Source: Ascidiella aspersa (Eukaryota). From it: a DNA stretch of 64,000 nucleotides. A program made the position numbers and the translations under genes. Below, piece by piece: positions 1 to 64,000 of this stretch. Position 1 is the stretch's first letter; the number at the start of each line of letters is the position of its first letter. The stretch covers positions 11,222,001 through 11,286,000 of the forward strand of contig OZ004612.1 in NCBI GenBank assembly GCA_963924565.1. Reading direction: 5' to 3'. The notes under the pieces were generated by a model that was given only the letters and a program-made list of their open reading frames with translations, did no database searches and was not told the DNA's origin.

Positions 1-1228
1 CTCTGAAAAACATTCACAATTTATTAAAATCGTTAACAAAGGGAATCTTAGTCTTCTAATTTACATTAATATACAGGTGGTTGTTATTAAACAGCTAAAA
101 AACTTAATTTGAAAATGCACCAACAGGCCAAACTTTACAGTTTTGTTCATGGATTAATCTTGTATGGTTACAAAATACTTAACACAGCCTTGAAACTACT
201 AAACAAAAATTAGAACTCGTGATTACTATTTAATGCCAGTGGTCCCAAAAGTGCCAGTGGTTGTATTGCATATCTATATACCAGGATAATTTGCAGTAGT
301 TTAAGATGTTTAAAAAACTGTGACTGCACTTCTCTTTTGAAACAGTTAATAAGGTAAAAATGAAAATTACATGCCTTTAAATTGTTTTACAATGGTTCCA
401 ATTAGGTTACAAGTTTTACGATCTCTAGTATAGCATATTGGGAAGTTTGACCTGCATTGCAAACTTATCTGAAACTTAAATTAGCAAATGCACAAAAACG
501 TTAGCCATTGCCTACAGTTTTTTTTATATTTATAGAGCCGTGCAAATTAAATTCATTACAAGTACAACAGCATATTTTAAAGCTGCTTTCCCTTGTGCAA
601 TTACCAAAGTTTTTGATCGGGTATAAGCATTTTAAAATAATTTTATAAGATAAATTTGGTTATAGTTAAACAAATTGACACAGAATACATAAAGGTTTAA
701 AAACATACACTGGTGATAGAAGGCTTTTTTGGAGGTCAAAGTTGCAGAGGCAAAACTGATGCTTGATGAAACTAAAAAAACAAAAAACATTACACTCTTA
801 AATTGTGATTAAAAGTAATAGAGTTATTTCCAACCTTTTGGTTCTTGCAACCCCCTTTTCATTATTTGTTTAAAACTTTAGTGACTACTATTAATTAGTA
901 GTGAAACAAAGTGCCATACAAGAAAGCTAAATTTTAATTATATAAGCAGAAAAAGGCATGTTTTCTCAATATTTACTAAATGGGTAACTTTTAAAGCTGC
1001 AAAAATTCCAACATAAGGTTAAAGATGAACCTAAAGATGTGAAACTAGTTAAATATCCATGCGTCTTAAAATAATGAGGTTAAACATTCTTATTAACAAA
1101 CAACTTGATGGTAAGAATTAGGTTTTTGTTGTTATAAAGCAAAACAGTAGAGTCCAAAATCTAAAATAATAAATAAAAATCATGTACTTTGTATAGTATG
1201 CTATTTAACCAACTTAATTAAGATTTAC

Positions 1229-1249
1229 CTGCAAATTTTGAGCAGCCAT
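1229..1249 (-). other. Possible first coding mini-exon (MAAQNLQ) of a gene running off the left edge
   Basis: ATG...CAG followed by a gtaaat donor. A CpG-rich patch with CCAAT motifs lies upstream at ~1590-1830 and CpG-poor DNA downstream. No homology recognised. Confidence 0.2.
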
Positions 1250-2510
1250 CCTAATTAAAAAATCTTTCACATCCAAGCTTCAAACCCAACAGGTCCGTTC
1301 GCATTTATTGGTATTTTTCTCCGATATCTTCAGTGTTTTTCAGATTTCCAGGTGTGCAATTAGGATTTTATGCTCATACTGTATAAATATTTTAGATGTG
1401 CCCTAAGACTTGCCCGCAGATGTAATAACCTTGTTTCCTAGGTTAGATACAAATTTAGTGCACGCTAAAAGTAATTTTATTCAATAAATTCATTTTTTTA
1501 TTCTTAGATAAACCTATAAATATAACTACAAATACAGCTTATAGCTCACTATCCTAAACACATATTTGATAGCAAGCCTAAATATTTTATCTTCCCTCGA
1601 GAAACTCCAGCGCTAAGCTGCCTGACTTACTTTTAGCTTCTGATGCTAAACGTTCAAGCTTGATTGTGATGTCATCCGCATATTGGCCAATCGGGCGTCT
1701 GGAGTTTAAAAATATGCGCGCCGTTCGAAAATAGCGCAATATAATAAATTGCAATGACAGCGGGTAATGGTCGTCGCGAAGTTGAAGCAGCGGGGAGCCA
1801 TTATTGCGTTTCGCATAAAAGCGCATGAGTAGCAAAGTATGAGAATTACTTTTCAATGCGTTTTAGTTGATGTTCAACCTTTACCAATAAAACATCTTCA
1901 AATATTTCACATCTTTATTCCCGGATATATAAATATACTATTTTTGATAAATAAGTAGCCTAAATAAGAAAACTTAAGAAAAAAATAAATAAGAAACTTT
2001 AAGAACAATTTATATTATATAAATATATGCTATTTTTGGATAATAATTTTTCGGCTACGAAAATTGAAACATGTTAATTTCCACCCTTAGTGTTTTAAAT
2101 TTGGTGCATCATGAAAATGATGGAAATAACCATCCTCTGCACAGCTCGATTGGCTTGAACAAAACACGAAGCATCGTAAATTCCATCCCTAAGGTTGTAC
2201 GATTTTTTAAACATCACTTAAAAGGTGGAAAAAACCACGCTTCTACAAATTTCCACCCTTGGAGTTTGTAATTTCCACCTCAAAATCGCACTCCAATTTA
2301 CAGTGTGGTCTGTTTCCAACACAAGAAAGTTCTTTCGGGCGCAAATTTAGCCAGATTCGTGGAAATGTGCATTGCACAATTCAATTTTACACTTAAACTA
2401 TTTGATCCTGTTATCTGCGTAATCATTCTACAATCAACAGTTTTGATTGTGTTTAGCCTGGCAGTTTTGTTTTATGCATTAAAGATTAAACGTTTAAAAT
2501 TACATACAGG

Positions 2511-2682
2511 CAGAGTTTTTTTAAGGTTTGGTTTGGGTGACCGCTAAGTAGTTTTAAGAGACCGCAAGTGTTTCATTTAAATACCAAAAAGTTGCAAGTC
2601 CAACATTTGGGAAACCGCTGGGGAAATTTGGGGGAAAGTTTCGGTCCCCCAAAACACCTTAAAAAAACACTGAAAAACACTG
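2511..2682. mobile_element. hAT-type MITE; second diverged copy at ~3779-3949
   Basis: TIR cagagtttttttaaggt/accttaaaaaaacactg; TSD CATACAGG at 2503-2510 and 2683-2690. Confidence 0.75.
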
Positions 2683-3045
2683 CATACAGGTATGATAACT
2701 AATTAAGGGAAGATTTGTCATAAATAGTTAATCAACATTGAAACACTAATGAGCTCCCAAAGTATCAGTCGCACTGGCACGCGTTGAAAAATTGCAATAT
2801 AAACCAAAATTAATTCTAACTGTGAAAATTGTGACTAATTTTGTTTGTGTGGTCAAAGGTTAAAATGCTCATGTTTTTTCCAAGGCAATATTTTTACATC
2901 GTCATTTTCATTTTCGCCCAATAAAGCATTCCTACAGATTCCTTTTATTTTAAAATATACTAATCCTTATGTGTTGGAAATTGGCGATGGTCACGGGCAT
3001 TCATTGGGTTTCTATAAACTTTTAAAATCATTCATAAGTATAGAT

Positions 3046-3377
3046 TAGTGGTCGGCAAACGGTGGGCCGCGGCCGAAATGTGGGCCGCAGAGCCATTTTT
3101 CGTGGGCCGCGAGCTACTTTTGAATAGCTTAACCTAAAGGTTATCATGTAGTTTTGGGCCGCGTGGTAGCCGTTCATTCATTGCACTTTATCTTTAAAGT
3201 TCGTGTGGCCTAGAAATTTTATATGTCTCAGCGTGGTTCAGACACACGGGCCAAATGTGGTGGTCCTGAGAGCCAGTAAAACTATATTTTTTGCCAACTT
3301 TAACTATAGGTTAGAGCACAACAATAGCACTGAAAAGAGTACTTTGGGCCGCGACAAAAAAAGTTTGCCGACCATTG
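3046..3377. mobile_element. hAT/Charlie-type MITE
   Basis: TIR tagtggtcggcaaac/gtttgccgaccattg; TSD GTATAGAT/GTATAGAG; internal GGGCCGC repeats. Confidence 0.8.
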
Positions 3378-6300
3378 GTATAGAGATTATGGACAGCACT
3401 TGTTAATGGACAATTAGCGTAATAATTACCCAATGATTCTTGATGTTTAGCTTCCTAGTTCCATTGGTAAAAAATGGGCAAATTTTGTAATGTAATTTCT
3501 CCAAAATTACCAGATGTCTTTGGTATTAAATCATGCACAGCGGTTTATTTGTTGTCTTTGTGCGCAGACGAAGACCACTATCTGGCACACCGCCTTGCTT
3601 TCGTCACTCAGGGTGACGTCATGGACTTATCCAGGCTGAGCCGGGACCGCAATGCGGAAATTGCGTCATCCAGGATCCGATATGCATCACCGAGGGGTAA
3701 GGGAAGTCGGGATTGTTTGTTGCTGTTATTATTGTTGTTGTCGGTAAAAGGTAAAAAGTAAAACGTCCGACAACACATGGGTGTTTTTTAAGGTTTGGAT
3801 TCGGTGACCGCTGAGGTATTTTAAAATACCGCAACTGTTTGATCTAAGTTTGAAAATATTACCACGAATTTGCTAAATTACAGAAGTATGTGAAATTTTG
3901 GGTGACTTTGTGAGGAATTTCCGTCCTTAAAACACCTTAAAAATACATTGTGAAAATGTGTTACATAAGCTCGGTGAAGTTATTGCTAGCTAAATTAATT
4001 ACTGAAATTGATTACAATCTTCGCAGTACAGACTATAGTTTAGTTAAATTCAAAGAGAAAAATAATTAAACTCAGTGTGCATTTCAAGCCATTTACGACA
4101 AGTCTGATTCACTAAACATGTAAGCGCTAGATGGGAGCAGAGAGCAGTTACGGGCATATGTGAACTCGTATCTTTAGCAGCACAACAATTACGATGTAAC
4201 CAAATGCGACAGTTTTACTTTGTTGCAAGATTGTTAGGCTAAACCTCTATTTAAGCACAACTTCCTTAAAAGTTTTGGTTTTGGTTGAGGATCGTGAACG
4301 CAAAATCGTAATTATAAACTATGCCTAATGCTACTGTATGTTTTTCGACCAATAATTGCTTATATATAACACCAATTTATCAATCTATACGTTGTCGGCA
4401 AGTCCTTAGTCAATGCAATTTAAAAAAACGATATTGTTCCATAGCCGAACTTAATATGTTCAGAGTTTTGTGGCTTTGGCTCCAGCAGACAGGTAATTAA
4501 TTAGAAAAGATTCACTTTATAACAAAATATTGCCTCGATTGTTTCCAAGATTTTTTTTTAATGTGATAAATATTTCAAGTTACGATCCGATATCGTTACA
4601 AAATCGTTAAAGAAAGATTTTCTGTTTTGTGCCTTTGACTCCAGCAGACCTAGGCAATTATTTAACAAAGGTTCGCGTTATAAACAAATGTTATTCTCAA
4701 TGTTGGCAAAGATATTATTTTTACTCGGAATTTCATTTTCAGCTATTACTTAAGGCGTTCAGGTGCTGTTCAAATCGCAAAAAATGCTGTTTGTTGTTTT
4801 CTCAACCTACATGGACGGTTATTGTTTTTAGCGTGTAATACGGTCGATTACGCGATCGGAAATTAGGCATGACGACGGCCGCTTCTCGTTTATCGCCGGC
4901 AACTTGGCATTCATGCAAATTTAATGGCGCCAGCAAATTTCCCGCGTCGACGTATTTGCCGGCTCGCGGATCGGGTGAATCCCCCACGGCGCGTGCATTA
5001 TTCACGAGGCGTTGATTTCGATCGTTTGCGAGTGGAAATGCCGTTGAGTCTTAAATGGTGGTTTGGCATGGGCCGTTCCCGTCGTTTTGCTGCGGTGGGG
5101 TTCGCGCGCTCTTCTTAAATGCCAACGGGAGACGTTGTTGCGTCACTTTGGACTCCCCGCCCGTGGTCGCGACATTTGCGCGGAAATTTGTAAAATTTTT
5201 GCGGCGTTCTTTGACGGCGGCCCACGCAAGCCATAAATTTTCACCCGCGTGAAGGTCGGTGATGTGTCTCACTACACAACCGCGTATGATGTTTATGTGA
5301 CTCACGACGGAAGGCGGTTTTAACCGAAATTACAGAAAACAGCAAGGGTAAAATTATCTCATCGTTTTCCAATTCCCACAGTTGCCGCTTTATCGGTGCT
5401 TGTCCGATACTAGGGTAGTATCGGTGCCGATCTGATCTGGAGACACAAATTTATCAAATCATATTAGGTTAACAACTAGAGGTAACTAACCAAATAACAA
5501 TAAAGAAAATTTTGACTTAATAACCTGGAAAACATTACCTTGTACGATTTAATTTCATCTATTTGGCTTCTTTAGTATATTAATGACCTGACTTATTATA
5601 TTGGATCGCAAAGCGATACTTTTGTTTTAAACATCGGATATCTATATCGGATTAAAACGTGAAGTGACGGACCTCCCTAATTGCAAACCACCTCCAAGTA
5701 AAATGGGGATTGTTCTGTAAGTGTGTTTGCAGACCGTCGCGAAATTCTCCAAGCCGTCTCTAGTAAATCAATGCAAACAATCTGGGCCTATCGCTTTAAG
5801 GTACTACAAAAGGGAGTAATCCTTCCAAATATAGGGCCCAGCTTCTGTGAACAGCCTCGGCTGCCTCGTGTATGTGTGCATTGTGACGACAGTAAAACGT
5901 CACAATGGCCATTGTTGGTTCACACAACATTTGCTTTGTGCACGAGATCAACGTAGCGGCGAATCAGCTGATGCAGACCTTTGGCGAACTGGGGTACGGT
6001 TACACGCTTTATAGAAATAGCCTAATCACGTCGCTGAAAGCTGACTGGAAACGCTTGTTTTGTTTATCGGTGTTTAGAATTAAGCTGTTGTTGGGGTATC
6101 GCCTTTAAATTCAATTCGCGTTTACCGAAAATGCAGAAAACTACAATACTAGTTATTCTCAACTGTTTAAAAGCGGTAGCCACTTCCATTGGCTCTCATT
6201 ATTTTTATGCCCCCTAATGCCCATGTTTTGGTAAAATGCGTCATGTAACGTCACAATGAAGGTCTGGATAAGGTCATAACAAAAACACTAATTAGGGTTT

Positions 6301-9300
6301 AACGATTGAAATAATAACATATGCTCGTGGCCTTCTGAAGACTGCTATGTATAAACCCCCAGGGGGTCGAGCGCTACCGTTGGGAAACCCTGCACTAAAC
6401 GCTCCTAAATAATTTTGCAAATCCAAAGTGATTGTGTTGACATTAGGAAATGTCATCTAATAATTGGATCTAATCGGACCAATTTTTCAATTACACTATT
6501 TTCACTTATGATATTAGTCCAAGCACTGAGCAATCATATTTTTTAGCATATGCGTGGTTTGGTTCGCAGAATTTCCCATAGGAGCGGCGATTAGTAATTA
6601 TCGTTTGTTTTAAGCTGCGATTGAAGGACAATTCTGTTTTCCAAATAAACCGATTTGCTTACAAACATTGTGGACTAATGTGGTCTTATAAGCAAAAATA
6701 TAGCGTTTTTCTATTTATAAAATCTAGCGTGTCTGTTCACCTTTTCACTTTTTATTTTAAGACAAAGAAGGACATTCGACGTTGTTATACATTTTTTTTA
6801 GATAAAAATTAACTTAATTGTTAAGTCTGGCACAAAGAAGTTTCGCAGAAGATCGAACCTATAAATTCGATCTTCTAGTATCGCGGCTGTGATTTATGAA
6901 GAAAAGGAATAATCGATTAATCTGACTGCGCCCCATTGCGTCTCGAACATATTTCTTACATCGCTTTCTCTGTTTCACACGTTTACGTAAAATCAATGCG
7001 AAGCAGAAATCTTGGCTTATACGCCAGAGCTATACTATATAAACACACCGCCAATAAAATTACCAAAAAATAAGAAAATAAATTCACGAATAACGGAGCT
7101 TTGTTTATAAGAACAAGTAAAAACATGCTGACTCGGTTTTGCGCAATAGTTCGCTGTGTTTTTGCAATGGTTGGCCCAAAAGAAAATGATCAATTTTTTT
7201 TCCATTCTTTGAAATCAACGCAAAGCTTCAATTGGTGAATTCATTAAGTTTTCCACGTCATTTTGCATGGCAAACTTTAAAAAAGATTATCAAAATAAAA
7301 CTGGTAAATCCTTTAGGCTGAGGTAAAATTAAAGTTATATAACAGCTTATACCGCAAGAGTATAAGCGTGTTTCCCTTGAGATCGTAAGGCCGGCAGTCG
7401 ATCAAGAAAAAGAGCGGCGGGTACAGCTTTCCTGTGTACATCGATTCCAAAGAGCGCGCTGTTTTGAAAAAGATTCCAATCTGTATCGATCAAATTCTGT
7501 CAAGCTCCGCCGAAGCCTGATTACGCAAGCACATAAGTACTTCTTTATCATTTTCAGTATTTTTCACTTCTCAACGGTTATATAATATGCTGTATTAGGG
7601 ATGTTCGATAATATCGGATCGGAGCCAATACGCAATGCCAGGTGGTAGTATCGGTACTCGTTTGATACAAGGGTGGTATCAGTCCAATTCCAATTTAGTA
7701 TAGGAATTTTAGCCATGGGTTTGATCCAACGCAACGATCCTACACTCTAACTAAGGTATCAAAACATGTTGGTCGGTTAATAACCCGTTGGAACTAAACT
7801 TCAAAATCAAATAGTCTCCAAAATTACTAAAAAAATACCTCTCGTTTGAGCAAAGTAATGCTTGTTTGAGCAAGGTAATAACGTCATTTGGTATCGGGTA
7901 AGTTGGATCCCGATAATTTTTGCTGAAAATATCGGGTACCGAAATAAACTGTTAGGTATCGCACATCTTTGTATTATCAAACCTATACAGAACAAAAACG
8001 TAGAATATTGATTTTAGGTTTTAGTAATGATCTGTTTGTGAAAAAAATCATCTATAAAGGTTACGAAAAAATGAAAACGGGCAAAATTATATAGCAATCG
8101 AACAAACACCTATTTATAAACAACCTGCTTGCGTAAACAACTTAGGGTAGTGACATCAGCTGAACGTTAATAAACCTTCTGCACTCCGCTTTCAGCAAAC
8201 AAACAGTCGATCATGGTTTGTGCGACCACGTCCTAAATATTGACAGTATTGCGCGTGTTTGCTGTTCGTGTGAATAAACAAAGTTTTTATGAAGCAGCGA
8301 CGAAAGGTTTATGAAAATTGCGCGAAGCGAAATGATAATAATGTTGGCTCGTCACGTGTCCAGGTTTTCATGGTTAAAAAAAGAGTTTCTCAATTACATC
8401 ATCGTACACCTATTTGATGCCTAACATGTTGAGCATGAATAGTACAAGACTATTTTTTTACGTTTGACAAGAAATCGTTTATTTTTTCATTTTTTAAGGT
8501 AATATTTTATGAATTAATATGTCGAAAAATATTTTTGTGGATGTGTTACACTAAACTTTCAGGCTACCTACTTTGCGGCCTGTCGTATGCCAAGCGCTAC
8601 ACGTGTCGTAAACTGTATTAAAATATAAAGGCGTAAATGAAACAATAAGACACATAAAACAATAAGAGCGGCCAACGTCTGAAAAAGTGGCGGAAACGTC
8701 AGATATAAAGCTTTCTCAATGTTTTCCAAACTCGCCCAAAAGCCGACTGCCTACATTGGTTTTCGGCTACGCCAATTACAACAACGAGAGGAAAAAAGGT
8801 GTGTGTGTGTGTGTCAAATGTAACTAATTATTAGGTGCCAACGGAAAATGTGATCAGATAAGAAATAAAGCGTGAAAGGCGAGGTGCAAAAGTGGAAAAG
8901 CGATATAATTTACGTGAGTGAGAAAGAAAGAGCAAAACGAAAACACGCGTACAAACGATAAAACTGAGAAACAATAACGCACACACAAACGATAAATAAT
9001 CGGTGCAACAGATGTTAACAAATAAGCAATTGCTTCAACAGTGCTTAACTCCTGAAACTTATATTTCTAATTTTTGCAAAATTAAGAACTCTTAGGGCGC
9101 GAAACAATGAACATCTGTTGAAAGTGAATTTGCTACAAATGCATTTGTTTGCTCGTCGGTGTAAGTGTAACCGATTTAATTTGGGCTGCAGAATTTAAGC
9201 AAATTGCAGACAATGCCAATCAAAATTACAAGTGCCTAAAGCTATTGCAGGAAATTTATCAACTATATCAAAGAAAGCTTGTTTTGCTGTCTGTCGCCCC

Positions 9301-10734
9301 GTTTTGTTTATCCTCACAGCAAACTGCCTGTTATCAGCGACGGCCATCTATATCTCTGCCACCCATCTACATCGTTCCATCTCGCTCGCAAGTCGTGCGT
9401 GCGTGAATACGTGCGTGCGTCGGTTCTGCGTTGCACGCACGACCTTGACCCGTCGCAGACAGGACGACGCACGAGATTATAATCGTCGCCCATTAGGACA
9501 AAGCTCAGAAAAAAGGCAGCGCCACTGAAAATCTATTCGCAGGCAATTGGCGCAACACAGGTCTGCCTTGACGTTAAACACCTGTCGGCTTAGCAATAGC
9601 CCCGGGGCGTACTTGGTCCTCAATTGGCTCTTTCGCACTGTTTTGAGTAGGTCGCTGCCAAATAAGCAAAGGTTATTTACGGAGATATGCGGCGTTCGCA
9701 TTTGATTTGACGGACAGGTTTGCCTTTGACGTATATGCGCGCCAACTGATGACAACTTGCAAACAAGTGCTGGGAAATAACATGGGAAACCTAAATGTTT
9801 ATTTTTAATAGCAACGATGGCAGGCCTGTTTTCAACGTAATACATACAGATTAAGATGATTGAAAGCACAAGATTTTAAATTGATTTCATAATTCAAACA
9901 TTATATTATTATTATTAAAACTCCTTATAATTAAAGTAAGACTTCTATTGTACATGTAAAAAATGGCGTTTAATTAGAATTAAAAAGCAAAAGACAAAAA
10001 AAGTGTAATTTGCTGCAGTTTTGCTAACGTGTTATATTGCCAACCTAAAATACATCCCTAAATGCAAACAACAACCCAAAAACTTAAACAAACTAACAAA
10101 GTTTTATAAATAACGTAATGCAGCTCTATGAAAGAATTCGACTTTTCCACTTGAGTGGAACCGTTTCAGTTGCATATTGGACGCCATATTGAGCCTATAG
10201 CCCTATTATTTGGCTCTACCAGTGTCGTCCATTAGGCTGAGACTTAAATATGGCTCAGACCCGCTTAAGAAGTCAACAGGTTCATTAAACTATTTTTAGG
10301 CCTATAGGAGAACAGCATGTTTTGCTGACATTTTTTTACAAAAATCTGTCAGTGAAAATGCGTTGTTATCATCGGGACTTACTTTAAGATAAAGTGCGTC
10401 ATCAAGGTCGTCATCAAAAATCCCACCGCGAACGATATGCTGACGAATGCACACACCCTGATTTTTTACGTTTTTAAATTAAAAATTTTAATCATTTCTC
10501 TTTATAAGCTGTTAATCTGTTGAATTGGCAATTGACCAAAGTCATTTGGCAAAATTGTCGCTGTCACAAATTTCATATATCGCATCCACTTGCGCCGAAA
10601 CGACAACATGGTGGACAAATTTTGGAATGGGAATCAAATTTACTTTATGGATTTTATACGGCGATATTCTGCGACAGTCGCTTTCTGCTCACCGTGCAAA
10701 TGCGAAGACTCGTCAAAAAATGGATCGTTTAGCC

Positions 10735-11021
10735 CAGTGCTTCCCAACTAGTGGGTCATTTCTAAATGTTACAGTATTCTATAGTATCGTGAAATTATTG
10801 CATTATCACTACGTTACATTTATGCAACAAATGTAACAAATACGTAACAATTAGATGTGTTGTGTCGCATGAACTATTCCAACACGTACGCCATTAGTAA
10901 AGATGCAGCTTTTGTGTAACTGTTAATCTTCTTTCCAATTAGTTGCATTTTAAATCATTGCTAAACATTTTGGCCATATCTCAAACTTGCATTAAGAACT
11001 GAAAAAGATTGGGAAGCACTG
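10735..11021. mobile_element. hAT/Charlie-type MITE
   Basis: TIR CAGTGCTTCCCAA/TTGGGAAGCACTG; perfect TSD GTTTAGCC. Confidence 0.85.
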
Positions 11022-11748
11022 GTTTAGCCCATAGCGAATGTGCAAAAAACAATTAAAACGTCCTTAAGAACTGTCGTTAAGTTTGGCAAATCTCCAAAAC
11101 TTCGATAAGCAAACTTTCCCGCTTAAAAAACTCCGCAACCAAAATTCAGACGACGCCTTGTAAATCAAGTCTGCAAAATCAACTTAAGTAGGTTTTTCCA
11201 TTGTCTGACTCCCAGGCTGTGCACACGAAACATCTCGCCAGCCTTCTAGATTTCGCCCTGTGCGTAAAGGTGAATCCCCCGTCTCACGTCTGGCACTCGG
11301 TCGGGCGTGACAGTGACGTAGGCACGACGCGTTTGTTCCACTCGACTTGCTCCGGCTGCTCGCGTTTGCTGTTTTTTGCGGCTTCGCTTTTGCGTCGAAG
11401 AATTTTTGGAAAACTTGGACGACGGAAGTCCTGTTCTCAATATCAGTGGAAATATAAAAGTATTTTCTCAATATAAGCGATTTTGTGACGCTTATTTATA
11501 TCAACCTATATGGATATATTTAGAAGCTGGTTATTTCGAATATTAAATTATTATAATATTGTATACAGACAAACGTGTTTTAAGATGCGGCCTAATTTAT
11601 AAGGGACTAGTCTAGGATAATAAGTTAAAGTGCATCCGGGTATTTCAGTATTAGCCATTTCACAGTTTAAGATTATAGAAATACTTGTAAAAAAGTAACT
11701 TAGGTAAAAATAATTGTATAATAATTTCTTTCTCTCTTGCAAAAGATG

Positions 11749-11821
11749 CGACCCTGGTGGGACTCGAACCCACAATCTTCTGCTCCGGAGGCAGACGCCT
11801 TATCCATTAGGCCACAGGGCC
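11749..11821 (-). tRNA. tRNA-Arg(CCG)
   Basis: GGCCCTGTGGCCTAATGGATAAGGCGTCTGCCTCCGGAGCAGAAGATTGTGGGTTCGAGTCCCACCAGGGTCG: full cloverleaf, anticodon CCG, TTTT terminator just downstream. Confidence 0.95.
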
Positions 11822-12072
11822 GGTGACAAGACCTGTTAAACAATTTGTTGTACCGTCGAGAGGTGTTTTGCCTGTGTGCTAGATTGTTACTGTGCTATTA
11901 AAGAAAATCAATTTTCTACCGACGACTAAATAGCCTTAAAAATACATTTATGTCTTATCCGCGTCTTTAGTAATACAAGTAGTATTACCAAAGAGTTTTT
12001 TAACGTGCAAAACATTGAATTTACAATGTTGCTATCGGAAACCTGAATCAAAGCAGAAACGAGAAAAAAGTA

Positions 12073-12144
12073 CGACCCTGGTGGGACTCGAACCCTAAAT
12101 CTTCTGCTCCGGAGGCAGACGCTTTATCAATTAGCCACAGGGCC
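12073..12144 (-). pseudogene. Degenerate tRNA-Arg(CCG) copy
   Basis: Same sequence with a 1-nt D-arm deletion, D-loop GG>TG, and T-stem GTGGG>TAGGG breaking two pairs. Confidence 0.8.
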
Positions 12145-13182
12145 GGTTGCTGACAGTTATGCCTTAGAACTGCAATCTAAGCTTTGAAGTCGTCTGGTTA
12201 TAATTTCAAATTATACAGATTTGATTTATTTAAAACAATAAATTACGTTGAGAGGGCGTTTAACTTACAAGGCTAATTACCTGACAACTATTAAAAGCGC
12301 GCCGCCGCCTTATTTTAGCCCGATCGATGCTTTCTGCCGCGAATAGCCGCGCGAGGGAGTTCCCCGACGTCGCTTCACGCACTCGTCGCCTTGCGTGATG
12401 ACGTTGACGCAAATTGCGTCCCTGCGTCGGAGCTCGCTTTCTTCAAGAAGGCTGGAGACGCACAAGCGGCGGGGAATTCCCTCTGCCCCGGGCGAAAACT
12501 CAAGGTGCTGACGCGGGCGATAATATGGCTGACATAAACGGGGTGTTTCTCGTTTTCGTTGTGCTTTGACGTTGTTCTTGACATGTTGTTGTTGAGCTTT
12601 GTGCCGTTTTCGACCATTTTCCGATTCCTGGCACTATTTTCGGGCGTGCAATCAATTGCGGTTTACAAGGAAGTGCGCTATTTTGCCTGATTGTCTAGAC
12701 CGCGTATAACACTTGTGTTGTTGTCGCGAGTTGCGTTTCGGGTATACACTGTCGACGATGTTTACCAAACTCACGTTTAAAAAACAGAAAATACTATTGC
12801 ACCGACGAATTCCGTTCTCGGGAGGTCAAGTGTTACACTTGACTTGGAGTTTTCATTAGCGGCAAAATATATTTTTTAAATATTTGAGCAAATTCACTTC
12901 TTTGACTTGATATATCACTGATTTGTTACAAAAAAGGAATTGAATATAGTTATTGATTGAGATACATTTGCGTTGGTATTGGCATATTTATTAAGGTTAC
13001 TTGATATTTGGAAAACTATTTTTTGCAAAACATCGAAGTCAGTAATGTAAATAAAGGCGACATTATCATAAAAAATGATTAAAGTTCTTTAAAGTTTGAA
13101 CGAGAAAGTTCACCGAAATAAATACGCCCTATATGTGAGTTTCTGACGAAAAGAGAAAATCTACCACCATTTGTTTAGAATT

Positions 13183-13583
13183 CAGCGATTCTTAAACTGT
13201 GTGTCGCATCACTCCGGTGTGCCCGACACGATTCCCAAATATTCTGCGAGGTCTCTTATAATTTAATTTTTTTTTATTTTTAAACTCGTATTACATAGCT
13301 ATGTTAACCATTTGCGTCTTGAATTCACACTATCTATTAGGTTACTCATGCTAATATGGCATTTACCTCTTGCCTTGGCGTTCTTTACCGGCGATTCTTG
13401 AGTTAAAATATTTTGTCGCCTATAAATGTGTGTCGCGCTTTTGTGGTCAAAGTTTTCCTCAGATAAAACAAGTTTGAGAACCACTGACTGTTAAAGCTAG
13501 CATATTAAAGTTTTCTGTTGATAAAATGATATTACTATTATTATTTTCATTGTTTACAGTGGGATCTAAGCCTGTTCCAACAC
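13183..13583. repeat. Charlie-like MITE plus flank, duplicated at 15455-15840
   Basis: cagcgattcttaaactgtgtgtcgc...agaaccactg and ~100 bp of flank ending gggatctaagcctgtt are present twice. Confidence 0.8.
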
Positions 13584-14719
13584 ATAGTTGTTGATATTTT
13601 ATCGATATCGTAAGATCCAAACATAACCACAAAGGTTATAAAAAACAAATAAACATTCATAATCAACAAATACGCGTTTACAAGTGCGAACGAATGCCTT
13701 TTCTTTTAGACCTTTTGACGGCCGTAGTTTCACGGTGGCTACCTTTCATGCTCCCGGTAGCGTTGTGGTGGGTGTCGGAAGTGGTAGCAGCGTCGCCGGG
13801 CAAAACAGGCCGGGCACGAGGCCGCCTGAATAATACATGAGGTCTTGCGAGCCTAGTCGGTAGGACTCCGCTTTGCCACGCCATTCAGGCTGCCGGGCGA
13901 AAGCGAGCGGCTATTTTTTTCCGGTGAAGTCGGTCTACCGCTTGGCGAACTCCTTTGTCTGCCGTAGCCGCTTTGACCCTTGGTAATGGATTCGCTGGTC
14001 GCTTTTAACGCGCATTGACGCACGGGCGCTCCGACAAATTGTTGTTTGCGTGGCATTAATTTTAATTATTAGCGGCGCTTGTTTATTGCCCGTTATTTCC
14101 TTCAGTAGAATTCGCGGTTCGAGATTTGCGAAAAGGCGGCGAATCACCGCTGACGCCATAAGACCGACGCAAAAGGAAAGGGCTTGTCGCCGAACCGAAA
14201 GTTCAAAACGCGTGAAGCGGTTGTTTGTGTTTTTCAGCGGATTGTTGTAATCGCGGAATGAATAAGGTTGAAGAATATTTCGACAAAAAACAGCAGCAAC
14301 ACCAAAGCGGTGTTTCTCAATCTCTTTCACCCTAATCTAGGAAAACAAGGCGAGAGAATCGATTGATTTTTTTAGGTAAACTTGTGTTTTTCCTAAATTG
14401 CTTCAACTTTAATTACGTGGACACAACACTAAAGCATTATACCTAAAGAACTGTATGCTGATATGTTTACCCCGAAAAGGATGTTAAAATTATAAATAAA
14501 TATATTTTAAATAATTTTCCATTTGGGCGCATTATAGCAAGCTTCCAATGCGCACCTGTTTAGAAACGATGTACTGAAGTGATGCGTTTCTTGTTCGACT
14601 AGAATCTAAAGTGTTAATTAAGACATTAGCCACATATAGGCTTTACAATGTTGGAGACCTGGATCAAAGTAGAAAAAGCGTCAAATTGCATAGCAACAAA
14701 TCTGAAATAATAAAACGCA

Positions 14720-14792
14720 CGACCCTGGTGGGACTCGAACCCACAATCTTCTGCTCCGGAGGCAGACGCCTTATCCATTAGGCCACAGGGCC
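14720..14792 (-). tRNA. tRNA-Arg(CCG)
   Basis: Identical 73 nt to 11749-11821; TTTT terminator downstream. Confidence 0.95.
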
Positions 14793-15454
14793 GCGATGCG
14801 CTACATACGAGCTAACAATAACTATAGAAAACAATCACCAATTGACCGGCAACATGGAATGACCAGGATACAATCAGAACTGTCATCATTTAACAATACG
14901 CATTAAAAATTCCACACAAATGGGTTTACCTGCATTGTCCTATATGGGTAGATTACAAATTTTAAATAAGTTGAAAAACAAGTTACTGAAAAACAAAAAG
15001 CAATAAACACATCAGAAGTAATCTAGAAGTTGGAATTATGTTTTGGGGGTAGAAAGTTGTGTCACATTATAATGAAATGTTGTTTTAGGTAAACAGTTGT
15101 GTCACATTGTTTTTAACGTGTATTGTCGACGGGGAGCAATTCCTGTGCGACAATGACTTCGATGAATCACGTAATAATGACTAATCTGGCATGCAAGGAC
15201 GAATTTCTAAGACAGTTTACAATCACATTTCAGAAGCTTTTGCGAAAAAATTCTACCACGATAACATTTGTTCACTGCCATGTGAATCACGCGTCAAAAA
15301 GATAACGGACTGCCAAAAAGATAGAAAACGCGCGAAAATACAATAGTTATTATTTATTTTACTGGCAAGGCGCAAGTTGGTCAGTGCCAGCTTTTCTATA
15401 AGTGTTTTTAAGCGCTTTGGCAAAATTTAAATTTACCACCAAGAGTTTAAGATT

Positions 15455-15840
15455 CAGTGATTCTTAAACTGTGTGTCGCGACACTCCGGTGTGCCCGACA
15501 CGATTCTCAAATATTCTACGAGGTCTCTTATAATTTTATTTTAGTTTTTATTTTTAAACTCGTATTACATAGCCATGTTAACCATTTGCGCCTTGAATTA
15601 AAACAATCTATTATATTACTCATACCAATATGGTATTTACCCAATGACTTTTGAAGATAAAATGTTTTGTCGTTCTATAAATGTGTGTCGCGCTTTTCTG
15701 TTTTAAGTGTGCCTCAGATAAAAAAAGAATTAAAGAACCACTGACTGTTGAAGTTAGCACGCTAAAGTTATGCTTTGATAAAATAATAATACTATTATTA
15801 TTTCCATTGGTTATAATGGGATCTAAGCCTGTTCAAACAC
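15455..15840. repeat. Second copy of the 13183-13583 segment
   Basis: Colinear diverged match. Confidence 0.8.
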
Positions 15841-17419
15841 GTGCCCAAAAACATTTCTACCACGATAACATTTGTTCACTGCCATGTGAATCACGCGTAT
15901 ATACGGCATAACTTCAAGCAATAGGGTTGGCAGAACTGCGAAACACTGTTCGAAAAATATATTTGCCTGTCGTGTACGTTAAACGGGCAACCAGTGCAAG
16001 GTTTATTTTATATACGCATTAAATCACATACGAAGGCTGTTGATTTGTGTACATAATCATTTACAGTTTAACAGATGTAAGGCTATATTAAACAGCGAGA
16101 AACCAAAGTTGAGTACTTACAATGGAAAACTATTTGCACCATAAAATATTGGCTTCGACCAAACGAAAAAGATCTGGCAAATAAATTTACATTTCGCCAA
16201 TGTTTGACCGAGAAACAGTAAAACCTGGATAAATATTTAAACTAACACGATTGTTTAAAGTTAATTGAACTACTGTATATTTTAGTCAACGCATTGGTGC
16301 GGCATTCAAATTGCGCGTTGCAATACATAGATGTTTTTTATTCCTTTTACTCTGAGGCGGCAACGGAGCGGAAAACAAAAACTTTTCCTCTACTGCGGCA
16401 GTTACAAAACCGCACGAGAATAGAACGCGCACAAAAGGTCCCACGCCTATTCAACTGCGAAGAAAGCTAAGGCATCGGCGCGGCATCTCTCGTTCTCCTT
16501 CTTAAGCTTCTCGGCCGCTTTGCGTCGCGTACGTCGTCACCCTGTGCGTGTGACGTTGACGCAAATGCGTCGCCTCGACGCCGAAACCGCGACGCACGAG
16601 CGCGAAAGGTCGACGCCGGCTAAATCGGTCGCGCGCGCCGAATCCAACGGGCTCCCATTATTGCTCTCGCGTCGTTGTTGCCGCTTTTAGCGACTGTTTG
16701 TGCGTCCCTGGCAATTTTCGTAAATACACTGATTTTGAAAAATGTTTTTGTAAAATTAGTGCGCGTGTTTCTCTTTAGCGCGGTGAGGAATTAACGGGAG
16801 GCCTATTTTTGTTTACAGGTGATAAATAACGAAAAATGTCACGAAATTAATGCAGCAAATATTGGAAAAGAAAAACACGATAGTGGTTTATTAGTGAGCT
16901 TGGGGTCGTCTGTTCAAGTATTGATGTTGTGAATGCGCTTTCTACAGCAATAATTTCGAGTTGAAATTTTAGGAAGATTTTCTTTTAACTGGAGATTTTT
17001 TTTGAAAATTGTAAAAGATATTTTTTTTGAAATTTGTGAAAGACGTCGCTTTAGCTATTTAAGACTGGCTTATTTATGAGTTAACAACACATGTGATTTA
17101 TTTTAAATGAAGCAAAGCTTATTTTCCAAACGAAAATTACATTTTCCTGGCATAACATAATACTACTACAGAGAGTTATCAGAGATTACCAAGAAACCCC
17201 TCAAAATAAGATCATGCATTCTTGTACAACTAAAATAAAATCGCCTGTCAGCACACCAGCTCAATTTTAGCCCTATCCAAGAATCTTTAAAACACATTTG
17301 TCTTTACGAAATTTATTTGTCTTTGCGAATTTATCCCAATGGAAATACGAGGAAGTGTGTGTATTTGCTCGGCGTACCAAACACAGCGCTGGTGCTATGC
17401 GAGGCCGCGCGTATTTATA

Positions 17420-17780
17420 ACGATCCTATTAATAGCGCTCGGCCTTTTTCGCGCCGACGCAGCGTTCAAAGGCGCCGACAACGAAAAAGAGAACGTGTAG
17501 CTCGCCCGAACGCCGACGTTCGCCGCTGGTCGGACGCGCGAAAAAAGGCGAGAGAGCTCAGGTGAGGAGAAAAGCACCGCGTGCCGTTCTCTCTCGGCAA
17601 CTGACGCGCTTCGCTTCGCCGGCTTGCGTAGACGACGCTCGGGCGCGTGCGTCACGCGAGCGGACAAAGCGCGACGCGCGAAGAAGGGCCGACGAAAAGT
17701 CACGTCGTATATAAGGCGAACGACTCGTCCAGTCGGCACGAGAGTCAATACGAGCCCATAGCTGAGGAATGAGTCACCTG
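17420..17780 (+). promoter_or_regulatory. Fos proximal promoter
   Basis: CpG-rich. TATATAAGG 17708-17716, MEF2 consensus CTATTAATAG 17426-17435, CRE half-sites at 17602 and 17650, AP-1 TGAGTCA 17770-17776. Confidence 0.7.
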
Positions 17781-18225
17781 CTTCTACTACTACTACTACT
17801 ATGATACGTTTTTTGCGTGGGATTTATTAGCTCTTTAGCAAACTGAAGCGACCACTTGGCGGCGGTAGAGAAGCGAGACAAAGAGTGTCAGATTATTTTT
17901 TTGTTACGGTTGCGTCACAGTGACGTAACGAGTAGGCATCGTAGGTGGATTTCGACATAATTGCGAGGCTTGCGACTGGATGTCGTCATTTGTAGTGTCG
18001 GAAGTGTGCTGACCGGACGTATTTTTTGTTTTCGCCCAGAATTTTAGAAAAAAAACGAAAATGAACCAGATAATTAAACGAGATAAATCGAACCTGAGAC
18101 TGTGTATTGGATCTTAAAATAACAAGTTTTTACTCTCGACGACGAACGACAAAGCGGGCATCACGATTTCGCTAAGCGACCTCGGATCCGACAATATCAG
18201 CTTGTGTTACGATTCAGGAGTCGGG

Positions 18226-21200
18226 ATGTTCCAAGAGCTGAGCCAAGTGTATGGCGAGACGACGGCGGTTCCCCACCACCAACAGAGCTTCGACAGCGAC
18301 GAAAGTTTCCAGATGCAGAACCCATTCAACGTGAACCAGGTGCGTTATACAACTACTTTAATTTGCTTTTTAACGATTCGCCCGAACGAAATTTCAGTGA
18401 AATATCTTTAGATCGATTTTTCTGCTGAAAGGTGAGATGATTACGATTTTGCGCTAAAAGTAAAGCTCATTAGGAAACCTTAATTAAACCTTATGAAACG
18501 CGAGAAAATATAACAAATTCGTAATAACAGTAGTAATGTAATTTTAACTCAGTCATTTTTTAACTAAAACTCTTAACTCTATATAACAAAAAACAATTTG
18601 AAAACTTGTAAAATTACATTTTGACTCACTCGCTACACATCGCATAACGGCGCGGACACGGTCCAGTGCGCATTACGATTCCGCACTTGTTGCATAACAA
18701 CGCGGATAAACGGCTTTGTTGCGTAACAACGCAGATAATGATCTTTGTTGCGTAACAATGCGGATAAAAGTTTGTTGCAGTCTGATCCGAGGACAGATTG
18801 CGGCGCATAAGTCCAAGTGGGAAATTTACGTTGTTCCCAAGAGACGAGGAAAGACGTCTCGGCATTAACTCGAAGGCGCTTAGGTCACTTCGAAACGGCG
18901 TCTCACAGGGAGAGTAAACTTTCCAGTCTTTCCCCTTTCTCTTTGCTGACACAGCGATTTTTTTAATTCAATTTCGCCGCAAATTGCGGAAAATCCGATT
19001 GCGCTGTTGTCGAATAGTCTGACAATATGGTGCTTTTTAAGAGTGTAAGCCGAACTGCGCACGGCCTTTCAAATAAAATTTAGGCACTGACGCGGCCCAG
19101 CGCTTGAAAATTGGTTCGCGTCAGCTGATGCTCGTAGACCGCGACTATTCCAGTCCGCCTTCCCTGGAACGACCGCTTCACTCGAAAGCTCGGTTTTCCA
19201 GGCGCGTGTCACCTGACGCGCGAAACATCGCGAACGCTCGCGAAGTCACGCGGGCCGAAGGCGATTGCGTAAGAGCTGCGGCGGGAGGCAGAAAAAAGTT
19301 TTCCGCGCTCGCCTCTCTTCGAGTTCGCCTTTTTCGTAGCCGCACAGGCCAGCTCAAAAACAAACGCGCCTAGAAATGGTTTCGTCAGTGCCAATACTCG
19401 CTTCGGTGTGATAGGCAAGCGCCAGTTCGTTGTTGTTGATCGTAGGAGAGTTACAAAGCAAAACAGGTTCAGGTTCGAGTGGGGTCAATCGAATTAAAAA
19501 AGATCGATCTCTTGCGCAATAGAGCTCACTTTTCAGCAGCACCAGCAGCGGTGGATACAGAAAATTCAATTTAGCCTTGTTTACGACGCAGAGGTGCGCG
19601 GAAAACAGTCGAGGTAGAGTGGGGGCAATTTCGAAGTTAAGTGGGTGCTTTCCAGCGACATCATCGCAACGGCGACTGGAAAAACATTCGTATGTCTTTA
19701 ATTCGCGCTTGGCATCCAGCCGAGACACACGTGGGCGAAGTCAGGAGGGAGTCGGCTCGAACGAGGCACAAGTTTAAAAGAAATCACCGACGTGGGTCTG
19801 TTGGTTCAGCTAGGGGGTTCACCCGTTATAGAAAGATTAGAAGATTTCCAACGAACACGCATGACGTAATTTAAAGATGAGTCTAGAGTTTAGGAGCTTT
19901 AGGGTCTTGTAAAGTGATTTAGAATGTGTTTTTTTGGTGATGTTGTGCAGTCGCTGTGTCGGAAATTTGCCGCCTCAGAAGCGTTAGATATTCAGTCGCT
20001 TTATAACCGACAAGGGTTGATTTTTAAAGGAATTGTAGCGCACAGGCGCGACACATTCTCAAGGGTTGTTATCGTTGCTCGCCATCGGGCTTAGCACCCA
20101 GGAAACCACAAACAGTCGCGGTTGTTGTCAGATCGCTCGACAGCGGGCAACTGCAATACGGCAGGGTTGTTGACCAGCGCAATTCACGCCAGTTTCAACA
20201 ACTCCAAGCGCTCACCCGTCTCTCTTTATTTCTCCTCCAAGGTCAAACAAAAATCGTTAATAGGCTTAGGGAGAAATTATTGGGTATAAAAAAATCGTGA
20301 AAGAGTCACCACAGCTGCGAACTCACGCATAGCCATCCCTTCGATTCGACTGCACAGGCCGCTGTCGTAGTAAGAAAGAAGAGAGCAAAGGCCATTGTCG
20401 AAAAGACCTGTAAACAAGGCGAGGTGAGTTCACACGTCACGCACACACAAACGCGCGCGCGCGCTTCGGGAATCCGCAATTCTTCGACAGAACGCGCTGC
20501 GCCGCAGTTACTTTCTCGCGGCTCGCCCGCTTGACTGACTGCCTGGGCGCATTGACGTCACAGTGGCCCTTGTTACGTCAGCTCTTATCTACAGAGCTTT
20601 CGCGCAGCCCCTTGGTTACTGCTAATTTGAAAATCGTGTAGGGTAAGTTGAACTCGAAATGGATTCCAGCGTATTTACTGAAATAGCTTACCGTCAGTGA
20701 AAGTCAGCATTTCGGCGGACTGAAACACTTGAAATTCTGGCGTAAAGTAGACGTTCCCGAGTGGCTCTGTTTGTCTTCTCCGTTTCAGCAGCGGCGAACG
20801 CAAAGCGCCTACGCTTTGAAGAGCACATACCTCAGCCATTGTTGAATGCGGTACGAGGCCGGCGTTTTTCACGCTCCGCCTACAAGCCGGCTTTTTGGGC
20901 GCGACAAAAATGCGGAAGTTTTTGCCCCCTGCGGCCTTTCGGTCGATTTACGGCCTGGGCCAAAAGGCGGGCGGGCTTAGTCACCGCTCCACGTGTCCGA
21001 CTTCCCACACTAAAAGTAGACATCAGCGGCGGAATCATCGCGCTAAAATGTCGGTCGACGGAAAACAAACCTCGAAACCTGATCGGGTAGTTTTAATTGG
21101 GCAAAAAAATAGTAAACCGGCCTAAACGGAGAGCTAGCCTCGCTCTAGTATGGCACCGCACATTTTGAGTTTAGCTTAAAAAAAGTCACGGTGACGCAGC

Positions 21201-23108
21201 GAACTTAACATTATCTGTTTTTGTTCTAAGTAGCGCGCAAGGTCGAGTAGACCACTAAGAGGTCCACCGTGACCATTTTTTTTTAATTTCGTGTGCGTTT
21301 GTGCTTGTTTAAACGAACAAAACCGAAATCTAACTAGCCTTTCTTTCTATTTTTCAGGCCTACCGCTCGTACCCGTACGCCACCGTTCCGGAAGCTACAA
21401 TTCCGTCTCACCCCTTCCAATCCTCGTCGCCGAGCGTCTACGGGAGCTCGGGCGACCTACGTCAGCTGGGCGTTAGCGGTCAGCAGCCCCCCATGATCGG
21501 CGTCCAGCAGGGAGCCTTCGGTGACCAGGCGGTCGGTGACCAGCAGCAGATGACCGGCGGTCACCCACAGCACCACGACCTTCTCTCAGTCGTCCAGCGC
21601 CCTGACCACCAGTGGCTGGTCACCACCAGCAACGTTGACCTTCGCACCCTGACCCCTCCCAGCACCGTGTCCTCGCCCCACCTTGGGGGCCTCCAGGGAC
21701 TCTACCACGGCCAGGGTGCTTCCCCACCGCCCCAGCAACAGCAGCATCATCACATGATGGGTGAAGACCCGATGGGCGGCGCCTCGGCCGTGATCGGCCA
21801 CCACCCGATGCACCCCCGCTTCGGCGCCGGCGCTATCGTCGAGCCCCCTCCCCTGCAAAGGATGGCCAAGCGTTCCCAGATCCCCGGTCAACCCCCGAAA
21901 GTGAAAGGAACGCCGGGACGGAAGCGAAAAGTGCCAGATCACGATGTAAGTATAGAGTCGATATAGTTCTGACGTTTCCCAAAGGAAGACAACCTTTTTC
22001 AGTGACACAATTTTTCGATACGATATTGTTCAGCTGTTTCAAACTATAGTAGACTTTTAAGCGGAGTCAGACCTTGAAAGTACTCTTTGACTTTTTGTGT
22101 TATTCTTTTGAACCGACAAAGCTATGCAATACATATTTAAATACGAAGACAAATAAGAGTCGTGATTTTGATCGGATTTCATTTTTCTCTTTCTAGCTGA
22201 CACCACAGGAAGCAACGAAGCGTCACATCCGGCGCGAGCGCAACAAGGTGGCGGCTGCCAAGTGCCGCAACCGTCGGCGCGAGCTCACCGACCGGCTTCA
22301 GGGCGAAACCGATCACCTGGAAGAGAACCAGAACCTCCTGCATCAGGAGATCGTGTCCTTGCAGCAGGAGAAGGAGCACCTGGAGTTTATCCTGGCAACG
22401 CACACGCCAAACTGCAAAGCGCGCATTACGCCCGGTGCGGAAAGCGGCAGCCTGCTGCATCACGACGACGGCGCCGCTATGATGGGCCACGGCGGCCTTG
22501 GCGGCATGTCCGAGCTGTCGCTGGTGCCGCCCCCGGAAATACTCGACAACTCGAACGCGCAAGGACACTACTACGCCATGTCCGAGGCCGGGCACGACCA
22601 CGGCGCCCCCGTGTCAGTCATCACCGCCGCGCCGGCGACCACCTCTTCGCGGCATCTCAACGCAACCGGAGCCGCAGCTATAAGCCTGGCCCGGCACGAC
22701 GACTACCCTAGCAGCACTCAGATGACGCTGAGCCTGGATACAGTAATGGTTGACGAGCCGCTTAATACTCCTGTGTGCACGCTCGCAACGCCCACGGCCA
22801 GTTCCGGAATCTTCACCTTCCCCAGCACGCCGTCGGCACTTACCAGCAGCACGGCGGCAACAGTTGACACCAGCTTCTCCTTTAGCTCGACTCAGGAGTA
22901 CCGCCAGCCCACCACGCCGTCGTCCTACTCCGCCAACATGACCACGTCGTTCCCAGCACCGCACCAAAGCTACCAGCACTACCACCTGCACCAGCAGCAG
23001 CAACAACAACAGCAGCAAGGCTGCGCGGCGGCGCACAGACGAAGCTCGTCTAGTGAGAGCCACCAGAGCCTCGAGTCGGTGCAGTCACCCAAGCTGCTCG
23101 CCTTGTGA
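18226..23108 (+). CDS. FOS: Fos-family bZIP transcription factor (AP-1 subunit), 3 coding exons: 18226-18339, 21358-21945, 22197-23108; 537 aa
   Basis: Basic region and zipper [43 protein letters not shown]...[12 protein letters not shown]. Fos hallmarks DHQWLV, LNTPVCT, the FTFP docking motif and C-terminal AAAHRRSSS...SPKLLAL. Both introns are GT-AG and phase 0, at positions equivalent to c-Fos introns 1 and 2. Confidence 0.95.
18687..18778 (+). repeat. ~29-bp tandem repeat (3 units) in Fos intron 1
   Basis: ttgttgcRtaacaaYgcRgataa repeated at 18687, 18716 and 18745. Confidence 0.85.
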
Positions 23109-24600
23109 GAAGTCGTCTCGGCAGTTTTCCTGCTGAACACTCTTAAACATTTATTTCCGGGCGTCACTGCCTCGTTTTTTTCCGGCGGCCCCGACATGAC
23201 CGGTGGCCTACGATGAGGCGCCGCGATACAGCGGTCTGAGCAAAAGCGCTTTTGCTCTTTAACGATTTATTTATGCTTCGTTCCGTGCTGTGCGACCTGT
23301 GAGGTCTCGCCCCGAGCTGCTGTTTCGCGTTGCTATATTCGGCATCCCAATGCAATTGGCCGGCGAAAAGCGTTTTGGCGGTTCGTTCTTTTGTTTATTT
23401 CCGTGCTTAAATTATGTTCCCCCGATTTTTTTCTTTTACTCGCGATAGAATATCGAAACTTTAAACTGTGTTGAAAGCGCAAGGTGTAAAAAACGAACGC
23501 AATCCTACTGTTTCTGCCCCCACCCATTCGGCACTTGTAGTGTCGTTGCTGTCTATACTTAAAAATATGCTCTTGCCATCCACTTTATATACAGAACACT
23601 CCTATTTATTTCTATCGTTACTTTGAAAGTGTCCTATTTATTGCCGCACTTCGCCAAGGCGCGTGTTAGACAGCGCCATAAAAGAAGACCACGTTACTCC
23701 GTTTATTACAACAAATTGATGAGAATTGATTTCTGAATTTTGGCCACCGCGTACAATTTCTGTAAGAGTATCTCTTTCGATTGAAACCCGAAAACGATTT
23801 GCTTTCGAGTGTGTTAAGCGCAGTTTTCCACACGGCGTCTGCGCGAAAAAGCTCAAGTGTCACTGAACGCTCTGGGAAAGAAAGGCTGCCTGTTTGTGAT
23901 AGCTCGTTTGGGAGAAACGCACCCGAGACAAACAAGAAGGCAAGAAAACAGAGACCGTTGGTCTGGCGTTGTCGCGTTGTTTACCCGCGCCTCGCGCCTA
24001 AACCTGTATCGCAAAAGCGGACAATACGCAAGGCTTTTTGCTGAATCACGGTTATTCTTTCGCGATTTTTCCCGCCGTTGCATCACCTTGGTAAACGCAG
24101 AGTCACGAGTGCGCACGTGACCGTCAAAATTCTCCGACATCTAATATCAATTTAAGCTTCCTAGAAGCGCTATCCTACGTTGGCGCGCACACGTAATCCC
24201 CGCAAAAGTGTTACTGACGCCTCGTATGATAATCGTCACGAGCCGTAATTTTGGCGAGAATTTCCCATTTTTATTTTCGCCCCGCGCTTGCGTCGACGTG
24301 ACCAAAGACCATGCCCCACCGCCCCTTTCCCCACAGGTGTATTTCGTGCGTAAAAACATATATGCGAGGCCCGCGCTGTTCCTTTTTTTGCTTTTATTTA
24401 TTTGTCCTTTTCGTTTACTCCCCCCCCCCCCCACCCACGGCCTTATCGATTTAACTATTCAGACCAAAACTCAACTGCTATTATGTCCTATCGTTTTGCA
24501 TTTGATACTCTCTTTTGCTCGTTTGCTTTCCGTCGAGATTAAACCGCGCTTGTTTCTCCCTTTTCTTGTTTCTTCGAACATGTCAAATAAACTACAATAT
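23109..24600 (+). promoter_or_regulatory. Probable Fos 3'UTR with AU-rich elements and a poly(A) signal
   Basis: ATTTATTTA 23265-23273, further ATTTA near 23605 and 23636, TTATTTATT 24394-24402, AATAAA 24586-24591. Confidence 0.5.
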
Positions 24601-25426
24601 TTATGTAATCTGCCCAGGCTGATCATTTAGATAAGATGTACGATTGTGATTCAACAGTCAAGCCATGTGCAGCATGGTGTGGAGAAATTGAAAAGGAAAA
24701 CAGCTAGTTAATAAATTACGAGGAAGACACAGGTGCAATATTCGGTATCACAATGTTCTGTTGCCTATATACTCGTGAGGCCGCTACACAGGAAACACAT
24801 CTGTAAAAGACCGGTGTAATTTTAGTCAAACATCAGGCAAATACCACAATCATACCAAAATTTCGGAAAGTACATTATGGTATACAGTGTGGTATATCTG
24901 TAAAATTGTTTTGGAAATTTAAACCTTACCGCAAGTAGCGAGCTGTTGTGCGTGTTATAGGATTCGAGTGTTTTTACAACCTGATTGAAGCCCAAAATAG
25001 CACTGCTTGTACATATACCTGAACGCATTTGCTTTTTCCCACCCCGAAAAACATATTTATTGCACGATGCTGCGCTATGTTTAACCCGCCGTGTAGACTA
25101 GAGCGAAATCACCGGCAAAATATTTACCCCTTGCCCGAGGCAACCTTTACCCAGTTGTTAATCGAGTATCAGTTTACCGTCTAGTGGCAAAAGGAGCCAT
25201 TTCGTGACATTCAAACGTAAACACCGTTGCCTTTTGCTGGGTTAGGAGAAGCGCCCCTCGCTTTGGCCCCGTTTGCCGTGGCTAAACACATTTCACGTGG
25301 CGGAAAAGTTGCGCGGGTTAAGCCGCCGCATGTAAACGTGCCGCAGGGGCTGGTACCGATAAACCACCGCGTTTTTTCAACGGTAAGATACACCAACAAC
25401 AACACACCTGATTCGTCAGAAACTAG

Positions 25427-25962
25427 TGCAGTTCTAAGCCAAATTGTCTACGACAATTAGTGCATTCAAAGGATCAAAAAGTCTAACTTGCACTAATTTT
25501 ACTTAATAAATCTGCATAAGATGATTAAGTTCAATATTACTTGACCCAACCGAACCCAAACGCTAACCAACACCCTAACCAAAATGATGTGCGTTGATCA
25601 AATAATTACACAAACGCTTTAGGTCCCAATACATCAATGTGTGATCTAACAATCCTATATACCCTGGTCGAAAAATTATCTTCGGCCCACCCGAGTTTGG
25701 GCTTTTCCCCAACTTTTAAGTAATTATTAAATTAACGCGCATTGTTTGGGTCAGGGTTAGCGTTTGGGTTAAGGTGGGTCAAGTATTATTAATTTTATCT
25801 CACATTTTTTTGGTAAATTTTAAGTGAATATTTTTAATTTTTTATGCCGTGAGTTTACCTAAAGGTCTAATTAGTGCATTCCACGACCTGAAGGCCTAAA
25901 AGTCAGACTTTCATGCATTTGGGATGCCCTAATTGCCGTCTACCTTTTTTCTTAGAACTGCA
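25427..25962. mobile_element. Fold-back element with long diverged inverted arms
   Basis: Ends tgcagttctaag/cttagaactgca; inner pair cttgaccc...cccaaacgctaacc versus ggttagcgtttggg...gggtcaag. Confidence 0.65.
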
Positions 25963-28900
25963 ATGTAAAGTTTTTAACGGATCGGGTGAACAACAACACA
26001 GAATCAATTAAATTCATTCGCGACAACGGTTTGTCTGTGTGTTGTTGGAGGTATTCTCGAGTTGTTTGTGCTCTACCCGTATCGGTGACGTACATGCGAC
26101 CGTAATTACGGCCCCATTTCTACAAGATAACGCCGCTCCGTGGCGCGGCGCTGTTTATTTTAGGACGCGGTTCGGCCTGGTCGAGTAACACGACCGCGTC
26201 GGCACATTTCGGCAAAAAATACCCGACGACCCAACCTCGGACCGGAAAACAAGCGACTTCACCCAACCGGTTGCGTCATGACGCGCACGCCGTGAGTATT
26301 TTGAAGGCAAAGCGGCGAGCGGCGGACACGATTTGGATTTGGCGCGCCAAAGTTCGGACCGCGGAAAAACCGCAAACTTTGTTTTTGTCGCGATCGGATC
26401 TCGCAAACCGCTGCTTTGTTTTTATACATGGTTAGATTTATTGAGACCGGCCTGAGAAAAAAACAAAATCGTTTTCAACTATTTTTAGGACTTCAAGAAT
26501 TAACGCAAATAAGCACTGCTGTAAAATGATTTTTACAGCCTATTTCCATACCTGACATACCACTGTAAGGATACGTTTCACTTGAATGAACTATGCGTTT
26601 ACAAATGACAAAAATACTTTTATTGCCTTGGCCGCCCTATATTTAGCCACCCGCCGCACAGGCTCTTGCTATCCAATCGCAAAATATTTACTTGGTACAG
26701 TTGACTGACCAATTATATTTTATAACATCCTTGCGCACAACAAGGCCAAATACTGTAAACCTTGTCAATACTGAAAATAAAATTTATCTTCCTGTAGTGC
26801 CATTTAATTGACAAAATATAGTTTTGCGCAACGTGAAAATGTGGAAGAGAATGCAAATTTACTATAGCGCAGTGTGGGATAGCCAGATAATTAAGACGAG
26901 TTTTTTTAACAAAGTGGCTCTACCATACATCCTTGTAAAACACTGTTTTGCCCTCCAGTCTGCCTCAATCACGACTAACTCGTGGCTTCAAGCTCATGTG
27001 CGGGATTTCCGTGTTAATATGGATATAGACACGTGTAACAGTGACCTAATTTCCCAAGACAAGACACAACTTTTGATGTAAGCGCTCTAATATGCTTTCC
27101 AACTTGGCTCCCATGTTTTAACCTCTGAAGCACAAAGCACAGGTGGTACGACCAGAAAATACCTTATAAGGTCAATAGTACTGACATTGTCGTCCCTATA
27201 CGAAATTTCCGCCCAAGGCGTAAGTGCCTACTATGCCTTATTTGGGTGCACCAACTTTCATGTGTTATAATTGTGATATTTGCATACGTTTGTTTTCATA
27301 GCGTCAAATTAGGCCATAACGGACCTTTGATACACGGTTTATAGGACATTGGAATAAAAATGGAGTTATCATCAACATCTACCCGTAAAATGTATTGGTT
27401 CTTTAATTCAGGATGTGGCATATAAATGTTTACTGGTGAACTGCACGAAGTTATTTTCAACGAAACCGCTGTTGGTTATGATTACCCGGTTAAGTCGCTT
27501 TACAGCGATGACTTTAAAAGATCTCAAAACACACAAATATGGTTTGTCAAAATTGGACTTGTACGACCTCCTTAAATATTGGCCACTTTCGTTTTTCGCT
27601 GTTTACGTTCAAAAGCCAAAAGGTATCAACAGAGCGCAGAATGTGTTTTGTTGATAGGAATCAGCAAGCTGTAATTCTCAACAAACAAAACTCAACTTTC
27701 GCTTTTTTTTGCGCAAACTTGTCCATGTTTATTTTGAAAAACACAGATGGTGATTCATTCGGCACATCGACCAAAGGATCGTCAGCATTATCAAAGGCCT
27801 TATCCTTCTTTCACAATGTCGACCTATAGATTTTGCCGTCTGTCCAAAAACAAAGGCGCATGTGCGAGGTAACACCTATTTTTGTTATCAGCCTCCAGAA
27901 AGTTCGATTTCCAGAGGCGGTCAGCACTTAACTGGTATATACGTCACGCTCAACAAGTGCCCCAAGCGTTTTCCCTGGCGCTTTTTCCGACTGCCAGTCG
28001 TTTATCGGATCGGCATACGCCTATTTTGTTTCATGGGTGCCGAGTTTGTGTGTATATAAAGACGAAAGTCAACTCGACACTTTATGCCCTGAAAGAGAAA
28101 GCTGATATCGGATCACTTGCTGTTAAATCGGTTTATTTGCGATTTCGCACGCCGGGCCAAGTGATACTCTTTCTGGGTACTACCACAAAATTTGTATCGC
28201 CACGAGCTGGAAAATACAAGGCATACAGTCGGCTTGGTTTAGCCGAAATCAGCCATTTCGCTATTTTGCTGGAACGAAAGGTCATTAAGGTAGAGTGAAA
28301 AGTTTTTTTTACGTCACGTCACTCAAATAAAAAAAGGCGACGCACAACCTGGCGGCAGACGCAGTAAATCAAATTGCGAGATTTCTATAATCCTGATGGC
28401 CTCTTTCCAGCTACTCCACAAAGACGCATACAAGTTTTGTTATGACGAGAGGCTTTCGAGGTATTTGTAAACGCTGGAGGGAAGGAAAATTTGCTTTCTT
28501 ACTGGACCAACCGTCGGTTAACTTTTAGATTTTTCTAATTATTTTTTTCCAAGTCGAACCTCGTCGTAATATAAAAATGCTTCATATACCATACTATTAT
28601 TGTGTGCGGTTAACAAAAGGTGATATAAGTCCAAAGTACTCACCCTAGCCTTGTCGCAGACTCAATCAACACAGCTATATGGTTTAGATTGCATTTAAAA
28701 ATGTTCTATATCTTTAATTTCAAAGAACACATAGTAATTGATATGACATGGCATTATTTAATGTCAGGGCAACATATATTGTACATATAGTTTGGAGAAG
28801 ATCAACGATTCAGAGAGTTTACACAACGCATAGAAATATACCAAACGAAAAAGAAATTTCATTCCAGACTGAATTGTTTCTTTGCGAAACACCATTTGTT

Positions 28901-31900
28901 TAATTTGCAGTACTGAAGGCGACCTTTTTGCTCGAACTATAAATGACAGGACAGAGGCCAACCAGAAAAACACTTTACTCTGGGATCGAATTTCTCAAGT
29001 TGTGTCGCATTTCGTTCAAGCGGCGGAACGAAACGCACCATACCTGAATGCAAATCAATTTTGTCATTTACATACGATGCGATGCTGGGATATCCACTGC
29101 CTGGATTACGTGTGTGGTTCCTGTAGTGTACGCCCATTCCAGGCGGATAGCCCGCGAAGATTTTAGTTGTCGCTTTCAGCTGAACAATTCGGGATGGCGA
29201 AATTGCCTTCAAGTGTTCTTTCCGAAGGGGATTGCCAATTCTCTGAATTCCGAACACTTTTCGATGGGGGTAATCCCGCAACCGCATGTCGGATGTTGAA
29301 ATAAGCAAGTGCTAAAAGCTCGGTTCCGCTGCGCAATATTGATTTATGTAATGTGTTTTACAGGTTTGCCGGTCGTTATAGTTGGACTTTGTATCCATTC
29401 GTTTTGGGGTTGCTTCTCGAGGCCATCTATCAGCTAAGGCTAAGGGAATGTGTGCTAATCCATACGGTTTTATTTATAGAACGGAATAAGCTTTGTTAAA
29501 CAAATAAACAGGGATTCATAAATGTTTTTTAGCTGCGTAACCTTTCAATTCATCTGAATGTTTGGCGCACCAGATCAAGATAATACGAAATTGAACACAC
29601 AAAACACTTGTTTTAGGCTGGGATGACATAACTTTGGTTTATCTGCAATTAAAGTGTGGACTTTGGCCAAATGAAACTTTCGGCCTACAAGCGCATGGTT
29701 GCTAAATTATTCTAAATAACCCTGGTTTACTTCATAAACACGACAGTAGAAAAAGTAAAATGTTGTAGTACAGTTGCTGCATAGTTACGGCGAGTGACGT
29801 TACGAAGCAATTTTAAAGTTCGTTTGATGCGAAACAGACAATAAAGACTCACGAGGGCGAGAAAATATGGCCAAAAGAAAACGTTGTTGATTGTAGAATG
29901 ATTTAATAGTTTTCCAGTAGCCTATGCATTCGAATATCATTGATTTGTTGATGTCAACGAACGGACAGCTTTCTTTAAAGTATTTTGCCCCGTAATCATG
30001 ACTATAACTTGTCAATTGGAGCTAAATGGTCTCATTATTTGTGAAACTAAATATGTACAAACTTTATTTGCTATGAAAACTGATGACTTTTTTACTTTTG
30101 ACCCATTATAAAAAATAAATTTCCCACGTAATCCAATTTTACTCATTTAAAGTGTTGTTGTCCCTAATTTACAGATTTCTTTCTTAGGTTTGACAGGGTC
30201 GCAACCGGAACCACCTCACCTCAGTATCGGACGCGACCGATACTATCACTTGGCATCCGGTATGTGCTCTGAAGTAAAATGATCTGACAAAAAATGGGGA
30301 ACAACCAAATTAAATATATGTTGCCTTCGAAAAGATACGCCTATTTAATTTTGTACAAACGGGGTCGCTTTCCACCAAAGCTCAAACAAAGTTACCTTCA
30401 CAATCGGGCGAAATTTAATTCAGTTTAAGTGGGACAGTAGAATGGAGTATTACTTGTTTTGACCGAAAGCTGCGAAACAACAACATCCCTTTTACAGGTG
30501 ACACCGGTTACTATAACTTAATCATTGCGCTCGGTGCCGGGAAAAACAACAAGTTTTATGAACGGGAATATTTGTGAATGGGGGCGCATATCGTAAAACT
30601 CGTAAACGTTGCGCAAGGTCGATTTTCTGAAGAGCAGCGCAAATATTTATCACGATTCTGCAAACGTCGCGCTTAACACGGCGGTTTGCACAAGAGTGAC
30701 GATTTTACAGCAGCAAATATTAACTTAATGACGTTGCTGTGTTTACGGTGTACAGCCCTATAGTTCGGCATTCAATGATAACCGCGAGATAAAGGGATGA
30801 AAAATAGCGCTCGTCTAATTTTGCTACCTAAAAATGACTGTGACTTTATTTGTTTTCCATAATTTAGCCTATTTTTACATCCATTTGTTTAAAACATATT
30901 TTGTCTCGAAATGTAACAGATTGAAACGATGTTGGCCCATATGTGACACGCGCCATATGGTTTACGATAAACTTTGGCCTATCAGGTAAAAAAATAGAAA
31001 ACGGTTAGAATAGAAATGCAGTGGTAAACAAAACAGAAACAGTATGAGTGCCGCAAAAATATAACTGGTAAAAATATGCAAAATGTATGAAATATACCTT
31101 ACTAATCAAGGGTTATAAATAAACTTAAATTTGCAAAATCCCTATGCCCTACGGCTTTAGTACGAAAACAGACCAATTCGTCAAACAAGTTAAGTTAAAG
31201 GCAAAGTTATCTTCATCGCAGAGCAGCGAAAGCACAACTAAGCAAAGTTACGCCATCTTACCGACATCGATCGGCATTCGAGGATGCGAAAACGAAACTA
31301 TACCTGAACGCGGCAAAGAATTGGATCAGCCAGTGGGGTGCTTCATTGTAAATTTGCCAAGTTTTCATCGAGCTGTATTGTACAACGTGAATGTAAACAT
31401 GAATTTGTATTATATCCTACTAAGTTCTAATGGTATTCTAAGAAAAGATTACGCTTGTTTCAACCGCTTTTAAGTTGGATAAATGAAACGCAGTATACAC
31501 TTAAACGGAGTAAGTTAAGTTATGCCGATTTGCAATTTTACATCGAGGTATGTGAAATACAAAGAACCATGGGACAAACAAAGAGCTATACTGAAAATGT
31601 TTTTAAAAATAGTATATAAATTCACAATTTAAAGACAAACGCGTGTATTAATGCTTGGATTTTATTGCACAGATTGTTTAATGTCTGTATGTGTTGTTTT
31701 TCACCTTATTTACACTATTGCGTTCTTACTTATTTAACTTTTCTCTCCACTTCTGCACCACAACTTTTACCTGATTAATTCTTCATCTTTCTACGAATAT
31801 TCTTTGTACGACACCTTTTGACTGTTAGTCACATTTGGCACATGCACCTTTTTACTTTGCCGCAGATATGGGAAAAATTTCAAGATTTCGACTATCAGGT

Positions 31901-34472
31901 TTGGGCAATGGTGAGCAAACCATCAAAATCATACCAACTGCATAAAACATTTGAGCTCCCTGCTTGGATGTTAGTCGTCAATATTCTAATGTCCTGTAGT
32001 CTTTTCGTCCAAAGTGCCTTATTTATAACTGCTTATACTCCGTCCCTTGTAGCGTCCAGGTATACGTCAGGCTGTTGAATATGAACCTCGGTATTTTGTT
32101 AAACAAATGCTGAGAACTTGCCAAAAAATATGCAAGATTCGTTGCGCAATTAATTTTCCAGCTGTTCGAAGCGCAACAGGACATTATACATAGTTCAAGT
32201 ATCCTGCGCTTTTTACCGCAACAACCTACAATATGCGTGTTAAAGTGGCATTCGATTGCTTTAAGCCAATGGATTGCGTTGCTTGAAAATCCCGGCAGCC
32301 AATCCTACAACGGATTGCGTAAATGCAAATGCGTCACGTTGGCGCGTATTTCAATGGCGGCTCATAATTTAACCGAATCTCTTTTGTGGCGAGAAACTTT
32401 GACAAGTTTCGCTTTTGGTTTGTACTGTGCCTGTATTTAGTATTCGTTTAATTAAAATTAAAAAAAACGAATGTACTAAAAAAAATGTTAATTTTTAGAT
32501 TGGTTTATCGTGCGACCAACAATATATTTATGGTATGTTTCAAATTGACTTTAGCGTGCACAATGGATCGGTGATAGCAACTTTTACAAAGAATAATTAC
32601 ACTTTTTCACGAAGAATACAAGTTGTACGTAACACATAGTTACGACTATACAACGAAATACACTCTCTTCTGAAAGGTGTTCTACCAAAATTCGACTATG
32701 ATTTTTTTAATTATGATATGGACTTAATCTTAAAACATGATTTTGAATTGAACAATGTGTCTAATAGGGGATATGGTGCATCTTAAGCTAACAGCTTTGG
32801 TAGTTCTCACGTCATACTTTGTAAATTCCAAATTTAAAAGTGTCCTGTTTCGTCTTTGGCCAAATTCAGGCTTGTGCGCATCAATTTTAGAGCAGTGCGC
32901 TTCACGCGGTAGAAATAAAAAAACCAAAATGGCAACAAATATTTACCGGAATTTTTAAAGGTTCAAAGCCTCACGGGCAAATCGTGGGCCGTTGACAAAC
33001 CGGAAATTCCGTCGTGATGTTGAACGCAAAGTTTATAGCTATTTCAATTCAAAAGTCGTGTTTTCACTCCGCCGCTCGCAAAACACACCCCAGAAAGGTC
33101 AGCCGCATTCCAAAGGGGCATTCCAAAGGGGCCTTCGCGGCGTTAATTCTCCACGCGAATTTTCGGAATGCCAGATCAGCTGTGCTCGAGGAGAAATGCG
33201 CGCGCGGCGGCCGTTTTTTTTGTCGCGCCTCGCCGCCTTTGACGTTTTCCCATCACGCGCAAAGAGCAAAAAAAGCCTCCACGTACGAGCACGGGACGCG
33301 TTGACGCAAGGCCTTGTCGTCTTTCAGGCGAAAGGAGCGACTACGCTTAACTCGCTTTGTTTGCGCAAAAAGCGCGCCGCAAGGTCGTTGACTCTGCGCC
33401 GCTCCGCAAACAGGCCGCCCTTTGTTCAGTCAAGTGCGCCCGAAAAAGGGGGCCGTGCGCAGAGAGAAAGAGGGTGAACGCGCGCGCGCTCCTGGTTGGG
33501 GCGTTTCTCCGGTTGGGTGGCGACAATGGAAGTGGGGGCACTTACACCCTTTATTTGGGCGTCGTTAACGAGCGCCCGTGTGCAAAATTTGCTGTCTTGG
33601 TTTGCGGGTCGAAAACAAAATTTCCGAAAGGATTTCCGGTGCCCGTGTTTATGAGAAGATCACCTTTTGCGACCCAAGCGCATTTTTTGCTGACGCCGCA
33701 GTCTCGCTTGCCGCCTGTTGTCTCTGCACAAGCAGTCCAACACTTTTATGGTCAATCACACCCTCCCTTTTTGCATATGGCTGTGGGGTGAACATTTGTA
33801 CAAAATACAGCACCGAGTAGGCGATTTCTGGCCCTGTAGTATACCTGTTGGAAGCAGTAAAAAATTCATAGACTTTAAAACTGCGAGGAAATTAGGAATT
33901 TTAATTATACTTTCAGGTGAAAAAAAGAATAAAAATACGTAATTATGTACTATTTAAAATAAATAAGTATATTTTGACCATGGTTAACGTTTGCTAGATA
34001 TTCTCAAGACTTCTTCATCGCGGGGCATTTCAATTTACAAAGGATTTTGATCATTACAACTGATTTGTATGGAACTCGCTTTGCAATTCGCTTTAGAAAC
34101 TTGTTTAAACGGCGGCTTATGTGCTAATTTGAACATGAACGTAAAACATGTGCTTTTTAAACAGGTCACTGATTTTGGTTATGTAGGCAGTCTAAAAATA
34201 TCGCGGTAACGGCGCCCCTTGGGTTATTTCCCGCCTGGTTTGTTTTATGTAAGATTCGCTCGAATGCACAAATATTCTTCGCATGAAAGTTCAAGTAGCA
34301 GCCTTTTATTTTAACAACGGGTATAGACACTAGTTACGAAAAAGCAATGATGTGGGTTATTTTTAGCCTGAAAGTTCTATTCACTATGGCAACATAATTT
34401 CGTTTGACAAACACCAAAATTTCCAGCGGAGTACGAAGTTTTGTGGAGGCACTTTTTCTTATGGTGTGGTAT

Positions 34473-34694
34473 CCAGTGATGTCCGATAATTTCGGATTGG
34501 AGCCTATACCCGTTGACAAGCGATAGTGTGGATACTAGGGTGGTATCGGCCCTGAAATGATACCAAATTATTTTGAGCATTTCTGTCACGTTTTTCATTC
34601 AACGTAGATTTTTTTACTTTGAAAGCTGAATTGTTGCCTGTTTTAACATAGTTATGAGGTATATCAGAATAAAACACTGATAATGGACATCCCT
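34473..34694. repeat. Dispersed MITE-like family (GATGTCCGATA...GGACATCCCTA); relatives at ~5400-5680, ~7596-7970 and ~30220-30265
   Basis: Shared gatactagggtggtatcgg and atcggat motifs. Confidence 0.5.
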
Positions 34695-35145
34695 AATGGT
34701 TTCTATATGGACAAAAGGAAAAAGCTAAATCGCCATGTTGCCATTTTGTTGACCAGAATTACACTTTGGGGCAGATCGGTGGCACAAAGAATTGGCTATT
34801 GGAAATTATTGCAAAAACAAAGTTGACAAACATATTGTAAAATTATTAGCATATATCCAATTTGGCAACAAAAGATAATATTTGAATATCTGTATTTTTG
34901 TTGTGCCGTGACATCTGCTCGATGCAAAGATAAATATAAAAGGCGAATAAAAAAAGCGAATAATTGTCGGCGAATATCTTATGAAGTTAATCTTAACATG
35001 TCGAAAATCGCAATGTTTGATTATTCCGATTATAAGGTTTTGTATAAACATAAAAAAAAAGAATCATCAGAAACACTTCCGTGTACTCACTCCCAAATGT
35101 AGATAAAAAACACATAATGTCCACGATAAAAGCTCTCAAAGTTTT

Positions 35146-35235
35146 AATAGCTTGAGAAGCGCACCGCTTGGAACAACAATCGATTTAATTTTGCTGACTG
35201 ATTGTTGTTCGAAGCGGAGCGCTTCTCAAGCTATT
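35146..35235. repeat. Hairpin (internally deleted) member of a fold-back family also found at ~40460-40560 and 45492-45844
   Basis: aatagcttgagaagcgcaccgctt...aagcggagcgcttctcaagctatt. Confidence 0.7.
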
Positions 35236-35595
35236 ATTTAAATCAGATGAATATTTAGATTTCTGAAGAAAGCACAGGACAAAAAAAAGAAACCATCTCT
35301 TAAAGATAAACACAATTGTATATTTTCGCCAGGCGTCCAATCTTTTTCCACCAAACAATCAATTAAACGTTTGAGCTCTACCGGGCATAAGGCACAAACA
35401 TGCTCTTAACATTGATCACGGTCTTATGAGCAGCATGTTGTGCTGTTCCCAATGTAAGACCCATCATGTTCACGTAAAATGAAATTGTTCGTCGCCATGT
35501 CACTTTAGGTCTTCCAGGTTTTCTTTTATCAGGTGTAATCCAACTTATAATACACAAAAGTCGTTAACCATTTCAAAGTTGCTCGGTATTGATTG

Positions 35596-36069
35596 CAGGG
35601 AGTCGAACCGTTTGACTTTTCCGGTTCAGGTTCGGTTCGGGTTCAAGGATTTTTTCGGAATCCGGTTCAGTTCCGGTTTCGGTTCGATGTAATTTAAAAG
35701 TTCCGGTTCAGCTCCGGTTCAACCTTCGTTATTTTAAAACCGGTTCATAAAGTTCCGGTTCGGTTCCGGTTCGACTCCCTGTTATATTGTATCTGAACCG
35801 GAACTTTATGAACCGGTTTTAAAATAACGAAGGTTGAACCGGAGCTGAACCGGAACTTTTAAATTACATCGAACCGAAACCGGAACTGAACCGGATTCCG
35901 AAAAAATCATTGAACCCGAACCGAACCTGAACCGGAAAAGTCAAACGGTTCGACTCCCTGCAATCAATACCGAGCAACTTTGAAATGGTTAAAAACCGGT
36001 TCAGGTTCGGAAAAAATTAACCCAAAACCGGTTCATAAAGTTCCGGTTCGGTTCCGGTTCGACTCCCTG
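35596..36069. mobile_element. hAT-type MITE (TIR CAGGGAGTCGAACC, CCGGTTC subrepeats) carrying an internal inverted duplication
   Basis: 8-bp TSD ATTGATTG at 35588-35595 and 36070-36077. Confidence 0.85.
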
Positions 36070-36274
36070 ATTGATTGTCGGTATTACATCTGTGATAGCG
36101 TTTACCAGCATAACTTGGATATTATTGTTTTCCTGGTGAGTCCAGTTGTTCAGGCATATACATTTAGTTCTGTTTTGTGTTGTAGTTGTCCCATCCTTAG
36201 AGGAAGGTTGACTAAATCATCTACAAAGTCAAGCATCTAGCTTGGTAAATTGGGCACATCGTACGCCTCTACAC

Positions 36275-36549
36275 CAGTGTTTCTTAACCTTTCTTACTTC
36301 AAGGCACACCTAGAGACATTTTAAAACGTGGCGGCCACCTGGCGAGAACTTTTTTGAGTATAGCTGCAAATGTCTTGAATTGCTGGTATGATTTCACTAC
36401 ATAGGCTTTTGAAAGTACTGTGGAATCGTTGAGCAACGACGAATAGAAAAGTTGAAAGTTAATATATTATGTTTTATGTATTAAAATATTTTTTTTGTTC
36501 GCGGCGCACTTGGCAACCTTTCATGGCGGCCAGCGGTTAAGAAGCGCTG
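36275..36549. mobile_element. Old Charlie-like MITE
   Basis: cagtgtttcttaacc / ggttaagaagcgctg termini; degenerate TSD ctctacac/ctctagga. Confidence 0.55.
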
Positions 36550-39348
36550 CTCTAGGATTGTTAGCTGGCGAGGAAAAACAATAGTCATGATGATGCTGCG
36601 TTTTAGTTTTTTGTAGACAAGTTTATTGCGTGTAATGCTTTTTTTCAGAATTCCATATAAGCGTAAAATATTCCTCAAATTTTTGCGGTGTAGGCAATCA
36701 AAAACATTTCGAAAATTTATAAAGTCAATGTAAAGAGGTGGGTGTTATTCCGGGCATATAAATGTGAATCAAGCAAATTATACCGCTGTGTTTTTTCTGC
36801 TTTGTTTTGCCATATAACGTGACGGGGTTACTTCGCCGCCATTGATAACGTTAGATTTAAGCAAAATATAACTTGGGTCGATATGGTCTGCTTTAACGTT
36901 ATGACTGGATTAGGGTCCAATCTGTATAAATGCAGTTCAAAACTTTCATATGAAGAAGCACTTCTAAATGCATTGTCCTCGTTGGTTGAAAGGCAATCGA
37001 TATATAGGCTACTCTTATGCGAAACCTGTTTTTGGTATAGCTCACTGTCTCCCTCCAGCGACTACTACAAAATTTGGATTCCACATTTTCTTCTAGAAGT
37101 TGCTAAAATTTTATTTTATATCTAGCGCTTAAGGGGCTAGCTAGACAAAGATTTTTACGGGTCGAAAGAATGTTCCTTCAGCCTCAGGTAGTCAAGCCTC
37201 ACAAATACTGTCATTCTTGTCCCTGTGCAAGAGAAGCCGAAATACCGACTCCCCAACGATGGAAGCCAATATAAGCTCAAGGTTCAATTAAAAAAAGATT
37301 GACGTGATGCAGTGCCAAACGAGCAGCCTGGCGACAGGTGAAGGTTGTGCGAGACACATTATAAATGACACAACAAAACAGTTCACCGTTGTTAACAATT
37401 GTAACATCATCAGAATATGACTGACCTCCCTTTGGAACAAAAATCATTACATTTGCTTCAAATTTCAACCGCTAGTTGCGTTATCCAGATTTCATAGAGA
37501 TGAGGGTTCATGCTAGTGTCGGTCAATATATTTGCCATTCGGTAATACAAGCGAACGTGTGTAGGCCTACTGCTGTGGACTCCTACAATATCGAATTAAA
37601 ACACAAAATACAAAAATCGTAATCCCAAATTGAAAGAAGCTATAAAATTGCACTTTAGCCTTCTATAACAATGAAAACAAGTTCGGACCAAATAGCCTAC
37701 CTTAGTTTAAGGCAGTGTTGTTAAACATTTTGGGCCGCGTAAAACATTCTGACGTTTTACTGTTGTTACGGCCACCTGTTTTCATAGCAACTATTTTGCT
37801 TTAATGTGTTTATTAAAAAAACTTTTCCAGCGCTATAGAAAGCCGCTCACGTAACACGAGGAAAGCCCGCGCGTACCACTTGTACAACTGGATTACGAAG
37901 TGCCATTCAAACCGCTGAGATAACCTTTTTTTTCCAAGTTGCACGAATTCTTGGAAATGTAGCCTAACACAGGGCGCCATACACTTGCTCTGGAAGGCGG
38001 AGAAAATCGATATCGCAATATTGGAGAGCCTTTGATTGTCGTACCACATGCGTTTATTTCTTGTTATCTGTCCGATTGCTATAGGCTACCTGCAAACGCT
38101 GTTGCGCTGATGCTGACCCGAGATAAAAACCCAAGAATGGTTCAAACTGGGCGCGTCTTGGTCTTGTGTAAGCGTTCCGCGGCCAATGCTAGAAACGTCA
38201 TCCAATTAAAATAACGAAATTTCCTCTTAAGTCAACGAAAGATATGAAGTTTTTCAAATTTATAAAAGCCGTAAAAATGCATTTTATCCGAAAGTGGGGC
38301 ACAGAAGGTGCAAGGGTATTTTACAAAAAAACAAACATTTTCTTTACTCTAATGGAACACAGGTTTCTAGGCCAGAGCCTCCTTAAAATATAATCCATAC
38401 AGTGACTCAGTTTTCACTTGCCGGTTTCCTCTCAACAACAATAAAACCCGGATGCAGATGGCTAACTGCGTAAAGCTGGTCACATATCGTTCGCAGTAAT
38501 AAAAAAAATGTCAGAGCCAATGTGTTGTAAAATAGCGAAATAACCCTGGCGTACAACATGTGTGTAAAACAACTGGTGGGTCTTTATCCAGCTTAATTTG
38601 TTTGTATTTTTTTTAACGTTTTGTCACTGATTCTTAGTCGATTTGAACTATACCGAATCTTCAATGTGAACTGAACTACGGGTATTTCCCATACGAATAA
38701 AACAAGGTTGTTACAGTGATATAGTTACGATGAAGAAATACAGGTAAACGTTTTGCCACAATACAAGCAACCACAATATTTGACACGTACAATGTAAGCA
38801 TACAGTTTTGTTTGGACTTTGAAACACTAAATAAGCGTTTTCTAATTTTATAGTAGGACTACGTAACAGTGTTATAATTACTTAATGTTCTGTACGCCAC
38901 ACTATTCTGGTTTTAATTGCAAAAATAAAGTGTGTCCCAGTAAAACGTTTCGCGGCTCTCTACGTTTGACAATAATTAATAATCAGAATACTTTTAGTTG
39001 GTTTATGCTGCTCGAGAACGTTGGAAGTGATGTTACCCGAGGGGAAGGGAGCCTTTACATATAAAAAACATAACTTAAATGGATTTATGATATAGTTGTG
39101 AACGTGCTCGCGACCCACAATTATGGACGCTCTGAATCTTTCAGAGAACAACAGACAGAGAAAAAATAGCAAAATAAAACACGACACATATTTGGAATTT
39201 TGAAGAAGGTCAGTCTGTCTAAATTTCGCAGGCTTAAACCGTCTACCTTACACAGGCTTAAACCGTCTACCTTGTATTTCAAGCTGAAACGGTATTCAAG
39301 CCTAAATAGAATCTTAATTTGGTGTTAGAAACAAGCTGAAAACTTCAA

Positions 39349-42300
39349 TTAACTTTGGCGAACCGCCAACGAAATTTTGTAGCCGGTCAGCAGCTTGGCC
39401 GCGGCGAAAAAGAACAGGACCGAAATGATCATCGTCATACTGATGACGTAATGGCTGATGCTGGTGCCGATATCAAGCCACGAGCCTTCGTTGCGGACCT
39501 GCGGGAAAGTAATTTAGGTTGTATAAAGCCTATATGTCCTCACTTAGTTTTTCCCCGAAAAACGATTGTATTAAGTTCATTGTCAGACCCTTTCTTATTT
39601 TTTTTGCTATTAGGAATGGGCGTTTTTCAGATGATGCCAGGTCATCGCTAAGATACTCACATCAACAGTACTACAAGAACCTCCCATGAAGATTAGGCAA
39701 ATATTGGTCGACTTACAAAATAAAAAAAGGGTTTAAAACACATTGGTCAAACTTAACAATTAGCCTGGCCGCTCGCAGATCAAGCTGGACATGTTCAGTC
39801 GTATTGCAATGTAGATTAACTTGAGCCATCGTTTTAAAATAATGTATACACTGAAATAATGAAAACGGGTTACCCTAATGTTAAATACCGAAGCTTATAC
39901 ATTACAGATAGCGGGCATTTCGATTGCTTAAATTAAATGTGTGGCGTTTGTTTAAAAAATAAAGGTTAAATGTGTGAAGTTTGTTTAAAAAAATTATAAA
40001 CGTGGTGAACAAGTCACCAAATAAAAACTACGATTATTTCACTTCTAGTTTGTTCGACGGCTTACTTTGGTTCACAAAATGTGTGAAACCTGAACAATTA
40101 CTAAAAAGTTAAAAAGTAAGAAAAATAGTGGCTGCGGCAAACTAATTTTATAAAATTAGATGCCATGTCAAAACCGGCCCATGGCGTATTCAGCACGTGG
40201 TACAACGCGTTGGCCTTGCGGCAATGGTGGCCACAGTTTTTCAACTGTTTTGTGAAAAAAGCTCACCAGAAAGAAGAAGTGTGCGCTCATGAAGTCGCTG
40301 ATGACCAGCACGAAGCAGCAGAGCTGAGTGAGGTTGGTTCTCGTCGCGATCGCGATGCAGCAAAAGGCGCATGCCACCAACAGATTGGGAAGGAAAACCT
40401 GGAAAGCGAATACTTTGCAATGTGCTTTTATAAAAGTATAAAATAAATGTCCATTGTAAAAGCTTGAGAAGCGCACCGCTTCGAACAAAACTCAGTAAAT
40501 TTTAATACAAGAATATGCATTTCGCCATATATATGCCATCATCAGTTGATCTGTACAATATAGTGAAAAATGTACAATGTAAAAAACATAAATAAAATAC
40601 ACCCAAGACTAACATGGACAAAGACAAGCTATTATTGTCCAATAATATGGAACTGAAGCTAACAAGCGATCAAGGTTGTAGCATCGCGGCACTAAGCCAT
40701 GTTTTACGAGTAAATGCAAAGAATGGAAAACGGCAACTTTCTCAAATCGCCTGGACAACCCTGAATACTGCCTTGTATATATTAATACCAAGTTTTAGTC
40801 ATTATATTCAAACAGGAAAACTAATAAATATTCAACTTAGCCTGGATAAGGTCGGTGCCTTTTATTATGTTTAGAATACACGAAAATGACTTTTTTGTAT
40901 AAAATTGGATGAAATTTGAACGTGCCGCTGAATCCTGCAGTGTTTGACGTGACATCTGTTACTTTTATCATAAAACGTTAAACTATCAAGGGCGGGCGAT
41001 TTAGCAGACTACACCGGCCAGCACCTTGTAAGCGAGCAGCGCTCCCATCACGGAATGGTTGAAGACAGTGATGAAGGGAAGAACGACCCGGTTGTCGAAG
41101 CTGTTGATGCTTGCGATGTTGCCTACGCCGAAGAAGGCCAGCACCATGAAGAAGAGAAGCATGTAGCTCCTGCGCATAGTGTGCAAGGACAGCTCTTGAC
41201 GCCGCGCACCGTTAGAGTCTGGAATTAAGGAGAAGACAGCTCGTTTTATATCTTAGAAAAAAATTCTAGGTTTGGCGGTTATAGGTTTAAAAAATTGACT
41301 TCGCAGAGCGTCAAGTGCGTAAATCTCGGCTGTGGAGTTTATACGATTTAAAAGCGCGGAAACGTGGCATCGCTAAATTTGCCCAAAAAAACCTTCGGCA
41401 AAACTTCCCAGTAATAAGCAAAATAAGAAATTTGCTTAAGATTAACATTTGTATATATGTTAAGATCATTTCCAGGTTGAATTCTCAGGTTTGAAAATCT
41501 GAAGATATTTTTTTGAAACTAAAACAATAAACTCAGTGTACGCGGATTTACGAACCACCCTACCAGTTGTGAATCTCAGGCCAAACGCTAAACCCTAGAA
41601 TAGAAATTTTGTCGGAGACACCGTATAACCTCCTTCCACAACCAACAAACCAGTCGTGATTATAGAAATTGCGTATTCTCCTTTACGACCATGATTCTTA
41701 AATTGGGGCGAAGACGGTAGTTCATGCATTTGTCGTAAATTTTCCAGGTTTTGGAACTTTTCTACGTTATCAAAGCTGTTTTTGCCAAATCTTGAAGTAG
41801 TGTTTGGGGATTTACGACTATACCACGTTTAATAGCACTGAATCTCGGGTCAGGCATTGGAATGTTGATTTTTGCAAGGTTCAATTAGAGCAACCCTGGG
41901 CAAACCAGGCCCGCCAATCAATTTAATACATTGGGGTGGATTATTTTCCATAAAATTATTATAAGAAAAAAATGCAGTTACGTTTTCTTTCATGATTTCG
42001 GCAAACTTTGCACTACCCTATTCTTTATATTTAAAACCATAAAATTTACTGCTTTTTTAACTTTTTTAACTAAAATTTACTGCTCTGGGAACTCAGAACC
42101 ATAAATTTCGTATCTGTGTGTTTGTACTACTATTTCTTTTGCGTTCGATGTTCCGAATAAACAATCTATCTATCTATTTATCTTTAAAGGAATTACAGCT
42201 ATGTATATTTTGGAACCCTTTTTTGCCCAAGATAATTCACATGCGGTCCCTTGTAAAAATGAACTGCCCATCCCTAAATTGGAGAGTAACTAACTAAAAC

Positions 42301-45300
42301 GCTGTCGACTATTTACAATTATCATATACGAAAATATATATTCGTCCTCGAAATGTCTGGACCGAATGCCATTTGCTTGGTAAAAAGATTATAGAAATGG
42401 CGTCATTTTCTGCCCGAACTGTAAAGGAAAAACCCACCGATTTCAAGCGGCCGTTCGGCGAAGTCGAGGCTATCCAGATCGTCTGAGCTGCCACTCTCCG
42501 CTGCCGAGACGTCGAACTCGAAGCGGATCCAGATGACAAGCAGCGCACATAGCAGCACACAGAACAGAGCGTCGTAAGATAAGCTCACCAGCAGGTATGT
42601 GGCGCACTGCGCGGCGTATATGCATAGCATGCGGCTCCAGATTCGCGTGCTAGCGAACAGAGGCATCGTCCAGCCGGCGGCTAGAGTCAGCCAGCTAAAG
42701 GCGTGGATCGCGATCGGTACTTGGCCGTTTAACTCCGAGAGTTTGAGCGCAACAGGAGCCAGTATTCCTGCTATGAACGGGAGGTAAAGAACCGGCCAGG
42801 TCACGTCTGCTTTTAGCGTTCGCTTTGCAGCTAGGGAGGCTACTGTGGCGAGAAAACCGGCAGCGACAACTGGCGCTGCGTTCGGCGTTCGTCCGACAAC
42901 GGGCAACACTGGGAAAGCAGCCAGCATCAGGCACATTGCGGCTGCGTAGCGCTTGACGCTCAAGGCGCCAGCGCATGCGAATAGCAACGCGAAAACGACG
43001 AGCTCTAGGCTAAGCACAGAGCGGTGAAAAAAGCTGAGCACCAGTGACCAGGTGCCCGCCACGCCCGTTGCGGTGTACAGCACGATCGAGCGCCTAGTCG
43101 AATGGTTGCGCTGTAGTAGGGCCAGGCCTGCTGCGAAGATATGGCGCTGTGTCGTGATGTAGTACCAAATCAGCAGCGGCAGCGCACAGTAGAGGTGGCT
43201 GGCGACTGGCGCTTGCGACAGGTAGAGGTTGATAGAGACGCACGCGCCCAGCGGTGCGAACAAGAAGATAGAACGACTCACGCGGCTTTTCTGCGACTTA
43301 AGCGGCCGCGACTTGGCCGCCTGGCTCGCAATAAAGCTCACCTGCTGCAGCACAACCGACAGCGAAACGGCGATCCAGCCGCAGAAGCTTGCCGCAATCG
43401 AGCCGGACAGCAGCGTCCGATGGTAGTTATGGTAGTAGTTGAGTCCGCGCAGCGAGAGGTCGATCAGACGCATTGCGAGGGTCTGAGATCCCAGGAAATC
43501 CCCGGCGGCGATCATGTCGGCGCTCCTGCGCGTCAAGTCGGCGACGTCGCTCTGCGTCAGTTCCGCGAAGGGCGAAAAAAGCAAGGCTCGGTGGCGGGTG
43601 GCGTGCATTTTAACGGTAAACTGTTCGGCCATTTGACGCGCGTTGGCCAGCAGCAATTTGGACTTGCTCTGTGGGTCGGCGGAGAGGTAGTCGAGCGGCA
43701 GAACGCCCACTGAGTTGACTGGAACCGGCATGCCGAGCAACAGAGCCATTAGGGGCGCGATGTCGGCTTGGTTGACGTCCATTCGCGATCGAGGGTCCAG
43801 CTGCCAGTGTCTGTCGGTATAGAGTTAGCATTTAAAAGCGTTAGATACAAAAAATATATATAAAAGAATAAGGCAGTCTAGATTTTTTTAGTTTTTCTAA
43901 TTTGCATTAAACTTTGATTAGAGCTCTTCAGTTTCCCAAATTAGGTTAAAATTCGGGAAGTCTAGAAAATAAGATCAAAAGCCAATGCACAATCAATCAA
44001 AATAAAATGTGAATTTTGTTCTTAAAAAATGTGAATTTTGCGCTTAAATTGGCATTTTGATGCTAAATAATTACCTGCATTACTAAAAACTTGCTGTTTA
44101 ACTAAATAACGTAAAACAAGGTAGCATTTTCGCTTAAACCTTTAATTATACCACACTTGTATGCATTTCACAATTAGATTAAAATTACGATTAGTGGTTA
44201 TATTCTCTAATTCGTTAAATTAGTCAACTAAAATTATCTAGTTGCCTATGTATGGTTGCTTAATAATTGCTGGTAATATTTCGTTGTTAGCCATGGACAA
44301 TTGTAAACGTGAAGTTATCTCGGCGATATCGTTATGAGCCAATCTTACAGCTTTGCACAAAAATCACATTATGCCAAATGTTATTCATATTCAATTTCAT
44401 GATAAAAGTTAAAGTGCTTGTTACCGATAAGTAAGAGTATCATCAAAATAAAACTCAAGGAAGCAAAATTCAAAATTATTTTTCTGTTAATCTGCCTATT
44501 CTTGTTCATAATTTTGGTGCTAAGTTGAGATAGACAAATTTCATTAAAAAAAAACTTAACATGTGTTAAGAGAAAACAATTTATTCAAAGTTTGGCTGTA
44601 GTTATTTTAGTCATTTTAAAGTTGGTATACACAGCTTCTAAAAAAAGCATCTGTAAACGCATTAGGTACACTATATGAAATTTAAAAAATATATGTAAAA
44701 TAAACCTTGTCATTTCCAGGTCTTCTGCATTCAGTTTGCTCACCTTAGCAACTGGTTTTGCAGCTCCAGATCCCCAAACTATCAGTGGGGTGAGGGTTTC
44801 AGACGGTAGCCCAGCCCCATGCGATCCTAGAATAAAAACACAATACAACATATGCTAATTTGCAAGTGATGTTTATAACCACATAACTGGGGATAATTAA
44901 AATTACAATTATGGTATCAATAAAAGATATACACATAGATGTGTTAAACAACTGTGGTCTAGCCTTTAGGAAGCTGCTTTTTGGCTAACGGTTACCGCTT
45001 AGGTATCAGCAGTACATTAAAAGCCATTACAGACCGACCGAATCTGTTGACCAATTCTGGTATCAGGTTTAGTTTACCAGACTTTTTAAAGAAAACTATT
45101 TCTTTATAAATCAAGCTACAAAAAAAAAATATTAATTTGATATCTCCAACTATAAAAAAAATATTTGTTTTCTGACCCCAGTCAGTCATCCCATGATCAG
45201 AGGTGAACACATAGCTTGTCTTTTTATCATGGGAATAGAAATCCTCAATAATGCCAACAATCCGCTTCACTCCCTTGTCAACAACTCCGATGTTTGACAG

Positions 45301-48072
45301 ATACTCTCTGGAAATCAGTTAAGCTCAATTTACAATAGGGATGCAAAAAATTTATCTTAATATTATACAGGCTACACTTGGTTAGTATGTGTTTCCAACA
45401 CAGAATCTAGTCCTCCAACAGAACACAATTGCCGACCATAAAAGTTTTAAATTTAATAGCTTGATGATGGTGAAATGCACAAAAATTTAACAGCTTGATA
45501 AGTAAACCGCTTCGATTAACAATCGGTCAGCAAGGTTTAGCAATTTTACTATAAATGTGCATTTAGCTATATAAATCAATGGCATTATCAGTATATTTAT
45601 ACAATATAAATATTAGAAAAATATATATATTTAAAATATTAAAAATGTAAAATAAATAGATAAAATACAACCAAGAATGTATAAAAAAATATTTATTTTA
45701 CATTTTTAATATTTTAAATATATTTTAGTATTTATTTGTACAAAAACTGATGATGCCATTCATAAACGGCAAAATACATAATTATTTTAAAAGTTTTAGA
45801 CCTTCCTGACTGATTGTTGTTCAAAACGGTGAAGTTCTTAAGCTATATGCTACATTTTTAAGTATGTTACCCTTACCCATATTAAAACGTGTTTCTCGGA
45901 GTAAACAATAAAGTTTTAGAGGAAATTGACAGACTTAAAGGTAATCAAAAAAAAATATTGATTGCATTTAAAATGTAAAAACATTCGCAGAACTTTACAC
46001 ATTATAAATAACTTTTAGCCACATCAACAGAACAAAATGACCAACTTTAAGATTAGCTTACTTTGACATGGGTTTGTGACTGTGACCATTTGTATCAATA
46101 CCGAGTAAATGCAGGAAAAACACAATTTTGTCCTGGAAAAGTTCAGCTTTGAGAGTCTGGTTTTCTTTGGCGTTGGCAAAAAATGTCTCCACCTCATCAA
46201 ACACCCATTCATCAATAACCGAAGAGTCATCTCCGGCAAAATTAACAAGATCATTATCAAAACAGTGGATGTGAACATGTGGACCAGCACCTGGAAATGT
46301 ATAATTGTTTTTACCTTTTTTAGCTTTTAAATAATTCATGGTATTTGATACTAGGGGTTTAAATGCATACAAAAATAGTAGGCGTATTTTTTTGGAAAAT
46401 TTTTTTAGCCAACTGACAAAAATAAATTGAATGTTTGAACAAACAAAATAGAGACCAAAACTATGGTGCTAAATACACAAAATCAAAATCCGAATATTTT
46501 TTGCAATAGTGTGTAGCAATAAATGTAATATAGGAAAAGTTAAAAGGTCTTCAGAACACTTCGACAAGCTACCATGATTAACACTCGCTCTACAACGTTG
46601 CGCAACACACTCAAAACTGTGCTTGTCATTTTTATATGGAAACATTTATAAACTAGATGTTGCTACTTGCCTTTATTAAAGATAACCGCAAAAAAAAAAA
46701 AACTGTGACATAATAAACACATACCCTCTGAAAACATTGGTAAAATATCACAACTGCCCCATGACCAGGTTGTTCTACTCTTGTTGAAGACACTATCAAA
46801 CTCAACAGGGTTCTTTTTCCAACCTGCAATTTTATAAACATTGTAAAATGAGTAAAAAAATCTGAAAAACACAAAATGCAAAAATGGGAAAAAAACAAAC
46901 AAAAATATTACAATACTTAAAAAATATAATTTATGTTTTCTTAACTTAAAACTTGTAATGAGTGCAATTATACAGTTTCCCATGGTATTGTATTTTGAAC
47001 TGTACCTTTTAGAATTGCACTGACATCCTCATAGAAACCGGCAATAAGAGCAACATGTCCTGGCCTTGATTCAGTTGGCACCCTTGTGTGGGAAACGCCC
47101 CATGAACCATCATTTTCCATTAGATTCCTTAAATAAAATATTGGTTAATTTAGTAATTGACATGTTTTTATATGCAATGGAATATTAATAGGAAGTGGCT
47201 ATTTCACTGGATCGCTCTGTTATGCTTGCACCAATACAGGATTATTTTTTGATTTGGTAAAGGGTTGGGGTTAGCGTTTGGTCACAGTGGAAAGCATAGC
47301 AAGTGCACCCGTGATTTTTTTTTTCAATCTTTCAAAGGTATAACCCGAAAAAAATCTGAACTGCACCCCAAATATGTTAAATGCTTATGTGGCAGACGTT
47401 TACAGTGCAATGAGTGCATCGGAAAATCATAAAGTGCACCCCGAAAAATTGAAAGTGCACTTTTTTACCTTTGTTGCACGATTTTTTGGCCGTGCAGCCA
47501 CAAGTTCTTGACTAAGTCTGCCATACTTTCCAGACTGGGCGGTTGGGTGTTTGTAGTATTAGATTTAATTTTCAAAGTTTTCCATAATTTATTTTAGAAA
47601 TTGATTGAAATTACTTTGTTAGCCGGGTAAATAGCCTCAGGAGGTGCCTTTAGGCTATTTGACCGGGTCAACATTGCACCCATTAGTGATTTGTTGATTT
47701 GAACTACTTTGGTGTTCGGGTGAATAGCCTCTTCCAAATTCATATTGAATAGCCTAATGCGTTTATTTTTCTTACCATGTTTTAACAAAACTATTAACTA
47801 ACAACAGTACTACAACAATAACTGAACGCCGTTTTTTGCATTTACCTCAAGTAGGGAGCTCTAGATTCCCCATTTTCGTCCAGTTCGTAAAGTTTATCTG
47901 CACGTAAACCATCGCCCACAAACAAGACTAATCTTGAAGAGGGTGGCTTCACTTTCGGGACATGTTCTCTCATGCCATGTACCAACGGCGATTTAAAGTA
48001 TATATCGAATATCGAGGCGAAAAGAATGAAATGTACAACAATACTAAGAGAGATGAAAACCCAGAACTGCAT
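39349..48072 (-). CDS. PIGN: GPI ethanolamine phosphate transferase 1 (PIGN/Mcd4), canonical copy PIGN-A; exons 48072-47846, 47127-47006, 46823-46725, 46290-46062, 45307-45177, 44826-44706, 43810-42438, 41218-41025, 40398-40267, 39498-39349; 925 aa
   Basis: Motifs [90 protein letters not shown] and [13 protein letters not shown]. All junctions are GT-AG, phases are consistent and the frame is open to TAA. Confidence 0.95.
45492..45844. mobile_element. Fold-back element in PIGN-A intron 4 with degenerate hammerhead-like cores in both arms
   Basis: Inverted ends match 35146-35235. ctgatgatgcc...ggcaaaat at 45747-45775 has a mirror copy near 45558-45592. Confidence 0.55.
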
Positions 48073-48764
48073 GATTTCTGTTCAGAAATTTCCCAACTGA
48101 CTTTCAAAGCAGCAAACCGTCAAGCATCAGTGATTGACCGGTTTGTTTACAACTTGCTTTTTCATGCGTTTAATAAAAATTAGGCTTTTGATTTGGTAAC
48201 ATGTCAAAATGCACAGTTGTACACGTAATATTCAGGTTTAAAATATAAATTAACCGTAAAGAAATAAGGCATATATAAGGCAACAAATATCTGCAGTAAA
48301 GGCTTTATCGCCTACGAATAATACATAAAACAAAGCCATTGTATTGGGGTGAAGGTGTGCGCGCGATGTGATTAGGATTTGGGTTCGGGTTAAAATTATT
48401 CTAGGGTAGTTAGTAATAAAAGGGGTTTGCCTCAATACAAACGGTCGCCGACGTTGGACTGCAGAGGCATTTCCTTTTACCTCTATACCAAAACCGCTGT
48501 AAGCCTAGCCGCCTACGCTATGTAAATGAGGTAGAATAGTCGAATTTACCGACTCTAACTGGGACGAACGAAGCAGCATCAACAGGCAGACCTGCCAACT
48601 TATCGAGGTGCCCTAATCCATTAGCCTTCCTTGCAGTTGCTTAGAATGAGGCTTCAGGCCATTAACTCGCGAGTTATCACGATCCATGGCCAATGTTCGT
48701 CGAACGTCGGTCAGTGATGTGGATTCTTTCGGTCAATCTCTAAGGGACCTTACATAAGATTTCC

Positions 48765-49035
48765 GCGCCCATCAAACATCTCAAGCCAGATTAAGCCCGG
48801 AGCACGTCCAGACCACATTAGCTTGGAATATCTGATCCATTCTGCAATTACTCAAAGTCATGACTTTGTGCTTCCCCATAAACTTCTCCTTGAGCAACCT
48901 GGATCCCAATACTCTTAAGGAGAGTAACAGTGGCAGCGATGCCCAAATCAAACAAACCTTTGACGAGTTAAAGAGCCATCGCCCAATATCTTCGCCTTGA
49001 ATCACGTTCGAGGTGCTTGAGCATCTTATCCAGAT
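48765..49035 (+). mobile_element. Decayed non-LTR retrotransposon (LINE) reverse transcriptase fragment
   Basis: Frameshifted translation IKHLKPD*...PDHISLEYLIH...IPILLRRVTVAAMPKSNKPL...KSHRPISSP*ITFEVLEHLI matches the LINE RT N-terminal motifs KxPGPD and PKxxK...YRPISL...KxLE. Confidence 0.7.
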
Positions 49036-51638
49036 CGGCATCGCATAGTACCTAATCGACCAAACAAATGGTTCAGGAGCCGACTGGCGTTAAACGGAAA
49101 ATTTTGACTATCAGAACAGCAATTTTCAGTATAGGAGGAAACATTTGGAACAAAAGCAGGGATTTATGCGGTAAGCTTTTTTTCCAGCCAAGATAAAAGG
49201 AAATCTATAGGCCTAATACGACATTTAAAAGTTTGTTCTGAGCTTAAAAAGATAAATGCAAACTGTTAACAATCCATAGCCCTACTATTCTATGATGAGT
49301 ATCACAAAACACATTAAAATTTAGGTGGATTGTTAGGACCTAAAAAATGAATATATGGTACCAAGGGTAAAAAAATAGATTAGGCTAGTTAAGCTATATT
49401 TCACGTTTGCCGAAAACTTCAAATTACCCGTAACAGCCTATAAAATCCATATCAACAATGTAAGCCACACAACAAAAACAGAGTTCGTTGAGGGGACACA
49501 ATTCATGAAAAGTCCATCCGATTTTGCCTGTCATTCTTGCGCAGGGGCCTATTATTTTGACTAAGTTAACTCTATTTGTTTTTGGATTCAATTTAGTTTT
49601 TATTATTTTTATGCCTGGTTTTAGTCGGTTCGTGGGAAGTTTCTGGCACTCTATTGTAAATTTTTCAATTCTTACAAGGATATTTATGCCAAGATAACAT
49701 CTAGCACAGTGTGCTTCCCAACCTGGGTGCAATAACCACATTGCCTTGGTAACCGATTTTAATATTTTTCAACGTTGTAGTTATATACAATTCGACATGC
49801 AGAACGTAACAGATAGTACGGTAAATAGCCACACCCTAAACTTCACAGAAAGACGATTGTTCTTGTTTTGTACGGTTGATAAGTGATAACACAGGTCAGC
49901 ATAATTTTTTCGGACTAAAACGTATCAGGTGCTTTTGGTCAATTTTGGTTTGCAGCGTAAAAAATGACCTCAATTTTATTTAACATTACGAAATTCAAAA
50001 TTTTGACGGTAAGAACAGTAGCATAAAACATTATTCACCTACACGCATATATTAGTATTTAAAATAGGCCTATACCAATGTCCGAAAAGCAATAAACTTT
50101 TTAACAGCACGTATATAGATGACAATATTAAAACTTACATCATTTTATGAAACGAAGTTTCTGTTTTTTTAACTTTCGAGAATATTCATAGGTATCTTCC
50201 CTATCTCTTATATATAATGCAACACTAATCGGCCATCAATTTAAAATCGACAAAACAGGACTAAAAGAAGACGGCAACCAACCCCATTGCTAAACTTTGT
50301 TTTTTCTCATAGTTTTTACATCTTGGTGGAAACGTTCACCTTAAGATCTTCACTTAGAGCAGCTCCTATATAATTTTCTACAAAGTAATTTTAACTACTG
50401 TGCAGAAATTACATACAGTTCTCCGCTCATGGTACAACGTTTTTTTTTAAATGTGCAATACAGAACTAACAAGTTCTTTTTAATCAGGTGATTTAGTGTT
50501 GCCTTTAAAGTTGCTTAAAACATGGCTAAAGCAATTCAATCTTATTTTAATTTCGAATCATGGTTTTGATATTATCCTTGCCTTTTATTATCTGTCTAAT
50601 TTTTGGCTCATCAAATATTCTTGCTTTCCACTTTTTATCACCCAAGACAAGATATTTTATGCCGACAAACTTAAAAATGGCCATGTTATCTATTTTTATA
50701 TACTACTTCATCAAACCCAGCTTAAGCAGAGATGGTGATAATTCTTCGTTTCAGATATTTTTTCCTTCAGAGTAAATTACTCGCGTTCTCAATTAAACGA
50801 CCTATTGGTGTCGGTCAAAGTTGTTTGTTTGTAACGACTGAATTTTAAAAGCTTTACTTTGCTCTACGAGGAACGAGAAAAAACAAAATAACATTGCCAA
50901 ATTTTCAAGTTAGGGTAGGGGGCATTTAAGCTAAACCCCTGGCGATGTAGCCTATATAGTTAATTTGAGCAGTTTGTTGTGCCCCGATAAGTAGCCTACA
51001 CAATCATGTATACTGTTTTGGTTTGCAGCAAACAACAGCAATTAACAATCGTTGTCGTGCACCTGTTTATTGAATGTTTAGGTTTCAATATTGGATCATA
51101 ATCTAACTTCTGGAGGATGTAATTTTAGACGTGTTTGATAAACACACGTACGTCCTTATCGATTTCTTGGCGAATTGGTTATTCCAATTGCAATAAAGCT
51201 TTAAAATATCATGCACCGTAACGAAAAGGTAGATTTTACAAAAGAAACTATGGCCCCACAGCCCACACATATGCAACTACAGATGATTTCCGATCTAGGC
51301 TTCTAGTCCTGCAACAAAAGTATAATAATGTGATGTGTCGTCCGGCCAACATGTGCAACAGGGACATGCCAAATGTGCACGTCCATATGTGTACACTTTT
51401 CCACAGATGTGCACTTTTTTAAATTATGCACTTTAAAATGTGCGTACATTTATCCAGATAGGCTATATATACAACTTTATTACTGATGGGTCCCAATATG
51501 TTTCCATTTTTTTAAACCTCATGCAATCCCTAAAATATAACTGTTCGATAAGTATTAGTGCCTGAAGGGTTTATATGTTAAGTTTAAATATGATTTGTTA
51601 CTCATTGAATAAGTTTAAGCGATCCTCTGTGTTCTAAT

Positions 51639-52158
51639 CAGACTTGGACAGTTAATTCTAGTTTTCTAATTCAATGAATTAGAGCCAAATGCGGCTAATT
51701 CTAATTCTAATCTAATTCATGAATTGCTTGTGTGCTCTAATTCTAGTTCTAATCTAATTCGGATTTTACCAAAAATGCTACTTTGTCCAACGGCATTTTT
51801 AGTTTCTTAGTCAAAACAAAGAATTTGAATTCAAACTCTTTGGTTGGAACAGAATTTTCACAGTCTTAAAAGCATATGCTATGTTAAAAGGCTTAAAAAT
51901 TAGCACATACTAATTATCATTCACATTCTTATTAAAATGCTTCCCGATTTGAATGTAATTGATTGTGAATAATCTCAAATGTAATTCTAGTTCAAATTCA
52001 TTTTGTTACGAATTCGGTAATTCTAATTCTATTCTAATTTCAGAAAAGTCAAAATGATCTAATTCTAATTCTAATCTAATTTGAAAAAGCTTAAATGCTC
52101 TAATTTTAATTCTAATCTAATTTAAAAAAGCTAAAATAAATCTAGTTGTCCAAGTCTG
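51639..52158. mobile_element. hAT-type MITE with AATTCT(A) subrepeats
   Basis: TIR CAGACTTGGACA/TGTCCAAGTCTG; perfect TSD GTTCTAAT at 51631-51638 and 52159-52166. Confidence 0.85.
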
Positions 52159-52310
52159 GTTCTAATGACCAATAATGTCAACTTGTCATGTATGATTCGA
52201 CGTTAAACAAAAATCCACTTGCAAAACAAGGTAAATAAAGGCCTTAAAAACAGCAAAACCTATATCTTGCGAGTATACTAATCTCGCATTGTAAACAAAT
52301 TTATATCGGA

Positions 52311-52916
52311 CAACGTTCATATTGATAGTGTTTGGTGTCGTCGCAAAAAAATCGAAAACAGGTAAGTGGGTTTTTGATAAGCTGGAAAAGTTTTTGAAGA
52401 TGGAAAGACAAACGTGTGTTTGAGAAAAAGCTTAATGCAAAACAAAATCAAATCCTTTGTTTATTTAGTGTAAATAAACACACAGGCCATCGATTTAACT
52501 CGGATTTCGTGTAAAACGTTGACTGATTAGGTTTGTTTTTGTACCTATTATTTTGCTGAATGTAATGCAGTGATTTTTACAAGTAATGAAGTTGCTAGAC
52601 AATTAGCAAAAGGTAATTTTTTAGGGTATTTTACAGTACTAAATAGTCGTTTAAATCTTGCGCTATTAACTTGTAACCGAAGTATTTGTTCAATAGTGAA
52701 ATTGTCGAAAAGGTGATTCATAAGATGGTTGGTCTGTTTGATTTCTACTCCCGCGATAAAAAAACAGGCTACTTATTCAAATCTGATCACAGAATAGCTG
52801 TTGAAGGTACGAATTATTAACATAGGTTGGATTAAATTTATAAAGAGAAAAATAATAACCTATCTTTATTAATATATAATATTGGCAATGAATTGCTGCG
52901 AATTGTACAGGTCTCT
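52311..52916 (+). pseudogene. Decayed genomic duplicate of PIGN-B exon 4, intron 4, exon 5 and the start of intron 5
   Basis: Colinear match to ~56770-57545 (gaagatggaaagacaaacgtg, gaaaaagcttaatgcaaaacaaaatca, aagatggttggtctgtttga, tattggcaatg), including intron sequence. Carries indels, a TAA in the GIDT motif and DHG>DHR. Confidence 0.85.
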
Positions 52917-53624
52917 GTATAAAAACTCGTGTCAGGAGTAAACTACGACAAACTAGACGCGTAAAAGACTCTCTCAAAGCGGGTATAAACCTACTAAAAC
53001 GGCTAATTAATTAAGGCCTGGCAAAAAATTGCCACCGATCAGCGGTTAAAATGTACTTGATCATACTCGATCATTTACGTTTATATGCCTTGGTACGTTA
53101 TCACTCTTCTCATTGTTATCGTTTTTCTGGGTAAGTTTACTGCGCAAAAGAGATTTTGTGGGACTACTGGAGTTATGATTTCACAGAGATAATGCAATAA
53201 ATATAACGCTAAAATTCTCATTGATTTACTTATCAGGCGAAAGGGTATTTTCCGTTAACGAATAAATTGAAAGATTAACTTTGCGAAGATGAACCCCAAT
53301 GGCCGCAGTTTATTGCTCCCCGGTAATCACTACAAAATGGTACAAACAATATCACAAGGTTTAAATATTGCAAGTTGCTAAAACAATAAATAATGATGGT
53401 CACACGCACACGAAATCGGTTCCCTGCGCGTACCACAGTATGTGAAGTATTGGCCTCGGGTGTGAATTGAATTTTCGAAACCACCAGAAATTAACCGCGA
53501 CTGCGCAAGCGTGACGAACGGTGTCCGGTAACGCACCAACTGTTTTCAACGAACGCTTGGGCAAATATTAACTCGTGTGCTGGAAGTTGGGCTTCAGCAA
53601 CGCTCACCTAGGCTAGTCAAGAAA

Positions 53625-56600
53625 ATGGATTTTGTCCTGTTTATCGGCCTAGGTAATTTAGTTCACGCAGTGTTTTTCGCCTCGATATTTGATATTTACT
53701 ACAAGACGCCGCTGGTGCACGGAATGAAAGACCAGGTTCCAGATTACAACGCACCTGCAGAGCGCCTTGTGCTGTTCGTTGGCGACGGGCTAAGAGCTGA
53801 TAAACTGTACGAGCTTGACGAAAACGGACGAACAAGAGCTCCATACCTGAGGTAAGCGATTGATAAAAGTACCTGCGGCACGCGCTCGTTCAAGTATTAT
53901 ATTTGTAAAACTGTTTAACACAATTGACTATAGTTTGAATTTTGATTGGGCTGTGTGATAAACTGGCTTTCGTGCTGACTGCTGATGCATGTTTGGCAAC
54001 CAATGCTATACTGGCTTTAGAGCCTAAGCATGCTTGGCAGCTTGCAAAATAACTAATTGCAAATGACATCAATTTTTTAGTTCAACAACTTTTCGAAACT
54101 AAGCAACTAATTACACCAATCATTTTCTTTTGTTTATTGTCATCGTTTTTTTTGAGTGAATCTTTCTGTAGAAATTATTAAAAAAAGCTTTATATTGTAA
54201 TTTCGCAAAAATCATTTTTGAAGTCGCTACACGACATACCGTCCACTCGTACAGCCTTCAACCTATTGTCCTTTCGTTTTTTTATTATTGTGGAATGGTT
54301 GTTTTGCTGAACAGAAATGTCATTGAAAAGGAAGGTTCTTGGGGAATCTCGCACACACAACCACCGACTGAATCCCGCCCAGCACATGTTGCAATGACAG
54401 CAGGCTTTTTTGAAGACCCCAGTGCCATATATTTAGGTAACGTGCTTCGTTTTTGAAATTTCAAATAAAATAAAGGTATGGGCTGCCGTGATCAATATTG
54501 TCCTTTGTAATTTTTGTCAAAACCGTAAAACCTGGAATGAAAAAATGCGGGTCTATCTGTAGTAGGAAGACACTGCTGTATGTATTGTATAAAGTTACGC
54601 TGAGAAAACGATAGTTTTAGTGCCCACACAAGGAAATGGTTTTCTATAACCTACTCAGCTGGGCAGGCTTTGTTTTCTATTAAGGCTTCTACTTCTAGTT
54701 GTTTTAGCTTATAAACCGGATACACCATAAACTCAATAGTATATTTTGTGCAAAATGCATTTCGCACCACATGTATGTAACTAGAAATGGCTTTCAATAT
54801 AGTTTTCTAAGCAAAGGTATGTGTTATGCCGTCGGGTTAATATGTTTTTGTGTATACTATGCAACAGAACAGATGGTTGCTAGCCTAAATTCTCAGTCGA
54901 GTTTCATCAGCACGACAACTACTTCCTATTCAATTACGTCACTTTCCATGAAATAGCTATTGTTGTTCAAACTCATAAAAGGCCCATATTCAACCCATCG
55001 GGTGCTTTTTATTGGAGCACGTTATGTTTTATTTTGCGATATACGCGTTTAAACTGTAGTGGTCTACAAGATTTATTAGTCGCATTTTCTGCTAAACAAT
55101 GTTTTTTCCCACCAACCGGGGACCTTTTTCAAACAATCATGGTTCTCTTAGATTTTTCTGCAACCGTGGGTCGCATAACATTCTAACCGTAGTGAATTCC
55201 AATGTTGTAATGACCAAGACTAGACTTAAGTGCACTAAATAAGTCACTGTTTTCAATTTGACTGGCTTAAGTCATTTGAGAAAAATGACTTGACTTGACC
55301 TAAGTCTTTCGGGCAAATGACGACTGCACTTAAGTTTTTCGGATAAATGGTTTGGGTCAAAATGAAATGTTTTAATTAAGCCTTTTTTAAAGGGGTTATA
55401 TGGTAAAATATCTAAATTATTGGGGTTATATGGTAAAATATCTAAATTTTTCTACAAAAAAAGATTTGCTTGCTATATGTTAGGCTACGTTTTTGGTTAT
55501 TTTTTTAGTTGAGATATTGCTCGTAATCAAGATAGTTTAGCAATTTTGTGACATTAACGTTTAATTGCTATGCCAAGGTTTTGATTTGAAATTGACTTGC
55601 TATAATAATTTTACGAAATGATTTGACTGGGACTTAAGTCATTTCAAAATGGCTTGTCAACAACACTGAACCTATTTGTCTAAGCTATTGTTAGCTTGGT
55701 CCTAATTACCAGAAAGATGTGAACTATTTTTATTGTATATTTCGCATTGCATTTAAAATATTAGGAAATTATTCAGTCCTTATTAATGAGATTGGTTGAT
55801 TTCAGGTTTTAGCGACAACCCCGTAAAGTATGACAGCGTTTTCAACAAAAGTAGGACAACATGGTCGTGGGGAAGTTATGATGTTCTTCCAATAATTCTA
55901 GACGGTAAGACTATTTTTAGTATGAAATTAACATTTTAAAGAAAATGAGACATTTACTAAAAAACATATACGTGCTTGTTGTCAAAATAATGTTTCTAAT
56001 ATTAAACATAAAGGATCCCAACAATGTGTTTCGGTATAAATCCTGGCAATCAATACGTGCAAAAATTCGTTTATCTATCTTGATTAAAATCGTAGATTGT
56101 CAAGATGTTAATTTATTACGCGATTTTTCTTGTCGTGTTATTCCCCAACCTAACCGAATCCTCTAGGGCTTTCTGTGAAGGTTTATCAACGTAAAATAAG
56201 GAGCTAGAGGCGCATTACCATTATATTTTCGTTAACTATTTCAATAAAGCTAAGGAACTACTGTTGTTTTTTTAACTGTGATGAGTGGTAGTGGCGCATG
56301 TGACCTTTTACCCGGTTTTATACGACTCTTATGGTGATTTTGTTCAACATTGTAAAAGTGTTCGACAGTGGTTCTCAACCCTTTTTCCACGGCGCCCCGT
56401 TTAGCAATTGTCCGGTGAATTGCGCCCTCCTCAGATAATTTTTAAATGTCATATCAAATGCAGTTCTGTATTTCTCGGTTACATATCAGTGAGACAAAAC
56501 GGAAGGTACATCGTTAATCGTGTAAAGCGCAAACAAAATTGATTTCATTTGTTTTGATGGGCTAAGCGTTAATATAGGAGACTTGGCGCATTGGGCACAT

Positions 56601-59600
56601 AAAAAATTGCTCGTGCTCGATTTATTAACTTTTATTAAGCTGATTGTTCCAAACCTTGTTGTAAGGGAATTGTAGTTCTGTTTGGAAACCGCGTATATTG
56701 TCACCCGAAAATCGTAAAAGTAGTATACTTTGCCCAAATAATATTTGATTTTATTATTGCAGGCCTTCACCACGTTCATATTAATATCCACCCGAATAGT
56801 GTTTTGTGGATGTCGCAAAACGATTATTCAAAACTAGATGAGTGGGTGGTAGAAAAAGTTGCAAAGTTTTTAGAAGATGGAAAGACAAACGTGACGTTAA
56901 GAAAAAGCTTAATGCAAAACAAAATCATATTCTTTGTACATTTGGTTGGAATAGACACCCAGGGTCATCGATATAACCCGGATTCCGTGTAAGAAAATTG
57001 ATTTATTACGTTTGTTTTCGTACCAATACTTGCTTGGTGTAATGCAGTGGTTTCCAATTGTAAAGAAATTGTTACAGCTAAACAGGAAACTAAAAATAGG
57101 GGACTTGGAAACGGTTAAGCATTTTTTCGGCTAAACAATTTGTGCAATGAATAAATTATACTGGTATTATTTTGCAGGCAATATTTGTCTAATATCAAAG
57201 TTGTAGATAAAGGGATTCACAAGATGGTTGGTCTGTTTGAGGACTTCTATTCGCACGACAAAAAGACAAGCTACGTATTCACATCTGATCACGGAATGGC
57301 TGCCAAAGGTACGACTAACATAGGTTGCTTAGGTTGGTTATACAGTCTAGCATAAATAATAATAATTGTAATACTAGGCCTATATTGTAAGTGCTGAATA
57401 CAACGAGTCAAAGCGATGATGCTTTAATGCAAAAAAAAAAGAAGAAAAACACTAAAAATCGAGAAACAAAAGTTAATACGACAGTATGAACTATTGGCAA
57501 TGGATTGCCGCAAAGTGCGAATTATAGAGGCCTACTGGTCTCTAAACAAAAACGGATTTCGAATGTAAAGTTGTCTTTCGTATAGCTTTGTTGTACGGCA
57601 GAATAAATTGATTTCGTATTTTATTAAGTTTAGCATAACGGTTTAATACTGTACACCGAAAGCCATCGCAGACTCACCGAATCTGTTGATCTATGATGCA
57701 AGCAGACTAGAAAAACAACTAGCCCGCAGTGAGGTTCGAACTCACGACCTACGGTCAAGCCGGGACCGTCGCTCTATACCAACTGAGCTATGCAGGCTCA
57801 GAAGGAAACGAGTCGAGAAACAACCATGCGCCAATGCTTGCTCAATCAGTACAAGCAACCTTATAGAAGGGGATCCACAGTACCATATCATTTATTCAAT
57901 GAAACATTCACACATATGTGTGTTAATAACTGAGATCTAGCCCTTCGAAGCTGATTTTTGACCAAGGACTACGGCTTACGTATAATACAATTTTTAATAC
58001 ATCTTTTAAAGTTTTGTCGTTCGGTTGATAAGGCCAAAACATGTTTTCTTCGTCATACAAAAATAACAGTTACATGAAATGTATTGGTTTTCAAAAGTAA
58101 TGTTCTCTGAGTTAAGCAATACTCGTATTTTTATTGGTATACCTACATTTACTGTTTTAAAGGTGGCCATGGTGGAACATCGTGGAATGAAACCCAGTCA
58201 CCCTTCATTGCGTGGGGTGCCGGGCTGACAAAGCACCACTTAAAAAGTAATATACCGTCATCCGAAGTAAAACGGACTAGGTATGTATGGAGTTCTACAT
58301 ATGTTGCTTTCACTTTTTCCGTATTTATTACTGAGACTGTCATTTGTGCACATATAAGTATATGTTCAGTAGAAAGAGAGTGGCCCAAATAATAGATAAA
58401 AGATTCATTCTTTTATTAGCAAACGTTTCGGCAATTTCTTTTGCCATCATCAGTGCAGTAAAAATGAATCTTTTATCTATTATTTGGGCCACTCTCTTTC
58501 TACTGAAGATAATGAACAGGTCCGTGTTTAGTGTTCCTAAGTATATGTAGAGGGTGATTTAACATGAAAATGGCGTATAATTTCATTACGGAGGTGCAGC
58601 AGATCTACTTGAGCGTGGGTATTTCAACAATTCGTTGGTGTCACTGTCTATAATAGCTATTTTAATGCTTAATTGACTAAACCAGAGTTTCTTACACTTT
58701 TGCGGATTGCGCCCCTCGACTACATGTCAGTGATGCAAAATAAAAATACAAAAGTGGACAGGTAGTGCATGGTCGTGCAAAGCGCAAAAAAATGCGTTTA
58801 TTTAATTCAATTGGCTAAACTTTTATTTGTTTTGGAGACATGAAAAAGTCGCTCATTGCTCGTACTTGATATATTGTCCCGGTTTAGCCAAAGAGCCCAC
58901 CCTGATGGTTAAAACAGTGTGGTAAATAATTTAGTTTTCACTGTTTGAACGATGTTCTTTCGTTTTAGGTCTTGGAAACTTGATCCCGAGACCCGACACG
59001 ACGTTAGGCAAATCGACATTCCACCTCTGCTCTCGTCTCTCATCGGACTCCCGGTCCCGGTAAACTCCCTGGGGACTCTCCCGGTCCCGCACCTCGCCTT
59101 GGGCGAAGCGAAAAAATCGAAAATGCTCCTGGCGAACGCACGGCAACTGGCGGAGCTCTTTCTAACCAAGAAGAAGGTGGTGGAGGGCAACGCCGTACTC
59201 TACATTCCGTTTTGGAGCCTTAACGAAGGTATAATCGCTGACAGAGTGCGAGACATCATGGATCAAAACATTGCCAAAGAGTACCAGCTCGCGATCAAAA
59301 GAAGCTACAAGCTTATTGAACTTTCACAGGCCGGTTTCCATTATTACAACACCTACTGTTCCAACTTGTTATTGCTTTCCATAACGTTGGGCTTCGTCGG
59401 CTGGGCCCTGCTAACCCTGGACAGAATGCTGCTCGAAATCGGCTACGTAAAACGACAAGTCTGCAAAATCGACCCCTTTCAATCGCGTCAGTCGAACCGC
59501 CACGTCTTGCTCGGGTTTTTATTCCTGACCACGTGCCTAGCATTAAATCTGTTTCTGTCTCATGCGGACGCGACCTCCTACTTGTACTGCGTTTTAGTTG

Positions 59601-62363
59601 CAAGCATTTGGTACCTAGTTGTAATGCGTCGAACCACGTTCTACGTAGCGATTTGCAGCCTGAAGCAGAACGAAGTGATCCTGCGAAAGGTGGTGGGTTA
59701 CATTGCGATTGGAATGATTGGCGTATGGTCGTTGGTTCTCAGCTTCTCATACCGATACGTCCTCAGCATTCATCTGGTCGCAGTCGCCGTGCACTTTATC
59801 GCTCACTACAGAAGCCAACTAAGAATCTCGGCCGCAGCGCTTTGTCTCTTTTTATCCGTTTTCACTCTGCTACCGACAGTCGAACGAGAAAGCAGCCTGT
59901 GGTCTGTGACTGTGGCGGGCATCCTTGGCTCAGCTTTCGCCCTCCAAGCTGCCAGCAAGATCAAATTCAAGCCACTGCTCGCCCTGTCCGCTTTTCCGTT
60001 TTTTACGCAGCTTCTGATCCGCCTCTGTGCTTCAAACAGGTGGAACGCCCCAAGCTACGCGTATGTGTTCGCGTGGACCTTGTTGATTTGCGCATGGATA
60101 GTGCCGCTTCTTTTGACCACCAGACTGTTGCCTCGCCTTATCTGCATCTTGACGCTCCACTGTTCGGTGTTCTTATGCATGTGCTTGTCGTACGACGGCC
60201 TGTTTCTGGTGGTGCTATGTGCCTTGCTCGTGCTTTGGATTGCGCTGGAACGCGAGGCGTCGACTGCTGGATCCGCCAGTGGGCGCTCACGTAGCGGCGA
60301 CTTGGTAGACTTCGATTTTGCGCAGCCGGAACTTGCCTTTGGTGAGTATATGCCACGCGTTGTGGGACTAAGTAATTTGAGCCTTTATGTAAAGCTTAAC
60401 CGGTCTCCGACTAACAACAACGGATGTTAATAGCGTCAGTTCTAAATATTCCCGTGCCGTGTTTTTTAATTTGTGTTGCTTCTTGTACTTATTTTCGTGC
60501 CCCATACAATCGGCGCTATATTGCTTGTTGTTTCATACAATATTTCGTTTACATGTTTCCAGGTAAAAAAATTCAAAATCAAGTAAAAAACACAAAAATC
60601 AGTACGACGCGATATTACTTCTAAAAACGACTTACAATAAAACAGCATATAGCAAATAAAAACACACTAATCATAATTCATTATAGTCTATATGTGTATA
60701 AAACTGATATCGGCTTATATAATTTTCTGTAACAGATTATCCGACAACAATATCAGAACCCTCGTTTCACACGGCCAGGAGGTGCTACTTGTTCCTGTTT
60801 TTTACCGTCTTGGCCTTCTTTGGCGTCAGCGACATCATGAGCCTTAAGAGTTACAACTACGACGTTTTCCTTTTGTTTACGAGAAGTGCGCAACTACGTC
60901 GAACTGTTTTTCTGGCCTACAAGGTAATTCTGGTAGCAACAGCATATTTAAGGTAATTACAATTTGCTAGTATAGCCCTATACGGCTAAGAGGTTTTATG
61001 CTTGTGAAAAAAAACGGGATTCAATGTATTCTGTCCCAGGGGAGGATCCAGGAATTAACTTTAGGGGGAGGCGATTTGTTTGTTTTATTTTTTGACGATT
61101 TGCAAACCTTTTTTGTTTAATTACACGTAATTACGTCGGTTAAAACATGTATTGAAATTTACTTCCGTTTGGTGTTTCCTGTTTTGATAAATTCGTCAGT
61201 GAGAATTGCTATGTCCTGATATACATGCTTCACGATGAACCCGTAAGGCAAATTTTGCCGGTTTTTGTTTGCTATCTATTTTATTTCACCTATTTTGATC
61301 GATTAGAGCTAGTTCTGTTGGCAATGTATTTAGTTGGTTATTAAAAATATTGTTGAAACATTTTTCTCCTTTCACGGTATTTCTATACCTGGTATTCCTG
61401 GTTTTCGTGTGTAAGAAGTTCGCCGTCTATTAGGTGCTTAGTTACAAGCTTCCCTAAAACTAGTTTCCGACCAACAAATAACGTGCACCATTTGCAAAAT
61501 TTACTAATAATTTCGAGATGTTGTCATTTGAGTATTGGCCTACTTTCCTAGCGTTTGTAGGGGTAGGCTATATTTCAGGGTAGGCAAATTTTTCAGCAAC
61601 GCGAGCCGCGTTCTAAAATTGACAATTTTGAAGAGCCGCATATAATGGATAAAACTTTGTCAGATAGATTAAGTTTTTTCGTACCAACGCGTGAGATTGG
61701 GCTGTGGAGACCACAACAGAATTTTGAATAAATTATGGTAACAAATTCAGAATACTATGGATTTTTTATATCTTTTTTTTACAAAAATATCCGCGCATAT
61801 TATAAAAATGTTTTTAAAATAGGTGAAAACATCATTAAAATAAATGGTTTATTAGTTAAGAGAGTATATGGTGATATAAATAGTTGGTTACTGAACATGC
61901 AAACTCCGCAACGGGGCATTTGCGTTTTTTTATTGTTATTTGTTTTTCCTTTTTCAGGTTATAATGCCGTACATTCTTCTGGGATTTGCGTTTTCGGCCG
62001 TTCAAATGGTTACTGGTAGTAAATTTCAACATCTGGTTTGCACAGTCATGATTATCGCGGAGTTTATTAATGTCCATTTCCTCTTCATGGTAAGTTTCTA
62101 GACACAACAGAGCGGTTGAGTACATGCGGTTTTGTTTTATAACAGTATGGATTTTCCTCAACAGTGTTTTATTTGTTTTATTGAAATCATGGAGTGTTTT
62201 CTAGATCAAAACCGCGGCGCCTTGGACCGACATCGGGACCAGCATCGGAAATTACATTGTCAGCATCACCCTTCTTGCCACTGTCCTTGACTTTATACCT
62301 CTAGCCACGTTTCTTTTACGTTTCAGGTTTAAATCAAACGTACTGCGACTTGCGGCAAATTGA
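53625..62363 (+). CDS. PIGN: Divergent PIGN paralogue PIGN-B (GPI ethanolamine phosphate transferase 1-like); exons 53625-53851, 54315-54436, 55806-55904, 56763-56988, 57178-57308, 58163-58280, 58969-60341, 60736-60923, 61958-62089, 62205-62363; 924 aa
   Basis: Same 10-exon layout and phases as PIGN-A; exons 1, 2, 3, 5, 7 and 9 are identical in length. Motifs [41 protein letters not shown] and WTDIGTSI. Frame is open to TGA. Confidence 0.92.
57721..57797 (-). ncRNA. tRNA-like Pol III element (likely a tRNA-derived SINE head) with a non-canonical anticodon loop, in PIGN-B intron 5
   Basis: GCCTGCA TA GCTC AGTTGGTATA GAGC G ACGGT CCCGGCTTG ACCGT AGGTC GTGAG TTCGAAC CTCAC TGCGGGC T followed by AGTTGTTTTT. 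A and B boxes are intact; related decayed copies lie at ~62896-62940 and ~63021-63075. Confidence 0.65.
58418..58457 (-). ncRNA. Minimal type I hammerhead ribozyme motif (Penelope-like-element style) in the loop of a 45-bp perfect inverted repeat
   Basis: Minus strand reads tgca CTGATGA t GGCAA aagaaa TTGCC GAAAC GTT tgc t AATAAA. Arms 58365-58409 and 58463-58507 are exact reverse complements. Confidence 0.65.
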
Positions 62364-63020
62364 AATTCCTCGAAATCCAAACGTCGTTTCTTTTGTCCGA
62401 TCGTTATCCAGGCAATGTGTTTAGAAATGTATTTTGTCGACTTTCTGTGAGCATTTTTTGTACTGAATATTTCCACTGTGTCGTTGATGCCGATTTAAGA
62501 AAATACACATATTTAGTCATATAATTCATAGTATTTGTACGTTATACACTGTATACAGTATAATATTTAAAGCGTAATATTGAATGCTCTTTAGTCTTTG
62601 ACTAGCAAGTCCATAATGTATTATAAGTTTGATGCGATTCTGTAAAATATGAAAATCGTTATCGCAGAGAGCCTTCAAAAGAAAAATAGTGTTTTATGTG
62701 AAATCAAGCAAAAATTCTAACAATTAGACAACATTAGCAATAAACAACATATTTGCCAAAACATAGGGTCTACAAACACTACGTTTATTAACGATCAAAA
62801 TGCATTTCATAAATTCTTAAAGCATAGTACCCTAGTCTAAACCGGTGTCCTGCAGAGGGGCTAATTGATATCAGTTAATCAATTCGGCATTTTCGTGCAA
62901 GCAAGGCAAAAAACAACTAGCCTGTGGTGAGGTTCAAACGAGTTCGGCCGTTTAAACAGGATAGAGCAGGCAATGGTGTTCTGGTTGTGCTTCGACTTAT
63001 TTCCTTTATTTCTTTCCCCC

Positions 63021-63075
63021 TCTGTTTAGCTCAGTTTGTAGAGCGACGGTCCTGCTATAACGGAGGTCGTGGGTT
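63021..63075 (+). repeat. Truncated copy of the tRNA-like element family
   Basis: tagctcagtttgtagagcgacggtcc...aggtcgtgggtt aligns to the reverse complement of 57721-57797. Confidence 0.6.
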
Positions 63076-63960
63076 ACCGCTCTTCCACAAACTTAATATC
63101 CTGGTGGAACCTGCTAATTGCTATCACTTCATCTTAGATTACCGTACCAAGGTTTGAACAAAAACGACCTAATGGCTGAAGAGGGAGTAAATCTTTATAG
63201 TCGTCATCACACACAAATCCGTGATCTTGGAAGGATTATCTTCGGCTAATTCAGTGATTTTGGCTTTTATGTTTCCACGAACTTTCTGTGTTACTAAAGC
63301 AAATGATGGATAAGCAGGGGTTCTTTTCTGTCATGTCATAAACTGCACAAAACGTCCATCTTTGATGAATTAAAAATGAAATCAAAAATGCCTGCTTTCA
63401 CCTTATTTTTCCCAATTGTAGGCAAGGCTTTCACAAACTGCTTCATCAAGACAAGTTTGATGTGCAGTAGTGGATTGATAATTTCCTCTCTGGCACTCTG
63501 GCAATTAAAGGTTGATTGATAAGGCTAGCTTCACCAACTCTCGTGAATTTTCTGGTTTGCAACTCTTTGATTAACGTTATGTAGCAATGCAAACATTAAA
63601 CTTTTCGAACTGTCTATGAACAAGCGCCTCTCTTAAGATCTATATTTTAGCCCTCCCATTTTTAGCAGAAGCCCTTGGATGTCTTTGCAGTAAACAAATC
63701 CTCCTGCTTGCAAAACTATGGAACAATTATTTTTTCCTTAACGATAAAATGTTATGGAAGCTCTTGTTCCAAGACAGTTTTATTTTTAAGTCGGGATACC
63801 AAAGTTTCTGCTGCTTCTCAGAGTAGTTAAGGTCGTCGATGAGATTGCTCACCTCCTTGTGTTTAAACTCTGAAGTAGCTGAACTTCTTCCAAACACGCT
63901 TCCACCGCGATCACTTGTAGAGCTTTCATGGTTTCATATTCTTATTCATGTGATCAGAAG
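63075..63960 (-). mobile_element. Decayed DDE transposase, Chapaev3/CMC-like
   Basis: Fragments VYCKDIQGLLLKMG, RLFIDSSK, EIINPLLHIKLVLMKQFVKALP, KAGIFD and RFHQDIKFVEER, interrupted by stops and frameshifts. Family assignment is from motif recall. Confidence 0.7.
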
Positions 63961-64000
63961 CTCAAATCGTCATTCTGCTATTATTTCTATGGCTAAAGGA

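Follow-up and report, generated by a model that had tools for sequence, protein, structure and literature searches.

In the assembly of GPI anchors, PIGN is regarded as one housekeeping step. The enzyme (GPI-ETI; Mcd4 in yeast) takes EtN-P from PE and attaches it to the 2-position of Man1 (PMC7125958). The same source places PIGO (GPI-ETIII) and PIGG (GPI-ETII) in the same catalytic superfamily, with a lumenal active site and a multi-pass membrane part (PMC7125958). Here, we describe a second PIGN-family gene, PIGN-B, that coexists with a canonical copy, PIGN-A, in a 64,000-nt stretch of the Ascidiella aspersa genome (GCA_963924565.1, contig OZ004612.1, positions 11,222,001 to 11,286,000; hereafter the window), the sequence of which contains no N. 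PIGN-B resembles PIGN/Mcd4 in its full-length collinearity, its PF04987 (PigN) domain, its catalytic motifs, and its place inside the PIGN tree. It differs in that 16 of 81 otherwise invariant columns are replaced, with 10 of these lying in exons 8–10, and in being only ~38–42% identical to any canonical PIGN by tblastn.

Unlike that of PIGN-B, the membrane part of PIGO and PIGG belongs to a different Pfam family, PF19316, which has no match in the window and is found in this genome only at C9:932773-932946. Two PIGO/PIGG-type loci lie elsewhere in the genome (C9 at ~927–933 kb and C1 at ~3.504 Mb), and PIGN-B is therefore ruled out as a substitute for a lost PIGO or PIGG. The ENPPs are soluble or single-pass nucleotide pyrophosphatases/phosphodiesterases without the PigN membrane domain. 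Although ENPP4 (PDB 4lqy) is a distant match to rat PIGN (E 2.6e-5), the metal-ligand and nucleophile motifs of the two align (DGFRAD, TKT, D..GH, and SDHGM), and both Ascidiella genes keep them.

Two PIGN genes arranged head to head

The window contains two complete PIGN-family genes in divergent orientation, PIGN-A on the minus strand and PIGN-B on the plus strand. Their start codons (ATG 48072 and ATG 53625, respectively) are 5552 nt apart, and the outer limits of the pair, 39349 and 62363, are the final bases of the PIGN-A TAA and the PIGN-B TGA. Each gene has 10 exons, with identical intron positions and phases at GT/AG sites, and the exon lengths total 2778 nt in PIGN-A (925 codons and a stop codon) and 2775 nt in PIGN-B (924 codons and a stop codon). 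The 10 minus-strand exons match the 10 plus-strand exons by tblastx, and nine reference PIGNs align by tblastn in 10 collinear pieces on PIGN-A and 8–10 on PIGN-B, spanning reference residues 1 to ~908–932 and thus the N-terminal helix, the lumenal catalytic domain, and the multi-pass C-terminal part. For the full-length tunicate PIGNs among them, the span is 1 to ~913–932, in 10 pieces on PIGN-A and 9–10 on PIGN-B. These data confirm the proposal of the initial annotation that two complete genes of the same 10-exon structure lie ~5.5 kb apart, with a PIGN-B frame open over 924 codons. A profile scan of the 308.6-Mb genome returned PIGN-A and PIGN-B as its only PIGN loci.

Exon 1 of PIGN-A (47846..48072) encodes an N-terminal membrane helix and the GDGLRAD motif, and exon 2 (47006..47127) an 11-residue motif with the nucleophile-position Ser. 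These are followed by exon 3 (46725..46823; WKKNPVEFD), exon 4 (46062..46290; GIDTNGH), exon 5 (45177..45307; SDHGMTDW), and exon 6 (44706..44826; SHGAG). Exon 7 (42438..43810) contains NQADIAP and also encodes the bulk of the PigN membrane domain. The gene ends with exon 8 (41025..41218), which carries a 14-residue segment, exon 9 (40267..40398), and exon 10 (39349..39498), which carries a 13-residue segment and the stop. All of these rest on tblastx, tblastn, and GT/AG sites; in exon 7, PF04987 gives 184.3 bits, the cut-off being 25.4.

In PIGN-B, exon 1 (53625..53851) retains GDGLRAD, exon 2 (54315..54436) has the counterpart 11-residue motif, and exon 3 (55806..55904) reads FSDNPVKYD; all three were placed by tblastx, tblastn, and GT/AG sites. 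Exon 4 (56763..56988) contains GIDTQGH, and exons 5 (57178..57308; SDHGMAAK) and 6 (58163..58280; GHGGT) follow from tblastx and GT/AG sites. Exon 7 (58969..60341) carries RQIDIPP and the PigN membrane domain (PF04987, 142.2 bits). Exons 8 (60736..60923), 9 (61958..62089), and 10 (62205..62363) complete the gene, with 14- and 13-residue segments in exons 8 and 10 at the positions of those in PIGN-A. When the short single-exon pieces were scanned, neither PF01663 nor PF00884 gave a match above cut-off in either gene and exon 5 of both gave a weak Sulfatase match (E 0.04–0.05); both domains are found in full-length reference PIGNs.

The intergenic region between the start codons (48073..53624) contains a decayed partial copy of exon 4, intron 4, and exon 5 on the plus strand (52325..52829), detected by repeat search, alignment, blastn, and tblastn. 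This relic derives from PIGN-B, to which it is 71% identical over 542 nt by blastn. By tblastn it matches exons 4 and 5 of PIGN-B at 71% and 63%, versus 32% and 49% for those of PIGN-A. It has an in-frame stop and has lost the DTxGH and SDHG motifs.

Catalytic motifs and the C-terminal module

The exon translations of both genes contain all of the alkaline-phosphatase-type catalytic motifs. In PIGN-B, the retained residues and motifs are the metal-ligand Asp of GDGLRAD, the Ser at the nucleophile position of PTESRP, DTxGH, SDHG, and the GHG His, with metal binding assigned from what is known of the alkaline-phosphatase superfamily. Together with the ENPP4 equivalence in the rat PIGN alignment, these translations bear out the initial claim of intact catalytic ligands. 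All six motif changes listed in the initial annotation, among them TRVPT to TQPPT, NQADIAP to RQIDIPP, and EGSWLD to AAPWTD, are present in the PIGN-B translations, and PIGN-A is canonical at these motifs, sharing at the conserved columns the state of 21 canonical PIGNs.

Those 21 sequences, from vertebrates, insects, a hemichordate, other tunicates, a plant, and a unicellular holozoan, define the invariant columns used here. PIGN-A keeps 79 of 82 such columns and PIGN-B 65; replacements number 2 in PIGN-A and 16 of 81 in PIGN-B. The PIGN-B changes are concentrated at the C-terminal end: of the 15 invariant columns in exons 8–10, 10 are changed, whereas the remaining exons have changes at 6 of 66 (Fisher p 8e-6), with none at the 16 invariant columns of catalytic exons 2 and 5. 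The C-terminal family motifs GNxAS..SF and GSW..SISH are conserved in PIGN-A and changed in PIGN-B. A search of the PDB by sequence found no PIGN structure, and we know of no role assigned to the conserved membrane part of PIGN.

Because the catalytic site is kept and the last membrane segment is rewritten, PIGN-B may do a changed job. We favor, with a probability of about 70%, the reading that it is a transcribed and maintained PIGN paralogue, an old inverted duplicate in which the C-terminal module has been rewritten and substrate handling has been altered. PIGN-B would have arisen from PIGN-A through an old local duplication in inverted orientation, within the tunicate lineage that includes this genome and the closest relative sampled. 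PIGN-A then stayed canonical, and PIGN-B evolved ~3-fold faster. PIGN-B retained the lumenal alkaline-phosphatase-type catalytic domain and rewrote the exon 8–10 membrane module, which is elsewhere invariant from plants to animals. It would still be an ER-membrane phosphoryl-transfer enzyme, one predicted to handle a lipid-linked substrate, either the GPI acceptor or the PE donor, unlike canonical PIGN. Its role may have become narrower or partial, or its specificity may be new, and PIGN-A alone probably carries out the housekeeping transfer of EtN-P to Man1. Judged from the sequence comparisons, a changed function for PIGN-B is plausible.

The strongest competing explanation, which we consider doubtful, is that PIGN-B is a redundant or expression-partitioned isoenzyme that transfers EtN-P to GPI Man1 just as PIGN-A does, but in other tissues or stages, and has drifted neutrally. 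The intact catalytic motifs, a PigN domain above the Pfam cut-off, purifying selection, and low-level expression would all suit such an enzyme. The pattern of replacements argues against it: PIGN-A departs from the 21-sequence consensus at two columns, but PIGN-B does so at eight times as many and at most of those in exons 8–10, and it is improbable that the canonical PIGN reaction can do without residues that have stayed invariant for so long.

Second PIGN copies in tunicates

The initial annotation took PIGN to be normally single-copy. This does not always hold, since Styela clava carries two annotated PIGN-like proteins, XP_039250742 (P0011) and XP_039251345 (P0174), on records of the same length that are taken to be one 24.3-Mb record. 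Like PIGN-B, P0011 is a long-branch second tunicate PIGN, 38% identical to its canonical partner P0174. It also matches PIGN-B in retaining 65 of the 82 invariant columns, and 8 of the 15 in exons 8–10 are changed. Unlike PIGN-B, it groups with the Styela canonical copy, and its replacement residues are mostly different.

It is unlikely, in our assessment, that PIGN-B belongs with P0011, P0028, and P0005/P0006/P0010 to one ancient tunicate-wide subfamily from which the motif losses were inherited. As such a subfamily would predict, the EQF motif has lost its Gln in all six divergent rows, most of which also differ at the same small set of exon 7 columns, and PIGN-B and P0011 deviate at 8 common invariant columns where 3.4 are expected (p 0.0037). 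In trees that use only exon 7 (half of the protein), the divergent groups nevertheless each join a different canonical lineage (support 99/95, 95/91, and 94/88), with PIGN-A, PIGN-B, and P0001 together at 99/95 inside a tunicate clade supported at 100/100. The AU test, applied to groups chosen with the tree already in view, rejects a clade of PIGN-B, P0011, and P0028 (p 0.0035) and a clade of all six rows (p 0.009); a join of PIGN-B with P0005/P0006/P0010 is not firmly rejected (p-AU 0.058). PIGN-A, PIGN-B, and P0001, the nearest relative of PIGN-A, have lineage-specific indels in common, whereas P0011, P0028, and Styela-1 all have the undeleted state. In each region, PIGN-B is also more similar to PIGN-A than to P0011 (59.7/38.3/37.5% versus 50.5/24.5/22.8% identity, the final value being that for exons 8–10 against P0011).

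These comparisons point to a separate origin for the Styela second copy, in which the same C-terminal module would nonetheless have been altered. Only 3 of the 8 common deviating columns carry identical replacement residues in the two proteins. Given this and the C-terminal concentration of the changes, loss or relaxation of a sub-function would fit as well as gain of a new one, such as the different acceptor glycan or donor head group suggested in the initial annotation. A broader and more tentative proposal, which we hold as possible though it is well short of our main reading, is that fast-evolving PIGN copies arose independently on at least two occasions in tunicates (PIGN-B, the Styela second copy, and possibly P0005/P0006/P0010) and that these form a new functional GPI-ET-like class that would keep the lumenal site, discard the C-terminal module, and use a different acceptor or donor.

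Age, selection, and expression of PIGN-B

PIGN-A and PIGN-B are 45% identical (399 of 883 aligned positions), and synonymous sites between them are at saturation (pS 0.66–0.84). In the ungapped catalytic exons (1, 2, 3, and 5), pN is 0.15–0.22 and pS 0.66–0.81. The duplication is therefore old, and dN/dS between the two copies is uninformative. With Clavelina as outgroup, PIGN-B has 184 unique changes and PIGN-A 59 (p 1e-15), an ~3-fold faster rate that recurs with four other outgroups and upholds the asymmetric divergence proposed initially. Of at least 14 exonic SNPs in PIGN-B, the 14 listed comprise 8 synonymous and 6 nonsynonymous changes at a site ratio of 1:3.27, giving a pN/pS of 0.23 (binomial p 0.007, from a small sample and with no account taken of transition bias). 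PIGN-B is thus under purifying selection and, taken with the spliced contigs and sense-strand reads described below, is neither a pseudogene nor an artefact.

Reads and contigs were mapped to PIGN-B over 56700–62400, which covers exons 4–10. We call X3 RNA-derived solely because its contigs lack introns. Spliced X3 contigs confirm the junctions 60923/61958 and 62089/62205, the latter being seen in one X3 contig and one X4 read. Record 19 of X3 supports exons 8 and 9, exon 9 having joints at both ends; the joints at 60921/61956 and 62088/62204 fall on GT..AG at cuts of +2 and +1, respectively. Record 17 of X3 lies on 56762-56988 and 58966-60340, consistent with a join from exon 4 to exon 7 in which a 246-nt gap would fit exons 5 and 6; its length would fit exons 1–3 plus ~43 nt. 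Splicing of exons 1–3 is predicted from homology, GT/AG sites, and the length of this one contig. In X4, a stranded RNA-seq run of which ~6% was read, reads fall on PIGN-B exons in sense orientation only, at a low depth of 0.1–3.7. The initial annotation had named absent expression, neutral evolution, and misassembly as outcomes that would undo its case; the spliced contigs and sense-strand reads, the polymorphism ratio, and the sequence divergence with independent contigs dispose of each in turn.

A slowly decaying duplicate, transcribed merely as a by-product of a shared divergent promoter region, would account for the faster rate, the low RNA depth, and the already decayed PIGN-B-derived fragment nearby. 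We regard this as very improbable: all 924 codons are open and all nine introns intact and correctly spliced despite synonymous saturation, and neither the SNP ratio nor the unchanged invariant columns of exons 2 and 5 are what decay would leave. There is practically no chance that the pair is an assembly artefact, whether uncollapsed haplotypes or a mis-join, for although the adjacency of PIGN-A and PIGN-B itself lies outside the mapped interval, the divergence of the two copies in protein and at synonymous sites is too great for them to be alleles, three other runs have contigs that carry PIGN-B with SNPs of their own, and X1 and X2 pieces span its exons and introns contiguously.

The maintained and remodelled PIGN-B that we favor makes the Ascidiella pair a natural contrast in which the catalytic site is kept and the last module has two thirds of its invariant residues replaced. 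With the apparently independent case in Styela clava, it offers a ready contrast for what the C-terminal module recognises. If PIGN-B only duplicates PIGN-A, residues invariant across eukaryotes would be dispensable, which would be informative for human PIGN variants. If instead it has a new substrate, an unknown phosphoethanolamine-type modification would be added to the glycolipid biology of tunicates.

Structure and expression of the two loci

PIGN-A, the canonical copy on the minus strand, and PIGN-B, the diverged copy on the plus strand, lie head to head with 5552 nt between their divergent start codons. When the minus strand at 39000-48300 was compared with the plus strand at 53300-62700 by tblastx, ten coding blocks paired in the same order, and GT/AG sites that fit the reading frames delimit ten exons in each gene. 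Those of PIGN-A are at 48072-47846, 47127-47006, 46823-46725, 46290-46062, 45307-45177, 44826-44706, 43810-42438, 41218-41025, 40398-40267 and 39498-39349 (minus strand; 2778 nt in total, or 925 codons plus stop), and those of PIGN-B at 53625-53851, 54315-54436, 55806-55904, 56763-56988, 57178-57308, 58163-58280, 58969-60341, 60736-60923, 61958-62089 and 62205-62363 (plus strand; 2775 nt, or 924 codons plus stop). Intron positions and phases are identical in the two genes, and the pairing and the exon models return the same coordinates, exon count and orientation as the initial annotation. Both loci are collinear, from residue 1 to the C terminus, with the full-length PIGNs of rat, a hemichordate and other tunicates; reference PIGNs align to PIGN-A in 10 pieces with a mean identity of 45-54% and to PIGN-B in 8-10 pieces with 36-42% identity. 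Searches were made with single exons, gene-wide figures are sums over the exon-wise rows, and trees were built from exon 7 alone. The Pfam PigN model scores 184 bits on exon 7 of PIGN-A and 142 bits on that of PIGN-B (cut-off, 25.4), and catalytic-domain matches to single exons were all below the cut-off.

The window (G000:C6:11222001-11286000) is free of Ns in a genome of 308.6 Mb and 75 contigs. PIGN-A and PIGN-B are the only PigN-domain loci in the whole genome, and genome searches with the exon-1 and exon-5 peptides return these two genes, one fragment and nothing else. The idea that PIGN-B stands in for a lost PIGO or PIGG is ruled out by two PIGO/PIGG-like loci elsewhere in the genome: one at G000:C9:~926-933 kb, which matches PF19316 and PF01663 and may be PIGG-like, and one at G000:C1:~3.504-3.505 Mb, where two exon peptides of the C9 locus match at 42-46% identity.

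Reads or contigs of four sequencing runs (X1-X4) were placed on 56700-62400, which spans PIGN-B exons 4-10. Contigs from X1 and X2 run across exons and introns with even coverage, the pattern expected of DNA, and have SNPs of their own. Those of X3, a run of unrecorded kind, lack introns: record 19 (610 nt) aligns to 60735-60921, 61956-62088 and 62204-62400 with GT..AG joints that, with the stated cut offsets, fall exactly at 60923/61958 and 62089/62205, and record 17 (2369 nt) aligns to exons 4 and 7, leaving 246 nt in the gap and 491 nt beyond exon 4, lengths that fit exons 5 and 6 and exons 1-3 plus a short leader, respectively. X4 is a stranded RNA-seq run with the same species label, of which ~6% was read; its reads on the exon bins lie in a single orientation at a depth of 0.1-3.7, and one crosses the exon 9/10 joint. 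The X3 joints, together with the sense orientation of the X4 reads, show that PIGN-B, whose expression the initial annotation had left to RNA-seq, is expressed from its own strand at a low level and that its splicing follows the model. Sense X4 depth also reaches 1.6 in the intron-8 bin at 61475-61665, and low-depth X3 contigs lie over intron 8 too; this signal may come from precursor RNA that still holds the intron or from an exon missing from the annotation.

Several other features accompany the pair. A decayed part copy of PIGN-B (exon 4, intron 4 and exon 5) lies at 52325-52829 on the plus strand, ~800 nt upstream of the PIGN-B start codon, with 71% identity over 542 nt, an in-frame stop and loss of both DTxGH and SDHG. 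Because it is nearer to PIGN-B than to PIGN-A, it was copied from PIGN-B at the DNA level after the two genes split. In the same intergenic region, a 41-nt unit that ends in CTAATTCTAATTCTAATCTAATT occurs five times at 51680-52125, in two clusters 280 nt apart. Intron 5 of PIGN-B carries a very high-copy repeat (57464-58036; summed X1 and X2 contig depth up to ~5e5), which the tRNA-like sequence within it (57721-57797, minus strand; Rfam 54.8 bits) suggests is a tRNA-derived SINE. A 55-nt piece of PIGN-A intron 5 (45012-45066) is 75% alike to this repeat and, given the high copy number, is probably a separate insertion. In intron 6 of PIGN-B, at 58361-58511, a 52-nt inverted repeat (96% complementary, 47-nt spacer) is part of a repeat with a depth of ~4e4; an Rfam scan at E <= 0.1 matched it to a MIR7996-like hairpin alone, at a sub-threshold score (47 bits; gathering score 119), and to no hammerhead family. 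Elsewhere in the window, GC-rich open frames at 21493-23108 (plus strand; GC 0.53-0.54) include a 286-aa ORF at 22248-23108 (plus strand) with a basic region and a leucine-zipper-like stretch, reminiscent of Fos-type bZIP proteins.

Divergence of the C-terminal membrane module

Of 883 aligned positions, 399 are identical in the two proteins. Among the exons, identity is highest in exons 5 (74%) and 1 (69%) and lowest in exons 6, 9 and 10 (32-33%); by region, it falls from 59.7% (exons 1-6) through 38.3% (exon 7) to 37.5% over exons 8-10, which encode the C-terminal membrane module and in which PIGN-A retains 60-68% identity with other tunicate PIGNs. Tajima-type counts with Clavelina as the outgroup give 59 changes unique to PIGN-A versus 184 unique to PIGN-B (p 1e-15), and four other outgroups give 54-61 versus 141-189.

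All six motif differences between the copies that the initial annotation listed were found again. The catalytic motifs GDGLRAD, PTESRP, GIDTxGH, SDHG and GHG are unaltered in PIGN-B. In an alignment with rat PIGN, the DGFRAD, TKT, D..GH and SDHGM of the distant relative ENPP4 match the PIGN catalytic motifs, and a search of the PDB by sequence returned ENPPs only and no PIGN-like chain. As a reference for conservation we used 21 canonical PIGNs (rat, ray, toad, gar, Ptychodera, stick insect, Ciona, Clavelina, Styela-1, cotton, eukprot "Clim" and several unnamed rows). PIGN-A keeps 79 of the 82 columns that are invariant among them and PIGN-B 65; for columns conserved at 90% or more, the figures are 172 and 133 of 182. 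The invariant columns replaced in PIGN-B amount to 10 of 15 in exons 8-10 versus 6 of 66 elsewhere (Fisher p 8e-6), with no change at the 16 in exons 2 and 5. Affected in exons 8-10 are the GNxAS..SF motif, a Lys, a Pro, GSW and a Ser-His pair. PIGN-B could be a plain isoenzyme of PIGN-A, but its loss of deeply invariant residues speaks against this.

Origin of PIGN-B and the Styela clava pair

The best named relatives of PIGN-A are from Ciona savignyi, a Ciona intestinalis cluster, Clavelina lepadiformis and Styela clava. A HMMER search with PIGN-B exon 7 across 1.84 billion representatives yielded no close orthologue, all matches being at or below 36% identity; the top match, P0001, is the A-type protein of the nearest sampled relative and is 49% identical to PIGN-A. 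The phylogeny proposed in the initial annotation, carried out on exon 7, places PIGN-B within the PIGN tree: both copies fall in a 100/100 tunicate clade in the careful tree (30 rows), which marks the genome as that of a tunicate, and PIGN-A, PIGN-B and P0001 form a clade in that tree (99/95) and in the quick tree (49 rows; 99 SH-aLRT), with end branches of 0.61, 1.38 and 0.49, respectively. The three have indel states in common that are not seen in other tunicates. The best tree joins PIGN-A to P0001 at 77/41, and constraining PIGN-A with PIGN-B costs 0.65 lnL (p-AU 0.44); duplication before and duplication after the split from the organism of P0001 are both compatible with the sequences. In the nearest relative, metagenome contigs L005-L009 include an A-type gene of 10 exons and reach only ~950 nt upstream of its exon 1, which fits the presence as well as the absence of a B-type neighbor. 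Exon 7 of PIGN-A (42438-43810) is rich in GC, with 0.51 for the 42-44 kb bin; the 58-60 kb bin, which holds the first two thirds of PIGN-B exon 7, has 0.44. In both trees the amino-acid make-up of PIGN-A exon 7 was flagged as unlike the remaining rows, so the canonical copy, rather than PIGN-B, is the compositional outlier.

Two proteins of Styela clava are annotated as 'GPI ethanolamine phosphate transferase 1-like', on records of equal length: the canonical XP_039251345 (P0174) and the long-branch XP_039250742 (P0011), which are 38% identical. This pair is already visible in public annotation, under the generic name only; full-text searches of freely available articles turned up none that deals with PIGN paralogues or PIGN duplication in tunicates, and none on a PIGN/Mcd4 structure. 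Like PIGN-B, P0011 keeps 65 of the 82 invariant columns, and its changes fall at 8 of 15 in exons 8-10 versus 9 of 66 elsewhere (p 0.002). Eight invariant columns are altered in both PIGN-B and P0011, against an expectation of 3.4 (p 0.0037), yet the replacement residue is identical in only three of the eight, and the overlap could arise partly from unequal constraint among the 'invariant' columns.

One ancient PIGN2 family containing PIGN-B and the other divergent proteins is disfavored. In the careful tree, P0011 and P0028 group with Styela-1 and P0007 (95/91), the long branches P0005, P0006 and P0010 form a third group that joins P0172 and P0004 (94/88), and the indels agree with these placements. 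In AU tests on exon 7, with groups chosen after the tree was seen, a clade of PIGN-B, P0011 and P0028 is rejected (p 0.0035), as is one of all six divergent rows (p 0.009); a clade of PIGN-B with P0005, P0006 and P0010 is not clearly rejected (p 0.058). Tree, AU tests and indels together favor at least two independent duplications of PIGN in tunicates, each of which would have freed the same C-terminal module.

Age, selection and putative role of PIGN-B

Synonymous divergence between the copies is saturated, with pS of 0.66-0.84 over the five gap-free exons (1, 2, 3, 5 and 9; exon 7 was left out for its internal indels and exons 4, 6, 8 and 10 for unequal lengths). Over these exons pN is 0.15-0.39: exon 9 has 0.39, and the four that encode catalytic sequence (1, 2, 3 and 5) have 0.15-0.22; because of the saturation we give no ratio of dN to dS between the copies, for which orthologues of PIGN-B are needed. 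Recent gene conversion as the reason for the well-kept exons 1 and 5 is ruled out by their pS of 0.81 and 0.79. The 14 listed differences in PIGN-B exons 4-10, a small sample that leaves 7 further differences aside, comprise 8 synonymous and 6 non-synonymous changes, which at a site ratio of 541 to 1769 correspond to a pN/pS of 0.23 (one-sided binomial p 0.007). PIGN-B thus departs from the neutral evolution that the initial annotation had named as evidence against its reading. That the gene is caught in the course of decay is very unlikely, given this ratio and given that 924 open codons and nine intact introns at a saturated age are incompatible with neutral decay. Assembly artefact as the source of the pair is excluded in practice.

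PIGN transfers ethanolamine phosphate to Man1, as described in PMC7125958. Judged from its sequence, PIGN-B is most likely still a PIGN-type phosphoryl-transfer enzyme of the ER membrane, with a catalytic domain that would be kept under selection, and most likely handles the lipid-linked substrate differently from PIGN-A; the housekeeping transfer to Man1 would then be carried by PIGN-A alone. PIGN-B may differ from PIGN-A by having lost a sub-function or by having gained a specificity of its own; the sequence fits either. PIGN-B offers a direct experimental handle on the role of the conserved C-terminal membrane module of PIGN.
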